Of a stretch of 64,000 nucleotides of DNA, positions 1 to 64,000 are shown in pieces. The stretch comes from an uncultured Nitrospirota bacterium (GTDB taxonomy: Bacteria; Nitrospirota; Nitrospiria; Nitrospirales; UBA8639), in the NCBI GenBank assembly GCA_937139405.1, contig CAKZPV010000010.1:7864-71863 (forward strand). Reading direction: 5' to 3'. The first letter of the stretch is position 1; each line of letters opens with the position of its first letter. The notes beneath the pieces are model-generated. The model had not been told where the DNA came from and ran no database searches. It saw only the letters and a list, made by a program, of their open reading frames with translations. The position numbers and the translations under genes are program-made.

Positions 1-1773
1 ATGAGTCTGCCAACACAAGACATTCATCCTGTTTGCAAAATGCGCAGTGGCATCGTCTGTCTCAGTCTGATTTTTGGGTTCGCGCTGATTGGATGTCGAT
101 TGTTTTATTTGCAAGTGTTCCAATCTGACGCTGGAGCCCATGAAGTGCAGCGTCAACATCAAAAATCAATGATGGTACAGTCTGATCGTGGTGTGATTGT
201 TGATCGTCATGGCCATCCCTTGGCGTTGAATGTTGATGTGACCTCCGTCTTTGTCAGTCTCAAGTCCCTCCAAGACCCAGAGCAAACAGCCCATATCTTA
301 GCGCCTATTGTGGATATGCCGGCTGTCCAATTACGCAAGCTTTTCCGCTCTACTCAAAAGCGTGTCCGAGTCAAACGTGACATTCCTGAGGAAAAAGCCA
401 GGCAGGTCGAAGCGATGGCAATCCCTGGGGTGAAAGTGGTGAGGGGGCCACAACGCTTTTACCCTAAAAAAGAGTTGGGTTCTCACATTGTGGGTTTTGC
501 GGGTGATGCTAATCAGGGGCTGGCAGGGATTGAATCGCATTACGAGTCTTTTTTGCGAGGAGAAAAGAATCGGGTACGGTATCAGCAAGATGCGTTAGGG
601 GGGGTTATCTCATCCTTGAACAAGCATGAATCGATGAGCGATCACGCTGGGTATCATGTCACGCTTTCGATTGATGAGGTCATTCAGTTTATTGCGGAAG
701 ATGAACTTGCGAAAGCGGTGAATCAGAGTGGTGCCAAATCAGGAACCATTTTGATCATGGATCCTATGACGGGAGCCATTTTGGCGTGGGCTCTCTACCC
801 CACGTTTGATCCCAATCATTTTAGGAGCCTCTCGCCAGAAGATTGGAAGAATTGGGCGGTGACTGATCCTTATGAGCCAGGATCGACTTTAAAAGTGGTG
901 GTGGCTGCTGCGGCTTTGGAAGAAGGAATCATGGAACCTGACACATTGGTGTATGGAGGGAATGGGCAAATGCCCGTGGCAGGCACGATTGTCCATGATC
1001 ATGCAAAGTCTAGTTGGATCACATTTACGGAAGCGGTGGCGAAGTCGAGTAATGTCGGAGTGATTAAAGTGGCGCTGGAATTGGGGCAATCACGGATGTT
1101 GACATATCTGAAAGCGTTTGGTTTTGGAGAGAAGACAGGCATTGATCTCTCGGGAGAATCAGTGGGAATTTTGCGGGGCTTGAATAAATGGAGTGGTCTC
1201 AGTCTATCTTCAATCGCAATGGGGCAAGAAATTGCTGTGACGCCGATCCAGATGGTGACAGCCATGTCTGTTGTGGCTAATGGAGGATGGCTGATGACTC
1301 CACATGTTGTGTCTTCGATTGTGAATGGTCGTGGGGAATCAATTCGCATGGAAAAGCTAGAGCCAAAACGACGGCCCATTTCTGCTCAAACGGCGAAACG
1401 TCTAGGCCATATTCTTGAAACAGTTGTTGAGGACGGGACGGGCACGCGGGCCAAATTGACGGGGTATCGTGTTGCCGGCAAAACAGGGACTTCCCAGAAA
1501 ATCGATCCAAAAACCGGCGCCTATTCGTCTTCGAATGTTATTGCCTCGTTTGTGGGGTTCGTGCCGGTTGAGCAGCCACGCCTCACGATGCTCGTTGTGA
1601 TTGATGACCCCGAAGAGGAAAAGTTGAGATGGGGCGGAACAATTGCCGCTCCTGTTTTTGGGAAGGTCGCCAATCGGGTCCTGCCCCATTTGGGTATTTT
1701 GCCAGGTGGATCTGAATTGATGCAGACCGCGTCCTCTTCAAATTTGTCTTCGCAGTTGGAACATGTGCAGTAA
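1..1773 (+). CDS. ftsI: Penicillin-binding protein 2/3 (cell division transpeptidase FtsI); the true start may lie at or before the window edge
   Basis: N-terminal TM, RG.I.DR motif, SxxK (EPGSTLK), SxN (SSN) and KTG (KTGT); first gene of the dcw cluster. Confidence 0.93.
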   Translation: MSLPTQDIHPVCKMRSGIVCLSLIFGFALIGCRLFYLQVFQSDAGAHEVQRQHQKSMMVQSDRGVIVDRHGHPLALNVDVTSVFVSLKSLQDPEQTAHILAPIVDMPAVQLRKLFRSTQKRVRVKRDIPEEKARQVEAMAIPGVKVVRGPQRFYPKKELGSHIVGFAGDANQGLAGIESHYESFLRGEKNRVRYQQDALGGVISSLNKHESMSDHAGYHVTLSIDEVIQFIAEDELAKAVNQSGAKSGTILIMDPMTGAILAWALYPTFDPNHFRSLSPEDWKNWAVTDPYEPGSTLKVVVAAAALEEGIMEPDTLVYGGNGQMPVAGTIVHDHAKSSWITFTEAVAKSSNVGVIKVALELGQSRMLTYLKAFGFGEKTGIDLSGESVGILRGLNKWSGLSLSSIAMGQEIAVTPIQMVTAMSVVANGGWLMTPHVVSSIVNGRGESIRMEKLEPKRRPISAQTAKRLGHILETVVEDGTGTRAKLTGYRVAGKTGTSQKIDPKTGAYSSSNVIASFVGFVPVEQPRLTMLVVIDDPEEEKLRWGGTIAAPVFGKVANRVLPHLGILPGGSELMQTASSSNLSSQLEHVQ

Positions 1774-1776
1774 GTC

Positions 1777-3294
1777 GTGACGATTCAAGAGTTACTTGAT
1801 CCGTGCGATGTGGTGAAAACTTCTGGAGATCTCCAGTCTGAAGTCGTATCAATAACTGAAGATTCCCGTGTTGTTGGCCCAGGATCAGTGTTTGTGGCAA
1901 TTCAAGGTACACAGCAAGATGGACATCATTTTGTGAAGCAAGCTTTCGCCCAAGGAGCCACGGCGGCTGTGGTGGAAGCCGGTTGTTTTCAAGGCGATAC
2001 TGCTTTGGTTTTACCGGAAGATTCAGTATTGATCCAGGTCGAGAATTCCCGAAAATCATTGGGATTGATGGCATCCCAACTCAATGGGAATCCGTCGCTG
2101 CAACTCAAAATGGTGGGCGTGACGGGGACGAATGGAAAAACCACTGTGACGCATCTAGTGAAAGCACTTTTAGAAGCTCAGAGTCATCGAGTGGGGTTAC
2201 TTGGGACTGTAGGTTATGTGTTGGGGAAAGAACTTCGTGCGGCCTCGCATACGACGCCGGCTCCTGTGCAACTTCAGGAGATGTTAAGCGAGATGGTGCG
2301 TGTTGGCATAGATGTTGGGGTGCTCGAAGTCTCCTCTCATGCATTGGCATTAGACCGTGTCGCGGGCTGTGAGTTTGATCTCGTGGTGTTTACCAATTTG
2401 ACTCAAGACCATTTGGATTTCCATCAAACGATGGAACAGTACTTTCAGGCTAAGCTTCGTTTGTTGACCGACTATGTGGCTAGTGAGCGGAAGTCTGGCC
2501 CTAAGCGGGCTTTAGTCAATTTTGATGATCCGTGGGCTCCAATGATTCTGCGGCAATGCCCCGTGCCGGTTTGGACGTTTGGCATTCATTCCAAAGCGGA
2601 TATTCAAGCTGAAGCCGTCCAGCTCAGCATGGATGGAACAAAATTTTTGGTGAACAGTCCTCTTGGTCGTTTGGCGATTACGAGTCAATTAGTTGGAGAA
2701 CATAATGTATCCAATATGTTGGCAGCCATTGGTGTCGGGTTAGAGATGGGAATGTCTCCTGAATTAATTGAGGAGACGTTGACGGGAGTGTCAAATGTTC
2801 CTGGTCGGTTTGAGCGCATTCAGGAAGGCCAAGATTTTACCGTGGTAGTGGACTACGCCCATACTGACGATGCGTTGCAACGATTGCTTGAGGCTGCACA
2901 GACAATCAAGCAAGGCCAGATCATCACGATATTTGGTTGTGGCGGGGATCGAGATCCAGGGAAACGATCCAAGATGGGGCAAGTGGCCGTTAAAAAAAGT
3001 GATCGAGTGATTGTCACATCTGATAATCCGCGAACCGAAGACCCGCAAGCCATTCTGGCTGATATCGAAAAAGGCATTGAAGCTTTGCCCTTGGAGGAGC
3101 GATGCTCGTTTCAGGTCATATCTGATCGAGCTGAGGCTATCCAGGCCGCCATTGACCTCGCGCGAGCAGGGGACCTTGTGTTGATTGCAGGAAAAGGACA
3201 TGAAGATTATCAAATACTTGGGACACAGAAAGTTCATTTTGACGACCGGGAAGAAGCTCGAAAGGCCATTCTTCAACGACGGCGTTCGAATTAG
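1777..3294 (+). CDS. murE: UDP-MurNAc-dipeptide:meso-DAP ligase
   Basis: GVTGTNGKTT P-loop, EVSSH, NLTQDHLDFH, DYAHT, and the DNPR motif typical of DAP specificity. Confidence 0.97.
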   Translation: MTIQELLDPCDVVKTSGDLQSEVVSITEDSRVVGPGSVFVAIQGTQQDGHHFVKQAFAQGATAAVVEAGCFQGDTALVLPEDSVLIQVENSRKSLGLMASQLNGNPSLQLKMVGVTGTNGKTTVTHLVKALLEAQSHRVGLLGTVGYVLGKELRAASHTTPAPVQLQEMLSEMVRVGIDVGVLEVSSHALALDRVAGCEFDLVVFTNLTQDHLDFHQTMEQYFQAKLRLLTDYVASERKSGPKRALVNFDDPWAPMILRQCPVPVWTFGIHSKADIQAEAVQLSMDGTKFLVNSPLGRLAITSQLVGEHNVSNMLAAIGVGLEMGMSPELIEETLTGVSNVPGRFERIQEGQDFTVVVDYAHTDDALQRLLEAAQTIKQGQIITIFGCGGDRDPGKRSKMGQVAVKKSDRVIVTSDNPRTEDPQAILADIEKGIEALPLEERCSFQVISDRAEAIQAAIDLARAGDLVLIAGKGHEDYQILGTQKVHFDDREEARKAILQRRRSN

Positions 3295-3311
3295 CTTGGA
3301 TTTCCATTTCA

Positions 3312-4733
3312 ATGGCAACTTTTGAGGTGGATGAAGTGCTCACGGCGACACAAGGAAGATTGCTCTCGAAGGGGAAATTTGCTGGAAAATTTCGTCGTGT
3401 GGAAACAGATTCTCGTGCTGTTAAGCCAGGTGATCTTTTCGTGGCCTTAAAAGGCCCCAACTTTAATGGGCATAAATTTATTAGAAAAGCTTGGGGCAAT
3501 GGAGCTAAGGGAGTTGTGGTTGATGAGGCTGGCGTCGACAGTCTGTTGAAAGACTTGTGTAAGACGAATCAGAATCCTCTCGCTGTCATTCATGTGAAGA
3601 ACACATTGCGAGGCTTCCAAGATTTGGCAAGTTTTCATCGCGCGCGGTTTTCTATCCCAGTCGTGGCCATCACGGGGAGCAATGGAAAAACAACCACCAA
3701 AGAAATGGTGAGTCGGGTGTTGGCGACGCGCTGGCGTATTCTTCAAACGCAAGGAAATTTCAATAATGCTATTGGGGTGCCCAAAACGCTTTTGGGGCTA
3801 CATTCTGGGCATCAGGCGGCTGTTATTGAAATGGGTGTTGATCAGGTCGGGCAAACAAGTCGACTCTGTGAAATGACCAGACCTACTTTGGGAGTGGTCA
3901 CGAATGTCGGGCCTGACCACTTAGAGTTTTATGGAACCATGGCTCGTTCCGCAGCGTCTAAGGCCGAATTGTTTTCTTGGCTTCCTCAAGATGGAGCGGC
4001 CATTTTGAATGCAGATGACCAGTATTTCCCGAAGTTTCATAAAAAAGCCAAATGTTCAATTGTTTCGTTTGGCTTGGCCGATCAAGCTGATGTACGAGGA
4101 GTCAGGCCGGTCTGGGATGGGAGACGAACGAACTTTCACTTATGGTTACCGAATCGGAAAAGAGGCAAGCAGATCTCTGTGCGAACAATGGGTTTGCACA
4201 ATATTTCCAATGCGTTGGCGGGAGCTGCCGTAGGTCATGCGCTGGGCTTTTCCGCTGTGGATATTGCGGCTGGATTAGAAAAATTTCGACCAGCGCCCAT
4301 GCGCTCAGAAATTCGTCGACATGGAGGGGTGATCTATCTCTATGATTGTTATAACGCCAATCCGGCTTCGGTGAAGGCCGCGTTAGACGTGTTGGTGACG
4401 CTAGATCCGATGCGTAGAACAATTGCTGTTCTCGGTGACATGCTCGAACTCGGTCCTCAAGAAGGACGGTTTCACCAAGAGATTGGCCGCTATGCGGCAC
4501 AGAAGGATGTCAGCCATGTGATTGCCTGTGGAACGTTTGGTCCCATGATTCACAAAGGGACCCAGGCTTCTCGAAAGAAGGTGCAGGTCAGGGTCGTGAA
4601 GGATGCGATAGAGGCAGGAGAATGTTTAGCCACCCTGGTGAATCGTGGCGATATCGTCCTCATCAAAGCCTCAAGAGGAGCGCAAATGGAGCGTGTCTTC
4701 GATGCTGTTCGTCTTGGAGGTCGTAAGAAATAA
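3312..4733 (+). CDS. murF: UDP-MurNAc-tripeptide:D-Ala-D-Ala ligase
   Basis: [37 protein letters not shown]. Confidence 0.97.
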
Positions 4734-4737
4734 TCCT

Positions 4738-5814
4738 ATGTTGTATCTCTGGCTGTATCCCCTTCATGACGACTTCGCGATCTTTAACGTGTTTCGGTAT
4801 CTCAGTTTTCGAATGATTTATGCCGCTATTACGGCTTTTCTTATTGTATTTTTTTTAGCTCCTCCCGTCATTAAAAAATTGCAAACGCTGGGCTTGGGGC
4901 AAAAGATTCGGAGTGATGGCCCGCAATCACATCTAGGGAAATCGGGTACGCCGACGATGGGAGGCATGCTAATTTTGTTTTCGGTGTTATTGGCGACGCT
5001 GCTGTGGGCAGATGTATCGAACTACTATGTCTGGTTAGTTCTGTTGGCCATAGTGGGTTTTGGGTTAATCGGATTTGTGGATGATTACATCAAAATTTTG
5101 CGAGGGCAATCTAAGGGCTTATCACCATTGCAAAAGTTTGTCGGGCAGTTAGGTGTGGCCATGGGTATTGGATTGTTTTTTTATCTTTCCCCGGCCTATT
5201 CCACCGAACTGAGTGTTCCATTTTTTAAGAATTTCACCCCCGATCTTGGGGCGTTCTATATTCCCTTTGCCATATTGGTCATTGTGGGTTGCTCCAATGC
5301 TGTAAATTTAACGGATGGGTTGGACGGCTTGGCGGTTGGCCCGGTAATTATTTCCGCGATGGCCTATACCGTTGTGGCCTGGGCTGTCGGGAATCGAGTG
5401 GTTTCAGAATATCTTTTGATTCCACATATTGAGGGGGCAGGAGAATTAGCGATTTTAACAGCATCCATTATTGGGTCCGGTCTCGGGTTCCTTTGGTTCA
5501 ATACCTATCCTGCATCCGTCTTTATGGGTGATGTGGGTTCCTTGCCATTAGGTGCCGCACTCGGAACAGTGGCCGTCGTCTGCAAGCATGAACTGTTATT
5601 GGTTCTGGTTGGTGGTGTCTTTGTCATGGAAGCTGTGTCGGTCATATTTCAGGTGGCTTCTTTTAAGTCGCGAGGGAAGCGAATCTTTCTGATGGCACCG
5701 TTGCATCATCATTTTGAGATGAAAGGGTGGGAAGAGCCTAAAGTCGTGGTTCGTCTGTGGATCATTGCGATTATTCTTGGATTGTTAAGTATCAGCACGT
5801 TGAAGTTACGCTAA
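4738..5814 (+). CDS. mraY: Phospho-N-acetylmuramoyl-pentapeptide transferase
   Basis: ATG at 4738, just after the murF stop (MLYLWLYPL); [33 protein letters not shown]. Confidence 0.97.
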
Positions 5815-5824
5815 GTATGGGATT

Positions 5825-7249
5825 TTGGTGACATTCTCTGGAGTCATGGAAACGATGAGCGCCACTCTGGCAGTTCCAACAAGAACTTGGGAGGAGGCAA
5901 ACGTGACGGTCTTTGGTATGGGGCGCAGTGGTCAAGCGGCTACTGATCTCCTTTTAGACCGCGGTTCGAACGTGACGCTTATAGAAGAACATCATCGTCC
6001 GGAATATGAAGGTTTGAGAGAAGCCTATGAGCAACGAGGGGTTCGAATATGTATCGGAGGTAACTTAGAGCCTGTCTTGAACCAGTCTGAGCTTCTTGTG
6101 GTGAGTCCTGGGGTGCCACATGATCATCATTTTCTTCAACAAGCTCGCCAGAAAAACATTCCGGTTATTGGAGAAATTGAACTAGCTGCTAGGTTTCTTC
6201 AGGTTCCTGTGATTGCGATTACCGGAACTAATGGGAAAAGTACAACGGTCCGTCTTATTGGGGCCATTCTTCAAGAAAGCGGGAAGCATGTCTTTGTGGG
6301 AGGCAATCTGGGTCTCCCCCTTTGTGAAGCCGTCCCTAAATTGGCAGAGTCTTCGCCGGCTCAAGGCTATGACTATATTGTTGCGGAGGTTTCGAGCTTT
6401 CAACTTGAAACCATTCAACAATTCAAGCCCTGGATTTCAGTGCTATTGAATGTGACACCTGATCATCTCGACCGACATTCTACTCAAGAAGAGTATCAGT
6501 TGGCGAAACAGCGTATTTTTGAAAATCAAACTGAACAGGATTGGATGGTCATTAACGTTGACGACCCTATCGTGAGGGCGCTGACTCTCAATGCCAAAGC
6601 GCGCGCGTACGAATTTAGTTTTTGCCAAGAAGTCATACAAGGTATGTATTCAAAAGGAAACGTGATTCATGTGCGACAAGACGGAAGAGAGGATATTCTT
6701 TTTGATCGTGACGATATTGCTATGCGTGGACAACACAATGTGGCAAATGCGATGGCTGCGATAAGTGTTGGGCTTCTGTGTGGCTGTTCGAAGGAAGATA
6801 TAGTGGGCGCCCTTCAGCATGTTCCTGTGTTTGAGCACGCCTTGGAACCTGTTCGAACATGGCAAGGCATAACCTTCATTAATGACTCAAAAGGCACGAA
6901 TGTGGATGCCACGCTCAAGGCTTTGCAGAGTTTTGAAGATCCAGTCGTATTGATTCTTGGTGGAAAAGACAAAGGAGGAGACTTTACGCGTCTTTCGGAA
7001 TCTATTCATCAAGGTGTGAAAGGTCTCGTGGTCATAGGAGAGGCGACGCTTCGGATTCTTGATGCGTTAGGAGGGAATATTTCTATCAATTGCGCGATTA
7101 GTCTGGAGGATGCTGTTTCACAAGCCGTTTCTCTGGCGTCGAGCGGGGATGTTGTGTTGTTTTCTCCAGCTTGTGCGAGTTTTGATATGTTTCAGAACTA
7201 TCATCAACGCGGCCTTGAGTTCAAACGTGTGGTCCAGGAGCTTCAATAA
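5825..7249 (+). CDS. murD: UDP-MurNAc-L-Ala:D-Glu ligase (start uncertain; ATG at 5846 or 5855 possible)
   Basis: TGTNGKSTT, EVSSFQL, NVTPDHLDRH, NDSKGTN, SPACASFDMF. Confidence 0.96.
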   Translation: MVTFSGVMETMSATLAVPTRTWEEANVTVFGMGRSGQAATDLLLDRGSNVTLIEEHHRPEYEGLREAYEQRGVRICIGGNLEPVLNQSELLVVSPGVPHDHHFLQQARQKNIPVIGEIELAARFLQVPVIAITGTNGKSTTVRLIGAILQESGKHVFVGGNLGLPLCEAVPKLAESSPAQGYDYIVAEVSSFQLETIQQFKPWISVLLNVTPDHLDRHSTQEEYQLAKQRIFENQTEQDWMVINVDDPIVRALTLNAKARAYEFSFCQEVIQGMYSKGNVIHVRQDGREDILFDRDDIAMRGQHNVANAMAAISVGLLCGCSKEDIVGALQHVPVFEHALEPVRTWQGITFINDSKGTNVDATLKALQSFEDPVVLILGGKDKGGDFTRLSESIHQGVKGLVVIGEATLRILDALGGNISINCAISLEDAVSQAVSLASSGDVVLFSPACASFDMFQNYHQRGLEFKRVVQELQ

Positions 7250-8428
7250 GTGAATATGACGTTGCTTCGAAGAGGTAATGCGCATCGTGAATCACGTGCT
7301 TGGGCTGATTTGTTTCAAGGGTCTATGGCGTTGGGTAGGCGTCGAATTGATCCATTGATTTTAGGGATTACGGTGGCTCTGTCGCTTGGTGGCTTGATCA
7401 TGGTGTTTAGTGCTAGTGGGGTTGTTGCAGAAAAGGAGTATGGTGATTCCACTCATTATCTTCAGCGGCAAATCGTATGGATGGTACTGGGATTTTGTGT
7501 TCTCTTCATCGGATCCTATATTGATTATCGGCAATGGCGGCAGTGGGTACCCTGGATTGTGGCGAGTTGTGTGGTCGGTTTGCTCTTGGTGTTGGCATTT
7601 GGACCACAAATTAACGGAGCTCGTCGATGGTTGACCTTTGGGTTTTTTTCCATCCAACCCACGGAAATGGCCAAGCTGGCTGTGGTGTTGTATCTGGCTG
7701 CCTTTTTAGCCAATCCGAACCGACGCGTCACGGATTGGCGGCGTGGATTTCTCCCACCGGTAGCCGTAGTGAGTGGTCTTTGTCTCCTAATTGTGGTTGA
7801 GCCGGATTTAGGAAGTATTGTGGTGATCGGGTTGGTCTTCGTCTGCATGATGTATCTAGCGGGGGCTAGGCTTGGACATTTGGCGTGTTTAAGTTTGCCG
7901 ATGATCTTGGCATTTCTTGCGCTCATTGTATTCAGCCCAGAACGATGGGAGCGATTTACCACATTCTTGAACCCTTTTCAGGACCGAGAAGGCGCAGGAT
8001 GGCAGTTAGTGCAATCCCTCTTAGCTTTAGAAAATGGGGGAGTATTTGGAGTGGGACTTGGCCAAGGCAAGCAAAAGCTTTTGTATTTACCCGAGGGTCA
8101 TACGGACTTTGTCTTAGCATTGGTTGGAGAAGAACTGGGGCTCGTTGGCACATTAGGATTATTGGGCTTGTTTGTCATTCTTGTGTTTAAAGGATTCCGA
8201 GTGGCCGCGTTGGCGCCAGATGTGTTTGGTCGATATTTGGCTCTGGGAATAACGCTGTTGCTCACTATGCAAGCGATGATCAACGCTGGAGTGGTCAGTG
8301 GAATGTTGCCAACCAAAGGCCTGACGCTTCCTCTTGTGAGTTATGGTGGTTCTTCGCTTCTTACGACGATGTTGGCTATTGGAATATTGCTGAGTATCGC
8401 TCGTCAAGGACGGACGGGCTCTGGCTAG
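7250..8428 (+). CDS. ftsW: SEDS peptidoglycan polymerase FtsW
   Basis: Multi-TM; GARRW, IQPTEMAK, EPDLGS, LPEGHTDF, KGLTLPLVSYGGSS. Confidence 0.96.
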   Translation: MNMTLLRRGNAHRESRAWADLFQGSMALGRRRIDPLILGITVALSLGGLIMVFSASGVVAEKEYGDSTHYLQRQIVWMVLGFCVLFIGSYIDYRQWRQWVPWIVASCVVGLLLVLAFGPQINGARRWLTFGFFSIQPTEMAKLAVVLYLAAFLANPNRRVTDWRRGFLPPVAVVSGLCLLIVVEPDLGSIVVIGLVFVCMMYLAGARLGHLACLSLPMILAFLALIVFSPERWERFTTFLNPFQDREGAGWQLVQSLLALENGGVFGVGLGQGKQKLLYLPEGHTDFVLALVGEELGLVGTLGLLGLFVILVFKGFRVAALAPDVFGRYLALGITLLLTMQAMINAGVVSGMLPTKGLTLPLVSYGGSSLLTTMLAIGILLSIARQGRTGSG

Positions 8429-8436
8429 GGATTGGA

Positions 8437-9513
8437 ATGAGAGTGGTCATTGCTGCGGGTGGAACTGGAGGGCACATGTATCCGGCTATTGCCTATGCCA
8501 AAGCTTTTCAACGGCATGACCCTAAGGGGCATATTTTGTTTGTGGGAACCGGCAAGGACGTAGAACAGAATATTCTCTCCCAAGAAGGATTTTCGATTGA
8601 ACCGATTCGAGTGGAGGGTGTTGTAGGGAAGAGTGCCTTGAGCATGTTTCGCGCACTGTGGCTTCTCCCTCAATCTATTTGGCGATCTCTAGAGATTCTT
8701 CGAGCAAAACACACGGATTTGGTCATAGGGACGGGCGGCTATTTCAGTCCACCAGTGGTATTCGCGGCATGGTTGCTTCGAATTCCCAGAGTATTGTTGG
8801 AGCCCAATGCTATGCCGGGATTGGCGAATCGAATGTTGGGTCCGTTGGCCTCTCGCATTTTCTTGGCATTTGAGAGTGCAATGTCATTTTTTCCCTCATC
8901 CAAAGTCCGAGTTATTGGAACGCCTATTCGTCAGGCTTTTGTTTTGGAATATCCTCCGGCTCTCCCTCAACGAGTGAAGCACCTTTTGATTTTTGGAGGG
9001 AGCCAAGGTGCACAAGCGATTAATACTGCGGTGCTTGAAGCCACTGAACGATCAGCAATTATCCGAGAATCTGTCACCATGACACACCAAACAGGAGCAG
9101 CTGATTGTGAGCGAGTTCGGCAAGGCTATGAACGCCTTGGAATGCAGGCTGATGTGCAGCCATTTCTGTTTGATATGCCAAAAGAACTAGCCAAAGCAGA
9201 TCTTGTCATTTGTCGTGCGGGTGCAAGTACGCTGGCTGAACTAGCTGCCTATGGCAAGGTTGGGATTTTGATTCCGTTTCCACATGCCACACACAATCAT
9301 CAAGAAATGAATGCCATGGCGATGGAACATTCAGGAGCTGCGCGAATGTTGCGACAATCGGAGTTGAACGGACAGCGATTAGCAGAAGAAATCGAATGCA
9401 TGATGCAAGACATTCCAGCGTTACAATCTATGGCCGGAAAAAGTTGGGAGGCGAGGAAAGTTGACGCCACTGAGCAAATGGTTCGCGAATGTCGTTCTTT
9501 AGTTCCTTGCTAA
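8437..9513 (+). CDS. murG: Lipid II GlcNAc transferase
   Basis: GGTGGH, GTGGY, GGSQGA, CRAGAST, HQEMNA. Confidence 0.97.
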   Translation: MRVVIAAGGTGGHMYPAIAYAKAFQRHDPKGHILFVGTGKDVEQNILSQEGFSIEPIRVEGVVGKSALSMFRALWLLPQSIWRSLEILRAKHTDLVIGTGGYFSPPVVFAAWLLRIPRVLLEPNAMPGLANRMLGPLASRIFLAFESAMSFFPSSKVRVIGTPIRQAFVLEYPPALPQRVKHLLIFGGSQGAQAINTAVLEATERSAIIRESVTMTHQTGAADCERVRQGYERLGMQADVQPFLFDMPKELAKADLVICRAGASTLAELAAYGKVGILIPFPHATHNHQEMNAMAMEHSGAARMLRQSELNGQRLAEEIECMMQDIPALQSMAGKSWEARKVDATEQMVRECRSLVPC

Positions 9514-9815
9514 AAACCGAAATTATGTGGGAGTGGCTCCGAGACATTTCAATACCTATATCAAAGTCATGAGTTCATCGTTCATCTTTAATGAGGACGG
9601 ACGTGTGCAGAGAATGAGGGAATGTTAGAAAAGAGATGAGTGCTATTAGCTCTCTTGCTGCCGTGTATGTGATCGCATTTGTATGTGAGTAGAGACATCA
9701 CATCGAGGGAACCAAGAAACTGTTATGAAGCAACAACCTGTTTGCTCTTTCGCCAGCGAGTTGATCGTCAAGCCCTCTGTAATTCTTTGCCTTACCTCTA
9801 GGAGTCTAGGAAATT

Positions 9816-11213
9816 ATGTTTCGAAAAATTCAGCACATTCATCTCGTTGGAATCGGTGGAAGTGGCATGAGCGGCATTGCGGAAGTGCTCCTGACGTTAG
9901 GGTATAAAGTCACGGGTTCTGATACGGGATATTCCGATAGTATTCGTCGGTTGGAAGGAATGGGGGGGACGGTGCATATCGGCCATCAGGAATCGCATGT
10001 TGAGGGCGCGCAAGTGGTTGTCATGTCGTCGGCTATTGCGACATCAAACCCAGAAATTCGTGCAGCACGAGCCAAAGTGATTCCAGTCATCCCACGTGCA
10101 GAGATGCTAGCCGAATTGATGCGCTTGAAATTTGGAATTGCCATTGCAGGGGCCCATGGCAAAACAACGACGACCTCCATGGTGGCGTCCATACTGGCTG
10201 AAGCCGGTCTTGATCCGACCTTTGTGGTAGGTGGGAAAGTGAATGCCATGGGGACGCATGCTCGTTTGGGGCGCAGTGATCTCCTCATTGCCGAAGCTGA
10301 TGAAAGTGATGGTTCGTTTTTGCGTTTGTCTCCTTCCATCGTGGTGGTGACTAATATGGACCGGGAGCATCTCGAGCATTATGGAAGCATGGAGCGACTG
10401 CAAGAAGCATTTTTGGAATTTATCAACAAAATTCCCTTCTATGGCGCCGCAATTTTGAGTGCAGATGATCCTTGGATTCGTGGGTTGTTGCCTGGAGTAG
10501 TGAAGCGTTATCAGACCTTTGGCATGAGTGATTTTTCTGGTGTCCTGACGCCAGATCTATTTGCGACGGATATTGAACCTAAAGCCTTAGGTATAGAGTT
10601 TCGCGCTCATTATCGAGGCCAAAAAATTGGGCCGTTTCGCATTCGCATCCCCGGTGTTCACAATGTGTCGAATGCGTTAGCCGCGATTGGCGTTGCGTTG
10701 GAGTTAGACGTGCCTGTGGATCTCATTCGATCGGGTCTAGCCGCGTTTTCTGGTGTGGAGCGCCGGTTTCAAATACGGGGTGAAAAAAACGGGATTATGG
10801 TCGTAGATGATTATGGCCATCACCCTACCGAAGTCCGTGCCACATTGGCCGCAGCACGAGCGACGTGGTCTCGACGTTTAGTGGTGGTCTTTCAACCTCA
10901 TCGATATTCTAGAACAAGGGATCTAGCTGATGATTTTGCCAAGGCATTTGAACAAGCTGACGTGATTTATGTTTTGGATATCTATGCCGCGGGGGAAAAC
11001 CCAATTCCTGGAATAAGTGGACAGACGTTGGTCGAAAAAATCAGTGGGTCTGGTCATTCTTCTGTTCATTGGGTCAACGGTGATCCTGGATTCGTGAGCC
11101 GGCTGCGAGATGATCTCCGAGAAGGCGATGTGTTGTTGACATTAGGTGCTGGAGATGTGTGGAAAATTGGGCAAGAACTTCTTGGAACGATAGGTGTAAA
11201 GCGTGAGGAGTGA
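9816..11213 (+). CDS. murC: UDP-MurNAc:L-Ala ligase
   Basis: GIGGSGMSGIA, GAHGKTTT, EADESD, DDYGHHPTE, FQPHRYSRT. Confidence 0.98.
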   Translation: MFRKIQHIHLVGIGGSGMSGIAEVLLTLGYKVTGSDTGYSDSIRRLEGMGGTVHIGHQESHVEGAQVVVMSSAIATSNPEIRAARAKVIPVIPRAEMLAELMRLKFGIAIAGAHGKTTTTSMVASILAEAGLDPTFVVGGKVNAMGTHARLGRSDLLIAEADESDGSFLRLSPSIVVVTNMDREHLEHYGSMERLQEAFLEFINKIPFYGAAILSADDPWIRGLLPGVVKRYQTFGMSDFSGVLTPDLFATDIEPKALGIEFRAHYRGQKIGPFRIRIPGVHNVSNALAAIGVALELDVPVDLIRSGLAAFSGVERRFQIRGEKNGIMVVDDYGHHPTEVRATLAAARATWSRRLVVVFQPHRYSRTRDLADDFAKAFEQADVIYVLDIYAAGENPIPGISGQTLVEKISGSGHSSVHWVNGDPGFVSRLRDDLREGDVLLTLGAGDVWKIGQELLGTIGVKREE

Positions 11214-11293
11214 ACAGGAAAAAGTGAGAAACAAGAAAAAACCTCTCAGTAATGATTGTCTCTCATGCTTTTGACTTTTTGTATTTCACTTTT
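11196..11293. repeat. Period-7 degenerate repeat arranged as an imperfect inverted repeat, overlapping the murC stop
   Basis: Heptamers gtaaagc/gtgagga/gtgaaca/ggaaaaa/gtgagaa/acaagaa (11196-11237); 11220-11237 pairs with 11276-11293 (15 Watson-Crick pairs, 2 G-T, 1 mismatch). Confidence 0.7.
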
Positions 11294-11313
11294 GAGGTGA
11301 ATGATATTGGGCT

Positions 11314-12246
11314 TTGGATGTCATGGTAGCAAGTCAGAGGCGCGTACCCTTTCTGTCTGTCCTTCGTCGAGCGCTACTTCAGGTGGAAGGAGAAATTCGA
11401 TGGCACGAACCTTTGGCCCCACATACGTCTCTCCAAATTGGAGGTCCAGCTGATGTTTTCGTAATTCCTTCAGATGTGGAGGATGTGATTCGTGTAGTAC
11501 AGGGCGCACGGATGAGTCGCATTCCACTTATGGTGTTGGGTGGAACGAACGTGGTTATTCGAGATAAGGGGATTCGAGGCATCGTAATGCAGTTGAAACA
11601 ATTGACAGAGATTCGTGAAGAACCCAACCAATTGGTGTATTCGCAAGCTGGTGTACGGTTACCACGACTGATGCAATTTGCCCTTGGCCGAAAATTGTCA
11701 GGTATGGAATGGGCCGCTGGAGTTCCAGGGACAGTAGGCGGTGGTGTGGCAATGAATGCGGGAACTCGTTTAGGGGAAATGCAGGATATTTTGCAAGCGA
11801 TTGATTTTGTCACTCTACATGGAATTCGGAAGCGCATAGAGGCTTCAACCGTTTCATTTCTGTATCGTAAGACGATGCTTCCGAAAGGCATTGTCGTGGG
11901 GGCTTGGATGCAATTGACGTCCGCAGCAAAAGATACAATTCAATCTGCCACGAAACAGTATCTGCAGTATCGCAAATCTACACAACCGTTGACTTTGCCA
12001 AATGCCGGATCGGTTTTTAAGAACCCCAGCGGAGATTCAGCTGGACGTTTGATTGAAGTGACAGGATTGAAAGGGTTGAGAGTCGGTGATGCTGAGGTTT
12101 CCACGAAACATGCAAATTTCATTGTGAACAGGGGAGCCGCAACAGCAGACCAGGTCCTTCGATTAGTCCGTAAGGTTCAAGATTCTGTTGCCATAAAATT
12201 TGGAGTCGCTTTGCAATTGGAATGGAAGGTGGTCGGGGAAAGATGA
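11314..12246 (+). CDS. murB: UDP-N-acetylenolpyruvoylglucosamine reductase
   Basis: IGGPAD, GVPGTVGG...MNAG, NAGSVFKNP, KHANFIVN. Confidence 0.96.
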   Translation: MDVMVASQRRVPFLSVLRRALLQVEGEIRWHEPLAPHTSLQIGGPADVFVIPSDVEDVIRVVQGARMSRIPLMVLGGTNVVIRDKGIRGIVMQLKQLTEIREEPNQLVYSQAGVRLPRLMQFALGRKLSGMEWAAGVPGTVGGGVAMNAGTRLGEMQDILQAIDFVTLHGIRKRIEASTVSFLYRKTMLPKGIVVGAWMQLTSAAKDTIQSATKQYLQYRKSTQPLTLPNAGSVFKNPSGDSAGRLIEVTGLKGLRVGDAEVSTKHANFIVNRGAATADQVLRLVRKVQDSVAIKFGVALQLEWKVVGER

Positions 12247-12265
12247 ATGCGGGGATTGCTGCACA

Positions 12266-12307
12266 GGGAAAAGCGAAAAAGAAGAATAGAGGCATCAGAA
12301 AGAAACC
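12266..12307 (+). repeat. Purine-rich degenerate heptamer run (single arm)
   Basis: gggaaaa/gcgaaaa/agaagaa/tagaggc/atcagaa/agaaacc. Confidence 0.35.
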
Positions 12308-12351
12308 ATAACACATGAGGTTTTGGAGGCCATGTTGAAAGCCAAGAAATC

Positions 12352-13314
12352 ATGAAGGCGAATTCTTTACGCGTTGGTGTACTCATGGGTGGAGCATCTG
12401 CTGAGCGAGAGATCTCCTTGAAGACGGGTCGGTCTATTTGCGAATCGTTACGGCGTTGCCGATACACGGTTGTTCCCATTGATGTGAATGCCATGCTGCC
12501 TCAACAACTTCGTATGAAAAAAATTTCAGTAGCCTTTTTAGCACTTCATGGAGTGGGCGGAGAGGATGGCACCGTGCAGGGGTTGTTGGAGGTGATGAAG
12601 ATTCCCTATACGGGTTCCGGTGTCTGTGCGAGTGCCGTGTGTATGGATAAAGGCTTGACACGCGTGATTCTTCAATCGGCGGGAATTCCTGTACCACCCG
12701 GCGAAACATTACAAGCTCCACTGGCCCCAACTCGTCCAGGCGGTAATTTGGGTTGGCCGGTTGTCGTCAAGCCTTGCACGGAAGGGTCGAGTTTTGGTGT
12801 GTCCATTGTGAAAGATTCTTCCGGATGGAGGAAAGCGGCGAAGAAAGCTTTTCGATATGGACGGCAAGTCGTTGTTGAAAAGTATATTCCCGGTCGTGAA
12901 GTGGCTATTGGGGTGTTGGGAAACACGACATTTCCTGGAGTCGAAGTGATTGCTCCAGGTGGATTTTATGATTTTAAGGCAAAATATGGGAAGGCGGCAA
13001 CGCGCTATCTTTGTCCCGCCCCGCTCACCTCGCGATTAGAGCGATTGCTGGGGGAATATAGTATCCAAGCCTATCAGGCTTTGGGATGTCGAGGTGCCGC
13101 TCGAGTTGATTTTCGGATTCATCCCAATGGACGTCCTTATGTTTTAGAGTTGAATACCATTCCTGGCATGACCGAGCGAAGCCTGTTACCAATGGCTGCG
13201 GCGCAACAAGGTATGACATATGATGCTTTGGTCCAAGCAATGTTACTGGCGGCGCTGCCAAAAGGCAGGCGACGCTCAGGGGAATCGAAGAACGTGAACA
13301 AGGGAAAGATGTAA
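12352..13314 (+). CDS. ddl: D-alanine--D-alanine ligase
   Basis: GGASAEREISL, LHGVGGEDG, GSSFGV, RVDF, ELNTIPGMT. Confidence 0.97.
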   Translation: MKANSLRVGVLMGGASAEREISLKTGRSICESLRRCRYTVVPIDVNAMLPQQLRMKKISVAFLALHGVGGEDGTVQGLLEVMKIPYTGSGVCASAVCMDKGLTRVILQSAGIPVPPGETLQAPLAPTRPGGNLGWPVVVKPCTEGSSFGVSIVKDSSGWRKAAKKAFRYGRQVVVEKYIPGREVAIGVLGNTTFPGVEVIAPGGFYDFKAKYGKAATRYLCPAPLTSRLERLLGEYSIQAYQALGCRGAARVDFRIHPNGRPYVLELNTIPGMTERSLLPMAAAQQGMTYDALVQAMLLAALPKGRRRSGESKNVNKGKM

Positions 13315-14135
13315 TGGGTTTTGGCGAACTATTTTCCTCAAATCACCCTCGAAAAAATCGGCCTCACAAACGTGGAGAGTCTTTTGGGAAGAAAACACAA
13401 TTACGCAAAAAGTCTCCTACTCGGCGTGTGGTATTGGGGAGTCTTCTGGCTTGTCTGATTGTTTTGGTCATGATTGGTGGGCGCTCAGCAGTGCGATCAC
13501 TGAATGAATGGACAGTGATTCAACAACTTACGGTTGTCGGCTTAGATCGAATTTCGCGAGAAGAAATCATGTTGAAGCTTGATCTATCCCCGGATTCGAG
13601 TTTGTGGTCCATCGACACGGATCACCTCTCAGGTCAGTTAGAAGCGCATCCCTGGATTCGCTCGGTTACCTTTGATCGAGTCATCCCCCATTCCCTGGTT
13701 ATTGAGGTTGAAGAACGTCGACCGGCAGCGCTCTTACGAGCTTCGAAACAATCCTATTTTCTCGATGCGGAAGGATATTTGTTGCCTGGAGAAGTCACCA
13801 AGGCAAGTCAATCGTTGCCGGTACTCGAAGGGATGACATCAAAATTTTTTTCGCAGCAAAAGGATGAAAGCCATCGGCGGGCCAAACAAGGCATTCATTT
13901 AGCGGAAAAACTGGCTGAACATTTTTCAGGACGGCCCCAAGTGAATGTGTCTCATGCCCATACAACGATTGTGAATTTTCCTCGTATTCGGGTGCAATTC
14001 GGGCAAGAACCTGAACGCCAATGGGAACGATTTTTGGTCTTGTACCCAACACTCAAAGATTCAATTGAACGACGATCACAAGAAGTGGATTTGAGATTTT
14101 CTCAAAAAGTCATCCTTCGCAAGAGGACACTCTAA
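13314..14135 (+). CDS. ftsQ: Cell division protein FtsQ/DivIB
   Basis: Basic N-tail, single TM, POTRA-like segment (LEAHPWIRSV...EVEERRP), DLRF; lies between ddl and ftsA. Confidence 0.88.
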   Translation: MGFGELFSSNHPRKNRPHKRGESFGKKTQLRKKSPTRRVVLGSLLACLIVLVMIGGRSAVRSLNEWTVIQQLTVVGLDRISREEIMLKLDLSPDSSLWSIDTDHLSGQLEAHPWIRSVTFDRVIPHSLVIEVEERRPAALLRASKQSYFLDAEGYLLPGEVTKASQSLPVLEGMTSKFFSQQKDESHRRAKQGIHLAEKLAEHFSGRPQVNVSHAHTTIVNFPRIRVQFGQEPERQWERFLVLYPTLKDSIERRSQEVDLRFSQKVILRKRTL

Positions 14136-14138
14136 GCC

Positions 14139-15392
14139 ATGACAAAAAAAGAACACATTGTGGTAGGGCTAGACATTGGAACGACGAAAATTTGTGCAGT
14201 TGTTGGTGAAATTTTGTCTGATCGTTCCGTCAACGTCATTGGAATCGGATCCCATCGTTCGACCGGATTACGCAAAGGTATGGTAGTCAACATGGATAGT
14301 ACGGTGGAATCCATTAAGCGAGCCGTAGAAGAAGCGGAATTGATGGCAGCCGTCCAGATCAATTCTGTCTATACGGGGATTGCAGGCAGTCATATTGGCA
14401 GTGAAAGTGCGCAAGGGGTGGTGGCGTTGAAGAAGCGAGAAGTCACCAAGAGCGATGTCCGACGTGCGGTCGATACGGCTCGTGGTTGTGCTGTGCCTCC
14501 TCCGGATCGACAGATTTTACATGTTCTTCCGCGAGAATTCATTGTAGATGATCAAGAGGGCATCCGAGACCCCTTAGGTATCGCTGGATCACGTCTGGAG
14601 GTAGATGTCCATATTGTCACGGGTGCGGTGACCTCTGCTCAAAATCTTGCGCGATGTGTAAGCCGCGCAGGATTAGATGTTGTAGATATTGTCTTGCAGC
14701 CCCTAGCGTCGAGTGCCGCCGTGCTCTCACCAGAAGAGCGAGAGTTGGGTGTGGTGATGGTCGATATTGGAGGAGGGACCACCGATGTCGCTATTTGGGT
14801 GGAGGGATGCATTCGGCATTCAGCCGTGATCCCTATGGGTGGACATCATTTGACTTCAGATCTTGCAATTGGCTTACGGACCGCTCCAGAAGATGCTGAA
14901 AAAATAAAATTGCAATATGGTGTGGCGAGTAGTCAATTATTAAATGATGATGAAAATATTGAGGTACCGAGTGTGGGAGGGCGACCGCCACGGGTGATGC
15001 CAAGAAACATCGTGGCACAAATTCTCTCTCCTCGTGTAGAAGAAATGTTCGATATGGTGCGTCGCGAAATTCGTCGAGCGGGATATGACGGAATGCTGGT
15101 GGCAGGTGGTGTCTTAACGGGAGGGACTTCATTGTTACCAGGGATGCCTGAGGTGGCCGAGCAGGTGCTTAATTTGTCGGTGCGGTTGGGACGTCCATTG
15201 GGTGTCGGGGGGTTGAAAGATATTGTGCAAAACCCTATGTATTCCACGGCGGTCGGCTTAATCGTGCATTCCGTGAGTCAGGAGAACGAATTCGAAGTGG
15301 TGGGGGCTGGAGGAAGTAAGTCGAAAAAGCCTTCGCGCTGGGTGGGAGGAATGGTGTTTAAGATGAAGGGTTGGGTCATGAACTTTTTTTAA
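14139..15392 (+). CDS. ftsA: Cell division protein FtsA
   Basis: LDIGTTKIC, VDIGGGTTD, VLTGGTS, C-terminal amphipathic helix. Confidence 0.97.
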   Translation: MTKKEHIVVGLDIGTTKICAVVGEILSDRSVNVIGIGSHRSTGLRKGMVVNMDSTVESIKRAVEEAELMAAVQINSVYTGIAGSHIGSESAQGVVALKKREVTKSDVRRAVDTARGCAVPPPDRQILHVLPREFIVDDQEGIRDPLGIAGSRLEVDVHIVTGAVTSAQNLARCVSRAGLDVVDIVLQPLASSAAVLSPEERELGVVMVDIGGGTTDVAIWVEGCIRHSAVIPMGGHHLTSDLAIGLRTAPEDAEKIKLQYGVASSQLLNDDENIEVPSVGGRPPRVMPRNIVAQILSPRVEEMFDMVRREIRRAGYDGMLVAGGVLTGGTSLLPGMPEVAEQVLNLSVRLGRPLGVGGLKDIVQNPMYSTAVGLIVHSVSQENEFEVVGAGGSKSKKPSRWVGGMVFKMKGWVMNFF

Positions 15393-15478
15393 CCCATGGA
15401 GGGAAAGGAGAAGTCGGCATCCATGCCCCCTTTACAAATGGAATGGAAATAACAATGAGAATTATTTGTCACATCAGT

Positions 15479-15508
15479 CTGCCAGCATTATGGCAGGAAG
15501 GAGGTTCC
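15479..15508 (+). promoter_or_regulatory. 6-bp hairpin abutting a strong RBS of ftsZ
   Basis: ctgcca-gcatta-tggcag (15479-15496) followed by GAAGGAGG. Confidence 0.4.
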
Positions 15509-15509
15509 C

Positions 15510-16730
15510 ATGTTTTCACTTTCTGATGATGAATTATCTGCGATTAACATTAAGGTCGTCGGTGTTGGTGGTGCAGGCTGCAATGCTGTCAATACGATGA
15601 TTGAATCTGGCTTGAGTCGTGTGGAGTTTGCGGTCGCCAATACGGACTTGCAAGCGCTGGGACGTTCCATGGCTTCCTACAAAATCCAATTGGGCCCTGA
15701 GCGTGCGAGAGGTTTAGGTGCTGGTGCACGGCCGGAAGTCGGCAAAGAGTCAGCCATGGAAAGCGAGAACCAAATTCGTGATGCGTTAGAAGGAGCGGAT
15801 ATGGTGTTTGTCACGGCTGGAATGGGTGGTGGCACCGGTACCGGTGCGGCCCCAGTTGCAGCGAAGATTGCTCGTGAACTAGGAATTCTCACCGTGGGCG
15901 TGGTGACCAAGCCTTTTCAGTATGAAGGAAATCGTCGGGCCAGCTTTGCTGAAGAAGGTATTCGCGAATTAAAAAAACATGTGGATTCGCTGTTGATTAT
16001 CCCCAATCAAAAACTACTAGGGTTAGTGGATAAAAATACGCCCCTGTTAGAAGCGTTTAAGATTGCCGATGATGTGCTGCGTCAAGCGATTCAAGGCATT
16101 TCAGATGTGATTACCACTCCGGGTTTAGTCAATGTCGACTTTGCAGATGTTCGGACCGTGATGGGCTATTCCGGTCGGGCGGTAATGGGTATGGGTGTGG
16201 GACATGGGCCGACGCGAGCCGAAGAAGCGGCGAAGCTGGCCATTGCGAGTCCATTGCTAGAAGACGGCAGCGTAGAAGGGGCTCGAGGCCTCTTGCTGAA
16301 CATTACGGGTGGACCAAGTATGACGTTGCATGAAGTGAACGAAGCTTGCAATATCGCACGAGATGCGGCTGATCCACAGGCCAATATTATTGTCGGCCAA
16401 GTGATCAACCCAGAGATGGGCGAAGAATTGACTGTGACCGTGATTGCCACTGGGTTTGAACAGGCGGAATCAGTTTTGCGGTTCCCGAGTGCCCATCAGC
16501 CGACACTCGTAGTGGAACCAGTGAAGGCGCCAAGCTTGGTCTCGGTGAGTGGAGATCATCACGACGACAATGGTGTGGATGAGATGGATCGTCCAACGTA
16601 TTTGCGCCGGCAGGCTGCAGCACGGAAGGCCACTGAAAACGGGCATGGCAACGGGAATGGAAATGGGAGTTTGCTCGTGGATGATGATTGGGATGTTCCG
16701 ACATTCTTGCGGAAAAAATCCGATAGCTAA
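15510..16730 (+). CDS. ftsZ: Cell division protein FtsZ
   Basis: [18 protein letters not shown] tubulin signature, NVDFADV, C-terminal DVPTFLRK. Confidence 0.99.
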
Positions 16731-16759
16731 AGTTTAGACACAAGAACGGATTTAGAAGG

Positions 16760-17509
16760 TTGGTACCTGTGCACCCTGTGATGTCTAAAAACGGATTCAC
16801 GAGTGCCGTGATTCCCATTCCTCATTTCTTTGGTACACGTCAAGTGCCGGAAGGGTTTCAGACTTCGATTCAATTAGGGGAAGTGACCACTGGGCCTCCA
16901 TCATTTCCCTTTATTGCCAACTTAAAACAAATCCATAGTACCCGGGTTGTTATATTCGACAGCCCGGTCAAGACCGGAGTGATACCGGAGGGTGAAGGGG
17001 ACGCGTTAGTTACTAATCAACCACAATTATTATTGGTCGTTCGGACGGCTGATTGTGTTCCCGTATTGTTGATTGATCACAACACTAGAGTTGTTGGAGC
17101 GATTCATGCAGGTTGGCGAGGAGCCGTTGGCGGTATCGTCCCTAAGACCATTCAAGCGTGCGTAGAACATTTTGGTTCAGATGTGGCTCATATGCATGTG
17201 GCCATTGGTCCGTCGATTGGCCCCTGTTGTTATGAAGTTGATGCCCAAGTCATTGAGCCTTTGAAAATCGGCTATCCTGATTGGCTGGGAGTGCTTCAGG
17301 AAACGACAGCAGAGAAGGGCATGTTGGATCTCAAAAAACTCATCTGGCATCAAAGCCTTGCGAGTGGGATTCCAGAACAACAAGTCGATCGAATGGAGCA
17401 TTGTACGTATTGTCGTGACGACCTATTTTTTTCCTACCGTCGAGAGGGTCAAGTTAATGGAACGATGATGACTGGGGTGATGCTGCCAGGAGACAAAGGT
17501 CGAAATTAG
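16760..17509 (+). CDS. pgeF: Peptidoglycan editing factor PgeF (YfiH/YlmD family)
   Basis: QIHS, GDALVT, TADCVP, IHAGWRG, CCYEV, FFSYRR; follows ftsZ. Confidence 0.93.
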   Translation: MVPVHPVMSKNGFTSAVIPIPHFFGTRQVPEGFQTSIQLGEVTTGPPSFPFIANLKQIHSTRVVIFDSPVKTGVIPEGEGDALVTNQPQLLLVVRTADCVPVLLIDHNTRVVGAIHAGWRGAVGGIVPKTIQACVEHFGSDVAHMHVAIGPSIGPCCYEVDAQVIEPLKIGYPDWLGVLQETTAEKGMLDLKKLIWHQSLASGIPEQQVDRMEHCTYCRDDLFFSYRREGQVNGTMMTGVMLPGDKGRN

Positions 17510-17577
17510 AAGTCAAGAAGTAGAAGAAACCCTTAAGCGTTCGCCTCAGACTTTCTAAATTTCTTACTCCACTAACC
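17504..17577. repeat. Weak purine-run/pyrimidine-run inverted repeat at the pgeF stop
   Basis: aattagaagtcaagaagtagaag followed by cctcagactttctaaatttcttactccactaac; pairing is imperfect. Confidence 0.3.
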
Positions 17578-17619
17578 TCTTCCTGTGACTTAAGAGCCAA
17601 TCCTGTTTAGAATATATCT

Positions 17620-18342
17620 GTGTCGTCGTTTGATGAATCATCTGTTTCTGTAGATATTGCTAGCAATGTACAGAGTATTCGGCTCGGCATACGACAGGCC
17701 GCTCTTCGGGCAGGCCGAGACCCTTCCTCTATTCAATTCGTGGCGGCAACGAAGACAGTCGCACCTAGTGTGCTCGTTGAAGCCTATAGAGTAGGAGTGC
17801 GAATATTCGGAGAAAATCGCCTTCAAGAAGCCCAAGAAAAAATGCCGAACATTGGCCTACGTCAGGGACTAGCCTGGCATTTTATTGGCCGAATGCAAAG
17901 TCGAAAGCTGAAAGACATTGTGGGGAAATTTTCTTTGCTTCACTCCGTGGAAAGTGTAGAGCAAGCACATAGAATTGACACGGCTGCAGAAAAATTGGGA
18001 ATTCAACAGGATATTCTTCTTGAGGTCAATGTGGCCGGGGAGGGCACCAAAGGAGGATTTTCCTGCAAGGAAATGAAAGAAGCGATAGATCAGGTTGATC
18101 GGCTTCCACATGTTGCCATCCGAGGTTTGATGACTATTCCTCCGTTTAGCGACAATCCAGGGGGGACCAGACCCTATTTTTCGGAATTACGCCAATTGCG
18201 GGATTCCCTGGCACAACAGCGTCTCATTCATGGAGGAGTTGAGGAATTGTCCATGGGTATGTCTCATGACTATCAGGTTGCGATTGAGGAGGGGGCCACG
18301 ATGGTGCGGATTGGGACGGCTCTCTTTGGCAAGCGGGGGTAA
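17620..18342 (+). CDS. yggS: PLP homeostasis protein (YggS family)
   Basis: VAATK, FGENRLQE, WHFIG, LSMGMSHDY, VRIGTALFG. Confidence 0.96.
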   Translation: MSSFDESSVSVDIASNVQSIRLGIRQAALRAGRDPSSIQFVAATKTVAPSVLVEAYRVGVRIFGENRLQEAQEKMPNIGLRQGLAWHFIGRMQSRKLKDIVGKFSLLHSVESVEQAHRIDTAAEKLGIQQDILLEVNVAGEGTKGGFSCKEMKEAIDQVDRLPHVAIRGLMTIPPFSDNPGGTRPYFSELRQLRDSLAQQRLIHGGVEELSMGMSHDYQVAIEEGATMVRIGTALFGKRG

Positions 18343-18391
18343 TTTCAAGGTGTACAAGAGGAAAGTTATTGAGAAATAACAAAGGAGCGTC

Positions 18392-18691
18392 ATGTTTATT
18401 GCTGGAAATGTGTTAGAAGGTATCGCCACGATTTTAGATACAGTGCTATGGTTATATATGTGGGTGATCATTGTTCGAGCATTAATTTCCTGGGTGAATC
18501 CGGATCCGTACAACCCCATTGTGCAATTTTTGCAGCGGGTCACCGATCCGGTTCTGTATCAAATTCGGAAGCGATTGGGGATGGGAAGCATGGGGTTTGA
18601 TTTTTCTCCAATCATTGCTATCCTACTAATTATGTTTCTACAAATTGCTGTGGTAGGATCTTTGAAAGACGTAGCGATTCGTTTGCACTAA
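18392..18691 (+). CDS. yggT: YggT family membrane protein
   Basis: SWVNPDPYNPIVQFL..VTDP, DFSPI. Confidence 0.93.
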   Translation: MFIAGNVLEGIATILDTVLWLYMWVIIVRALISWVNPDPYNPIVQFLQRVTDPVLYQIRKRLGMGSMGFDFSPIIAILLIMFLQIAVVGSLKDVAIRLH

Positions 18692-18715
18692 GGAGTGCCG
18701 AGAAAGGGTCATGAT

Positions 18716-19264
18716 ATGAAAATTACGCCGTTAGATATTCAACATAAAGTGCTGGATACGCAGTGGCGAGGTTATCACAAAACTCAAGTCGATCAGTTTT
18801 TAGAAGAGATTGCCGAGTCGGTCGAAGAACTCACCAAAGAAAATATTGTACTCAAGGAAAAATTATCGGGGAAAGATGAAGAGCTCGGGCAGTTGAAGCG
18901 AGCCGAATCTACTTTGACTAGCACGCTAATTTCCACACAATCTTTCGTGGACCAATTAAAGCGTGGTGCGCAACGTGATGCAGATCTTGTCGTGAAAGAA
19001 GCTGAATTGAAAGCGGAGGAGATATTGTCTCAAAGTCGTGCTGAGCTCGTCGAAATGCGGCGAACAATATCTGGCTTACGGCAACAACGTGCGTTGGTGT
19101 TGGATCGTCTTCGTTCCACATTGAGCTCTTTTCATCGCTTGGTTGAGGTAGAAGAAGAGCCAGATACTGCTCTTGATTCTTCGATTGAAGAGCCAGAAGA
19201 ACCGGCAGATTCAGAAGGTCCACAATTGAATATCGAGCCCACCCCTCATCGAGAAGCGGGATAA
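18716..19264 (+). CDS. divIVA: DivIVA domain protein
   Basis: ATG at 18716: MKITPLDIQHK..RGY....VDQFL, then coiled coil and acidic tail. Confidence 0.9.
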   Translation: MKITPLDIQHKVLDTQWRGYHKTQVDQFLEEIAESVEELTKENIVLKEKLSGKDEELGQLKRAESTLTSTLISTQSFVDQLKRGAQRDADLVVKEAELKAEEILSQSRAELVEMRRTISGLRQQRALVLDRLRSTLSSFHRLVEVEEEPDTALDSSIEEPEEPADSEGPQLNIEPTPHREAG

Positions 19265-19286
19265 CCGTTTTCTGTACCCATGATTT

Positions 19287-20375
19287 GTGGATCAGACTGA
19301 TCCTATTACACGTATACTTCGTGAAGGAATTCAATCTAACGTATTCCCTGGGGCTGTGCTATTTGCCCGTCACAAGGGTCAAATACGATTTCATCAATCC
19401 ATAGGTCTCACATCAGGTCTTCCCGATTCCCCTTCCGTCTGCATCGACACCATTTACGATTTAGCTTCTCTGACAAAACCCCTCGTAACGGCTTCTTCTA
19501 TTCTTTTCCTTATTCAGGAGGGACGTTTAGGTCTTTCCCAACTATTGGGAACGCTTTTAGAAGAGACTAAACGCTTTCCCTTAGGACAGGTTTCCTTGCG
19601 AGACTTGTTGTCTCATCAGAGTGGACTCCCAGCTTGGCGTCCGTTCTATCAATCTTTTACTCCTGTTCTTTTTTCTGAACCAAGATTTTTGAAAAAAAGA
19701 AATCAAGTCGTGCTGGAGATGATTCTGAATGAGCCAATTGTGCAATCGTCATCGAAAACCAATGTGTACAGCGATTTGGGGTATATGGTGTTGGGATTTG
19801 TTATTGAACGAATGACCGGGCAATCACTCGCAGTGTATTCTCAAGAGCGAATCTTTGCTCTTTTGCAGGCAAACGAACTTTTTTTCGGCAATCAAAATGT
19901 TAGGGGGAATCGGTCACTCAAGATTGCGCCTACAGAAGAAGATCCCTGGAGAGCGCGGTTGTTGCAAGGGGAAGTGCATGATGAAAATGCTGCGGCACTT
20001 GGAGGAATTGCCGGACATGCAGGCTTATTTGGAACAGCACAGGCAGTAGGGCATGTGACCAAAGCTTGGCTGAATAGTTACTTAGGCCACCCAAGTATCT
20101 TCAGTCAAGACTTAGTCAGACAATTTGTACAAGCTCAATTTGGAACAAGTTGGGGGCTGGGCTGGGACACTCCCTCGCAACCCTCTTCTTCTGGTCAATG
20201 GTTTTCACGGGAATCATTTGGACATTTAGGGTTTACCGGAACTTCGATTTGGATTGATCCTATCCGAGAATTAGAAGTGATTTTCCTGTCGAACCGTGTA
20301 CATCCAACACGAGACAATCAAACTATCAAAGCCTTTCGGCCAAAACTGCATGATGCGATTATTCATGAACTCTGA
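19287..20375 (+). CDS. Serine hydrolase (beta-lactamase/class C-like family)
   Basis: DLASLTK (SxxK), YSDLGY, GHAGLF, FGHLGFTGT. Confidence 0.9.
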   Translation: MDQTDPITRILREGIQSNVFPGAVLFARHKGQIRFHQSIGLTSGLPDSPSVCIDTIYDLASLTKPLVTASSILFLIQEGRLGLSQLLGTLLEETKRFPLGQVSLRDLLSHQSGLPAWRPFYQSFTPVLFSEPRFLKKRNQVVLEMILNEPIVQSSSKTNVYSDLGYMVLGFVIERMTGQSLAVYSQERIFALLQANELFFGNQNVRGNRSLKIAPTEEDPWRARLLQGEVHDENAAALGGIAGHAGLFGTAQAVGHVTKAWLNSYLGHPSIFSQDLVRQFVQAQFGTSWGLGWDTPSQPSSSGQWFSRESFGHLGFTGTSIWIDPIRELEVIFLSNRVHPTRDNQTIKAFRPKLHDAIIHEL

Positions 20376-20461
20376 AGATCCATTTCAGAAGAGGATTCTC
20401 GCGTTACAAAATCTTTCCAAGAATAGCATCTTCGGTTGTTTAGAGTGCAAAGAAGGGGTAG

Positions 20462-20492
20462 TTGTCAATAATGAGAATTGTATTAATATAAT
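20462..20492 (+). promoter_or_regulatory. Putative sigma70 promoter for the CsgG-like/caspase genes
   Basis: TTGTCA at 20462; TAATAT at 20484 (spacer 16) or TATAAT at 20487 (spacer 19). Confidence 0.3.
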
Positions 20493-20687
20493 CTTTTGAT
20501 TAGAATTCTTGAATGGGTCACATACCTCTGTTATCTGCTCGGGGTAATTATAATGAGAACTCCTAACTATTGATTTGTTGAATCCCCTACTAGTTGCGGC
20601 GCGGGATTTTGATAAGCCTTCGGTCGACACAGTTGCCCTTTCTAGAAAACGTTTCCTTTCACCCCTTTCTGTTATTGGAGAACCAAA

Positions 20688-21482
20688 ATGAGTAAACGGA
20701 TTTCAACCCCCAAATCGTTAATTCTTTGTGGATGTGTATTATTTTTACTCCAACCCGCCTGCGAGTCGGTTAAATCAAATGTATCTAGCTTAACAGGGGG
20801 AAATGAAGAAGCGGAGTACGAAGAAACTGATATTCCCATGAAACCTGTTCCTCAACTGAATGATGCGTATAGGGGGAAAGCAATAGTGGTGTCGTCTTTT
20901 GCTGAAAAGGACTTACGAAGCATATACAGTCGATATAGTTATTTGCGGGGCTGGTTAGGAAGCGCATCGACTGAATATGCCGTGCAGTTTTTAGCCGAGG
21001 CGGGTTTTGACGTTCTGGAAGGGCAAGGTGGCCAATTAAGTGAAGTGTTCGAGGAATTGGAATTGCAACAAAGTGGAGCTGTTGATTCGTCTCAAGCCGT
21101 CGAGATGGGGGAGATGGGCGCAGCGAGTTTAATTTTTGTCGGAGCTATTACAGATTTTACTCAGGTGGATAATCGAAAGAAAAATGATGTGTGCCTGCCA
21201 GGTATGGGATGTGTGGGTTTGGGGGGGGGCAAGCTTCAGTATGAAGTTGAAACAAGTGGGAGAATAATTGATATCAAAACCCGAAAAATTGTGGTTTCTG
21301 ACACAGCGTCCTTTAAGAAAATTTATAAGGATAGTAGTTTTAATGCCAAGGTGGCTGGATATAAGGTGGGTTCAGAAGAAGATAATCGGGTAAAGCGAGA
21401 AGCCAGCGGGAAAATCTTTAGGAAGGCTCTCAATTCTCTAGCGATCAAATTAGTGAACAAGCTTAATAGGAAAGCCAAGTAA
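20688..21482 (+). CDS. CsgG/HfaB family probable lipoprotein
   Basis: Signal-like N-terminus ending LLQPAC; FDVLE..LSEVFEELELQQSGAVD..AVEMG..GAASLIFVGAITDF matches the CsgG/HfaB pattern. Confidence 0.8.
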   Translation: MSKRISTPKSLILCGCVLFLLQPACESVKSNVSSLTGGNEEAEYEETDIPMKPVPQLNDAYRGKAIVVSSFAEKDLRSIYSRYSYLRGWLGSASTEYAVQFLAEAGFDVLEGQGGQLSEVFEELELQQSGAVDSSQAVEMGEMGAASLIFVGAITDFTQVDNRKKNDVCLPGMGCVGLGGGKLQYEVETSGRIIDIKTRKIVVSDTASFKKIYKDSSFNAKVAGYKVGSEEDNRVKREASGKIFRKALNSLAIKLVNKLNRKAK

Positions 21483-21613
21483 ATTCAGTGAACGTGCATT
21501 TTGGTTTCTAGAATACATCAATTGCGAACAGTCGGCTTGTACGTTTTCCCAGGAGAAAGAGCTTTCCTCCATTTGAAAAGCCCTTTCATTTGAGAGAGTC
21601 TTATGGTGTTAAC

Positions 21614-23152
21614 ATGAATAAATTGTTCAAAATCTTTGGTCTATGCATTTTTCTGCATGGCATTGTGTCTGTTGGGTGGCACGGTGACAGTATGGCTCAA
21701 GAAAAAAAAGCATCCTGGCAATCTTCATTGGTAAGGGAAATGGGTACTGCTGGGGCGATAGTCCCAACTGCGAAGTCTTTTCAGCATTCGTTGAAAAGTT
21801 TTGATATTGCTTTTGCAAAGGAATCTCCCTCGAAACGAGGTATTCAAGTAGAAGCAAATGTGAAACTACATGAAGAAAGCGTGAAGAGGTCTATCGGGAA
21901 ACGTTGGGGGGTGGTTATAGGTATTAATGACTATCAACGAGTTCCTGGATTGAATTATGCCGTCAATGATGCCAGAGCAGTAGGGCATAAATTAAATAAT
22001 TTGGGTTTTGATGAAGTTATTTTGTTAGAGAATGACCAGGCGACTAAAGCTAGTATTGAAGGGACCTTAAATGGATTAGCAAATAAAGTTGGTTTAGATG
22101 ATACCGTCGTGGTCTTTTTTGCTGGGCATGGGAATACTCTCGAAATGCCGAATGGCAGTCGGATGGGATATTGGGTTCCATTCGATGGAAATATGGAACA
22201 GGGGATTGCGACGGGCATTTCTATGGATACGATTCGGTTACTTTCACAAGCGATCCCCGCTCGGTACCTTCTTTATCTTATTGATGCATGCTATTCAGGA
22301 CTGGCTCTTCGTCAAATGTGGCCGGGAGATGGTGCCAACGGATTTGTTCGACAAATTATAACTGCGGGACGCAGCGGTGAGGAAGTGGTAGAGATCGACG
22401 GGCATGGCGTTTTTACTAATCTATTGTTACGGGCTTTTGATGGGGCAGCTGATGCAAACCGAGATGGTCAAATGACCGTCAGTGAATTAGGTGTCTATTT
22501 ACAATCTGAGGTGTCGAGGCAATCTCAGCGCGAGCAGAATCCTTTATTTGGGAGATGGGCGGGAGAGGAGGAGCTAACTTTTCGAGTTCCACATTTCGTG
22601 GATGAGCCAACGAGCTTGGCGGTAAGCCCAAAGCCTATTGCTGCTGAACCTCAAAGAACGATGAAGGACGAGAGCTCTTCGGCCCGAGTATTGGTCATGA
22701 TCCCTGAGACCTTAGACCATATTCCTGTTCGCTCACCACGAGCAGAGGGCATTATTATGCAAAAACTTATTGAAGGCGGGCTTGTGGTTATTGATCAAGA
22801 GCAAATTGATGAAATTCGCAATCCAGATGAAATAAAAAAGTTTTTGCAATCCGGAACCCGCAAACAGGCTCGATGGCTTGGGAAGCAATTTGGTGCACAT
22901 ATGGTGGTCATCGGGGAAGCTATAGGACAAACTTTTTATCCCAATATCGCAGGAAGTCGGTTTATTTCGACGGATGTACAGTTATTAGCCAAAATTATTT
23001 CGGTCAAAACAGGAAATGTCATTGATACTTTAAGTGTTGAAGGAAAGGGAATCGGAAAATCTCCTTTGATTTCTGGGAAAAAAGGCTTTGAGAAAGCTGG
23101 AAAGAAAATGAGTAAATTAATCTTGGAAAAAAGCAAAAATTTTCTTCGTTAA
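21614..23152 (+). CDS. Exported caspase-family (peptidase C14) protein with C-terminal CsgG/FlgT/TolB-N-like domain
   Basis: ATG at 21614 (MNKLFK); VVIGINDY, AVNDA, FFAGHG, LIDACYSG, GHGVFT, DANRDGQMTVSEL; C-terminal VIDQEQID..GKQFGAHMVVIGE..AKIISVKTG. Confidence 0.82.
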   Translation: MNKLFKIFGLCIFLHGIVSVGWHGDSMAQEKKASWQSSLVREMGTAGAIVPTAKSFQHSLKSFDIAFAKESPSKRGIQVEANVKLHEESVKRSIGKRWGVVIGINDYQRVPGLNYAVNDARAVGHKLNNLGFDEVILLENDQATKASIEGTLNGLANKVGLDDTVVVFFAGHGNTLEMPNGSRMGYWVPFDGNMEQGIATGISMDTIRLLSQAIPARYLLYLIDACYSGLALRQMWPGDGANGFVRQIITAGRSGEEVVEIDGHGVFTNLLLRAFDGAADANRDGQMTVSELGVYLQSEVSRQSQREQNPLFGRWAGEEELTFRVPHFVDEPTSLAVSPKPIAAEPQRTMKDESSSARVLVMIPETLDHIPVRSPRAEGIIMQKLIEGGLVVIDQEQIDEIRNPDEIKKFLQSGTRKQARWLGKQFGAHMVVIGEAIGQTFYPNIAGSRFISTDVQLLAKIISVKTGNVIDTLSVEGKGIGKSPLISGKKGFEKAGKKMSKLILEKSKNFLR

Positions 23153-23576
23153 GGCTAGTTATGAGGAATTTGGTTCAGGGGGAAACCCTGGAATGGAATT
23201 CCTGGTCTTGATTCACTTGGAGAGAGAATATGATGTACTTATTTAATAGGAATCTTTCTTGATTTGTTCCTATATTTGTAAAGAAAAGCCACTTTTCCCT
23301 TCCGTTAAATTGATCTCCCCGTAAAAAATCAAAGCCTCAAAACCTTTGCAACGAACTAGAAAGGTTGCCACGTAAGAGATTCGCTATAGCGCATTTTAGG
23401 ATGCATACGATAGCTGGTGCCTTATTATTTCTATCATTGAAAAGGGTTAGAAATGTTTTGGAGGTATGACTCTTTCTTGCAAGTTATTTTTGGCTGGCAG
23501 ATACACCAAAACTTGGTGCCATTCATACTTGACGCAAGGGGAAATTGGCTATGGATTAACGAAGGGGAGAGTGGGT

Positions 23577-23894
23577 TTAGGTGTCAGGATATTCCATCCA
23601 GGTTTCTTTTTCAGCGAGGTATTTTTGGCCTTTGAAGTTAAGGCGAGTGCGTATTTTGGTGAAGCCAAATACATGGAGTTGATCAACGATATCTTTCGTG
23701 GTTTCTTGCACGGTTCGGTGAATCTGGGAATCAATGGTTAGGGCCTCATACATGATGGACCCGTTATAGCCTCCTTCAACCCGTTTGATCGGGATTAACC
23801 GATTGAAGTATCGATCACTGGGGTCGGTTCCTTCCAGTTGATGTCTTTCTACAACAGCATTTTTGACTCGAAACGATAAGGGTAAAGAGGTCAT
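23577..23894 (-). CDS. Hypothetical protein (105 aa)
   Basis: ATG at 23894 with GGAG 9 nt upstream; natural-looking composition; family not recognised. Confidence 0.7.
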   Translation of the reverse strand: MTSLPLSFRVKNAVVERHQLEGTDPSDRYFNRLIPIKRVEGGYNGSIMYEALTIDSQIHRTVQETTKDIVDQLHVFGFTKIRTRLNFKGQKYLAEKETWMEYPDT

Positions 23895-24008
23895 AGGTGT
23901 TAGCTCCAGGTAGACAGAGGCTGAACAATTTTTTGTGGAATGCACAATAATAGATTACGGCCTTCGCGGAAAGGATTATAGGCTGCTCTGAAATGGGCTG
24001 CAAGCCTG

Positions 24009-24038
24009 TTGACTTGTGTCAGAAACGGCACGTACTCT
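24009..24038 (+). promoter_or_regulatory. Putative sigma70 promoter upstream of pgsA-pilBTC
   Basis: TTGACT-N18-TACTCT. Confidence 0.3.
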
Positions 24039-24065
24039 TGACTATTCCTAGGACAAACTACGGTA

Positions 24066-24683
24066 GTGGAAAGGCCGTGTAGCGAAATGGATCGTGAATC
24101 ATCGGTTCCCGATATTCCAATCAATATTCCTAATAGTTTAACCGTCCTGAGAATTCTCTTAGTCCCTGTTTTTGTTGGACTTTTACTCTATGGACACTAC
24201 GATTCTGCTCTCATTACTCTCCTGATAGCGTCCTTAACCGACGTTCTGGATGGAATGGTCGCCCGCATGACTGACCAAAGGACTCGCCTTGGCGAATATT
24301 TGGATCCCTTGGCCGATAAAATCTTGTTAATGTCGGCGATTATTACCCTTTCCGTTTTGGGTTTCATTCCGATCTGGGCAGTCATTATTGTGGTCAGTCG
24401 CGATGCCATTTTACTGGCTGGTACGGTCGTGGCAAATTTGACTGAAACTGATATCGATATTTCTCCCACCGCATTGGGTAAAGGGACCACCTTTTCTCAA
24501 ATCTGTTACGTCCTTGCCATCATGTTGTTCATGACGGAAAAAGTGCCTGTTATTGCTCTGGATCCTTTCTTATGGATCATGGTGGCAATGACGATTGGCT
24601 CAGGGGTTCATTATTTGCTTCGTGGGATTCAGAATGTGAATGGCTCCAATAAGAAAATGGATTCAGAAGGAGCGCCACCGTGA
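24066..24683 (+). CDS. CDP-alcohol phosphatidyltransferase (PgsA-like)
   Basis: NIPNSLTVLR, TDVLDGMVAR....T.LG..LDPLADK. Confidence 0.93.
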   Translation: MERPCSEMDRESSVPDIPINIPNSLTVLRILLVPVFVGLLLYGHYDSALITLLIASLTDVLDGMVARMTDQRTRLGEYLDPLADKILLMSAIITLSVLGFIPIWAVIIVVSRDAILLAGTVVANLTETDIDISPTALGKGTTFSQICYVLAIMLFMTEKVPVIALDPFLWIMVAMTIGSGVHYLLRGIQNVNGSNKKMDSEGAPP

Positions 24684-26446
24684 TTCGCGAACGGGTTGGT
24701 CATCAGTTAGTAGAAGCGAAGGTGGTCTCGCAAGAGGATTTGGCTCAAGCATTGGCAATTCAACAGGGCGAAGGAGGGCGGCTTGGGAGTATTCTTGTTC
24801 GCATGGGCGTACTTTCCGAATCAACCTTGTTGGAATTTCTAAGCCAGCACTATGGTGTGCCCACCGTAGAGCTTTCCACTTGCTCCTTTGATCCCGACCT
24901 TTTGGCACTTCTTCCCGAAGCTCTTGTTCAACAGCATTTAGTTGTCCCGGTCAAACAAACGACTTCCCGCTTAACGTTGGCGATGGTTGACCCAACTAAT
25001 TCCTCATTATTAGACGAGCTTCGTTTCAGAACGGGTCTCCACATTATTCCGATGGTTGCGTCCGAATCTGATGTTCGTACGATCATTCGTCAGGCGTATG
25101 GTCAACCTCAAAATGGGTTTTCGTCAAAGAAAAGAGTGGCATCTGGAAATGGGGTAGTTGCTCAAAAGACAAAAGAGGTTAAACCCTTGTCAGCATCATC
25201 TTCGGCGGTGTTTGATCGAGGGAGGAGTGTTGCCTCAATTACTGATTCCGTTTCTACGACGGACCACAATTTTAGTATTGAGCGTGATGCTTCGGCTGTG
25301 GATGTGGTGAATGCTCTGGTTCAAGAAGCCATTGAGATGGATGCTAGCGACATTCATGTTGAACCCCTGGAAAATTTGCTCCGGATCCGTTTTCGGTTGG
25401 ATGGCGTATTACGGCCGATTCACAATCTTCCCAAAGATCTTCATCAGTCGTTATTGGCTCGGCTCAAAATCCTATCTAACCTAGATATTGCTGAGCGGCG
25501 GTTGCCGCAAGACGGCCGTATAAAAATAGATGAATTTCCGCAGGTCGATATTCGTTTGGCTATTTTGCCCTGTTTGTTTGGCGAAAAAGCGGTTTTGCGT
25601 CTTTTAAACCAATCTGGCCTGGCTTTGCATCTCACCAATCTCGGTTTGGATCAGGCTGATTTAGATCGAGTGACTACAGCTCTAGAAAATCCTTATGGAA
25701 TGATCTTGGTTACCGGTCCCACTGGGTGTGGGAAGACCACAACTCTTTATAGTGCGTTGCAGTATCTCAATACACCGCACATGAATATCGTGACCGTAGA
25801 GGATCCTGTCGAGTTTCAGATTCAGGGGATTAATCAATTGCAAATTCATGAAGAAATTGGTTTGAGTTTTTCTACGGGATTGCGATCATTTTTACGTCAA
25901 GATCCGGATGTCATGATGGTTGGAGAAATTCGTGATCGTGAAACCGCTCAAATTGCGATTCAAGCTTCATTGACGGGTCACCGAGTTTTATCCACGCTCC
26001 ATACTATGAATGGGCCAGGGGCTATCACCCGTCTCATTGATATGGGGATTGAACCCTTTTTGGTTTCTTCAGCGATCTCTCTCATTATCGGCCAAAGGCT
26101 TGTCCGGAAAATTTGTGAGCGTTGTTCTGAGCCCGACATGGTCTCGCCAATTCAATTACAAAAGGTAGGGTTTGATAAGGACATGATTGGAGCGGTGCAA
26201 GCAAAGAAAGGGGGTGGCTGCGAACAATGTCACATGACCGGATACAGAGGGCGGATGGCGTTGTTTGAAACTTTGCCAATTGTTGACACGCTACATGACA
26301 AAATCTTAACTCGTGCCTCAATTAGCGAAATTCGAGCCTGTGCGAAAGAGGAAGGGTTTCGAACGTTGCGTCAAGCGGGGTTGCTTGCGGTCCAGCAAGC
26401 TCGCACGACGATAAGTGAAATTCTGACAGAAACGAGCGCCGATTGA
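24680..26446 (+). CDS. pilB: Type IV pilus assembly ATPase PilB (GspE family)
   Basis: N-terminal MshEN-like segment, ASDIHVEP, RRLPQDG, GPTGCGKTT, LRQDPDVMMVGEIRD, CxxC...CxxC. Confidence 0.92.
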   Translation: MIRERVGHQLVEAKVVSQEDLAQALAIQQGEGGRLGSILVRMGVLSESTLLEFLSQHYGVPTVELSTCSFDPDLLALLPEALVQQHLVVPVKQTTSRLTLAMVDPTNSSLLDELRFRTGLHIIPMVASESDVRTIIRQAYGQPQNGFSSKKRVASGNGVVAQKTKEVKPLSASSSAVFDRGRSVASITDSVSTTDHNFSIERDASAVDVVNALVQEAIEMDASDIHVEPLENLLRIRFRLDGVLRPIHNLPKDLHQSLLARLKILSNLDIAERRLPQDGRIKIDEFPQVDIRLAILPCLFGEKAVLRLLNQSGLALHLTNLGLDQADLDRVTTALENPYGMILVTGPTGCGKTTTLYSALQYLNTPHMNIVTVEDPVEFQIQGINQLQIHEEIGLSFSTGLRSFLRQDPDVMMVGEIRDRETAQIAIQASLTGHRVLSTLHTMNGPGAITRLIDMGIEPFLVSSAISLIIGQRLVRKICERCSEPDMVSPIQLQKVGFDKDMIGAVQAKKGGGCEQCHMTGYRGRMALFETLPIVDTLHDKILTRASISEIRACAKEEGFRTLRQAGLLAVQQARTTISEILTETSAD

Positions 26447-27582
26447 ATACCAGCAACTCTAACAAAGAATCTGGAAAAGAGACGCAATTGGTCGAATTGT
26501 TACGGGAGTTACGTCAGCAAGGAGGCTCGGACTTGCACCTTGTGGCGGATAGTGTGCCGCGTTTTCGTATTGATGGTCATTTGCGACCCATGAAGACCGT
26601 AGTTCTCACGAGTCAGGATGTGAGCCAATTCGCTCACCATCTGCTTACTCAAGAACAACAACGGCAATTGGTGAAGACTGGTGAATGGGATTTTGCGCGC
26701 AACATTCCAGAAATGGGTCGATTCCGGTTCCATTTGTATACTCAACGGGGTTCTTTGGCTATGGCGATTCGTGTCGTTCCAGATACCATTTCGTCACTAG
26801 AAGAATTAGGGTTGCCATCCGTTGTGAAAGATTTGATGCAAAAGGCTCAAGGCCTTGTTCTCGTTACTGGTCCGACAGGCAGCGGAAAAAGTACAACCTT
26901 GGCTGCCATGTTGGATCAAGTCAATCAAGACCGGCAGGCTCACATTGTTTCGCTTGAAGATCCCGTTGAGACGCTCCATTCGCATAAGCAGAGTCTGGTT
27001 TCTCAGTTAGAGGTGGGGTCTGATGTTCAAGATTTTCATATGGCACTTAAAGGTATGTTACGACAAGATCCGGACATCGTGTTTTTAGGAGAATTGCGAG
27101 ATCGTGAGACGATTCAAGCGGCTCTGACAATGGCGGAAACTGGGCATTTGACCGTGGCTACATTGCATACCAATTCTGCCATTCAATCCTTAACGCGGCT
27201 TATTTCTGTTTTTCCAACTCATCAACAATCAGAAGTACGTGCCCAATTGTCAATGGTGTTGGAGGGGGTGTTGTCTCAACGACTGCTGCCTCGGCGTGAA
27301 GCAGCCGGGAGGACGTTGGCCATGGAAATTTTAATTCTTTCTCCCGCCATTCAGAATCTCATTCGCGAAGATAAGTTGCATCAAATCTATTCGATGATGC
27401 AAACGGGGAAGGTGCAATACGGTATGCAGACGATGAATCAGGCGCTAGCTGATTTAGTGAGCCAAAAGATAATTGCCTCGGAAGTAGCATTCGCGCTGAC
27501 GATGTTTCCTGATGAATTAACAAAGTTGATAGAACAAACCGGGCGTATTCGATCTTCGTCAATGTTTCTAGCGCAGTTCTGA
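26443..27582 (+). CDS. pilT: Type IV pilus retraction ATPase PilT
   Basis: GPTGSGKST, EDPVE, LRQDPDIVFLGELRD, TLHT, AIQNLIRE, GMQTMNQ. Confidence 0.92.
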   Translation: MNTSNSNKESGKETQLVELLRELRQQGGSDLHLVADSVPRFRIDGHLRPMKTVVLTSQDVSQFAHHLLTQEQQRQLVKTGEWDFARNIPEMGRFRFHLYTQRGSLAMAIRVVPDTISSLEELGLPSVVKDLMQKAQGLVLVTGPTGSGKSTTLAAMLDQVNQDRQAHIVSLEDPVETLHSHKQSLVSQLEVGSDVQDFHMALKGMLRQDPDIVFLGELRDRETIQAALTMAETGHLTVATLHTNSAIQSLTRLISVFPTHQQSEVRAQLSMVLEGVLSQRLLPRREAAGRTLAMEILILSPAIQNLIREDKLHQIYSMMQTGKVQYGMQTMNQALADLVSQKIIASEVAFALTMFPDELTKLIEQTGRIRSSSMFLAQF

Positions 27583-27600
27583 GCAGGATTGTAGGGCTTG

Positions 27601-27709
27601 GTGAGGAGTTCTGGAGTGAAAAGTAAAAAGTGAGGAGTAAAAGACGAGAAGAGCTTGCTATTCATGCTTCTTGCTCCCGTCTGATTGTTTCTTTTTCTTA
27701 CTTTTTACT
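27601..27709. repeat. Period-7 inverted-repeat element between pilT and pilC
   Basis: gtgagga...gtgaaaa/gtaaaaa/gtgagga/gtaaaag; 27622-27634 pairs with 27697-27709 (13 bp, one G-T). Confidence 0.7.
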
Positions 27710-27766
27710 GCTGGCAATTCACTGGTTTAATTAGGCAAGTTATAGAAACGATTGAGAAACTATCAG

Positions 27767-28987
27767 ATGGCGATGTTTCAGTACATGGCGAAAAACGTAG
27801 TGGGGCAGTCCATTCACGGAGAAATTGCCGCGACTTCTTCTCAGGAAGCTATTCAATTGCTTCGCCGGCAGGATATGTTCGTGACACGCCTCACAGAAAA
27901 AATGGGCGGTGCGATGAATGCCAGTCAAAAGAAAATTTCTTGGAGAAATCCACATGTGACGAACAAAGAACTTGTGGCCTTTACCCATCAATTTTCCACA
28001 TTGATTCGAGCAGGCGTTCCGTTGTTGGAATGTTTGGATATTCTGGGAACTGAGGTTGAAAATTCAGCTTGGCATTCGGTGCTTCAGCATATTCGTGACG
28101 ATGTTGAACAGGGTGCATTGTTAGCTCAGGCTCTTGGGCATTTTTCGACCATTTTTCATGAATTCTATCGAAGGATGGTTGAAGTTGGAGAAACCACTGG
28201 TCGGTTGGATGAAAGTCTGTCGCAGCTAGCCATCTATCTAGATAAACAGGCACAGTTGCGAGCCAAAATTATTTCTGCCCTGGCTTACCCTGCTTTGCTC
28301 GTGACCGTGGCCTTACTGGTCTTTGTTTTTTTGCTCATCTGGGTTGTGCCGTTATTTTCTGGGCTTTTTCAAGAGTTTGGCGAATCTCTTCCATGGTTGA
28401 CTCAGATAGTTATTCATCTTGCAGATGGCCTACGTGAGCATGTATTTATTCTGGTAGGGCTGTTGGGAGGTCTGGTCCTGGCAGGCCGAATCTTGTCGAC
28501 CAAGGCGATGGGCCGACGGTTTATAGATGAGATACTTTTGAGTCTTCCCTTGGTTGGGGCAATTTTCCGAAAATCGGCCATTGTGCGGTTTTCTCGAACA
28601 TTGGGCTTTTTAGTTCACCGAGGAGTCCCGTTGCTAACCGGCTTGTCGGTGGCGGCAACGGTGACAGGTAATTCTGTGATTGAACAAAGCATTAAAGCCG
28701 TAGCGACTGAAGTTCAAGATGGGAAGTTGCTTTCTGAAACGCTACGGGCCAGCGGCATGTTTCCGCCCATGGTGACGCAGATGATTAAAGTTGGCGAATC
28801 AACCGGATCGTTAGATACGATGCTTGAGAAGATTGCAGATTTATTTGAGCAAGAAGTAGATCGGGTAGTTGTCGCAATGACATCGGTATTAGAGCCTTGT
28901 GTTATTGTGGTTGTGGGGAGTGGGATTGCTCTTGTAGTCGTGGCCATGTATCTTCCCATTTTTTCAATTGGATCGATTATTGGATAG
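27767..28987 (+). CDS. pilC: Type IV pilus inner-membrane platform PilC (GspF family)
   Basis: ATG at 27767; FTHQFSTLIRAGVPL, GETTGRLD, ALAYP, GESTGSLD, AMYLPIF. Confidence 0.93.
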   Translation: MAMFQYMAKNVVGQSIHGEIAATSSQEAIQLLRRQDMFVTRLTEKMGGAMNASQKKISWRNPHVTNKELVAFTHQFSTLIRAGVPLLECLDILGTEVENSAWHSVLQHIRDDVEQGALLAQALGHFSTIFHEFYRRMVEVGETTGRLDESLSQLAIYLDKQAQLRAKIISALAYPALLVTVALLVFVFLLIWVVPLFSGLFQEFGESLPWLTQIVIHLADGLREHVFILVGLLGGLVLAGRILSTKAMGRRFIDEILLSLPLVGAIFRKSAIVRFSRTLGFLVHRGVPLLTGLSVAATVTGNSVIEQSIKAVATEVQDGKLLSETLRASGMFPPMVTQMIKVGESTGSLDTMLEKIADLFEQEVDRVVVAMTSVLEPCVIVVVGSGIALVVVAMYLPIFSIGSIIG

Positions 28988-29001
28988 AAGGAGAGTGAAT
29001 C

Positions 29002-29949
29002 TTGGTTGAAATTTCGGCTTCTGAGCAGGAAATTATCGTACAGGCTCCCGCCAAGGTAAATCTCTGTATTCGTGTTTTAGATCGGTTGCCGAATGGCTAT
29101 CATGAACTGTGGTCCCTCATGCATTCAGTAGATGTGTTTGATCAACTTTGCATTCGTTTGAATCCCAATCACGATGGTATTCAATTAACGTGTGACAATG
29201 TTGCTTTGCCGGTTGATCAGAGAAATCTGGTGTATCGAGCTGCCGAGAGCGTGATGCGTCATAGTGAAGAATCGGTGGGAGTGGATATTGCCCTTCGGAA
29301 AATCATTCCTCTGGCCGCGGGGTTGGGCGGTGGGAGTAGTGATGCGGCAGCGGCCATTTATGGGTTGAATCATTTGCTGAAGTTGGAGTGGGGCCTTTCG
29401 GAAATGAATGAAGTTGGTGCTGAGTTGGGGAGTGATATTCCCTTCTTTTTTCAATCTCCGTGCGCCATGGTCCGAGGCTGGGGGCACGAAGTGACTCCCT
29501 GTAAGATCACCGGTCAACGCTGGGTCGTGTTGGTTAATCCAGGATTTCCGATTCAGACCAAATGGGCGTATGAGCAATTGGCAGGTTCCCGGTCTGATGT
29601 TCCTCTTTTGGGTCCTTGGCCTAAAGCGGTGGAAAGTGAGTTGCAGATATCTTGGGAAGAAGTGATTCATGCCATGGAGAATGATTTTGAAACTCCTTTG
29701 TTTCCCGTCTACCCCATTTTAGAATTTATGAAAGAAAAATTGCGTGCACTTGGAGCCCAAGCAGCGCTCTTATCAGGAAGTGGAGCCACAGTCTTTGGGG
29801 TATTCGCTACCGCAGAGGATGCTCAGGCTGCAGCTGCTCAGTTACAACGTGACACGCAATGGCTCGTCTTCAATGCTCCCATGGGAGTTTCAGGCTTGCC
29901 ACATACTCCAATTCTGCATGAAGCCTCTCCAGAAGCCCTTCCTATCTGA
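29002..29949 (+). CDS. ispE: 4-diphosphocytidyl-2-C-methyl-D-erythritol kinase
   Basis: APAKVNL, GYHEL, KIIPLAAGLGGGSSDAA, LSGSG. Confidence 0.96.
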   Translation: MVEISASEQEIIVQAPAKVNLCIRVLDRLPNGYHELWSLMHSVDVFDQLCIRLNPNHDGIQLTCDNVALPVDQRNLVYRAAESVMRHSEESVGVDIALRKIIPLAAGLGGGSSDAAAAIYGLNHLLKLEWGLSEMNEVGAELGSDIPFFFQSPCAMVRGWGHEVTPCKITGQRWVVLVNPGFPIQTKWAYEQLAGSRSDVPLLGPWPKAVESELQISWEEVIHAMENDFETPLFPVYPILEFMKEKLRALGAQAALLSGSGATVFGVFATAEDAQAAAAQLQRDTQWLVFNAPMGVSGLPHTPILHEASPEALPI

Positions 29950-29964
29950 ATCCAAGAATATGAG

Positions 29965-29994
29965 TTGACAAGACACAGATTTTCGCATTAACTT
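29965..29994 (+). promoter_or_regulatory. Putative sigma70 promoter for prs
   Basis: TTGACA-N18-TAACTT. Confidence 0.4.
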
Positions 29995-30066
29995 TCCTCT
30001 GTTTTTCTCTAAATTTGCTCGGTCAAAATAACTTGTTCCATTTCATTTGGAAGGTAAGTGTACTTC

Positions 30067-31008
30067 ATGCCACGTGATCTTAAATTATTAGCAGGCAATT
30101 CAAATCTTGCGTTAGCCAAGGAAATTGGTGATTACATTGGGCAAGGTTTGAGTCGGGCTACGGTCACGACCTTCAGCGATGGGGAAACTCGAGTCCGGAT
30201 TGATGAGAATGTCCGTGGAGGGGATGTGTTTCTTATTCAGTCCTGCTGCAATCCCGTGAATACGTCTATTATGGAGCTTTTGTTGATGCTCGATGCTGTG
30301 AAACGCTCGTCTGCTTCACGGATTACAGCAGTCATCCCGTATTATGGATATGGTCGGCAAGACCGGAAAGATCAACCGCGTGTGCCGATTAGTGCCAAGC
30401 TCATAGCCGATCTTTTGACCGTGGCCGGGGCTAATCGAATTTTGACGATGGATTTGCATGCGGGCCCCATTCAAGGATTTTTTGATATTCCAGTTGACCA
30501 TCTGTACGCCATGCCGGTCTTGTTGGATTACATCAAAAAGCAGCAAATAACTGATATGGTGATCGTTTCTCCAGACGCAGGGGGCGTGGAGCGAGCGAGG
30601 GCGTTTGCTAAACGCCTCAATTCCTCTTTGGCGATTATCGATAAACGACGAGAATCACCCAACCAAGCCGAAGTGATGAATATTATCGGTGATGTGAAGG
30701 GCATGCATGCCCTCTTATTTGATGATATGATCGATACGGCTGGTACTATTGTTCAAACGGCCCAAACATGCTTAGATAATGGAGCCCTTTCAGTGTGGGC
30801 GGGTTGTACCCATCCAGTATTGTCAGGCCCCGCCTTGAAACGGCTAGAGGGATCATGTTTGCGGGAAGTGGTAGTGACGAATACCATCCCGCTCAATGGT
30901 AAAGAGCAACAATGCGCGAAGTTAAAGCCTCTATCCGTTGCTCCGTTATTGGGTGAGGCAATTTTGAGAATACACCGTGAGGAGTCTGTGACATCCTTGT
31001 TTGTGTAG
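30067..31008 (+). CDS. prs: Ribose-phosphate pyrophosphokinase
   Basis: [35 protein letters not shown]. Confidence 0.98.
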
Positions 31009-31079
31009 AGCATAAGAATACATAATAGCGAGTAAGAAATATTCACATTCTATTGGTTGAAGAGGAAGAGGACACCACC

Positions 31080-31769
31080 ATGAAATATGAACTTGAAGTA
31101 GAAAAACGAGAGAAGGCTGGGAAAGGCGTTGCACGGCAGTTGCGACGTGAGGGGAAGATCCCAGGAGTCTTATATGGGGGTGGGAAATCGAAATTTTTGG
31201 CATTAGAGCATAATAGGGCCAGGAAGTTAGTGCTATCTCAGGTTGGTCATACGGGTTTGTTGACAGTCAGAATGCCAGGGGAGTCAGAGAAAGTTGCAGT
31301 ATTGCAAGATCATCAGCTTGATCCGATAACTGGGGCAATTTTGCATATTGATTTATTTGAAGTGTCAATGGAGAAGCCCATTCGAGTGAAGGTTCCGATT
31401 TCAATCATTGGCGCGGCGCCCATTGGTCTTAAAGAGGGCGGGATATTACACCAGCCACTTCGAGAATTGCATATTGAATGTTTGCCTGGACTCATTCCTG
31501 ACCATATCGAAGTCACTGGTACAAGCCTTGGCGTGGGTCAGGGCATCCATGTTAAAGAAGTGGAAGCGCCAGAGGGGGTCAAGATTTTAGATGATCCAGG
31601 TTTGATGGTTGTTCATGTCACAACCAAGATTTCAGAGGCAAAATTAGAGTCATTGCTCACTCGTGAAGCTGCTGAGGGAGCTGTCGCTGCTCCAGCTGAC
31701 GACAAAGACAAGACAGAAGGAGGCGCGGAGGCAGTTTCTGAGAGTAAGCCGAAAGAAGGTAAAAAGTAA
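31080..31769 (+). CDS. rplY: 50S ribosomal protein L25 (CTC/TL5 type)
   Basis: ATG at 31080; GKGVARQLRREGKIPGVLYG, HIDLF, GLKEGG; acidic tail. Confidence 0.96.
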   Translation: MKYELEVEKREKAGKGVARQLRREGKIPGVLYGGGKSKFLALEHNRARKLVLSQVGHTGLLTVRMPGESEKVAVLQDHQLDPITGAILHIDLFEVSMEKPIRVKVPISIIGAAPIGLKEGGILHQPLRELHIECLPGLIPDHIEVTGTSLGVGQGIHVKEVEAPEGVKILDDPGLMVVHVTTKISEAKLESLLTREAAEGAVAAPADDKDKTEGGAEAVSESKPKEGKK

Positions 31770-31772
31770 TCC

Positions 31773-32360
31773 TTGCATGTGGTCGTGGGGCTTGGAAATC
31801 CTGGCCGAATCTATGAAAATACGCGGCATAATCTTGGATGGATGATTCTTAAGCATGCTTCCCTTCATTGGGGAATTGCATTAACTCAAAAAGGGCAAGC
31901 ACTTCAGGGGCAAGGAAAAGTTTGTGGACGTTCAGTGTTGTTGGTTTTGCCCTTGATATGGATGAATCAGACCGGAGAAGTTGTTCATTCCCTCCTTCAG
32001 TCTACAAATCTCAGCTCATCAGATCTCATTCTTGTGTATGATGATCTGGATCTTCCCCTCGGAGTCCTTAAAATTAAAACTCGTGGGAGTCCAGGCGGGC
32101 ATAATGGTTTACGCTCCGTGTTGTCCCACCTAGGAAATGAAGACTTTTGTCGTCTTAAGATGGGAATCGGCCGACCTTCAAATGATGAAGACTTAGCTGA
32201 TTACGTGTTATCACCATTTTTACCTGACGAATGTGGAAAGGTTGATGCTGCATTGCCGAAGGCGGTGGATGCCTTGGAATGTGTGATGTGCGAGGGAATT
32301 CCGGCAGCGATGAATCGATTTCACATGCGATCTTCAAATCCCGAGATAGAGAAACCCTGA
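31773..32360 (+). CDS. pth: Peptidyl-tRNA hydrolase
   Basis: VGLGNPG, TRHNLG, YDDLDL, GGHNGL. Confidence 0.96.
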   Translation: MHVVVGLGNPGRIYENTRHNLGWMILKHASLHWGIALTQKGQALQGQGKVCGRSVLLVLPLIWMNQTGEVVHSLLQSTNLSSSDLILVYDDLDLPLGVLKIKTRGSPGGHNGLRSVLSHLGNEDFCRLKMGIGRPSNDEDLADYVLSPFLPDECGKVDAALPKAVDALECVMCEGIPAAMNRFHMRSSNPEIEKP

Positions 32361-32420
32361 GCATGATTTAGAAGGAAATTTTCTCCTGGTATTACGGAGT
32401 TGTGCTATCATTTAGGGAGT

Positions 32421-32450
32421 TTGACAGCATATTTCCCCCTATGGTACTTT
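32421..32450 (+). promoter_or_regulatory. Putative sigma70 promoter for rpsF-ssb-rpsR
   Basis: TTGACA-N18-TACTTT with extended -10 TGn. Confidence 0.55.
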
Positions 32451-32522
32451 CGTTTCCCTTTTCTGGTATAAGGCGATTGGTTTGTCTGTTAACGAGTTAA
32501 TTATTCATCGAGAAAGGCTGTT

Positions 32523-32876
32523 ATGAAACTCTACGAATCAATATGTATACTTCGGCCTGTTCAAGTGGAAACGGAAAATGATCGGGTCGTCGATAAAATA
32601 AAGGACATTTTAGCCCAGTCTGGGTCCAATATCTTGAAATTAGACAATAGCGGAAAGAAGAAATTAGCCTATGATATTCAACATGAGCGAAAAGGCACAT
32701 TCATTACCGTTCAGTTCGAAGGTCCACCAACTGTTGTTGCGGAATTGGAACGCTTTCAGCGTATGGAAGATCAAGTGATGAAATTTATGACCGTTCGTGT
32801 GAACCCTGCTGACTTGGTAGCTGTGGCCGAAGAAACTGAGGGGGGAGAGGATTCCGAGGATGGTGGGATTCAATAA
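32523..32876 (+). CDS. rpsF: 30S ribosomal protein S6
   Basis: YESICIL, GKKKLAYDI, ELER. Confidence 0.95.
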   Translation: MKLYESICILRPVQVETENDRVVDKIKDILAQSGSNILKLDNSGKKKLAYDIQHERKGTFITVQFEGPPTVVAELERFQRMEDQVMKFMTVRVNPADLVAVAEETEGGEDSEDGGIQ

Positions 32877-33270
32877 AGTTATTTTAATTGGTAATCTGAC
32901 GAGAGATCCCGAGCTTCGTTATACTCCCAGTGGGACTCCTGTTGTGAATTTTCCCTTGGCGGTAAATCGTCGTTATCGCCAAGCAGATGACCAAAAAGAA
33001 GAAGTATGCTATGTTGATATCGTTGTATTCGGGCGACAGGCAGAGCATTGCGGCCAATACCTTAATAAGGGTGATGGAGCTATTGTCGATGGTCGCCTGC
33101 AGCAAAGGCGTTGGGAAACAGACGATGGACAAAAGCGAAGCAAGCATGAGGTTGTGGCTCAAACCGTAACTTTCTTACCAAAAAAGACATCAGTTGGGAG
33201 TTCTGGATCGGGGGCGGCTGAAGAACCGTCTTACGACTCGGAAGATTACTATCCTGAGCCCATGCCCTAA
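32860..33270 (+). CDS. ssb: Single-stranded DNA-binding protein
   Basis: [27 protein letters not shown]; acidic tail. Confidence 0.97.
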
Positions 33271-33293
33271 TTTTTAGCGGAGGAGAAGTTTCT

Positions 33294-33524
33294 GTGGAAA
33301 AAGGACGATTATTTCAGCGGAAGAGAGTGTGCCGCTTTTGCTTTGACAAGACACCATTGGATTATAAGGATGCCAATCTCTTGAGAGGTTTTCTCACCGA
33401 ACGCGGGCGCATTATTCCTCGTCGAACCTCTGGCAATTGCTTGCGACATCAACGTCGTCTTACACAGGCCGTCAAGCGAGCTAGACATATAGCCATTCTC
33501 TCTTTTGCAGAAGAACTACGTTGA
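33294..33524 (+). CDS. rpsR: 30S ribosomal protein S18
   Basis: CRFC, DYKD..LL..F..ERG.I.PRR.SG.C..HQR. Confidence 0.97.
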
Positions 33525-33597
33525 AGAATTGAGTGGTCTGTCATTATTAATACCAGATAAAATTCGCGGTATTTAAGAATTCTTCTGAATGTGACCC

Positions 33598-34221
33598 ATG
33601 CCTCTACTAATCAATTTAGTCGACATTCCTTCTGAAGGATTGCCTGTTCAGTATGAGGTGCAGGCTTCGGAAGTCATGTTGCCGCGTGATGATGGGAAAG
33701 TTGTTGGTTTTCTTAATTGCTCCGGGCAGGTTTTTTCAACTGATGACCATTTGGCCAATTTTCGCGGAACACTCACTGGAAAGGTCATTCGTGAATGTGT
33801 TCGCTGTTTAATGAGATTTGAAGAAGATGTATCCTTGTCTTGGGATGCGGAGTTTAGACAATCAAATGAATCTTCAGTCGTGCCAGTTTCTTCTAAAAAA
33901 ATGAAAAAAGGCAGTCGAAGGCATAATGCAGCCATTGATGAGGAAGATGAACATGCAATCGACGCATATCCTATACAGGATAATCAGATTGACTTACTTC
34001 CTGCCTTGCAGGAACATCTCATTTTAGCGACTCCCTTGCAACCCTTGTGTGATGAAAATTGCTCGGGATTGTGCCAAGTGTGTGGAGCCAACTTAAATGA
34101 AGGCGTATGTGGATGTTGTTTGCCAGTAACCGAATCCTCTTCCTTAATTGCTGATACCAAAATTCCTATGAATATAAAAATTTCTCGACATTCTCTAAGT
34201 CCCCTTCCTGAAGAGGTTTAA
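33598..34221 (+). CDS. YceD/DUF177 family protein (large-subunit rRNA accumulation)
   Basis: ECVRCL, PLCDENCSGLCQVCGANLN; directly upstream of rpmF. Confidence 0.9.
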   Translation: MPLLINLVDIPSEGLPVQYEVQASEVMLPRDDGKVVGFLNCSGQVFSTDDHLANFRGTLTGKVIRECVRCLMRFEEDVSLSWDAEFRQSNESSVVPVSSKKMKKGSRRHNAAIDEEDEHAIDAYPIQDNQIDLLPALQEHLILATPLQPLCDENCSGLCQVCGANLNEGVCGCCLPVTESSSLIADTKIPMNIKISRHSLSPLPEEV

Positions 34222-34262
34222 AGGAATCAATAATCATCTCTTAACGATTAAGTTGGAACACC

Positions 34263-34445
34263 ATGGCAAATCCGAAACACAAAACTTCAAAAGCCCGTCG
34301 AGATAAACGACGATCTCATCTTGCTCTCACGCCTCCAAATCTCTCGATTTGTCCTCAATGTCATGAGCTGAAACAGCCTCATGTGACCTGCATGAATTGT
34401 GGAACTTACAAAGGGAAGGCGATCATTGCCGTTGAAGAAGGATAG
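34263..34445 (+). CDS. rpmF: 50S ribosomal protein L32
   Basis: MANPKHKTSKARRDKRR, CPQC..PH..CMNCG.Y.G. Confidence 0.97.
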   Translation: MANPKHKTSKARRDKRRSHLALTPPNLSICPQCHELKQPHVTCMNCGTYKGKAIIAVEEG

Positions 34446-34486
34446 AGACTGATTCTTTTCGCACCGACCTTTTCCAAGCCAATTCC

Positions 34487-35512
34487 ATGAAAATAGCCGT
34501 TGACGCGATGGGAGGAGATCATGGTCTATCTCCCGCCGTTGAAGGAGCCCTCCAAGCAACGAGAGAAGCATCTCTTTCTGTTATCTTGGTTGGAGATGAA
34601 TCCGCTATTCAAGCTCAGCTAGACAAGCTTAACGGTAAAAAGCCTAACATTGAAATATTCCATGCGTCTCAAGTTGTGGGGATGCATGAATCCCCAGCAT
34701 TAGCCGCACGAAAAAAACGTGATTCTTCCATATGGAAAGCCACGGAATTAGTCAAAACTCAACAGGCAGAGGCTTTGGTGAGTGCCGGGAATACCGGAGC
34801 GACCATGGTCTCGGCCTTTTTTTTATTAGGATTGATTGAAGGCGTTGATCGCCCAGCCATTGCCGCGACTCTGCCAACTCGACAAGGGAAGGCGATAATG
34901 TTGGATGTGGGGGCGACAGTTGATTGTACGGCGCAGCAACTTCACCAATTTGGCATTATGGGTCATGAGTATGGAAAACATCTTTTGGGTGTGGAGCGGC
35001 CGCGTATCGGACTTTTGAGTATTGGAGAAGAAGACACCAAGGGCAATGATGCGACGAAAGAGGCCTTTAAACTTCTCAAAGAAAGTCGGATTCATTTTAT
35101 TGGCAATATTGAAGGGCGAGACGTGTATAGTGGCAATGCTGATGTGATCGTAACCGATGGCTTTATCGGCAATGTGGCATTAAAAATATCAGAAGGATTG
35201 GCAGATGCCATAAAAAAAATGTTGATGAAAGAAATTGCGCAGTCTGCTCTTGGGCGGTTTTCCTATCTTTTTGTGGCCGGTCCGCTGCTCCGCCTACGTC
35301 GGAAAACAGATTATGCCGAATTTGGTGGAGCTCCCCTTTTGGGTGTAGAGGGGATCAGCATGATTTGTCATGGGCGATCTTCATCAAAAGCTATAAAGAA
35401 CGCCATTTTACAAGCTCATTCCTTAGCCAAGGGTGGCTTGATTGAGGCCATTCGAGATGATATTGCAGAAGGTGTCATCCCTCCGACAACTGAATCCAAG
35501 ATTGTCTCTTGA
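34487..35512 (+). CDS. plsX: Phosphate acyltransferase PlsX
   Basis: IAVDAMGGD, SAGNTGA, GNIEGRD, TDGFIGN, GGAPLLG. Confidence 0.97.
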   Translation: MKIAVDAMGGDHGLSPAVEGALQATREASLSVILVGDESAIQAQLDKLNGKKPNIEIFHASQVVGMHESPALAARKKRDSSIWKATELVKTQQAEALVSAGNTGATMVSAFFLLGLIEGVDRPAIAATLPTRQGKAIMLDVGATVDCTAQQLHQFGIMGHEYGKHLLGVERPRIGLLSIGEEDTKGNDATKEAFKLLKESRIHFIGNIEGRDVYSGNADVIVTDGFIGNVALKISEGLADAIKKMLMKEIAQSALGRFSYLFVAGPLLRLRRKTDYAEFGGAPLLGVEGISMICHGRSSSKAIKNAILQAHSLAKGGLIEAIRDDIAEGVIPPTTESKIVS

Positions 35513-35518
35513 AATCCC

Positions 35519-36493
35519 ATGAATAGTGCCATTCTCGGAACAGGAAGTTTTGTGCCCAAACGAGTGTTGACTAATGCTGACTTGGAACGGATGGTGGAAA
35601 CATCTGATACCTGGATTGTGGAGCGGACAGGTATCCGTGAGCGTCGTCTGGTTGAATCTGGACAAGCCTGTTCAGACTTGGCGTTAGAAGCCGCTCAGCG
35701 AGCATTGGTTGCTGCCAATGTAAAGGCGAGTGATGTTGGTTTGATACTCTTGGCAACGTGCACAGGAGATATGCCGCTTCCATCAACTGCCTGTCTTCTG
35801 CAATATCGATTAGGCGCAACCCGAGCGGCTGCCTGTGATATTTCAGCAGCCTGTTGCGGATTTGTGTATGCCTTATCCATCGCCGATGCGTATATCAAAA
35901 GCGGGATGCGTTATGTTCTTGTTATTGGTGCAGAAGTGATGTCAGCCATTACTGATTGGACAGATCGAAATACTTGTGTGTTATTTGGTGATGGAGCTGG
36001 AGCTGTAGTTCTAGGACCGGGCCCCCAACATTCTGGCGTTCTTTCCACACATTTGCATGCCAATGGGCAGTTGTCTGAAATGATTCATGTGCCTGGTGGC
36101 GGGTCCAAAGAGCCGGCCTCGAAAGAAGTCTTGGACAATAAGCGTTGTTTCATTAAAATGAAGGGCAATGAGACCTTTAAGATTGCCGTTAAATCTATGG
36201 AAGAGGCGGCTCAGGAAGCTGTCAAAGCCAATGGTGTCAGCATAGGCGATGTTGATGTGTTTATCCCTCATCAGGCTAATATGCGAATTTTGAAGGCGGT
36301 GAGTCAGCGCTTGGGACTTGCGCAAGAAAAATTGATGATAAATTTAGACAAATTTGGTAATACTTCTGCCGCATCTATTCCTTTGGCTTTAGATGAAGCC
36401 GTTCACAGTCAGAAGATTCAAAAAGGGCATTTGGTCTTGTTGGCTGCCTTTGGAGCGGGTTTGACCTGGGCGTCTGCGTTGGTACGTTGGTAA
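35519..36493 (+). CDS. fabH: Beta-ketoacyl-ACP synthase III
   Basis: AACCGF, FGDGAGA, PHQANMRI, GNTSAASIP. Confidence 0.97.
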   Translation: MNSAILGTGSFVPKRVLTNADLERMVETSDTWIVERTGIRERRLVESGQACSDLALEAAQRALVAANVKASDVGLILLATCTGDMPLPSTACLLQYRLGATRAAACDISAACCGFVYALSIADAYIKSGMRYVLVIGAEVMSAITDWTDRNTCVLFGDGAGAVVLGPGPQHSGVLSTHLHANGQLSEMIHVPGGGSKEPASKEVLDNKRCFIKMKGNETFKIAVKSMEEAAQEAVKANGVSIGDVDVFIPHQANMRILKAVSQRLGLAQEKLMINLDKFGNTSAASIPLALDEAVHSQKIQKGHLVLLAAFGAGLTWASALVRW

Positions 36494-36535
36494 AGAGACG
36501 GGCCAACAAAAGAAATTAACGAAGAAGGGAATATT

Positions 36536-37348
36536 ATGTCTGACATGCAATGGGGTGAGGGGGATTGGGCTTTAATTCTTGGGGCATCCAGCGGTTTTGG
36601 TGAAGCTGCCGCCTTAGAGCTGGCTGGCTTGGGATTCAATATCATCGGTGTGCATTTAGACCGAAAATCAACCCTACCAAATGCTGAACGTATTGTGACG
36701 CACATTCGAGAGTTAGGGCGTGACGTATTATTTTTTAATGCCAACGCTGCAGACCCAGAAAAACGAGGAGACATTTTGCAAGCAGTGAGGCAACGAGGCG
36801 AAGAATCTGGAAAGTCGGTCAATGTTCGAGTTCTCTTGCATTCATTAGCCTTTGGAACCTTAAAGCCATATATTGCAGAGTCTGTAGCCGAAGGCATTAA
36901 CAAAGCCCAAATGGACATGACTGTGGATGTGATGGCTAACTCTCTTGTCTATTGGACACAAGATTTAGTGAGGGGAAAGTTTTTAGGTCCGGGAGGTCGA
37001 ATTTTTTCGATGACCAGTGCAGGAGGGGCTCGAGTGTGGAAAGCCTATGGTGCAGTATCTGCCGCTAAGTCGGCTCTCGAATCTCATACACGGCAACTGG
37101 CTTTGGAATTGGCTCCGTTAGGTATTACCGTCAATTCTCTCATGGCAGGCGTCACGGATACTCCAGCTTTGAGGAAAATCCCTGGGTCTGATGAAATGAT
37201 AACCATGGCTCAACGAAAAAACCCATCAAACCGTTTAACGACGACACAGGATGTGGCTGATGCCCTTGGTCTCTTATGTCATCCGAAAGCGCATTGGATC
37301 ACGGGTAATGTGATTTGTGTCGATGGCGGAGAATTTATCGTCGACTAG
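36536..37348 (+). CDS. Enoyl-ACP reductase-like SDR (FabL/FabI type)
   Basis: LGASSGFG; YGAVSAAKSALE (Y-x6-K); lies inside the fab cluster. Confidence 0.8.
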   Translation: MSDMQWGEGDWALILGASSGFGEAAALELAGLGFNIIGVHLDRKSTLPNAERIVTHIRELGRDVLFFNANAADPEKRGDILQAVRQRGEESGKSVNVRVLLHSLAFGTLKPYIAESVAEGINKAQMDMTVDVMANSLVYWTQDLVRGKFLGPGGRIFSMTSAGGARVWKAYGAVSAAKSALESHTRQLALELAPLGITVNSLMAGVTDTPALRKIPGSDEMITMAQRKNPSNRLTTTQDVADALGLLCHPKAHWITGNVICVDGGEFIVD

Positions 37349-37371
37349 TTGTGAAAAGACATTGATTTTTT

Positions 37372-37402
37372 AAGGGAATGAGATTCTACCCTTTTTCATT
37401 TT
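37372..37402 (+). terminator. Possible intrinsic terminator or processing hairpin inside the fab operon
   Basis: aaggg...ccctt stem with inner gaat/attc pairing, followed by a T-rich tract. Confidence 0.3.
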
Positions 37403-37421
37403 CAAATACTGAACGAACCGC

Positions 37422-38357
37422 GTGAAATCAACAATAGGATTTTTATTCCCAGGGCAGGGCTCTCAATCCGTTGGAATGGGGAAAGCCCTGCATGCGACGA
37501 ATTCCCATCTTTCTGCATTGTATAAAGATGCTGAACAAGTTTTGGGATATGATCTGGGAGCATTGTGTTTTGAAGGTCCGGCAGAGCAGCTGAACCAAAC
37601 GGAGTATACGCAACCAGCCTTATTGGTCACGAGTGTCGCTGCATTCCAACTCGTAAAAGATGGTCCTATTATTCCATCCGCTGTGGCTGGCCATAGCTTG
37701 GGCGAATACACGGCTCTCGTGGCAGCAGGAGCGATTGGGTTTCGTGAGGCTGTCCGTCTCGTGCACAAGCGTGGACAATATATGGCAGAGGCCGTTAGTC
37801 CAGGGAGTGGATTAGTGGCTGCGGTCTTGGGTCTTTCTGAGTTAGAGGTTTCTGCGGTGTGTCAAGAAGCAGAAGTTTTAGGCGTTGTCGCTCCGGCAAA
37901 TTTGAATTCTCCGGGGCAGACGGTCATTGCCGGAGAGAAAAGCGCCGTGGAGCGAGCCTTAGAATTGGCGAAAACCCGTGGGGCGAAGCGTGTCAAAGCC
38001 TTGCCGGTGAGTGTTCCGGTCCATACGTCCTTGATGCAAGTTGCAGCGGATCGATTAAAAAAAGATATTGATTCTTTGGAATGGTCAGATTTAAAGGTAC
38101 CGTTGATCAATAATGTCGATGCCAAAGCAATATTTTCAGCCGATGAAGTGCGGGTGTCCTTGGTTCGGCAACTGCCATCCTCGGTTCGTTGGCAAGAGAC
38201 AATTCAGACGATGTGGACAATGGGCATTACCCATTTTATCGAAATTGGTCCTGGTAAGGTTTTGACGGGATTGGTGAAACGTATTGTGCCCGAGGCAGAG
38301 ACGTGGAATATTTTTGACCAAGAATCGTATGACCATGTTCTTTCGCATGTGGCATAA
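37422..38357 (+). CDS. fabD: Malonyl-CoA:ACP transacylase
   Basis: FPGQGSQ, TQPAL, AGHSLGEY, EIGPGKVL. Confidence 0.97.
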   Translation: MKSTIGFLFPGQGSQSVGMGKALHATNSHLSALYKDAEQVLGYDLGALCFEGPAEQLNQTEYTQPALLVTSVAAFQLVKDGPIIPSAVAGHSLGEYTALVAAGAIGFREAVRLVHKRGQYMAEAVSPGSGLVAAVLGLSELEVSAVCQEAEVLGVVAPANLNSPGQTVIAGEKSAVERALELAKTRGAKRVKALPVSVPVHTSLMQVAADRLKKDIDSLEWSDLKVPLINNVDAKAIFSADEVRVSLVRQLPSSVRWQETIQTMWTMGITHFIEIGPGKVLTGLVKRIVPEAETWNIFDQESYDHVLSHVA

Positions 38358-38393
38358 TACCCGCGCGTTCCATATTTTATCGAAAGGGAAGCG

Positions 38394-39137
38394 ATGTCAT
38401 TGACAGGAAAAATTGCTGTGGTGACAGGAAGTGCACAAGGGATTGGTCAAGCGATTGCCACAACGTTGGCTCAAGAAGGTGCAGATGTGGTTGTGGCCGA
38501 TCTGAATGCCAATCGCTGCGAAGAAACCGTGACTCGTATTCAGCAATTGGGGCGAAAAGCTATGGCTGTTTCGGTCAACGTTGGCGACTGGAACCAGGTT
38601 AAGGGTATGATTGATCGCGTATTAAAAGACTGGGAACGAATAGATATTTTAGTGAATAATGCTGGGATTACGCGTGATGGTCTACTTCTACGCATGAAAG
38701 AAGAAGATTGGCAGTCGGTGCTACAAGTTAATTTGACGGGAACATTTTTTTGTGTGAAGGCCGTTGTCCCCACCATGAGCCGACAACGGAGTGGTCGTAT
38801 TGTGAATATTGCCTCAATTGTTGGGGCGATAGGAAATGTTGGACAGGCTAACTATTCCGCTTCCAAGGCAGCTGTCATTGGCCTCACTAAAACCGTGGCG
38901 CGGGAATACGCCAGTCGGAATGTCACGATTAATGCGGTTGCCCCTGGATTTATCGACACGGCGATGACTCAAGATCTTTCTGCAGACACTAAGGAGGCTT
39001 TGTTAAGTCAGATTCCTTTAAAGCGATTAGGACAACCGTCTGACATTGCAGGTGCTGTAAGCTTTTTATGTTCTGAGAAAGCCGGATATATTACTGGCCA
39101 TGTGTTGCACGTGAATGGTGGAATGCATATGGCCTAG
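38394..39137 (+). CDS. fabG: 3-oxoacyl-ACP reductase
   Basis: TGSAQGIG, NNAGITRD, GQANYSASK. Confidence 0.97.
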   Translation: MSLTGKIAVVTGSAQGIGQAIATTLAQEGADVVVADLNANRCEETVTRIQQLGRKAMAVSVNVGDWNQVKGMIDRVLKDWERIDILVNNAGITRDGLLLRMKEEDWQSVLQVNLTGTFFCVKAVVPTMSRQRSGRIVNIASIVGAIGNVGQANYSASKAAVIGLTKTVAREYASRNVTINAVAPGFIDTAMTQDLSADTKEALLSQIPLKRLGQPSDIAGAVSFLCSEKAGYITGHVLHVNGGMHMA

Positions 39138-39195
39138 ACTCATAAGTTCATGAGATTGTTTACTCAATACACTTTGGCAGGAGGAGGTTCCAACG

Positions 39196-39426
39196 ATGGC
39201 TGTGGAAGAACGGATTAAGAAAATTATTGCAGAACAACTAGGGGTTGAAGAAGATGATGTGGTTGCTGATGCCAAATTTGTCGAGGATCTTGGGGCTGAT
39301 TCCTTGGATACGGTAGAATTGGTGATGGCCTTAGAAGAGGAATTCGAGATTGAAATTCCTGATGAAGATGCGGAAAAGATCCAGACGGTCTCGGCTGCTA
39401 TCGATTTCATCAAAGAAAAAGCCTAA
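39196..39426 (+). CDS. acpP: Acyl carrier protein
   Basis: [12 protein letters not shown]; strong RBS. Confidence 0.98.
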
Positions 39427-39459
39427 TTTTTTTATCCCACAGGTATCAGGATCGCTGCA

Positions 39460-40713
39460 ATGAGTGAATGGACGCCACGTCGAGTTGTTGTGACAGGGTT
39501 GGGGCTTGTCACGCCCTTGGATATTGGTGTGCCCAAGACGTGGGAAAAGCTTTGCCAAGGGGAGTCTGGTATTGGACCAATCTCACGGTTCGATTCGAGT
39601 CAGTATTCTGTGCGTATTGCGGGGGAAGTCAAAAACTTTGATCCTTCAGTATACATTGAAAAAAAAGAGATAAAAAAAATGGATACCTTTATCCATTTTG
39701 CTGTGGCAGCTAGCCAAGAAGCGGTTGATGATGCCAGGTTAGTCGTTGATTCTCACAATGCCGAGCGAGTGGGTGTGTATATTGGCGCAGGCATTGGCGG
39801 TCTTCCTGCTATTGAACATTATCACAAGATATTATTGGAACGTGGTCCCGATCGCGTCACACCGTTTTTTATCCCAATGGTCATTATCAATCTGGCTTCG
39901 GGGCAAGTGGCGATTCGTCATGGTGCAAAAGGTCCCAATGCTTGTACCGTGACTGCTTGTGCGACGGGCAATCACTGTATAGGAGATGGGTTTCGACTGA
40001 TTCAACGAGGAGAAGCTGATGTCATGATCGTCGGCGGCGCGGAAGCAACAATTTGTCCAACAGCTATTGCAGGTTTTGCTGCAGCCAAGGCTCTATCGCG
40101 GAGAAACGATGAACCGGAGAAAGCTAGCCGACCGTTTGATAAAGATCGTGATGGTTTCGTCATCGGTGAAGGGGCAGGGGTGTTGATTATAGAAGAACTT
40201 GAGCATGCTCAAGCTCGAGGCGCCAAGATATACGCTGAGCTCATTGGGTATGCGATGAACAGCGACGCGTTCCATATCACCGCCCCATCTGAGGATGGTT
40301 CAGGGGCGGTGACATGTATGGAGCGGGCAATTCAGGATGCAGGAGTGTCAAAATCATCGATCGGTTATATCAATGCTCATGGGACATCGACAATGGCCGA
40401 TCGAGTGGAAACACAAGTCATTAAAAAAGTGTTTGGGGACCATGCCCATTCCATCCCGGTGAGTTCCACCAAGTCGATGACTGGACATTTACTAGGAGCA
40501 GCTGGTGGGATTGAAGCGGTCTTTTCCATTTTAGCGTTGCAACAAGGCCTCATTCCTCCAACGATCAATTTAGATGATCCAGACCCAGAATGTGATTTGG
40601 ATTATGTCCCCAACCAATCTCGCGCCTGTTCTTTTGACGTGGCCATTTCCAATGCGTTTGGATTTGGCGGAGTCAATGCCTGCCTAGTCTTTCGTCGCTG
40701 GCAAGAGGCCTAG
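39460..40713 (+). CDS. fabF: Beta-ketoacyl-ACP synthase II
   Basis: [28 protein letters not shown]. Confidence 0.97.
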
Positions 40714-40887
40714 AACCAAAAGAATTGTAGTTTTCCTCATCGTGCCCTTTCTCTTTATCCTGCGCCATTTTGTCTTGCCTCATTATCACGGTTGTGCGAT
40801 ATGATACAATGAAAATATTTTTAGAGAGGAGAGATTGAGAAGTTTCTGTATTTTAGGTACTGGCTTGATAAAAGAGGATGATGCGTT

Positions 40888-41619
40888 GTGTTGCAGATAC
40901 ATGATATACAAACTTCACTCGATTATGTTTTTCAAGAAGAAGCCCTACTGCTAGAGGCCTTGACGCATCGATCTTTCTCCCAATCACAAGAACATCCAAC
41001 AGCCCAACATAATGAACGATTGGAGTTTTTAGGAGATGCAGTTTTCGGCCTCGTAATTAGTGAAAGTCTTGTGGCGATGTTTCCCACGTTTACAGAAGGG
41101 GAACTATCAAAGGTAAAAGCCGGCTTGATTAGCCGAGTCACATTGGCAAAAGCCGCCGGGCGACTTGCACTCGGGAAATGGTTGCGACTTGGGCGAGGTG
41201 AAGAAGCGTCATCGGGACGGGAAAAACATTCATTGTTGGCTAATACGCTTGAAGCCCTTATCGGAGCCGTGTACCTTGATAGTGGATTAGAGTCGGCTCG
41301 TACATTCATTTACCGAGCTCTGGCAACCGAATTTTCTGAATTGCGGGACCGCCCTGAGTTATCTGCGGGAGGAGATTGGAAAAGTCGTTTGCAAGAATGG
41401 GTGCATAAACATGATGGAACAAATCCAGGCTATTGTTTGGTTAGAGAGTCAGGCCCGGATCATCAAAAAGTATTTAGCGTGACCGTCGACATTCGTGGGC
41501 ATGTCATGGGTCATGGTGAGGGAAGCACAAAAAAAGAAGCGGAACAACGTGCAGCGGAACAAGCTTTCGCACAGGTGAGTCATCAGAGTTCTGGTACAAC
41601 AGGAAATTTACATGAATAG
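40888..41619 (+). CDS. rnc: Ribonuclease III
   Basis: NERLEFLGDA, EALIGAVYLD, C-terminal dsRBD (KSRLQE..KKEAEQ). Confidence 0.97.
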   Translation: MLQIHDIQTSLDYVFQEEALLLEALTHRSFSQSQEHPTAQHNERLEFLGDAVFGLVISESLVAMFPTFTEGELSKVKAGLISRVTLAKAAGRLALGKWLRLGRGEEASSGREKHSLLANTLEALIGAVYLDSGLESARTFIYRALATEFSELRDRPELSAGGDWKSRLQEWVHKHDGTNPGYCLVRESGPDHQKVFSVTVDIRGHVMGHGEGSTKKEAEQRAAEQAFAQVSHQSSGTTGNLHE

Positions 41620-41635
41620 CAATGGAGGAGTGACG

Positions 41636-42244
41636 ATGAATGTTTTTTCAGGGGTATTAGTAAATATTTTTCGACGAGGCATCGTGTTGTTCGGTGTGTT
41701 GGCCATATCGAATGTTCTATTGGTTGGAGTGACCTGGGCGGATGATTCACCAACTGAGAAGCAAGCGCCTCATGTAATGTTAAAAACAAAATTTGGTGAA
41801 ATGGAAATTGTCTTATTTCAAGATTTAGCTCCGAAGCATGTAGAAAGTTTCCTCAAGTTAACAAAGTCAGGGTTTTATAATGGCACTATTTTTCATCGGA
41901 TCATTCCAGGCTTTATGATTCAAGGTGGAGACCCGTTGACCAAAGATCCCGCGAATCGAAATAAATTTGGGACTGGTGGTCCAGGCTATACCCTTCCTGC
42001 AGAATTCAGCAAGGTTGTTCATGAAAAAGGCATTCTCTCTGCCGCTCGAACGGCAGATCCTAACAGTGCAGGCTCCCAATTTTTTATCATGGTTGATAAA
42101 GCCCCTCATTTAGATGGCCAATACACGGTGTTTGGAGAAATCCTCAAAGGGGTTGAAGTTGCGGATAAGATCGTGAGTCAGCCTCGTGATTTGCGAGATA
42201 ATCCTGTAGAACGGATTGAGATGACTGTTGAAGTAATGGAGTAG
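41636..42244 (+). CDS. Exported cyclophilin-type peptidyl-prolyl isomerase
   Basis: ATG at 41636 after GGAGGA; signal peptide; FHRIIPGFMIQGGD, SAGSQFFI, HLDGQYTVFG. Confidence 0.95.
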   Translation: MNVFSGVLVNIFRRGIVLFGVLAISNVLLVGVTWADDSPTEKQAPHVMLKTKFGEMEIVLFQDLAPKHVESFLKLTKSGFYNGTIFHRIIPGFMIQGGDPLTKDPANRNKFGTGGPGYTLPAEFSKVVHEKGILSAARTADPNSAGSQFFIMVDKAPHLDGQYTVFGEILKGVEVADKIVSQPRDLRDNPVERIEMTVEVME

Positions 42245-42295
42245 GCGGAAGACCAAAAGGTCTAGAGTGCTAGCATCAATATTAGTGAAAGTGGG

Positions 42296-42955
42296 TTAGG
42301 ACGAGCTGGATTCGGTTTGGTAGTCAAATCCACTCGGGATGACAATTCGTCCACCGGCTCCGGTTTGACGGGCGAGTTGTTCGGCGACATCGGGGTGGCG
42401 TTCCCGGACATAGCCTAATAATCCATGCAAAAATCGATTAGAGCGAAGGCCTGTCCCCGAAAAGCCTTGGATAAACGTTTGAGCTCGATCCAACACTTCC
42501 GTGACCATTGCCGGTTCCAAGTTTTGACGTTCGCCAAAGACCTTAAACTCCTTGCGCAACTCTTCTCCAAAGGCTGGGAGTCCGGTTTCAGGGATTTGAA
42601 TCAAACTAAAACTTCGGCGGAGACTTTGTAGGCCTTCCAGAGCTTCGATATCTTGTGCGTCGCGACGATCTTGAAAGTATCGGAAGGCTAAGGCTTCAAA
42701 GACATAAAAGATTTCTGTCGCTCGTTCTCCTCCAAAATCTAAGAGTTCTCGATAAAAAGTTCTTCGATCTAGTTCAAATCGCCCGCCTGCTCGTTTTTGT
42801 TGATAATCATCATTGGCCTCTAAAAATACACATGAGGCGGGACAAGAAATTTTGCTGATCCGATGCTCGCCACAGCATTGACTGCAAATCATGCCATTCA
42901 AGGCTGGGCATGATCGTTTCCCCTTCCGTTGATGACAATGGATACATTTACTCAT
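42296..42955 (-). CDS. Hypothetical protein with Cys-rich N-terminal putative Zn-binding domain
   Basis: CIHC-x8-C-x7-CSQCC-x9-C-x3-C, followed by a helical domain. Confidence 0.8.
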   Translation of the reverse strand: MSKCIHCHQRKGKRSCPALNGMICSQCCGEHRISKISCPASCVFLEANDDYQQKRAGGRFELDRRTFYRELLDFGGERATEIFYVFEALAFRYFQDRRDAQDIEALEGLQSLRRSFSLIQIPETGLPAFGEELRKEFKVFGERQNLEPAMVTEVLDRAQTFIQGFSGTGLRSNRFLHGLLGYVRERHPDVAEQLARQTGAGGRIVIPSGFDYQTESSSS

Positions 42956-43958
42956 TTGGCTGATCTTTCCTGGGAAAGTTTAATCCATAGTCAGAAAAGG
43001 TTCGTTTCTTTTTGTTGGGCGTATCGTTGGAGGGGCGTTCCAAACCGTTGATTTCTGCGCCTTTGGCATAGAGATATGGGACAAGAATGAGATGGTTGAC
43101 TCGGTCTACACCGATACCTGATGGCGAAAGCAAAAATTCCGCAATGGCTTCTTTCTTTAGGTTAGGACGAATCCGCCAAACTTTTCCCGCTGTCAGATCT
43201 GATATATACATGATTCCATATTGGTCGAAATCAATGCCATCAAGGTTATGGAATCCACCAGAAAAAAATGAGCTGACAAACAGTTCGTGAAGGATGCCTT
43301 TTTCATCAATCTCAAACACTTTCCCATCGTCCCATCCTACACCCATCAGATGGCCATTGCGTGGATGAATGGCTAACCCATGAGGATGAGACAACTTGGC
43401 ATCCTGAATGAATTGAGTAATGGCATGGTCGTGTTCGGGGTCGATTCGAAAAATGGTGTTGGTGTCAGCATCTGAGACATACAACAATTCATGCGAATCT
43501 ACAGTCAGCCCTGTTAAGGACTCAGCATGAAGCTGCGAAAAAGGAATAGTGAGGAGAGGTTGCCCAGTGTTCTTATCAAATCCTCGCACGACGTCAAGGT
43601 CGGCGACATACAACGTGGAACCGATAATGGCCATTTCTTTAGGCGAATGCAGGGTTACTGATTCCTTGCCGCCTTGGATGAAATGGAGGTCGGTGACCTT
43701 TCCCTCTTGATCCGCTGTACTGATAAACCCTTTATTCTCACGGGTGCCAGGATCACCGTTTGCATTGGCAATATAATAGACTTGACCGTTGTCTGCGATG
43801 ATGTTTTGTGGAAACTGGAGGTTGGCAATTTCATAGGCGAGGCCATGAGGTATTCCCACGACCAAAAACCCAGCGAATGTCATAAGAGCGAGTGTCATGC
43901 TGAGGCGAGAGCCTTTCACACGAACTGGAGTGAGCCAAGCGTACTTAGTGTTGTTCAT
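42948..43958 (-). CDS. Exported beta-propeller protein (SMP-30/gluconolactonase/NHL-like)
   Basis: Signal-like N-terminus; repeated blades (LYVAD, LYVSD, PHGLAIHP, LDGIDFD..MYISD, PSGIGVD). Confidence 0.8.
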   Translation of the reverse strand: MNNTKYAWLTPVRVKGSRLSMTLALMTFAGFLVVGIPHGLAYEIANLQFPQNIIADNGQVYYIANANGDPGTRENKGFISTADQEGKVTDLHFIQGGKESVTLHSPKEMAIIGSTLYVADLDVVRGFDKNTGQPLLTIPFSQLHAESLTGLTVDSHELLYVSDADTNTIFRIDPEHDHAITQFIQDAKLSHPHGLAIHPRNGHLMGVGWDDGKVFEIDEKGILHELFVSSFFSGGFHNLDGIDFDQYGIMYISDLTAGKVWRIRPNLKKEAIAEFLLSPSGIGVDRVNHLILVPYLYAKGAEINGLERPSNDTPNKKKRTFSDYGLNFPRKDQPNE

Positions 43959-44026
43959 AGGTATAAAATGACAGCCGTATAACGGGTTTCTTTCAGTGGA
44001 TACGAATAGGATGTTGATGGTTCAAA

Positions 44027-44533
44027 CTATCCAGTGCGAGTATGTTCGAATACTGACAAATCGTCTCCAGTCAGTCTGAATGCTTTGCCAAACCCCATCA
44101 CAAACTGCCCACTCATCGGTGTCAAATGAAACAGGATAAAGTCCGGCAATTGTCGTAACAATCCGGCCATTTTGCCATGCCGTTGCTGATAGTTATCCAG
44201 CAACAGGGCATAATCCTGATTGTCGGGCTCGACAATCTTGGCTTCACACAGATAATTGACCCTGGTTCTAGCGAAAATTTGTGATGTTGATTGCTCATCG
44301 GCAATGATCATGATCGCGACTGTCTTGTTTTCGAGTAAATGACGTGTGTGTGCTGCTAGCTGACTGACAAAGATATAAAAGCTGCTAGGAGCTCGGTACA
44401 GGTAAGGCGTATACCCACAGTGGGGGATGCCATCGGGTCCTAGGGAGGAGAGCTGTAAGCTGTACATTTCCTCTATGAGAGTAGCACATACACTATCCGG
44501 TTGCTCATCGGGCATGGAATCGACGACCTCCAT
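44027..44533 (-). CDS. HugZ/HutZ-like split-barrel (pyridoxamine 5'-phosphate oxidase family) protein
   Basis: GIPHCGYTPY, IFVSQLAAHTRHL, IADEQ....FARTR, DFILFHLTP...FVMGFGKAF. Confidence 0.85.
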   Translation of the reverse strand: MEVVDSMPDEQPDSVCATLIEEMYSLQLSSLGPDGIPHCGYTPYLYRAPSSFYIFVSQLAAHTRHLLENKTVAIMIIADEQSTSQIFARTRVNYLCEAKIVEPDNQDYALLLDNYQQRHGKMAGLLRQLPDFILFHLTPMSGQFVMGFGKAFRLTGDDLSVFEHTRTG

Positions 44534-44589
44534 TTACGGTCTTAGTTGAGAGTCGGAACACAGGTGTTATGACGAAATGCCAACATGAT

Positions 44590-44619
44590 TCACATTGATG
44601 TGATAAGTCAAAGTCACAT
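44590..44619. promoter_or_regulatory. Cluster of TCACAT/ATGTGA half-sites in a divergent promoter region
   Basis: tcacat-tg-atgtga (44590-44603), then 10 nt, then tcacat (44614-44619). Confidence 0.3.
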
Positions 44620-44799
44620 GCAATAGGTGCCTACTGGTTAGTGAAGGGCATGGTAAGTGAGGGTTTCTAAGGGTGTCAAGAAAGGTGCACCTGCTTTGCG
44701 TTGACGAAGTTTTTTGGTGACTGATATCGTAGAATTGTTTTATCCATACCATTTGAGTCTTTCTAATGAAGGACTCCATAGCGTTGAAAAAGGAAAGAC

Positions 44800-45657
44800 A
44801 TGCCTGCCAAAATTCTTGATGGAAAAGCTTTAGCATTGAGTCTTCGAGAAGGTATTGCGCGAGAGGTGAGTGTGCTCGCACAAAACACTGGAGTCAAACC
44901 TGGCCTGGCTGCAATTCTGGTCGGAGATGATCCAGCCTCGGCGGTCTATGTCAGAAATAAGAAAATTGCCTGTGAAAAAGCCGGGCTGTATCCGGAAGAA
45001 CACCTTTTGCCAACTTCGACATCGCAAGAAACGTTGTTAGCACTTATTCATCAGCTCAATGCGGATTCCAAAATTCATGGGATTTTGGTTCAGTTGCCGC
45101 TGCCATCTCACATCGAAAGCAAGGCGGTTTTACAGGCTGTCTCTCCAGAGAAAGATGCCGATGGTTTTCATCCCGTGAATGTCGGACGTTTGGTGGAGGG
45201 TGATCCTGTGTTTGTGCCCTGCACACCGAAGGGTGTTATTCATATGATTGACTCCACGGGGCTCGACATTTCCGGGAAACGAGCGGTTGTGATTGGCCGC
45301 AGTAACATCGTCGGAAAGCCGGTGGGGATGCTGCTTCTGCATAGACATGCCACGGTCACTATCTGTCATTCTCGAACGAAGGACCTTCCCTCGATCGTCC
45401 GTGAGGCGGATATTGTGATTGCTGCGATTGGTAAACCTTTCTTTGTCACAGCGAATATGGTCAAGCAGGGGGCAGTAGTCATTGATGTGGGGATTAATCG
45501 ATTAGACAATGGGAAGCTCGCCGGGGATGTGGATTTTGAACATGTCAAAGAACACGCCGGCTGGCTCACGCCCGTTCCGGGTGGAGTTGGGCCGATGACG
45601 ATTGCCATGCTCCTTCAGAATACCTTGGAATCAGCTAAACGGTTTGCCAAACAATAA
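44800..45657 (+). CDS. folD: Methylene-THF dehydrogenase/cyclohydrolase
   Basis: YVRNK, HGILVQLPLP, KDADGFHP, GRSNIVGKP, TPVPGGVGPMT. Confidence 0.98.
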   Translation: MPAKILDGKALALSLREGIAREVSVLAQNTGVKPGLAAILVGDDPASAVYVRNKKIACEKAGLYPEEHLLPTSTSQETLLALIHQLNADSKIHGILVQLPLPSHIESKAVLQAVSPEKDADGFHPVNVGRLVEGDPVFVPCTPKGVIHMIDSTGLDISGKRAVVIGRSNIVGKPVGMLLLHRHATVTICHSRTKDLPSIVREADIVIAAIGKPFFVTANMVKQGAVVIDVGINRLDNGKLAGDVDFEHVKEHAGWLTPVPGGVGPMTIAMLLQNTLESAKRFAKQ

Positions 45658-45675
45658 GAAGGCTACTGAAACGCT

Positions 45676-46473
45676 ATGAGCTATCTCACTATTCCAGAAT
45701 TTCAGCAACACAAAAAGGAAGGCAAGAAAATAACGGTTGTCACGGCATACGATGCGTTGTTTACCAAAATTGTTGAGCAAGCCGGCTTAGAAGTTATCTT
45801 GGTTGGGGATTCGTTAGGCATGGTCGTGCAAGGAAAGCCTAACACCTTATCCGTTACGATGGATGAAATGCTCTATCATACGCGGATGGTTGCACAGGTT
45901 TCACAGCGAGCGTTGGTGATTGGAGATATGCCGTTTTTGTCTTATCAAGTGAGCGTGGAGGAAGCGGTCAAAAATGCAGGGCGATTTCTTCAAGCAGGTG
46001 CCACTGCGGTCAAGATTGAGGGAGGCCTTTCAGTTGTTGATCGTGTCGAGGCGTTGACGGGTTTTGGTATTCCGGTCATGGGTCATCTTGGTATGACACC
46101 ACAATCAGTCAATCAATCCGGAGGCTATAAAGTCAGAGGCAAGGAACAGGCAGAGGCTGATACCATTTTGCAAGAAGCGAAGACGCTTGAAGCAGCAGGT
46201 GTATTTGGGATAGTGCTGGAATGTGTGCCGAGTGAGTTGGCAAACACGATTACTCAAGAGCTGGCCATTCCGACTATTGGGATTGGAGGTGGGCAAGGCT
46301 GCGACGGACAAGTACTTGTGCTGTATGATATCTTAGGATTGTTTGACGACTTTGTCCCAAAATTTGTGAAACCCTATGCTCATTTAAAAGTCGATGCGGT
46401 GCAAGCGCTCAAGCGATATAAAGAAGAAGTTGAATGTGGAAAATTTCCATCCGATGCAGAAAGCTATCAATGA
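45676..46473 (+). CDS. panB: Ketopantoate hydroxymethyltransferase
   Basis: TAYD, LVGDSLGMV, VKIEGG, GHLGMTPQS, TIGIGGG. Confidence 0.98.
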   Translation: MSYLTIPEFQQHKKEGKKITVVTAYDALFTKIVEQAGLEVILVGDSLGMVVQGKPNTLSVTMDEMLYHTRMVAQVSQRALVIGDMPFLSYQVSVEEAVKNAGRFLQAGATAVKIEGGLSVVDRVEALTGFGIPVMGHLGMTPQSVNQSGGYKVRGKEQAEADTILQEAKTLEAAGVFGIVLECVPSELANTITQELAIPTIGIGGGQGCDGQVLVLYDILGLFDDFVPKFVKPYAHLKVDAVQALKRYKEEVECGKFPSDAESYQ

Positions 46474-46480
46474 AAAAACC

Positions 46481-46529
46481 GTAAGGCGTGAAGAGTAAGA
46501 TGTGAAAAGGAAAAAGTGCAATGTAAAAA
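46481..46529 (+). repeat. Seven-unit degenerate heptamer array
   Basis: gtaaggc/gtgaaga/gtaagat/gtgaaaa/ggaaaaa/gtgcaat/gtaaaaa in exact period 7. Confidence 0.75.
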
Positions 46530-46541
46530 GCATGTGTTTAG

Positions 46542-46730
46542 GAAGCCTATCTGCATGTTTTCTCCCACCCCTATTATGCCCTGACCACCAAAACCGAGGC
46601 ATTTCGTATTAGCGATATTCGAGTCGGCAAGCATCCTATCCGGGTGTGGCACGAAAGCCTGGGTATTTTTGAGAAAATCGCGAACATTCCGGAAAAAGAT
46701 ACCGTTCAGGTCAAGTTTCCCTATTCCTAA
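46542..46730 (+). pseudogene. Start-less C-terminal remnant of a cupredoxin/carboxypeptidase-regulatory-like exported protein
   Basis: After the stop at 46539 the frame reads EAYLHVFSHPYYALTTKTEAFRISDIRVGKHPIRVWHESLGIFEKIANIPEKDTVQVKFPYS*, resembling the HPY(Y/F)AVT..G.F.I.....G.Y....WHE.LG family tail; no start codon precedes it. Confidence 0.65.
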
Positions 46731-46744
46731 TTCCTGCCTCTGTT
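46717..46744 (-). repeat. Pyrimidine-strand heptamer run
   Basis: ttcccta/ttcctaa/ttcctgc/ctctgtt. Confidence 0.45.
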
Positions 46745-46954
46745 CCCTCCTGCTATCATTCAAAGTGTGCTCTCACGTTCTGCCAGGCACTTAGCTCATA
46801 CGCTGAAATATCCTTCAGAATCAATATTTAGTAGCCGAAAATGGTTACGAAAGAGTAGGTCGACCTTGGTACGCCTAGTGCGGCTGTACATGATGTGCGC
46901 CAGGGTGAAGAGGTCTTCATGTGGCAATGATGTCATCTATTTTGAGACAGCGAG

Positions 46955-49900
46955 ATGTTTGAGAATAAGAATTCAGCCGTCATCTGGTTTTTAGGGAAAT
47001 GGCGGAGCAGTTTGGTCTTCCGTATTTCCACCAATTTGACCTTCTCTATAGGTCTGTTGGTATTAGTTGGTGCGGTCTTGATCGGCTATGGTCAACGCGA
47101 ATTACTGCTAGAGGCGTTTCGCGATCGGGGAGTTGCAGTGGCCCGAACTTTTTCCACGGTAGGGGCTGCTGCCATATTGGATAATTTGTTTCGCATTCAA
47201 GAGTCTATGTCAGCCTATGCTGAAGATGATGATCTAAAAGTCTTAGAAGTTCTGGACGAAGACAATATGATCATCGCTTCCATTCGACCGACTACAATTG
47301 GAACGATGGTGGAAGACCCACAGTTGAAGAACGCGCAGAAGATGGGCTCAGAATTACACATGTTTGTGGATACCACTGATGGCGGGACGATGTTTGTGGT
47401 GATCGAGCCCTTGTTGAATGAGGACGAAATCGTCGCGTGGGTCCGTATCGGATTTTCGCTCAATCGTCTTCAGGAACAAGAACGGGAATTGCGGATCGGG
47501 CTAATGATCATGTCGGTCGTCTTTATTGGACTTGCAATTTTTGGAGTAAGAAAAGGAATTTTTCAGATCTTGCCAATTTTAGAGGAACTGATTGAGAAAC
47601 TCCAAGCGGTGGCTCAAGTCACCGAAGGGAACGTCCTCCACAGTACTGAGGGGTTTCATAAACGAGACATAGACTCCAAAGACGGAGAGGTGGAGCAATT
47701 GGTAGGCGTGGCCACACAAGCGGCTAGCTTATTGGAATATCGGACCAAAGCCCTCAAGCGGCTCATGGTGAGCCAAGAAATAAAAAATCGAGAATTTGCC
47801 CGTTTGGCGTCATTTCCAGAAATGAATCCCAATCCGGTCATCGAAATGGATTTTCAGCAGTGCATTTCGTATATCAATCCCTCGGCAAACCGAATGTTCC
47901 CTGAGTTAGCTCAGCTGGGCCTTGGTCACCCTCTCTTCATACAAGTGGCAGATTCATTGGAATGCATTATTTCCAGGAAGGAGAAGACGGTCCTTCAAGA
48001 AGTGACTGAGTCTGATCGTATCTTTGAAATACGGATGACCTTGGTGGAATCTAGTCAGGTGTTGCGGCTGTATTTGCATGAAGTGACGCAGCGAAAATTG
48101 GCAGAGGATCAAGTTCGGCAGGCAGTACGAGAGCTAGAAATCAGCAATCAGGAGTTGGCGCTATCTCGTGACGGTGCTTTGAGTGCTGCGAAAGCCAAGA
48201 CCGATTTTTTAGCGACGATGAGCCATGAAATCCGAACTCCCATGAATGGCGTCATTGGCATGACAGGACTGCTTTTGGATACATCGTTGACTCCTGAGCA
48301 GCGGAAGATGACGGAGATTGTGCAGATTTCTGGTGAATCGTTGTTGACGATTATTAATGATATTTTAGACTTTTCAAAAATTGAGTCGGGAAAGTTGGAG
48401 TTAGAGAATATTCCCTTGAATGCTCAGTCTTGTGTGGAGGAAGTATTGGATCTATTGGCCGGGCACGCCAACGCCAAGAATCTTGAATTGACAAGTTGGG
48501 TTTTCCCTAATGTTACGACGGATTTGTTGGGGGATCCTGGGCGGTTTCGTCAGGTCATGATGAATTTAGTGGGGAACGCCATTAAATTCACGGAAATAGG
48601 AGAAGTGTCAGTTCAAGTCTTATTAGAAGATGAAACCGAGGATGACGTGGTGTTGCAAGTCAAAGTCATCGATACAGGCGTGGGAGTGTCACCAGAGCAG
48701 CAAGCCAAGTTATTTCAGGCGTTTACTCAAGCGGATAGTTCCACGACTCGAAAATTTGGAGGAACAGGGTTGGGTTTGGCGATCTGCAAACAGTTGGTAG
48801 AGCATATGGATGGGACCATTGGAGTTATCAGTGAGGATGGGGAAGGCAGTTGTTTTTGGTTTCGCATACGTCTTGATAAAGCGCATAGCGATCAACCGAC
48901 TTGCCTCACAGATCAACCCCTGGCTGGAATCAAGTTGTGTTGTGTCGATGATAATGAGACAAATCGCATGGTGCTTTACCAATATGCGCAGACGTGGGGA
49001 GTCGAAGTGGAGGTTGCAGAAGGAGGCCATCAAGCTTTAGCCCTTCTTCGAGAGAGTCATGCCCAAGGTAAGCCCTTTGATATGGTCCTTATCGATATGA
49101 GCATGCCCGAAATGAATGGAACGAAACTGGCCAAGGTGATTAAAAATGATTCTGAGCTGTCGAATCTGAAATTAGTATTACTCACGTCTGCTGGTTTTCG
49201 TGGAGATGATAAAAAGGCACAACAAATAGGTTTTGATGCCTATCTATCCAAACCAATTCGTAAAAAAGATCTCCAAGTGTGTCTGGCAATGATTATGGGT
49301 CGACATGATATGTTCGTTCCCCCGCTTTCTGACGGGGCGCTTGGAAGTCCAATCAATTCGGAGCAAAGGGCTCGAGTTGGCCATATCCTTGTGGTCGATG
49401 ATCATGTGGTGAATCAACAACTTGCAGAAATGATGCTGCTCCGTTTAGGTCATCAGGTTGATCTGGTGGGCAATGGGCTTGAAGCGATAGAAGTCATAGG
49501 GCGTATTCGGTATGACTTGGTATTGATGGATTGCCAAATGCCAGAAATGGATGGGTATGACGCGACAAAAAAGATTCGTGAAATAGAAAGCATGAACTGT
49601 GAAGCGTTAGACGTAAAGGGTGAATCGAATGAAGAATGTTTTACTGACGTTTTACGCCTCAGACCTGAGGGCACGCTTCGCGTGCCGATTGTGGCTATGA
49701 CGGCCAATGCAATGCAGGGTGATCGAGAAAAATGTTTGGCAGTTGGTATGGACGATTACATCAGTAAGCCCATCAAATCAGAGGATTTAGCTGAAATAGT
49801 GAACAAATGGTTGCACGCGAAAGGTACTGCTGAAGGGACAGATGAGCCCAAAGTGGAACCAACATCGCGGATCGATGCCCATTCTTTGGTTCCTGTTCAG

Positions 49901-50272
49901 GTGGAGGCGGCGGAACCGCTGCTCTCCCCACAATTGGTTGCTGACTGGAGAATAGCCGGAGGCAGTGCCTTTGTCTCGAAATTAGTGAGTCAATTCGTTT
50001 CGGATGCCACGGCCAGTGTCGAAAAAATTCAGGCGGCCTTAGAATCGGAAAACGCCAACGAAGTGCTTGAAGCGGCGCATGGCTTGAAGGGGATGTCCGC
50101 GAATATGGGGCTCACAGAGTTAGTCAGAGCGGCCCATCACATGGAAACTCTGGGCCGGCATTACAATCTTCAAGATGGCTCTTCTGTTTTTGATTCAGTG
50201 CAGAAGGAGTTTGCTCGTGTCCATGAAGCACTTCAAGATGTGCTAGAGCAAGAAGAACTCTCTTCTAAATAA
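46955..50272 (+). CDS. Hybrid sensor histidine kinase (TM-periplasmic sensor-TM-PAS-like-HisKA-HATPase-REC-REC-Hpt)
   Basis: [37 protein letters not shown], two REC domains (LIDMSMP; LMDCQMP), AAHGLKGMS. Confidence 0.95.
49599..49661. repeat. Heptamer inverted-repeat element in frame within the second REC domain
   Basis: gtgaagc/gttagac/gtaaagg/gtgaatc; 49600-49614 pairs with 49647-49661 (12 Watson-Crick pairs, 1 G-T, 2 mismatches). Confidence 0.7.
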
Positions 50273-50490
50273 TATTTTTCATGCGTTAATATTTTCATTT
50301 CCACTTCACTTTTCCTCATTTGATCGCAATGTGTTGGTGATTGCGTAGGTCACCGATCCTGTAGTTGCTTGGAATAGCCTTGTCTTTGGATGTGAGCCAA
50401 GTCAATTCCCATACTTAAAGAGAAGAGGGGACAAGTAGAAGGCGAAAAGAATGGAATGAAATTCTTCTGCCTTGACATGCTGGATTAAGC

Positions 50491-50519
50491 TTGCCACAGC
50501 AGGGTATTCTTAGTATGCT
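50491..50519 (+). promoter_or_regulatory. Putative sigma70 promoter for the pheA operon
   Basis: TTGCCA-N17-TATGCT; an additional TTGACA lies at 50472. Confidence 0.5.
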
Positions 50520-50561
50520 CGTGGCTAAATTATCTTTGGTAAGTAGAGAGAAAAGGGATTC

Positions 50562-51644
50562 ATGGACATTCCTGATGATATTCAAGGGTGCCGAGAAGGC
50601 ATTGATCGACTTGATGATGAAATTCTCAAGCTGTTAAATGAACGATCTCAATATGTCATACAAGTCGGGCATCTGAAAAAGAAACAGGATGCGTCGGCGC
50701 ATCTTCATACACAAGGCCGGGAAGTGGCCCTTGTGGAGCGGCTCATGGCGAATAATCCAGGTCCATTCCCTAGCTCAGCGCTTCGTCCCGTGTATCGGGA
50801 AATCATGTCGGCTTCCCTCTCGTTGGAAGGCATGCAGACGATTGCCTATTTAGGGCCGCCTGCTACGTTTACTCATTTGGCAGCGATGCGGAAATTTGGA
50901 GAATCTGCTGACTACATTCCTGTGAATAGCATTAAGGATGTGTTTGATGATGTTGAACGTGGACGCATGCGATTTGGTGTCGTGCCAATTGAAAATTCCA
51001 CGGAAGGGGTCGTCAATCATACATTAGATTTGTTTGTGGATTCACCATTGTTAATTTATGGTGAAGTCATGTTGGAAATTTCCCATCATTTCTTATCAAA
51101 AGCCCAGAAGGTTGAAGATATTAAAACGGTCTATTCGCATCCGCATGCGATTGCGCAATGTCGAAATTGGTTGGAAACGCATTTACCTTCCGTGGCTATC
51201 GCCGAAGAGCCTAGTACGGCGCGCGCCGCAGAACGGTGCGTGAATGACCCCACGGCTGGAGCCATTGCCTCAGAGCTCGCCGCCCAATTATATGGCTTAA
51301 CTATATTGCGGTCTCGTATTGAAGATAACATCAATAATTTCACAAGATTTTTAGTTCTGTCTCTTCGGGGCGCCGAACAGACGGGTCGAGATAAGACCTC
51401 GTTTTTGGTTTCAGCCAAAGATCGTGTGGGAGCGTTGTATGATCTCATTCGTCCCTTTTCATCTTATGGCATCAACATGACAAAAATTGAATCGAGACCC
51501 ACTCGCCGAAAAGTCTGGGAATATTTATTTTTCATGGATCTGGAAGGGCATCAAGACGATGATCGTGTAAAGAAAGCCTTGGATGAGGTGAAGTCCCGGT
51601 GCTTGTTTCTGAAAGTCTTGGGCTCTTATCCCATCCACCAATAA
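50562..51644 (+). CDS. pheA: Chorismate mutase/prephenate dehydratase
   Basis: N-terminal AroQ domain (IDRLD..ILKLLNER), LGPPATF, PIENSTEG, NFTRF, NMTKIESRP. Confidence 0.96.
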   Translation: MDIPDDIQGCREGIDRLDDEILKLLNERSQYVIQVGHLKKKQDASAHLHTQGREVALVERLMANNPGPFPSSALRPVYREIMSASLSLEGMQTIAYLGPPATFTHLAAMRKFGESADYIPVNSIKDVFDDVERGRMRFGVVPIENSTEGVVNHTLDLFVDSPLLIYGEVMLEISHHFLSKAQKVEDIKTVYSHPHAIAQCRNWLETHLPSVAIAEEPSTARAAERCVNDPTAGAIASELAAQLYGLTILRSRIEDNINNFTRFLVLSLRGAEQTGRDKTSFLVSAKDRVGALYDLIRPFSSYGINMTKIESRPTRRKVWEYLFFMDLEGHQDDDRVKKALDEVKSRCLFLKVLGSYPIHQ

Positions 51645-51685
51645 TCTCCGTTCACCGAACATTCTTCATATCGGATTACTTGAAT

Positions 51686-52780
51686 ATGGCCTTGCACGTT
51701 CATCCCACCATTGCTTCCTTGAAGCCCTATTCTCCCGGAAAGCCTCTTTCTGAACTTGAACGGGAGCTCGGGATTCGGGAAGCCGTGAAGCTGGCATCTA
51801 ATGAAAACCCTTGGGGCCCCTCTCCGAAGGCACTTCAAGTGCTTGAAAAGGCATCAGCGTCGCTTCATCGATATCCTGATGGCGGAGCACATGAGTTGCG
51901 GCAGGCTTTAGCGAATAAATGGGATATGCCCAATGATCAAATACTTGTGGGCAATGGGTCGGATGAAATTATTAGTCTGCTCGTTAAAACCTTTCTAGCC
52001 CCAGGTGATGAAGCAGTAATGGCCGACCTGACCTTTGTGATGTATCGCTTGTCGGTGCAGGGTGGCCATGGAGTCTCTGTTGAAGTGCCCTTGAAGAATT
52101 GGACGCATGACTTATCTGCCATGGTCGAGGCCGTGACTGCTCGCACAAAACTATTTTTCATTTGTAACCCGAACAATCCAACAGGCACGATGCTATCTAC
52201 GAATGAAATTGATTCCGCTCTAGCTAAGATTCCCGGGCATGTCGTGGTTGTGCTGGATGAGGCTTATTATGAATATGTTCGAGATGCTGGGTATCAGGAT
52301 AGTCTGCGCTATGTTCGAGATGGAGGATCGGTTGTGGTCTTGCGGACTTTTTCGAAGATCTATGGTCTGGCAGGTTTGCGTGTGGGGTATGGAATTACGA
52401 CACCTGAAATAGCAGGCTATGTGAATCGCGTGCGTCCTCCCTTTAATGTGAATAGCCTGGCCCAGGAAGCAGCCAAGGCTGCACTGTTGGATGACGAACA
52501 TGTAACAAAAAGTCGTGCGATGAATGAAGCGGAAATGACCTTTCTAGAAGAGGGTTTGAGTAAGATGGGTTTCAAGACCGTTCCGACCCAGGCTAATTTT
52601 ATCTATTTTGATGTCGGTATCGATGGAGCTGCCATGTATAACGCACTTCTTAGGGAAGGGGTGATCGTGCGTCATATCCGTGGGTCGATGATTCGTGTGA
52701 CGATTGGGCAACCTACTGAAAATCGACGGCTCTTGGAAGCACTTGAGCATGTGATGCCAAGCCTATCCAAATCCGCATGA
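51686..52780 (+). CDS. hisC: Histidinol-phosphate aminotransferase
   Basis: ATG at 51686; KLASNENP, GNGSDE, CNPNNPTG, LDEAY, RTFSKIYGLAGLRVGY. Confidence 0.96.
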   Translation: MALHVHPTIASLKPYSPGKPLSELERELGIREAVKLASNENPWGPSPKALQVLEKASASLHRYPDGGAHELRQALANKWDMPNDQILVGNGSDEIISLLVKTFLAPGDEAVMADLTFVMYRLSVQGGHGVSVEVPLKNWTHDLSAMVEAVTARTKLFFICNPNNPTGTMLSTNEIDSALAKIPGHVVVVLDEAYYEYVRDAGYQDSLRYVRDGGSVVVLRTFSKIYGLAGLRVGYGITTPEIAGYVNRVRPPFNVNSLAQEAAKAALLDDEHVTKSRAMNEAEMTFLEEGLSKMGFKTVPTQANFIYFDVGIDGAAMYNALLREGVIVRHIRGSMIRVTIGQPTENRRLLEALEHVMPSLSKSA

Positions 52781-52792
52781 GTTGAAAAATCC

Positions 52793-53806
52793 ATGATTAT
52801 CGTTTTAAAGCCTGATGCAACTGAACAAGATATTGAACATTTAGTTGAACGTCTTCGTTCCCTCGGCTTGAAATCACAGATCACAAAAGGTGAAGAACGA
52901 ACGATTATTGGCGTGATTGGAGATGAGCGCGTCCTGCAAGGTCAGCCCTTGACCGTGTTCCCTGGTGTCGAAAGCGTTACGCCCATTTTGGCTCCGTGGA
53001 AGTTGGTCAGTCGAGAGTTTCAACCGCATGATTCTGTGATTGATGTGGCTGGCGTTCAAATCGGGGGTTCGAAAATTGTAGTCATGGCTGGTCCCTGTGC
53101 GGTGGAGAAATTAGAGATTACTGTGGGAATTGCCAAGGAGGTCGCTCATGCCGGTGCTACCATTCTGAGAGGAGGCGCTTACAAGCCGCGCTCATCGCCC
53201 TATTCGTTTCAGGGGTTGGGACAGGAAGGGCTAAGTTTTCTTGCTGAGGCGCGTAAGCAAACTCAGCTGCCAGTTGTGAGTGAAATTCTTGATGCGCGCG
53301 ATCTTGGATATTTTTTGGAGCATGCAGATATCATTCAGATTGGTGCTCGCAATATGCAGAACTTTGAATTACTGAAAGAAGTTGGGGCGTATGACAAGCC
53401 GGTTTTATTAAAGCGCGGGTTGTCTGCCACGATTAAAGAATTTCTGTTATCGGCGGAATATATTATGTCTCGTGGTAATCGCAATGTGATGTTGTGTGAA
53501 CGTGGAATTCGAACGTTTGAACCGCAGTATCGCAACACGTTGGATCTTGCGGCGGTCCCGACGTTGAAAGAGATGTCACATTTGCCCGTCATTGTAGATC
53601 CGAGTCATGCGACGGGTAATTGGAAGCTTGTTGCCCCGATGGCCAAGGCTGCGATTGCTGCGGGTGCTGACGGTTTGTTGATTGAGGTGCATTCTAATCC
53701 TGAATGCGCATTGTGCGATGGAGAAGAATCGCTGAAGCCCAGTCGGTTTCAAGCTCTAATGGGTGATCTCAAAAAGGTTGCTCAGGCCGTTGGGCGAGAA
53801 TTCTAA
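52793..53806 (+). CDS. aroF: DAHP synthase type I-beta with N-terminal ferredoxin-like regulatory domain
   Basis: AGPCAVE, RGGAYKPRSS, QIGARNMQN, LKRG, CERGIR, DPSH. Confidence 0.95.
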   Translation: MIIVLKPDATEQDIEHLVERLRSLGLKSQITKGEERTIIGVIGDERVLQGQPLTVFPGVESVTPILAPWKLVSREFQPHDSVIDVAGVQIGGSKIVVMAGPCAVEKLEITVGIAKEVAHAGATILRGGAYKPRSSPYSFQGLGQEGLSFLAEARKQTQLPVVSEILDARDLGYFLEHADIIQIGARNMQNFELLKEVGAYDKPVLLKRGLSATIKEFLLSAEYIMSRGNRNVMLCERGIRTFEPQYRNTLDLAAVPTLKEMSHLPVIVDPSHATGNWKLVAPMAKAAIAAGADGLLIEVHSNPECALCDGEESLKPSRFQALMGDLKKVAQAVGREF

Positions 53807-53848
53807 TGAATCCCCCCACCTAGTTCTAACGTTCTTGTCTTTATTCTC

Positions 53849-54736
53849 ATGGCTCGTTCCTCTTCAGAATATTTGTTTCAGCAAGTCACGATTATTGGCG
53901 TGGGTCTTCTGGGAGGTTCACTCGGGCTCGTGTTAAAAGAGCAAGGGTTAGCTAAGACGGTTGTGGGAATTGGTCGCCGACAACCAAATCTCGAATTGGC
54001 TGTCCAGCTTGGGGCCATTGATCGTTTTTATTCGGAACCGCAGGAGGCGATACGAGACTCCGATTTCATTGTTTTAGCTACGCCTGTTGATACCTATGTT
54101 TCTCATGTCCAGCAGTGGGGACAACATGTACCTTCAGGCACTATTGTCAGTGATGTGGGTAGTGTAAAAGGCCGCTTAGTGTTTGATTTGGAGGCAATTC
54201 TTCCTACAACCGCAAGTTTTGTTGGCGCTCACCCAATCGCTGGTAAAGAAAAATCTGGTGTTGCTCATGCCACGTCTAGGTTGTTTGACGGAGCACGTTG
54301 CATTGTGACTCCAACTTCTCGTACCAACCTTGAGGCCATATCGAAAGTTCGGGGTTTGTGGGAAAAGGCAGGGTCTGAGGTCTTATCGATGGATCCCATG
54401 GTCCATGATTGGGTTTTGGGGGCGGTCAGTCATCTTCCCCATATCGCGGCGTTTTCTCTTATGCATGCCTTGAAAGACGTGCAAGATACAAGCTCTGAAA
54501 CGTTACACTTATTAGATTTTTCTGGTGGCGGCTTGCGAGATACGACTCGCATTGCCGCGAGTTCCCCAGAGATGTGGCGTGATATTTGTTTGGCGAATCG
54601 CGAAAATTTATTAAAGATGGTTGATCAATATATCGGGCAGCTTCAAGCTTTTAAGCAGCTCTTGAAGAATCAAGATAGGGCTGGTTTGGTAAAAAACATT
54701 GAACAGGCCAAAGTGTTACGAGAAGGTTTGACATGA
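53849..54736 (+). CDS. tyrA: Prephenate dehydrogenase
   Basis: IIGVGLLGGS, DVGSVK, HPIAGKE, SHLPH, RDTTRIAAS. Confidence 0.95.
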   Translation: MARSSSEYLFQQVTIIGVGLLGGSLGLVLKEQGLAKTVVGIGRRQPNLELAVQLGAIDRFYSEPQEAIRDSDFIVLATPVDTYVSHVQQWGQHVPSGTIVSDVGSVKGRLVFDLEAILPTTASFVGAHPIAGKEKSGVAHATSRLFDGARCIVTPTSRTNLEAISKVRGLWEKAGSEVLSMDPMVHDWVLGAVSHLPHIAAFSLMHALKDVQDTSSETLHLLDFSGGGLRDTTRIAASSPEMWRDICLANRENLLKMVDQYIGQLQAFKQLLKNQDRAGLVKNIEQAKVLREGLT

Positions 54737-56031
54737 GCCAATTGTCTATTGCGCCGGCTACTCGGCCACTTCGTGGAACAGTTGTGGTTCCGGGCGATAA
54801 ATCTATCACTCACCGAGCGTTAATCCTAGGAGCACTCGCTCATGGCCAGACTCGAATCACAGGATATTCGCGAGGCGAGGATTGCTTGAATACCCTTGCA
54901 GTAATTCGGGGATTGGGAATCAATGTTCAGGAAATTCCAACAGGGTTGGATGTCACAGGGAAGGGTCTATGGGGGTTAACAGAATCTTCTAATGTCCTGG
55001 ATTGTGGGAATTCCGGAACAGGGCTTCGTCTTTTAGCCGGTATGTTAGCTGGACAAAAATTCTTTTCGGTCCTGACCGGGGATGCGTCGTTAAGAAGTCG
55101 ACCTATGGGGCGTGTTGTGAAGCCTTTGCGACAGATGGGCGCAACGATTTCAGGAAGACAGGGCGGGGATTTGGCGCCTATAGCTATCCAGGGCCAAGAG
55201 TTACAGTCAATTACATATGAGTCGCCAGTCGCCAGTGCGCAAATTAAATCATGTATCTTACTTGCCGGAATTTTTGCAAAAGGCACGACCACGGTCAAAG
55301 AGCCAATGAAATCTCGTGACCATTCAGAACGCTTGTTCACTTATTTGGAAATTCCTCTTCAGGTTGATGATTGTACGGTGCAGATAACAGGGCTACAGTC
55401 TTTCGTAGGAAAACCTATCGCTGTGCCTGGCGACATTTCAGCCGCCGCCTTTTTTCTCGTTGCTGGGTCTGTTGTTCCAGGCTCAGAGTTGTTACTCACT
55501 GGAATTGGCTTAAATCCTGAGCGGACCGGAATTCTTGATGTGTTATTAGGCATGGGAGCTGATATTGCTATTCTTAACACACGTGACGAATCAGGAGAGC
55601 CAGTGGGTGATTTGCGTGTTCGAGCCACTACACTGAGTGGGACCACGATCGGGCCTGAACTGATTCCTAAAACCATTGATGAATTACCAATTCTGTGTGT
55701 TGCAGCAGCCTTAGCAGAGGGGGAAACACGTATTACAGGTGCGCAAGAATTGCGGGTCAAAGAAACAGATCGTATTCATGCCATGGCGGTGGAATTGGCC
55801 AGGATTGGAGTAGTAGTGGAAGAGCAGCTAGATGGTCTGATTATCCAGGGTGACTCAACTCTGCGAGGTGCGGTGTGCAAAAGTTATGGCGACCACCGAG
55901 TAGTTATGTCCTTGGCCATTGCCGGCTTAGTTGGGAAGGAACCCATTGTGATTGAAGATGTGGATTGCGTTGAGACTTCATTCCCTGGGTTTCATAGTAA
56001 ACTATTGGATTTATTGACAAATTCAAAGTGA
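54733..56031 (+). CDS. aroA: EPSP synthase
   Basis: PGDKSITHR, DCGNSGT, RPMGRV, ASAQIKS, RVKETDR, DHRVVM. Confidence 0.97.
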   Translation: MSQLSIAPATRPLRGTVVVPGDKSITHRALILGALAHGQTRITGYSRGEDCLNTLAVIRGLGINVQEIPTGLDVTGKGLWGLTESSNVLDCGNSGTGLRLLAGMLAGQKFFSVLTGDASLRSRPMGRVVKPLRQMGATISGRQGGDLAPIAIQGQELQSITYESPVASAQIKSCILLAGIFAKGTTTVKEPMKSRDHSERLFTYLEIPLQVDDCTVQITGLQSFVGKPIAVPGDISAAAFFLVAGSVVPGSELLLTGIGLNPERTGILDVLLGMGADIAILNTRDESGEPVGDLRVRATTLSGTTIGPELIPKTIDELPILCVAAALAEGETRITGAQELRVKETDRIHAMAVELARIGVVVEEQLDGLIIQGDSTLRGAVCKSYGDHRVVMSLAIAGLVGKEPIVIEDVDCVETSFPGFHSKLLDLLTNSK

Positions 56032-56077
56032 CGTTTATAATAGGAATGCAATTTTTTATTATGAGGAGAAGAGCACC

Positions 56078-56755
56078 GTTCAACCCCGTCGATTAGTTAT
56101 TGCCATTGACGGTCCAGCCGGGGTTGGAAAAAGTACGGTTTCCAAATACCTGGCAGATCGTCTTCGCTATGGGTATCTTGATACCGGGGCTCTCTATCGG
56201 GCTCTTGCGTGGAAAATCCAGCAAGAGCAAATTGAATTCAACAATCTTGCTCACATTGATGCACTCCTGTCTCGGACGAATCTCCAGTTGATAGCTGACC
56301 ACAATAGCTTTTCTATTAAGATTGATGGTCAGTCTGTTCTTCAACAAGACCTTCGTACTCCCGCCATTAGTCAATTGGCTTCTTCTATAGCGACCTTGCC
56401 GATTGTGCGAGACTGGTTACTTCCTGTTCAGCAAGAGGTCGGGAAAGCTGGAGGGGTGGTGGCTGAAGGACGGGATATGGGCACCCGAGTCTTTCCAGAA
56501 GCTGACATCAAGTTTTTTTTAGAGGCTGATGTGAACGTACGGGCTTCTCGTCGCCAGCAGGAATTGGCTGAAAAGGGGAAGCCCGTTGAGCTAGATGTAG
56601 TACGTGACGAGATGGTTACGAGAGATGCCCGTGATCGGAATAGATGCATCGATCCCTTGCAGCCGTCCCCCCAAGCGATCTTGGTTGAGACCTCGCATCA
56701 GTCAGTTGAGGAGGTGGTTGGTCACATGATGGGTATGATTATGGAACGTTTGTGA
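56078..56755 (+). CDS. cmk: Cytidylate kinase (start unresolved; no canonical in-frame start before the P-loop)
   Basis: The frame is open from 56018 and reads ..RRLVIAIDGPAGVGKSTV..YLDTGALYRA, continuous with the tracked ORF (VVAEGRDMGT.VFP, RDARDR). Confidence 0.9.
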   Translation, partial: VQPRRLVIAIDGPAGVGKSTVSKYLADRLRYGYLDTGALYRALAWKIQQEQIEFNNLAHIDALLSRTNLQLIADHNSFSIKIDGQSVLQQDLRTPAISQLASSIATLPIVRDWLLPVQQEVGKAGGVVAEGRDMGTRVFPEADIKFFLEADVNVRASRRQQELAEKGKPVELDVVRDEMVTRDARDRNRCIDPLQPSPQAILVETSHQSVEEVVGHMMGMIMERL

Positions 56756-57390
56756 GTGGAGCAATTTATTGGGGACTTTGGGTTCTCTTTCGACTCCTGG
56801 GTAGCCTGTTTTTTCATTTCCGAACCGATGGTGAGCAATTGTTTCCCCGAACCGGGGGGGTGATTGTTGCGGCTAATCATGCCAGTTATTTGGATATTCC
56901 ATTATTAGGCTGTGCCATCCGCCGCCGTGTCGTGTTTTTAGGGAGGGCGAGCTTATTCCCCAATCGATTATTGAGTTGGGCCTTGCAAAGCTTGGGCTGG
57001 ATCCCCTTAAAAACGCATCGGTTGGATCGCAGAGCTTTTGGTGTGGCCCTGGAGCATTTGAAATCTGGCACACCCGTAGTTATTTTTCCTGAGGGAACGA
57101 GAACTGAAGATGGACAATTGCAACCGGGAAGGCCGGGGATAGGTTATTTGGTAGAAGAATCGCAATGCCAGGTGATTCCTGTGTATATTTCTGGTACCTT
57201 TAAGGTTCTTCCTATGAGTGCCAAGCGGCCCAGGCTGTTTCCGGTGTCAGTTTCTTTTGGCAAATCAATAGATTTTCCAAAAAATGACATGATCAGTAAG
57301 AAACAGGAGTATGAACAGATTGGTCGATCAGTCATGGAGCATGTTGCCCAAGTCGGAGGCACATCTTCTCCTTATCATGACATGTCATAA
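56752..57390 (+). CDS. plsC: 1-acyl-sn-glycerol-3-phosphate acyltransferase
   Basis: NHASYLD, FPEGTRT. Confidence 0.93.
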   Translation: MSGAIYWGLWVLFRLLGSLFFHFRTDGEQLFPRTGGVIVAANHASYLDIPLLGCAIRRRVVFLGRASLFPNRLLSWALQSLGWIPLKTHRLDRRAFGVALEHLKSGTPVVIFPEGTRTEDGQLQPGRPGIGYLVEESQCQVIPVYISGTFKVLPMSAKRPRLFPVSVSFGKSIDFPKNDMISKKQEYEQIGRSVMEHVAQVGGTSSPYHDMS

Positions 57391-57475
57391 GTAATGAGGG
57401 GCCAGATTAATGATATTAGTGTTCTGTTTAATCACCATTTAACCCGTGTCTGTATTGTTGGAGGTATGAAGTCGA

Positions 57476-59197
57476 ATGAATACGCTTTCCGCACAACCTG
57501 AAAAAATGGATCGAGAAACGCTAGCTGCGTTGTACGACGAAACGTTTAAAAATATTGAAGAAGGAACGATTACCGAAGGTCGGGTGATTGATATCCAACG
57601 AGATCGGGTTGTGGTGGATATCGGATATAAATCTGAGGGTATGATTCCCGTTGATCAATTCTCTCAAGAAGAATTAGACACGTTGACAGTGAATGATCCT
57701 GTGCAAGTCTATATTGAGCAATGTGAGGATTCTGAAGGGAATCTGATGCTTTCTAAGGAGAAAGCCGACAAAATGAAAGTGTGGGAGGACCTAGAAGTCG
57801 CCCATAAAGATGAGGAACAGGTACAAGGTAAAGTTATTTCACGGATTAAAGGCGGCATGATTGTGGACATTGGCGTTAAAGCGTTTTTGCCTGGCTCACA
57901 AATCGATCTGACACCAGTTCGAGACCTAGATGGTCTTGTCGGAAAGACCTTCAATTTCAAGATCATTAAAATTAATCACCGTCGTGGAAATGTGGTTGTC
58001 TCACGTCGAGCACTTTTGGAAGAAACTCGTGATAAACGGCGGCAAACGACATTGTCGACATTATCAGAAGGTCAGCTCATCGAAGGAACCGTGAAAAATA
58101 TTACGGACTATGGTGCGTTTTTAGATTTAGGTGGTATTGATGGCCTCTTGCACATTACGGACATCTCATGGGGGCGAGTTGGGCATCCTTCTGATATGTT
58201 CTCCATAGGTGATCGGGTCGAAGTCTTGGTCCTGAAATATGATCGTGAAACTGGTCGTATTTCGTTAGGTGTTAAGCAAAAGTCTGCTGATCCTTGGACG
58301 AAGGTTGAAGAAAAATATCCAGAACGAAGCCGCGTGAATGGCAAAGTTGTCAGCTTGACAGATTATGGGGCCTTTGTGGAACTCGAACCGGGAGTCGAAG
58401 GTTTGGTGCATGTTTCAGAAATGTCCTGGACCCATGAAGTGCGGCATCCATCGAAAGTGGTTTCTGTTGGTGATGAAATCGAAGCGCAAGTGCTACACGT
58501 TGATCAGCATAGCCGGAAAATTTCTCTAGGGATGAAGCAAACTGCTCCCAATCCGTGGGACATTATTGAAGACAAATATCCTGAGGGTACTCAGATTGAA
58601 GGCAAGATCAAAAGTGTGACTGACTTTGGAGCTTTTGTAGGGTTGGATGAAGGCGTAGATGGGTTGATCCATATTTCAGACATGTCTTGGATCAAACATA
58701 TTAAGCATCCTTCCGAATTGTTTAAGAAGGGGCAGTCCGTGAACGCGGTGATTCTCAAGATCGATAAAGATAAAGAGCGTTTGTCACTGGGTTATAAGCA
58801 ATTGATTTCTGATCCTTGGGTCAGTGAAATTCCTCAACGATATCATGTTGGGGAAAACGCGACTGGCCAAGTGTCGAAGGTTGCTGATTTTGGTGTATTT
58901 GTGGAGTTGGAAGGCGGAGTAGAAGGCTTAATTCATGTCAGTGAGATTGGGCCAGATATGCAAGAGGGCTTAGAAGATAAATTCACAGTCGGGCAGGAAG
59001 TGATGGCGAAGATTGTGAAGGTTGATTGTGAAGATCGAAAAATCGCACTTAGTCTGTGGGAGCATTTAAAGGATGTCGAACAAAACCAAGTTGAGGAATT
59101 TAATAGTAGCCAAGGAACGGTTGATCAAAGTTTAGGCCGTGTGGCTCAGACTTCAGAGGACCAGACCGAAGGGGGCAATTCTGAACCCAATGGTTAG
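57476..59197 (+). CDS. rpsA: 30S ribosomal protein S1
   Basis: Six S1 repeats (DIGYKSEG, AFLPGSQ, YGAFLDLGGIDGLLH, YGAFVELEPGVEGLVH, FGAFV.., FGVFV..). Confidence 0.98.
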   Translation: MNTLSAQPEKMDRETLAALYDETFKNIEEGTITEGRVIDIQRDRVVVDIGYKSEGMIPVDQFSQEELDTLTVNDPVQVYIEQCEDSEGNLMLSKEKADKMKVWEDLEVAHKDEEQVQGKVISRIKGGMIVDIGVKAFLPGSQIDLTPVRDLDGLVGKTFNFKIIKINHRRGNVVVSRRALLEETRDKRRQTTLSTLSEGQLIEGTVKNITDYGAFLDLGGIDGLLHITDISWGRVGHPSDMFSIGDRVEVLVLKYDRETGRISLGVKQKSADPWTKVEEKYPERSRVNGKVVSLTDYGAFVELEPGVEGLVHVSEMSWTHEVRHPSKVVSVGDEIEAQVLHVDQHSRKISLGMKQTAPNPWDIIEDKYPEGTQIEGKIKSVTDFGAFVGLDEGVDGLIHISDMSWIKHIKHPSELFKKGQSVNAVILKIDKDKERLSLGYKQLISDPWVSEIPQRYHVGENATGQVSKVADFGVFVELEGGVEGLIHVSEIGPDMQEGLEDKFTVGQEVMAKIVKVDCEDRKIALSLWEHLKDVEQNQVEEFNSSQGTVDQSLGRVAQTSEDQTEGGNSEPNG

Positions 59198-59235
59198 GGA
59201 GACGTATCACAGATTCCACCAAGACCTTAATTCTC

Positions 59236-60114
59236 ATGAGTGACGGATATCCTCGGTGGAAGCGTGTGTTCTGGATGCTGATGGCTGGTTTAGTCATGTT
59301 TATGATCGGAAAAGCCGTGTTGCCAGAACTCTTAGTCGCTGGAACAGATGGTGTCGGTATCGTTCGGGTTGAAGGCCCTATTATGGATTCTTCCCAAGCG
59401 GTGGAAGAACTAGAAGCTTTTGGGGATGATCCATTGGTGAAGGCCATTGTAGTAAGAATTGATAGTCCAGGTGGTGGCGTCGCGCCTTCCCAAGAAATCT
59501 ATAATGCGGTGAAGCGAGTCAGGAAAGAACAAAATAAAACGGTAGTAGCCTCGATGGGAACCGTTGCAGCATCTGGAGGCTATTACATTGCTGTGGCGAC
59601 TGACCGAATATTGGCGAACCCTGGGACGTTAACAGGAAGTATTGGTGTCATTATGCAAATGGCCAATTTTCAGGAATTGTTAGAGAAGATTGGTGTTAAA
59701 AGCGTGGTGGTAAAAACTGGGAAATTCAAAGACCTTGGGTCGCCATTTCGTCCGATGGTGGAAGAGGAGCGGGAATTATTGGAATCCGTCATGAATGATA
59801 CGTTAAGCCAGTTTATTGAAGCGGTTGCTGATGGTCGGTCGATGGATGCAGCCGAAGTCGAGCAGTTGGCAGATGGACGAGTTTTCACGGGCCGGCAGGC
59901 CAAATCAGTATTGTTGATTGATGAGATCGGGGATTTACACGATGCGATAAAGTTAGCTAGTGAATTGAGTGGTATTGAAGGCACTCCTCGAGTGTTGGAG
60001 ACAACAAAACCTTTTTCATTTCAAGAATTCCTTGAAAGTAGTTTTTTAGGGGGCGTACGTAGTCTGACGCCTTCTCGGTTTTCGGCTCCACTGCTCTATC
60101 TGTGGGTGGCATAG
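59236..60114 (+). CDS. sppA: Signal peptide peptidase SppA (36K type)
   Basis: RIDSPGGG, VAASGGYY, TGSIGV, GKFKD, DGRVFTG. Confidence 0.96.
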   Translation: MSDGYPRWKRVFWMLMAGLVMFMIGKAVLPELLVAGTDGVGIVRVEGPIMDSSQAVEELEAFGDDPLVKAIVVRIDSPGGGVAPSQEIYNAVKRVRKEQNKTVVASMGTVAASGGYYIAVATDRILANPGTLTGSIGVIMQMANFQELLEKIGVKSVVVKTGKFKDLGSPFRPMVEEERELLESVMNDTLSQFIEAVADGRSMDAAEVEQLADGRVFTGRQAKSVLLIDEIGDLHDAIKLASELSGIEGTPRVLETTKPFSFQEFLESSFLGGVRSLTPSRFSAPLLYLWVA

Positions 60115-60133
60115 TTAAGACAAGGAGGATTGG

Positions 60134-60430
60134 ATGACAAAAGCGGACCTCATCGAGAAGTTGGCGGAAAAGGCTCCCCAATTAAGTCGACGACAAGCCG
60201 AGATGGTCGTCAACACCATTTTTGATTCAATCCGGGATTCGTTGAAGCGCGGTGAAAAGACTGAAATTCGGGGATTTGGGAGTTTTCGTCTGCGTCATCG
60301 TCAAACTAAAGAGGGGCGTAATCCAAAAACAGGAGAATCAGTTTCTGTTCCAGAAAAACGTATGCCATTTTTTAAAGCGGGCAAAGAAATAAAAGAATTA
60401 CTCAATCCTGAGGAAAAAGTCGCATCGTGA
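60134..60430 (+). CDS. ihfB: Integration host factor beta / HU family protein
   Basis: MTKADLI, EIRGFGSF, GRNPKTG, PFFKAGK; follows rpsA-sppA. Confidence 0.9.
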   Translation: MTKADLIEKLAEKAPQLSRRQAEMVVNTIFDSIRDSLKRGEKTEIRGFGSFRLRHRQTKEGRNPKTGESVSVPEKRMPFFKAGKEIKELLNPEEKVAS

Positions 60431-60433
60431 CTT

Positions 60434-61420
60434 ATGTCAGACTCTGAACCATCGCCGACGGTACAAGACATTCCCTGGACTCAGGATGCGCTCACACGAC
60501 TTGAGCGGGCTCCTAGTTTCTTGAGAGGAATGGTCCGTCGGTTAGCCGATAAAAAAGCCAAAGAACTTGGCTTTGCCGAAATTACCGTTGATATTTTGGA
60601 TCAATTCAAAAGCCAAATGATGGGACAAATGGGTGGGGAGGCCGGAATGTCTCAGGCTGCCGATGATATGGCTGCCGGCAAGCTACCATGGACGGCCGAA
60701 GCAAGGAAACGACTAGAATCCATTCCCGAGTTCATGCGAAGTATGATTGCGAATATTGCCGAAGATGTAGCGAAAGAGCGTGGCCATATGGAGGTCAATG
60801 TTGAATTGTTTGAAAAGGTCGAAGCCTTAGGTGATCTGCAAGAGCAGATAGGTCTTCCCTTAGAATGGACAGAAGAAGCCTTGGCGCTTTTGCAGCAAAA
60901 AATAGAACATTCTCCTCCGATGGCGAAGGAATTCGTCGCCGATATGTTGAAGCATGATGCGGAGGATCTTGCCCGTGAACAAGGAATTACGTGCATGGAT
61001 GCTGAGTCTCTGCTTCGTCTGTGGGAAGCCCCTCAATCACAAGTGGCGTGGGCTGATGATGCATGGAAACGACTTCAAACCTCTCCAGATTTTGTCCGGA
61101 GCGGGATTCGAAAAGCAGCCGAACGTCGAGCGAGGAAGCTCGGACTGAAAGAAATTGATTCGGAACATCTGACGGTGTTTCGAAATGAAGCCATGATGAA
61201 AGCGGTCAAACGCATTCGAGCCTTTGGATATAAAGAACTCACGTTTGATGCCTTTGATGATGCGCTCGGCAAGGTCAAACGGCTCAAGGGTAATGACCAA
61301 GCTGAACACCGATTAGAAGAAATTCGGGATTATATGAAAACGAAGCCTGATGTTGGGGTGCTCGGTGAGGAACTGATGGGGCGCTTCCGAAGCTATTTAA
61401 AAGGGGAGGGGAAATTATAA
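60434..61420 (+). CDS. Protein of tandem PCP_red (BchB/ChlB C-terminal-like) domains
   Basis: Four repeats of W(T/A)xxA..(R)L...P.F.R....E..A...G..EI. Confidence 0.78.
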   Translation: MSDSEPSPTVQDIPWTQDALTRLERAPSFLRGMVRRLADKKAKELGFAEITVDILDQFKSQMMGQMGGEAGMSQAADDMAAGKLPWTAEARKRLESIPEFMRSMIANIAEDVAKERGHMEVNVELFEKVEALGDLQEQIGLPLEWTEEALALLQQKIEHSPPMAKEFVADMLKHDAEDLAREQGITCMDAESLLRLWEAPQSQVAWADDAWKRLQTSPDFVRSGIRKAAERRARKLGLKEIDSEHLTVFRNEAMMKAVKRIRAFGYKELTFDAFDDALGKVKRLKGNDQAEHRLEEIRDYMKTKPDVGVLGEELMGRFRSYLKGEGKL

Positions 61421-61445
61421 GAGCGGAAGCTCTCTGACATTGAAT

Positions 61446-61487
61446 TTTTTGCATTCTGCCATTTTTCTTTCTTTTTTCTTTTCTAAC
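61446..61487 (-). repeat. Degenerate heptamer run starting at the RNase H stop
   Basis: Minus strand reads gttagaa/aagaaaa/aagaaag/aaaaatg/gcagaat/gcaaaaa. Confidence 0.35.
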
Positions 61488-62097
61488 CCATAGCCCCTTT
61501 TTTCGCTAATTGATCAACAATTTCGTTTTCGGGAACTCCCGAATGCGCTTTAACCTTGCTCCAATGAATTCTAACGCCTGATGTGTTCACCGTTTGGGCA
61601 TATAATTGGGTAAAGGGCAATTTCGCTTGCCAGGCTCCTGTCGCCCAGCTTTCTAAGCCTTGATAATCAAAATAGAGTGTGACCTCTGCAATGCCTTGCT
61701 TCTGGCACCATTCCAGGGCTTTGAGAACCCCGAAAATTTCACCTGCCACGTTGCGATGGTTAGTGGCTTCAGGTGGGATGTCATTCCCATTCGCACGGTA
61801 GATTTCTTCACCATCTTGTTTGACAAGCAAGCCCCATCCAATACGAAGGGAGCCATCACTTTGGGGAAAACAGGATCCATCCACCCAAATCGCAGTGAAA
61901 GTGTCGGATGAGACGTCGGATGGGTTTGTTTGATTTTTCCGGGGTGGAGCAGTGGAAGAGACAAACGCAATAGCTTCTTCTCGTGTAGGGAAGGCTTTAT
62001 ATTCAGCGTTAGGGAATTTGAACACTTGTTTCCGGCAAGCGTCCCAACTATCAAATACTCCAGTGGCACGGCCTCGTCGGACTGCATAAAATTTCAT
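61483..62097 (-). CDS. rnhA: Ribonuclease HI with N-terminal hybrid-binding (viroplasmin/Cauli_VI) domain
   Basis: FYAVRRGR.TGVF.SW..C...V..F..A.YK.F.T.EEA; catalytic VDGS / GE / FDY / VKAHSG..ENE.VD. Confidence 0.9.
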   Translation of the reverse strand: MKFYAVRRGRATGVFDSWDACRKQVFKFPNAEYKAFPTREEAIAFVSSTAPPRKNQTNPSDVSSDTFTAIWVDGSCFPQSDGSLRIGWGLLVKQDGEEIYRANGNDIPPEATNHRNVAGEIFGVLKALEWCQKQGIAEVTLYFDYQGLESWATGAWQAKLPFTQLYAQTVNTSGVRIHWSKVKAHSGVPENEIVDQLAKKGAMG

Positions 62098-62153
62098 AGG
62101 CGATCACATAGAAGTGTTCTCATTCTCTAATTTTGTTTTTCAACAGAGTTCTT

Positions 62154-63335
62154 CTATTGTTGTAACGTCTTAATTTTTGATCTGGCAATAGCTACTTTTG
62201 ACGTTTCTTCTGGATTGTCTTCGGTCAACACGATAAATGTTTCGTATTCTTGAATGGCCCGTTTTGGGTTGATCAATTCAAAAATTTTAGCCAAATTGAA
62301 TCGGGCTTTCGCATATGCCGGTTGTAGGGCCAAGGCTTGTTCATAAGCCTGAATGCCTGCAGGAATTTTCTGAAGTTTCACGAGTACGGTGCCATAGCTG
62401 TTCAGAATATTTGCGGCATGAGGTTGGATTGCCAAAGCGGCTTCAATCGACGTTTGAGCTTCAGGTAATTTCTCAAGATGCGAAAAAGCGAGTCCCAGAC
62501 GATGGTGCGCTTCGGCAAGTTGCTTCGGCTCGGAGAGTCCATACAGAATTGTTTTTTTGTAGGCATCTCGGGCGATGTCAGGATGTTGCGTTCCGCAGGA
62601 GGCAAATAAAGAAATCTCACCTCTGGCAAATTGTTGTAACCCTAAAAAATCTTTGTTCGTCGATGAGGGTGTTGAGGCTGCAGCGGTCTTTGCATCATTT
62701 TGCGCAGTGGCACCCTTCAAATAGGAAAGAAATCTTGGGTGGTTTCCATCTAATAACGCTTCGTAAGGGTCGAGGACAAAAACCGCCATAATCAATTGGT
62801 CATCTTGTCCGGACCGATGGCGAATATAATATTGGTGAGTCGTGTTGGCTTCTCCGGTGCGGAACAACGTGGCTGAATCTGGAATCTGTCCTTCAAGAAG
62901 CTGAGAGGATGTGAGATAAAATTCACGAGCTGGGGGCAATTGCGACAGTGTTTTCCGAAGTGTGGGATAGTCATCGAGTGATAAGCCATCTGGAAAGACG
63001 GTGATGACACCAACGAGTGTTTCATCTGTATTGAAAACGACCCATTGCCCTTGTTTATTGGGTAAGGAAATTTCTTGAAAATGTTCGCTTCCATTCCCCC
63101 AGGCAGTTTTCTGGCTCTCTGCTTTTAACCAACTAGCTTGGGCCTCTGTTTTGGTCTGGCAAAGGTATGTTGGTCCTAATAAGTTGAGGTCACTTGCCGA
63201 TGGGGGCAAGGTGGATGGTGGTGGACCGCTTGAACAAAAAGTTAGTAGACAGAGGGAAAGAAGACTGGTGATGATTGCCCAGTAATGTGAGAAATTTTTT
63301 ACTGAGGCAAGTAGTTGGTTGGGAGCCGCTTGCAT
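62154..63335 (-). CDS. Exported TPR-repeat protein
   Basis: Hydrophobic N-terminus; C-terminal TPRs (AEAHHRLGLA, ILNSYGTVL, AYAKARFNLA). Confidence 0.82.
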   Translation of the reverse strand: MQAAPNQLLASVKNFSHYWAIITSLLSLCLLTFCSSGPPPSTLPPSASDLNLLGPTYLCQTKTEAQASWLKAESQKTAWGNGSEHFQEISLPNKQGQWVVFNTDETLVGVITVFPDGLSLDDYPTLRKTLSQLPPAREFYLTSSQLLEGQIPDSATLFRTGEANTTHQYYIRHRSGQDDQLIMAVFVLDPYEALLDGNHPRFLSYLKGATAQNDAKTAAASTPSSTNKDFLGLQQFARGEISLFASCGTQHPDIARDAYKKTILYGLSEPKQLAEAHHRLGLAFSHLEKLPEAQTSIEAALAIQPHAANILNSYGTVLVKLQKIPAGIQAYEQALALQPAYAKARFNLAKIFELINPKRAIQEYETFIVLTEDNPEETSKVAIARSKIKTLQQ

Positions 63336-63407
63336 CGCGAATAAGCTATGATTGATGATTCTTTTTTGAAAAAGAAAACGACGATGAAATAGAGGAATGA
63401 TGTAATA

Positions 63408-63482
63408 TGGTGGGCGATACTGGGATCGAACCAGTGGCCTCTGCCGTGTGAAGGCAGCGCTCTCCCACTGAGCTAATCGCCC
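63408..63482 (-). tRNA. tRNA-Val(CAC)
   Basis: Reverse complement GGGCGATTAGCTCAGTGGGAGAGCGCTGCCTTCACACGGCAGAGGCCACTGGTTCGATCCCAGTATCGCCCACCA; cloverleaf, anticodon CAC, encoded CCA. Confidence 0.97.
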
Positions 63483-63502
63483 AAAGGCGTCAATGTATCA
63501 TG

Positions 63503-63536
63503 AGAATGTTGAAAAAAGCCACCAGCGGCGTTCTCG
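63503..63536 (+). repeat. Probable truncated copy of a Nitrospira-type dispersed repeat
   Basis: agaatgttgaaaaaagccaccagcggcgttctcg resembles, from recollection, the left end of a dispersed Nitrospira element (..ATGTTGAAAAAGTCCGCCAGCGGCGTTCTCG..). Confidence 0.5.
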
Positions 63537-63568
63537 GGCACTGGTAACGTTTGTCTGACTGATTGTCG

Positions 63569-63757
63569 TTATTTTCTTGGAGGACGAGGCCCCAACGCCT
63601 TCTTTCCTTCCACTAAAAACGCCACAAAATCTTTTGCGCCATTATATGCTCGGCCAAGATTTTCGTGGCCTTCATCATAGACGTTCTGTTCGACAAGAGC
63701 CCTTTTGAAATCTTGTAAAGCACTATCTAGTAATTTTTGAATTGGATGATCTCTCAT
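63569..63757 (-). CDS. Small hypothetical protein (62 aa)
   Basis: ATG at 63757 preceded by a GAGGGGG RBS; amphipathic helical sequence MRDHPIQKLLDSALQDFKRAL... Confidence 0.6.
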   Translation of the reverse strand: MRDHPIQKLLDSALQDFKRALVEQNVYDEGHENLGRAYNGAKDFVAFLVEGKKALGPRPPRK

Positions 63758-63814
63758 ATGCCCCCCCCTCAATACGTTTGATTTATTTCGTGAAAAATAG
63801 CAATATAGATAATT

Positions 63815-64000
63815 ATGAGCCAAACCAAAATGCATATCTTTTATGATGGGCAAGCAGTTCAGGAGGGCACAATGGATGTCCGAGATTTGGCTCCCGCTCT
63901 TTATTCCATTGGGGAACTTTGCCAGAGGGCTAATAAGATTGCAAATGGAGAAGAGTCAGAGGTTTCCGTTCGAGTAAAGGCTGAATTTCAGCCGGGCTCT
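63815..64000 (+). CDS. Hypothetical protein, 3'-truncated by the window edge
   Basis: MSQTKMHIFYDGQAVQEGTMDVRDLAPALYSIGELCQRANKIANGEESEVSVRVKAEFQPGS is open to the end; not in the supplied ORF track. Confidence 0.7.
   Translation, partial: MSQTKMHIFYDGQAVQEGTMDVRDLAPALYSIGELCQRANKIANGEESEVSVRVKAEFQPGS

Follow-up and report, generated by a model that had tools for sequence, protein, structure and literature searches.

Repeats of 7-nt units have long been described, over decades, from cyanobacteria, Xanthomonas and Beggiatoaceae, to our knowledge without a mechanism. The STRR repeats of heterocystous cyanobacteria have the consensus CCCCAGT, TTGGTCA or CAACAGT. Rickettsia palindromic elements (RPE) are alignable copies of 100-150 bp found in many unrelated genes. 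In Xanthomonas, the GGGAATC repeats are mostly intergenic tandem heptamers that very often come as two convergent arrays on opposite strands, which are therefore able to form a stem-loop; sister species have them between the same genes, with varying length and sequence (Rehm et al. 2015, PMC4692102). The TAACTGA repeats of Beggiatoaceae are located just upstream of start codons and are direct, bar one indirect repeat (PMC4679880). Finally, in the 23S rRNA intervening sequence (IVS) of Coxiella, (GACAGAT)2-3 heptamers of variable copy number stand ahead of the S23p open reading frame (ORF) (PMC4990558).

A stretch of 64,000 nucleotides from an uncultured Nitrospirota bacterium (GCA_937139405.1 CAKZPV010000010.1:7864-71863), hereafter the window, contains arrays of purine-rich heptamers, for which an earlier note had listed four main arrays and five weaker runs as one dispersed family of inverted-repeat elements. 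Arrays were called here by a scan for chains of units with a PWM in place of TRF, which reported none of the four real arrays of the window because their units are degenerate. The features of the window are the following.

11196..11230, plus strand: purine arm of 5 units, GTAAAGC GTGAGGA GTGAACA GGAAAAA GTGAGAA (chain score 21.0)
11255..11293, plus strand: degenerate pyrimidine arm, partner of the 11196 arm (fold -28.6 kcal/mol, z -2.1)
27601..27643, plus strand: purine arm, GTGAGGA and an 8-mer, then GTGAAAA GTAAAAA GTGAGGA GTAAAAG (score 19.5 for 27616-27643)
27688..27709, minus strand: pyrimidine arm, its minus-strand reading being GTAAAAA GTAAGAA (minus-strand array 27695-27708, score 10.5)
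46481..46529, plus strand: purine arm of 7 units (score 24.2)
46515..46530, no strand: left junction of a ~3.8 kb deletion relative to sister genomes, the array being fused to a gene's 3' remnant (46530-46730)
46955..50272, plus strand: hybrid histidine kinase, host gene of the 49599 copy
49599..49626, plus strand: in-frame purine arm of 4 units, GTGAAGC GTTAGAC GTAAAGG GTGAATC (score 10.3)
49638..49660, plus strand: in-frame pyrimidine arm, GTTTTAC TGAC GTTTTAC GCCTCAG, pairing with 49598-49618 (-22.2 kcal/mol, z -3.0)

The four main arrays (11196, 27601, 46481 and 49599) are real, and the recurrence of identical units between loci was re-found for GTGAGGA, GTGAAAA, GTAAAAA and GGAAAAA. The weaker runs at 12266, 17504, 46717, 50435 and 61446 did not hold up: they score at most 5.4 on either strand, which is the background level, and shuffles fold as well as they do (z -0.96 to +1.0). 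The described purine/pyrimidine stems are clear at 27601 (16 bp, between 27688..27709 and 27622-27637), at 49599 (18 bp) and at 11196, and weak at 46481 (fold z -1.3), where the pyrimidine partner is largely gone. The murC stop codon (TGA, 11211-11213) is contributed by the purine arm at 11196, and its pyrimidine partner stops directly 5' of the murB ribosome-binding site. The purine arms at 27601 and 46481 lie 19 nt past a stop at 27582 and 8 nt past a stop at 46473. With an array located next to the ~3.8-kb deletion, there is a hint that the elements also make the surrounding DNA unstable.

Across the genome, the unit consensus is GT[GA]A[GA][GA]A (GTRARRA), and the units have no tracts of three or more G. 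The comparison with composition controls, set beforehand as the refuting test, gave a stronger period-7 signal in the genome: 33 PWM chains score at least 12 against 0 in the Markov controls, 125 score at least 8 against 40-55, and the strict pattern (GT[GA]ANNN)>=3 has 18 matches against 0-3 in 5th-order Markov genomes. Moreover, the distances from one core heptamer to another have maxima at 7, 14 and 21 (46, 34 and 36 versus about 12). Complementarity of the arms, claimed previously, is also above that of random DNA and is specific to the downstream side, since pairing with the 120 nt downstream beats pairing upstream in 50 of 61 arrays (Wilcoxon 2e-7) and the upstream side behaves as random DNA. 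All of the array pairs within 200 nt (11/11) have a purine arm and then a pyrimidine arm, 25-63 nt apart. The layout of the element is 5'-(GTRARRA)n - loop of 25-63 nt - (TYYTYAC)n-3', which is identical when read from either strand. Among relatives, some arrays are perfect tandem runs, for example (GTGAGAA)5, other genera have units GTGAAAC, and the GTRA core is constant across the families of the phylum as the remaining positions drift. Within a single genus, the species have anywhere from 0 to about 100 arrays. These data support the suggested class of heptamer repeats in Nitrospirota, which is real, lineage-wide and analogous to the STRR type, and no prior description of a GTRARRA repeat class was found in the searched literature.

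In sister species, such arms surround a gene. The order between cheY and cheA is the stop codon of cheY, a purine (R) arm, a loop, a pyrimidine (Y) arm, a PF05635 ORF, a second Y arm and cheA, and this cassette with its single PF05635 gene was seen in G034 (OZ244988.1), G022, G003, G013, G007, G016 and G029. The ORF was assigned to Pfam PF05635 (E 4e-42) and NCBIfam TIGR02436. PF05635 is a four-helix-bundle family known as '23S rRNA intervening-sequence protein' and related to DGR Avd. Among solved structures, the Nitrospirales protein is matched best by XCC0516 of X. campestris (2GSC). Two subtypes of PF05635 seem to accompany different unit flavours, GTGAGGC in one case and GTGAGAA/GTAAGGA in the other. 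In other genera, the array coordinates bracket a PF05635 ORF in G028, G256 and G316. Stem-forming flanking arms around the ORF are present in sister species, and the copies of the window genome are all gene-less. A search for PF05635 in that genome found none (tblastn best E 0.44), and its cheY-cheA spacer of 45 nt ends with CTATTCAC TTCTGAC CATTCAC GAGGCAAAGCATG, matching the 3' arm of the cassette. As read from this sequence, the genome has lost its PF05635 gene with a footprint of 3 units left behind, and its roughly 50-80 arrays would therefore be orphans.

We favour, with a probability of roughly 55%, the reading in which each array is an arm of a hairpin element with heptamer arms, present here in gene-less copies and tied to the PF05635 cassette. 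The same arms enclose the gene between cheY and cheA in sister species and stand without it in the dispersed copies. Such gene-less copies are placed in spacers right after stop codons, with one copy lineage in frame in a receiver loop, and their sites persist across species, the units turning over in place, as by slippage, and arm complementarity being kept. The PF05635 protein may bind the repeats, maintain them or spread them. Once transcribed, the stems might behave like rRNA intervening sequences, as long imperfect dsRNA open to RNase III. In addition, every GTRARRA unit holds TGA or TAA, three units therefore stop all three frames, and the elements could serve as three-frame translation stops between cistrons.

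The in-frame copy at 49599 is inserted in the alpha3-beta4 loop of the receiver domain (REC), between KKIREIE and an 11-residue stretch, and its stop-frame unit reads TTA in place of TRA. Paralogues across the order also carry a REC-loop copy, each in the heptamer flavour of its own genome. RNAalifold found no consensus structure in the REC loops; for a 17-bp stem set by hand, pairing is 77% versus 31-43% when slid, and no covariation beyond column make-up was found for it. These in-frame copies show how such DNA can turn into protein sequence.

The link to PF05635 was also observed across genomes. Within the genus, an intact gene is present in 10/15 array-rich and 2/22 array-poor genomes (p=7e-4, kinship ignored), and in 6/7 versus 1/15 when genomes at least 90% complete are taken. 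In the sister family, PF05635 copy number and arrays are correlated (rho 0.62, p=2e-6, kinship ignored). The gene has a single conserved locus in the genus, so shared ancestry could produce the association there. In the multi-copy family, arrays flanking every gene copy inflate the PF05635-array correlation. Exceptions were found too: G200 and G208 have arrays without the gene, G188, G265, G294 and G318 have at least 2 copies and at most 1 array, and G030, G033 and G011 are array-rich without the gene, yet only 73-81% complete. The window genome itself has 33 strong arrays and no PF05635, and the protein is therefore unnecessary for their persistence. A wider and still tentative proposal, which we regard as possible but the less probable outcome, is that PF05635 proteins in general are trans-acting partners of heptamer-armed hairpins. 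This gene-plus-dispersed-repeat system with REPIN-RAYT logic and a non-transposase protein would unite the rRNA intervening sequences with STRR-type repeats, the heptamer repeats of Xanthomonas and the arrays of Nitrospirales; the REC loop would be a repeat taken into hybrid kinases and remodelled with the repeat flavour of the genome. PF05635 is a very common family, found in 159 of 301 sampled Nitrospirota genomes. With the gene present in some genomes of the genus and degraded or deleted in others, and array numbers following, the link is directly testable, and the window genome is a natural knock-out.

The alternative that survives best, although we find it rather unlikely, is that the arrays are plain simple sequence repeats (SSRs) like STRR, arising by slippage with template switching for the inverted partner, PF05635 being a chance occupant of the spacer. 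Turnover of units at fixed orthologous sites speaks for it, as it does for the favoured reading. In the murC-murB spacer, the element is present in the window, L002 and L007, each with different units, and L001 and others have a precisely empty site; a TAGG duplication there is possible but ambiguous. The same pattern was found at the orthologous sites of 27601 and 46481, the latter having a 4-unit array with a tight hairpin in G064, a degenerate array in G061 and no array in G063 and G065. At these three sites, sister species have the element between the same pair of genes, with varying length and sequence. Growth and shrinkage in place, as by the slippage put forward in the earlier note, fits these sites as well as the perfect tandem runs of relatives, which also suit plain SSRs. 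The same is true of Xanthomonas, where an excess of heptamer SSRs and length variation at the same sites are reported (PMC4692102), of the persistence of arrays here without the gene, and of plausible local seeds, namely a stop codon plus Shine-Dalgarno (TAAGGAG) and the conserved REC codons ATT CGT GAA GC, which contain the unit GTGAAGC. However, no general enrichment of period 7 or of heptamer SSRs was found in the genome, the GTRARRA family alone being enriched. Moreover, plain SSRs would not be expected to keep a constant GTRA core across the phylum as other positions drift, to track PF05635 in number in two families, or to keep a strict purine-then-pyrimidine polarity of 11 to 0.

Selected RNA-level elements are a distinctly less probable explanation. 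These would be intercistronic stem-loops with a role in stabilising the mRNA upstream of them, in attenuating or terminating transcription, or in docking an RNA-binding protein whose footprint is 7 nt, for example one with a cold-shock domain. The genomic placement agrees with such a role as well as with the favoured reading: 49/62 arrays are intergenic, divergent spacers are avoided (1 array versus 10.6 expected, p=0.003), so that promoter-only spacers are depleted, and sense-strand arrays begin a median of 5 nt past the stop codon (KS 5.5e-6), which bears out the earlier description of arrays at or just after stop codons. Some hairpin is also retained at orthologous sites, and a footprint of one CspB protein on each heptamer has been suggested for the TAACTGA repeats (PMC4679880). 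Against it, sense folding was better than antisense in only 11/24 comparisons (G-U asymmetry proxy), without strand bias, and an mRNA-level role, including the proposed mRNA stabilisation, is therefore without support here; for the favoured reading, this result and the absence of covariation beyond column make-up in the REC stem are likewise points against. Nor was transcription termination borne out, since the elements in 10000-29999 have no terminator-like site of the intrinsic kind (short GC-rich stem and U tract), and an Rfam scan of the window at gathering score matched a tRNA only and none of the elements. An abundance varying from 0 to about 100 within one genus is unlike an essential regulatory device. 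Sites can also be precisely empty (murC-murB). Mimicry of Shine-Dalgarno and anti-Shine-Dalgarno sequences was considered, as GGAG units resemble the former and the pyrimidine arm resembles the 16S tail; it was dropped because GTGAAAA and GTAAAAA are frequent among the units, GTGAAAC is the unit in other genera and there is no strand bias.

Finally, an origin as REP/REPIN-like or MITE-like elements, with a transposase (Y1/RAYT or other) as their mover, is largely refuted and hardly credible, for although hairpin repeats lie in spacers of a genome with three Y1_Tnp genes and the murC-murB site differs by presence and absence with the possible TAGG duplication, the Y1 genes have no flanking arrays, Y1 and array counts are unrelated across genomes (rho 0.15, p=0.37), dispersed copies have only heptamer runs of 15-27 nt in common with unrelated loops (all-against-all BLAST) and are therefore not end-to-end alignable MITE copies, and R...Y pairs at 0.2-6 kb, as potential autonomous parents with heptamer ends, are not in excess (7 versus 9), so that the mobilisation suggested earlier is unsupported.

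The family, preferably read as a hairpin element tied to the PF05635 cassette, most resembles the GGGAATC inverted pairs of Xanthomonas together with the protein-coding rRNA intervening sequences. With Xanthomonas it shares tandem 7-nt units, one motif family per genome, convergent array pairs and the retention of sites between the same genes. It differs in its purine-rich, stop-bearing unit, the Xanthomonas unit having a G-tract and forming G-quadruplexes; in-frame receiver-domain copies are unreported there, and a PF05635 link is not drawn in PMC4692102. As in the 23S rRNA IVS (S23p/PF05635; Coxiella, Leptospira, Salmonella), the flanks form a long stem around a PF05635 ORF in relatives, whereas the IVS is inserted in helix 25 or 45 of 23S rRNA and the copies located here are in mRNA spacers and one coding loop and mostly gene-less, and RNase III excision, known for the IVS, would apply here by analogy. 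The likeness to REPIN-RAYT systems is a single vertically inherited gene flanked by its repeat, with abundant hairpin copies when the gene is present; but the protein is a four-helix bundle instead of a Y1 transposase, and the copies are not near-identical. RPE are likewise palindromic repeats found in frame in coding genes at surface loops, whereas here one loop of one kinase paralogue family carries an inherited and remodelled copy made of heptamers, with the stop-frame unit turned to TTA. Like STRR and the TAACTGA repeats, the family is lineage-specific and mostly intergenic with one motif family per lineage, and TAACTGA units also hold stop codons (PMC4679880). Membership in the cyanobacterial STRR was rejected, as the consensus differs and the host is a Nitrospirales bacterium; unlike both, the Nitrospirales units are degenerate at their R positions, paired in hairpins and placed after stop codons.

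The heptamer arrays of the source genome, a Nitrospirales MAG of 4.46 Mb and 46% G+C, form a genuine repeat class, present across the lineage and of a known kind. The class stands out in two ways: its tie to PF05635 genes and its in-frame copies in receiver domains. At the four main loci of the window, units of the form GT[GA]A[GA][GA]N follow one another in runs, and the arrays placed by the earlier note at 11196, 27601, 46481 and 49599 were recovered by a PWM chain scan as follows.

11196-11230, purine arm
27616-27643, with a minus-strand partner at 27695-27708
46481-46529, purine arm
49599-49626, purine arm

Genome-wide, a strict pattern of at least three units gave 18 matches versus 0-3 in fifth-order Markov simulations. 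The chain scan returned 33 arrays versus none simulated at scores of at least 12, and 125 versus 40-55 at scores of at least 8, from which we estimate about 50-80 true arrays. Five weaker runs listed in the note (12266, 17504, 46717, 50435 and 61446) score at most 5.4, fold like shuffled sequence and were left out of the count. At 17504-17575, purine-rich AGAAGTCAAGAAGTAGAAGAAAC is followed by pyrimidine-rich TTTCTTACTCCACTAACCTCTTCC, 3' of a stop at 17509; this stretch could be a worn-out element, with a background score and folding no better than shuffles. Core heptamer spacing has maxima at 7, 14 and 21 nt; the genome has no general enrichment of period 7, the excess being limited to this motif family. 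Contig C33, outside the window, is dense in arrays (21 of the 125 in 289 kb), mostly between 158 and 227 kb (C33:158000-227000), a stretch within which lie cheA, at C33:192616, and another CheA-like match, at C33:212470.

The complementary arms described earlier were confirmed. All 11 array pairs at most 200 nt apart in the genome consist of a purine arm, (GTRARRA)n, then a pyrimidine arm, (TYYTYAC)n, with a gap of 25-63 nt, and none has the reverse order; this layout is identical when read from either strand. In 50 of 61 cases an array pairs better with the 120 nt that follow it than with the 120 nt that precede it (p=2e-7), upstream pairing being at the level of random DNA. Copies share only heptamer runs of 15-27 nt, their loops being unrelated. 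TGA or TAA is present in each unit, so that three units together close all three reading frames.

Among arrays scoring at least 10, 49 of 62 are intergenic, and divergent spacers hold a single array versus 10.6 expected (p=0.003). Proximity to stop codons was likewise borne out, sense-strand purine arms starting at a median of 5 nt past the upstream stop, which is sometimes provided by the arm itself, as in murC. The suggestion of termination sites found no support, the elements in 10000-29999 showing no terminator-like shape. RNA folding favoured the sense strand in 11 of 24, which is no advantage over the antisense strand, and in the window no Rfam family other than tRNA matched.

Two relatives have an element made of different units between murC and murB, and in others, one of which has an equally close MurC (95%), this spacer is precisely empty. 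Full, short, degenerate and missing elements are likewise seen at 27601 and 46481 across sister genomes, with 73-82% identity in the flanking genes; elements thus stay at their positions and are reshaped in place. Compared with G061, G063 and G064, the window is missing about 3.8 kb in the interval from the gene that stops at 46473 to the kinase (46473-46955). In G061 it holds one convergent ORF, two whole ORFs and most of a fourth, of which a 62-codon 3' remnant lies directly 3' of the 46481 array. The deletion junction is the end of this array and shows GTG... microhomology. A genome of the genus has anywhere from 0 to 103 strict-pattern matches. In the phylum, GTRARRN arrays were seen in many genera of Nitrospirales and in a small number of other families, with a constant GTRA core and variation elsewhere (GTGAAAC, GTAAGAA). 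In many genomes of family f14 the backwards control pattern far outnumbers query matches, which suggests a different heptamer family there. As for movers, Y1/RAYT genes do not lie next to arrays, their number shows no correlation with array count, and the genome shows no sign of long autonomous parent elements.

Roughly half of the genus carries one gene of PF05635, a four-helix-bundle family named for the 23S rRNA intervening-sequence protein, between cheY and cheA. There, a purine arm, a loop and a pyrimidine arm follow the stop codon; the ORF and a second pyrimidine arm come next, before cheA. The ORF, a PF05635/TIGR02436 member with a distant likeness to Avd, has its closest solved structure in XCC0516 of X. 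campestris (PDB 2GSC), a species known for GGGAATC inverted heptamer pairs. With kinship ignored, an intact gene is present in 10/15 array-rich versus 2/22 array-poor genus genomes (p=7e-4), and in 6/7 versus 1/15 of those at least 90% complete. In the sister family, copy number correlates with arrays (rho 0.62, p=2e-6; kinship ignored, gene-flanking arrays adding to the counts), and all 13 array-rich genomes have at least two copies. Both associations have exceptions. Array coordinates bracket the ORF in G028, G256 and G316. The source genome has no PF05635 gene. Its cheY-cheA spacer, at C33:192560-192615, is only 45 nt long and ends in three pyrimidine-arm units then GAGGCAAAGCATG, the same ending as at the cassette 3' end in G013 and G022. 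This is the deletion footprint of the cassette that sister species carry there. In two species, at loci L186 (G016) and L194 (G029), the ORF continues through the downstream pyrimidine arm, and the resulting tail (...ALRLTLHE...) resembles the peptide from the same arm in receiver (REC) loops.

In four hybrid kinases of the source genome, the hairpin is part of the reading frame, within the alpha3-beta4 loop of REC. It is common to genus orthologues and paralogues, with a conserved peptide KELGVRSEEQ...TPDSLLLTPH, and TTA stands in the unit that would otherwise give an in-frame stop. The 17-bp stem is 77% paired versus 31-43% when slid, with no covariation beyond column make-up. In other genera the loop takes the heptamer flavour of its own genome, e.g. 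CGTGAAG CGTTAAA CGTGAAG ... GCTTCAC GCTTCAC. The conserved codons ATT CGT GAA GC at the loop start contain the unit GTGAAGC and are a plausible seed. Some sister-family loops (L158 and L176 in G156, L159 in G326) have the opposite arm order (GTTTCAG GTTTCAA ... CTGAAAC TTGAAAC), never found in intergenic pairs of the source genome. One loop in G247 (L164) is made of (CCCTCGC)4 with GGCGAGR units upstream, suggesting that flavour differs between genomes.

The function and mechanism of the arrays we infer. The earlier view of a possibly undescribed class in Nitrospirota stands as to a lineage-wide class, neither Nitrospira heptamers nor a connection of PF05635 with heptamers being described in the literature searched; the kind itself is already known. 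In Beggiatoaceae, the TAACTGA repeats form a heptamer family specific to one motif, and a 7-nt cold-shock-protein footprint has been proposed for them (PMC4679880). In Coxiella, the 23S IVS has tandem heptamers of variable number ahead of the S23p ORF (PMC4990558). Finally, the Xanthomonas GGGAATC repeats have a convergent-pair layout and same-site variation (PMC4692102), and in both respects they are like the Nitrospirales arrays.

What the first reader, a model, noticed from the sequence alone, without database searches (positions are those of the whole stretch)
49592..49680. Heptamer palindrome inserted in frame inside a receiver domain
Seen: between [12 protein letters not shown] and [12 protein letters not shown] the second REC domain carries a long segment ([29 protein letters not shown]) encoded by the heptamer inverted repeat. 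Established: this alpha3-beta4 loop is normally only a few residues long, and Rickettsia palindromic elements show that DNA repeats can become in-frame protein insertions. Inference: repeat-driven creation of new peptide sequence in a signalling protein.
Basis: partly seen in the sequence, partly recalled or inferred. Interest (0 to 1): 0.66.

Follow-up and report, generated by a model that had tools for sequence, protein, structure and literature searches.

The report
Translated heptamer hairpin in kinase receiver
A sensor-kinase gene of a marine-type Nitrospirales bacterium carries, in frame, an eroding copy of a 7-base-repeat hairpin element that is translated as a floppy surface loop; the same insert sits at the same spot in most sister kinases of this bacterial order and looks freshest in genomes that still carry a small, unexplained four-helix-bundle gene flanked by the same repeats.

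Summary
Window 49599-49670 holds a purine arm, four GTNA-phased heptamers plus two degenerate units. It is followed by a partly complementary pyrimidine arm, in frame in the second receiver domain (REC2) of an 1105-aa hybrid histidine kinase.

The nearest solved receiver has no counterpart for 26 residues. AlphaFold2 models an extended helix 3 plus a disordered loop, in a helix-to-strand loop.

The insert is not private to this gene. Six paralogous kinases in this genome, all 12 same-genus orthologues and most paralogues carry a long loop at this site. Several other Nitrospirales kinases do too. Many show far clearer heptamer palindromes than this copy. Shared stop-avoiding variants (GTTAGG, GCAAGA) and a shared reading frame indicate one origin within the genus.

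In the arms, third codon positions are as conserved as first and second. The arms covary. Other lineages use other units, such as GTTTCAR, which match their own genome-wide families.

In relatives the same arrays bracket a PF05635 gene ("23S rRNA intervening-sequence protein"). This genome has lost that gene, and its arrays and inserts are decayed.

Best reading: a tolerated, RPE-like translated repeat, here a decaying relic. It is a new variant of a known kind.

The parts
46955..50272 (+). Hybrid histidine kinase gene, 1105 aa, with Cache-like sensor, HisKA, HATPase_c, REC1, REC2 and HPt domains.
   Evidence: ORF. Pfam domains; the Response_reg model matches in three stretches because REC2 is split by the insert.
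49379..49798 (+). Second receiver domain (REC2), which hosts the insert. The conserved receiver residues are kept: D8, D51, T108 and K130 in domain numbering.
   Evidence: Alignment A2; PDB matches; AlphaFold2 model with core pLDDT above 90.
49589..49666 (+). Inserted segment relative to insert-free receivers: 26 aa, [26 protein letters not shown]. Its first part extends helix 3 and the rest is modelled as disordered coil.
   Evidence: Split alignment to 7c1j_A. Loop length is 59 aa against a modal 33 aa. pLDDT is 46-48 for residues 81-100.
49599..49640 (+). Purine (5') arm: GTGAAGC GTTAGAC GTAAAGG GTGAATC, plus the degenerate units GAATGAA GAATGTT. In the second unit, GTTAG stands where GTAAG would give an in-frame TAA stop.
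   Evidence: with 15 of 16 matches to the GTRA phase. The stop-avoiding T is shared with orthologues and paralogues: U in 14 and C in 3 of 21 sequences at column 50 of alignment A1.
49643..49670 (+). Pyrimidine (3') arm, eroded: ACTGACG TTTTACG CCTCAGA CCTGAGG. It aligns with CCTGACT CCTTACT CCTCACT CCTCACT of the relatives.
   Evidence: Alignment A1; RNA pairing with the 5' arm.
11192..11295 (+). Heptamer hairpin of the same family, lying between a Mur ligase gene and murB. The stop codon of the upstream ORF (TGA, 11211-11213) lies inside the array.
   Evidence: I4; D2.
27601..27710 (+). Heptamer hairpin of the same family, lying between a T2SSE (PilT/PilB-like) gene and a T2SSF (PilC-like) gene.
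   Evidence: (I15).
46478..46530 (+). Purine heptamer array that starts 5 nt after the panB stop codon, upstream of the kinase gene.
   Evidence: (D2).

Best explanation
The segment is a translated copy of a heptamer-armed hairpin element. The element has a purine arm (GTRARRN)n, a short centre and a complementary arm (NYYTYAC)n. In this Nitrospirales genus it normally sits between cistrons.

One copy became fixed, in frame, in the alpha3-beta4 loop of the receiver domain of an ancestral hybrid kinase. Two point changes, GTAAG to GTTAG and GTAAG to GCAAG, removed the in-frame stop that every third purine unit would otherwise give. The gene then multiplied, so six paralogues in this genome, their orthologues and most paralogues sampled across the genus carry homologous inserts.

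The insert is read as a short extension of helix 3 plus about 20 disordered residues. Alpha-to-beta loops lie on the face of the receiver fold opposite the phospho-acceptor aspartate (from knowledge of the fold), so the kinase tolerates it.

The arms behave as nucleic-acid features, not as protein features. In the arms conservation does not depend on codon position, as it does in the flanks. The two arms covary. The unit tracks each lineage's own genome-wide family.

Inferred, not shown: the arrays are kept fresh by a process linked to the PF05635 four-helix-bundle cassette, which the same arrays bracket in relatives. This genome has deleted that cassette, so its arrays are decaying, and 49599-49670 is a relic with no demonstrated function of its own.
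For: Shown:
- Genome-wide family: 24 strong arrays against 3 in a shuffled genome. The intergenic copies are hairpins between co-directional genes.
- Same site in six paralogues of this genome, in all 12 orthologues and in most of the 40 further paralogues fetched.
- Insert-free relatives from many phyla have a 33-aa stretch here. The PDB alignment splits at the insert.
- The reading frame and both stop-avoiding variants are shared (alignment A1).
- In the arms, mean pairwise identity at codon positions 1/2/3 is 0.66/0.66/0.69 and 0.72/0.81/0.68. In the 3' flank it is 0.75/0.81/0.43.
- The 16-bp helix is paired in 81.7% of cells, against 33-46% when the partner strand is slid. The covariation score is 0.165 against 0.115, reached by 1 of 500 shuffles. 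AU/CG swaps occur at column pairs 47-100 and 54-93.
- 17 of 52 inserts fold better than synonymous recodings at z < -2. The values run continuously from -6.5 to +2.6.
- The genome holding L029 has 48 GTTTCAR arrays against 0 in the control, and its kinase insert uses that unit. L043, L027 and L025 use other units.
- AlphaFold2 models a confident receiver fold, with residues 79-103 as coil at pLDDT 46-48.

Support for the inferred part:
- PF05635 is found in 13 of 25 relatives and not in this genome.
- In the genus it lies between cheY and cheA, flanked by GTRAGGN and CCTYAC arrays. In the L029 genome it is flanked by GTTTCAR arrays.
- The cheY-cheA junction of this genome keeps only a right-arm remnant.
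- The mean fold z of kinase inserts is below -0.98 in all 8 genomes with an intact PF05635, and above -0.87 in all 5 genomes without it (U = 0, p = 0.0008).
- Counts of perfect two-unit arrays have a median of 9 with the gene and 1 without it.
Against: - The receiver tree is too short to root or resolve. At least 3 gains or losses of the insert are forced, so a single origin for the whole order is not shown. A Desulfobacteraceae kinase (L097) has a heptamer hairpin at the same site, which suggests recurrent capture.
- The PF05635 correlation is not corrected for phylogeny. Three of the five genomes without the gene (G004, G010, G015) hold the orthologues most distant from this gene and may be related to one another. 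G003, G017 and G046 have the gene but few perfect arrays of the two patterns I counted.
- Conservation independent of codon position and covariation of the arms also fit selection for a functional mRNA hairpin.
- The peptide motif TPDSLPLTPH is well conserved among genus paralogues, which could reflect selection on the protein.
- RNAalifold found no consensus structure on the unedited alignment. I chose the tested helix myself by scanning registers.
Confidence: 0.72

Rival explanations
1. The hairpin is a functional mRNA element kept by selection. It might pause ribosomes between helix 3 and strand 4, with SD-like AAGGAG/GAGGAG motifs in the 5' arm. It might instead set mRNA stability or processing within kinase operons. 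On this reading the peptide is a by-product.
For: Arm conservation does not depend on codon position. The arms covary, and G-U pairs are tolerated, which favours RNA over DNA pairing. In 17 of 52 inserts the hairpin is stronger than synonymous recoding allows. The insert is retained in most of the kinases examined. The 5' arm units complement the 16S rRNA 3' end, CACCUCCUUUCU.
Against: Fold z values form a continuum down to no structure at all, including five of the six copies in this genome. Orthologous inserts diverge faster than their flanks at short range. The unit differs between lineages and follows each genome's intergenic family. There is no Rfam match, and no expression data were available.
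Confidence: 0.17
2. The inserted peptide has acquired a protein-level role, for example as a docking or linker motif ([ST]P[DY][SA]L[PL]L[TS]PH) for a partner of this kinase family. The DNA repeat is only its historical source.
For: The right-arm peptide is conserved across paralogue groups. The insert is rarely lost. Plant AHK5 also has a long loop at this site (4euk).
Against: This gene has lost the motif ([13 protein letters not shown]) while the rest of REC2 stays intact. Third codon positions are as conserved as first and second, which is not the pattern of protein-level selection. AlphaFold2 gives no ordered structure. Other lineages encode unrelated peptides at the same site.
Confidence: 0.08
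3. The array is a phase-variation (contingency) tract. Gain or loss of 7-nt units would switch the kinase on and off.
For: The unit length is not a multiple of three. Perfect arrays of up to about 28 GTGAGGC copies exist in relatives, so slippage does happen.
Against: The units in the coding copies are imperfect. All 12 orthologues and the paralogues examined are open across the insert. Length differences among inserts are in whole codons.
Confidence: 0.02
4. The pattern is chance low-complexity sequence from a charged, proline-rich loop.
For: This copy is degenerate. Its synonymous-recoding z is only -1.74.
Against: Protein-level pressure cannot produce a period of 7. The arrays are identical in type to the intergenic ones. 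Arrays number 24 against 3 in the shuffle, and three of them fall in about 540 nt of homologous loops. Orthologues carry near-perfect palindromes.
Confidence: 0.01

Closest known systems
Rickettsia palindromic elements (RPE), which insert in frame in protein-coding genes (reviewed in PMC10969869; Ogata et al. 2000 cited from my own knowledge)
   Same: Both are dispersed, hairpin-forming repeats that are translated in frame inside working genes, at sites compatible with the protein fold. Both occur between genes as well as within them.
   Different: RPEs are unique sequences of about 100-150 bp that encode a conserved peptide, and they are scattered over many unrelated genes. Here the arms are tandem 7-nt units with a lineage-specific unit. 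The purine arm carries stops in all three frames unless mutated. In this genome the coding copies are confined to one paralogous kinase family and are inherited at one site. There is no sequence homology to RPEs.
Heptanucleotide repeat families: cyanobacterial STRR, the TAACTGA repeats of Beggiatoaceae (PMC4679880), and the GGACCGG and MTYCTGA repeats of Geobacter metallireducens (PMC2700814)
   Same: All are 7-nt tandem units, mostly intergenic and close to gene ends or starts. Forward arrays give stops in three frames. Occasional intragenic copies sit at permissive positions. Function is unknown in every case.
   Different: The unit sequence is different (GTRARRN). Here the arrays are organised as inverted pairs that form hairpins. 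A coding copy is conserved across a gene family, and the arrays are associated with PF05635 genes. I found none of these three points described in those papers.
PF05635 / TIGR02436 '23S rRNA intervening-sequence protein' (four-helix bundle, related to Avd) cassettes
   Same: In relatives of this genome the gene is bracketed by the same heptamer arrays.
   Different: The classical setting is inside 23S rRNA helices. Here the gene lies between cheY and cheA. The window's genome has no copy, so the kinase insert is at most an orphan derivative.
REP/REPIN elements with their RAYT transposases
   Same: Both are short intercistronic hairpin repeats that are vertically inherited and family-specific.
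   Different: There is no GTAG-headed REP. The three Y1_Tnp genes of this genome are not flanked by the arrays.

Membership tests
In-frame palindromic repeat insertions (RPE-like, MITE-like) | The element belongs to a dispersed repeat family in the same genome. | tested here: met
   24 arrays against 3 in a shuffled genome. Intergenic copies lie at 11192, 27601 and 46478 in the window.
In-frame palindromic repeat insertions (RPE-like, MITE-like) | The element is palindromic and forms a hairpin. | tested here: met
   RNA fold z = -3.2. The family helix is paired in 81.7% of cells, against 33-46% when slid.
In-frame palindromic repeat insertions (RPE-like, MITE-like) | The element is translated in frame within an otherwise intact gene, at a structurally permissive site. 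| tested here: met
   Open 1105-aa frame. Catalytic receiver residues are kept. The insert is modelled as coil at pLDDT 46-48, between helix 3 and strand 4.
In-frame palindromic repeat insertions (RPE-like, MITE-like) | Terminal inverted repeats with target-site duplication, or homology to a known RPE or MITE family. | tested here: inconclusive
   I noticed no target-site duplication at the insert borders, but made no dedicated search for one. No comparison with RPE sequences was made. Rfam gives no match.
Heptanucleotide tandem repeats (STRR / TAACTGA type) | Tandem 7-nt units, mostly intergenic and at gene boundaries. | tested here: met
   Perfect (GTGAGGC)n arrays occur in relatives.
Heptanucleotide tandem repeats (STRR / TAACTGA type) | Unit sequence equal to a described family (CCCCAGT, TTGGTCA, CAACAGT or TAACTGA). 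| tested here: not met
   The unit is GTRARRN here and GTTTCAR, GGCGAGR and others in related lineages.
PF05635-bracketing heptamer hairpin cassettes | Inverted heptamer arrays flank a PF05635 gene. | tested here: not met
   Not met in the window's genome: there is no PF05635 match and only a right-arm remnant at the cheY-cheA junction. Met in relatives.
REP/RAYT (REPIN) systems | The repeats flank a Y1 (RAYT) transposase gene. | tested here: not met
   Three Y1_Tnp genes were found. No array with at least 11 of 12 GTRA-phase matches lies within 1.2 kb of any of them.
Phase-variable simple-sequence contingency loci | Perfect tandem units in the coding sequence, with frame-shifting length variants among relatives. 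| tested here: not met
   The units are imperfect. All orthologues and paralogues are open across the insert.
Response-regulator receiver domain (PF00072) | (beta-alpha)5 fold with the acidic pocket, the phospho-acceptor Asp, and the conserved Thr and Lys. | tested here: met
   Pfam E-value 1.4e-43. D8, D51, T108 and K130 are conserved. AlphaFold2 strands and helices appear in canonical order.

The most novel reading that the evidence does not exclude
Heptamer-armed hairpins, including those translated inside kinase genes, would be continually rewritten towards a genome-specific unit by a trans-acting process that depends on the PF05635 four-helix-bundle protein, through binding, homing or conversion of arrays. 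Coding copies would then stay recognisable for far longer than neutral DNA could, and would decay only after the cassette is lost, as in this genome. That would make PF05635 the partner of a widespread and so far unexplained class of bacterial repeats (STRR-like heptamers). It would also be a mechanism that edits loop sequences of signalling proteins.
Probability: 0.25. Interest if true: 0.88.

Novelty: new variant of a known kind. Interest (0 to 1): 0.66.

Why it matters
In-frame selfish repeats are textbook only for Rickettsia. Here a structurally different repeat, with tandem 7-nt arms, is translated inside a whole family of sensor kinases across a bacterial order that is central to nitrification.

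The case offers a natural series from near-perfect palindromes to eroded relics at one homologous protein site. That series could be used to measure how fast such elements decay, whether nucleic-acid-level forces can override codon-level evolution, and how new loop sequence enters signalling proteins.

The link to PF05635 genes gives a concrete, testable handle on two long-standing puzzles: what heptanucleotide repeat families are for, and what the "23S rRNA intervening-sequence protein" does.

Tried and rejected
- REP/RAYT link: three Y1_Tnp genes exist, but none is flanked by heptamer arrays.
- Genome-specific "flavour" of the seventh unit position (GGAG against GGCG) as a clean marker of concerted evolution: counts per genome are mixed and dominated by a few long perfect arrays. 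I kept only the within-element AU/CG covariation.
- Compensated frameshift in this gene's right arm relative to orthologues: an in-frame alignment with a 9-nt gap explains the difference, so no frameshift is needed.
- RNAalifold on the raw alignment gave no consensus structure. I then chose a register by scanning. The best registers are spaced by 7, as expected for repeat arms.
- Receiver-domain tree to decide between one and several origins: only 126 columns, most forks unresolved.
- Integron attC cores, CsrA-type GGA sponges and telomerase-like templated addition were considered from memory. I dropped them because the unit differs between lineages and the units within an array are not identical.
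- Rfam gave no match at E <= 1.
- Literature searches for Nitrospira heptamer repeats, and for a link between intervening-sequence proteins and repeats, found nothing relevant.
Full report
**1. The observation**

The ORF at 46955-50272 (+) encodes an 1105-aa hybrid histidine kinase with a Cache-like sensor, HisKA, HATPase_c, two receiver domains and an HPt domain. Pfam matches the receiver model in three stretches because the second receiver (REC2) is interrupted.

In heptamer phase the sequence reads GTGAAGC GTTAGAC GTAAAGG GTGAATC GAATGAA GAATGTT (49599-49640). It is followed by ACTGACG TTTTACG CCTCAGA CCTGAGG (49643-49670).

As RNA, 49598-49609 pairs with 49645-49656 and 49613-49618 pairs with 49639-49644. 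The energy is -33.2 kcal/mol, z = -3.2, and none of 200 dinucleotide shuffles is as stable. As DNA the fold is weaker, z = -2.2, because four of the 12 outer pairs are G-U.

Arrays matching (GTRA-NNN)x4 at 15 or more of 16 positions number 24 in the 4.46-Mb genome, against 3 in a shuffled copy.

**2. It is an insert, in a helix-to-strand loop**

Among 80 relatives of REC2 from many phyla, the modal distance from D..MP to ..TA is 33 aa. Here it is 59 aa.

The best solved structure, 7c1j_A, aligns to query residues 2-70 and 97-138 with adjacent chain residues. That leaves 26 residues (49589-49666) unmatched. Plant AHK5 (4euk) has a loop of similar length, so the site is permissive elsewhere too.

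An AlphaFold2 model built on a 71-sequence alignment has mean pLDDT 85.4. It shows the canonical receiver order of strands and helices. Helix 3 is extended to residue 78, residues 79-103 are coil at pLDDT 46-48, and strand 4 lies at 104-108. Alpha-to-beta loops lie on the face opposite the phospho-acceptor aspartate (knowledge of the CheY fold). The conserved D8, D51, T108 and K130 are present.

**3. The insert is a family trait**

Six paralogous receivers in this genome carry long loops at the same position: C2:148907-149098, C49:180783-180950, C49:185527-185715, C49:191457-191639, C1:147101-147247 and the window's own. Three of them hold strong arrays.

All 12 same-genus orthologues have a long loop. 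In L002, L003, L005, L007, L008 and L013 the DNA is a much clearer heptamer palindrome. L007, for example, reads CGTAAGG CGCTAGG CGTAAAA AGTGAGG ... CCTTACG CCTTACC CCTTACG CCTCACG. Forty further paralogues fetched from the genus and from sister families show the same in most cases.

The organism is a member of the Nitrospirales, judged from the record titles of the closest loci.

In this genome the only strong in-frame copies within real proteins are in this kinase family. Most of the other arrays spanned by long open frames lie upstream of start codons.

**4. Common descent within the genus**

Every third GTRA unit places TAA or TGA in frame, so a purine arm cannot be translated unaltered. 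In the 21-sequence alignment A1, the unit that would be in frame reads GTTAGG in most sequences; column 50 is U in 14 and C in 3 of 21. The next such unit reads GCAAGA. The right arm is read in one frame, giving ...TPDSLPLTPH.... Shared fixes and a shared frame indicate one insertion followed by gene duplication, or spread by conversion between paralogues. They argue against independent insertions.

A receiver-domain tree shows the insert state strongly clustered: 16 changes against 42 for shuffled labels. Six orthologue groups are wholly insert-bearing. With 126 columns the tree cannot resolve the deep order, and at least 3 changes are forced.

**5. The arms behave as nucleic acid**

- Mean pairwise identity at codon positions 1/2/3 is 0.66/0.66/0.69 in the left arm and 0.72/0.81/0.68 in the right arm. 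In the adjacent coding flank it is 0.75/0.81/0.43, and in the element's centre 0.54/0.71/0.42.
- A 16-bp helix (columns 41-56 with 91-106) is paired in 81.7% of cells, against 33-46% when slid. Its covariation score is 0.165 against a shuffled mean of 0.115, reached by 1 of 500 shuffles. AU/CG swaps occur at two pairs. I chose this helix by register scanning, which favours it somewhat.
- Against synonymous recodings of each peptide, 17 of 52 inserts fold better at z < -2. The values run continuously from -6.5 to +2.6, and this gene's value is -1.74.
- Between orthologues the insert diverges faster than its flanks at short range, for example 0.66 against 0.85-0.90. It then levels off near 0.6. 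This is turnover around a consensus, not conservation of a particular sequence.

**6. Lineage-specific units**

Other Nitrospirales kinases carry inserts at the same site built from other heptamers:
- L043: GGCGAGA GGCCAGG GGCGAGA ... CCTCGCC CCTGGCC CCTCGCC, MFE -55 kcal/mol, z = -7.8.
- L029 and L138: GTTTCAA GTTCCAA GTTTCAG GTTGCAA ... CCTGAAA CTCGAAA CACGAAA.
- L027 and L025: further types.

The genome that holds L029 has 48 GTTTCAR arrays against 0 for the reversed control. Most lie between genes of a chemotaxis operon, and one lies in frame in a CheA linker. So the coding inserts track the repeat family of their own genome. A Desulfobacteraceae kinase (L097) has a GTTTCCA-type hairpin in the same loop, which hints at recurrent capture at a permissive site.

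**7. Link to PF05635**

Notes from earlier agents of this scan claimed that heptamer hairpins bracket genes for the "23S rRNA intervening-sequence protein". I tested this here.

- PF05635 is present in 13 of 25 relatives and in 1 of 14 control genomes. It is absent from this genome. Nine of 16 further genomes have it.
- In the genus the gene lies between cheY and cheA. A GTRAGGN purine arm lies upstream and a CCTYAC arm downstream (L156, L157, L158, L166).
- In other families the flanking units differ: GGTCTGT, ATGGCAG and GTTTCAR.
- In this genome the cheY-cheA spacer is 45 nt and keeps only the right-arm remnant, TTCACTTCTGACCATTCACGAGGCAAAGC, before the cheA start. The cassette has therefore been deleted.
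- Perfect two-unit arrays are common in genomes with an intact gene (median 9, up to 74, including runs of about 28 GTGAGGC). They are rare without it (median 1; this genome has 4).
- The per-genome mean fold z of kinase inserts separates completely. All eight genomes with the gene are below -0.98, and all five without it are above -0.87 (U = 0, p = 0.0008).

This test is not corrected for phylogeny. Three of the five genomes without the gene (G004, G010, G015) hold the orthologues most distant from this gene and may be related. The contrast between this genome and G013, G016 and G022 is independent of that group. Those three hold the most similar orthologues (67-75% identity).

**8. Interpretation**

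Shown:
- The segment is an in-frame, translated copy of a heptamer-armed hairpin family.
- It is inherited across a kinase gene family.
- It sits in a disordered loop between helix 3 and strand 4.
- Its arms evolve under nucleic-acid-level constraint or homogenisation.

Inferred:
- Freshness depends on a PF05635-linked process.
- This genome's copy is a decaying relic.

Rivals are a functional mRNA hairpin (0.17), a peptide-level role (0.08), phase variation (0.02) and chance (0.01). The 5' arm units (AAGGAG, GAGGAG) complement the 16S rRNA 3' end CACCUCCUUUCU. This is compatible with ribosome interactions but is untested.

**9. Comparison with known systems**

The closest analogues are the Rickettsia palindromic elements, which insert in frame (PMC10969869), and the heptanucleotide repeat families: TAACTGA in Beggiatoaceae, where forward repeats also give three-frame stops and intragenic copies sit at protein peripheries (PMC4679880, section 15), and GGACCGG and MTYCTGA in Geobacter metallireducens (PMC2700814).

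This case differs in four ways:
- The 7-nt arrays are arranged as inverted arms.
- The unit is lineage-specific.
- One homologous coding site is conserved across a kinase family.
- The arrays are associated with PF05635.

The three Y1_Tnp genes are not flanked by arrays, so a REP/RAYT relationship is not supported. There is no Rfam family. I found no paper describing such elements in Nitrospira.

**10. Limits**

Most relatives are metagenome-assembled genomes. The number of origins across the order and the direction of the PF05635 relationship remain open.

Noticed in passing
window 11192-11295: A heptamer hairpin lies between a Mur ligase gene (9816-11213) and murB (11314-12246). The last residues of the upstream ORF (...GVKREE) and its TGA stop are supplied by the array itself.
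   Followed up: partly
window 27601-27710: A heptamer hairpin, GTGAAAA GTAAAAA GTGAGGA GTAAAAG ... CTTACTTTTTAC, lies between a T2SSE ATPase gene and a T2SSF platform gene.
   Followed up: partly
window 46478-46530: A seven-unit purine array starts 5 nt after the panB stop. I did not find a clear complementary arm nearby.
   Followed up: no
G000:C33, about 192570-192616 (outside the window): The cheY-cheA junction keeps only a right-arm remnant. Relatives carry a PF05635 gene there, bracketed by heptamer arrays, so the cassette appears to have been deleted in this genome.
   Followed up: yes
G013:C15:29595-29790; G022:C38:3-121; G016:C51:27789-27893; L007:1233-1288: Relatives hold long perfect tandem arrays of GTGAGGC, up to about 28 copies. 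One lies about 210 nt downstream of the orthologous kinase gene, where the right arm of an intergenic hairpin has expanded to nine perfect units.
   Followed up: partly
L112 (G041:C55, about 33660-33700): A GTTTCAR-type heptamer hairpin is translated in frame in a CheA linker (...GSGFQVSSSGSQHETRILQPET...) of Nitrospira sp. JTS-AC133. That genome's chemotaxis operon is dense with the same hairpins.
   Followed up: partly
L097:1648-1788: A Desulfobacteraceae hybrid kinase has a GTTTCCA-type heptamer hairpin (z = -3.6) in the same receiver loop. This suggests independent capture at the same permissive site in another phylum.
   Followed up: no
G000:C31, about 308885 (16S rRNA 3' end): The 16S rRNA ends ...GGAUCACCUCCUUUCU. 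The purine-arm units (AAGGAG, GAGGAG) resemble Shine-Dalgarno sequences and the pyrimidine arm resembles the anti-SD. The hairpins would therefore pair SD-like runs with anti-SD-like runs.
   Followed up: no
L013 (G013:C15:3415943-3419304): The G013 orthologue of this kinase is split by a single in-frame TAA near residue 475, far from the insert. It could be a pseudogene, a sequencing error or read-through.
   Followed up: no
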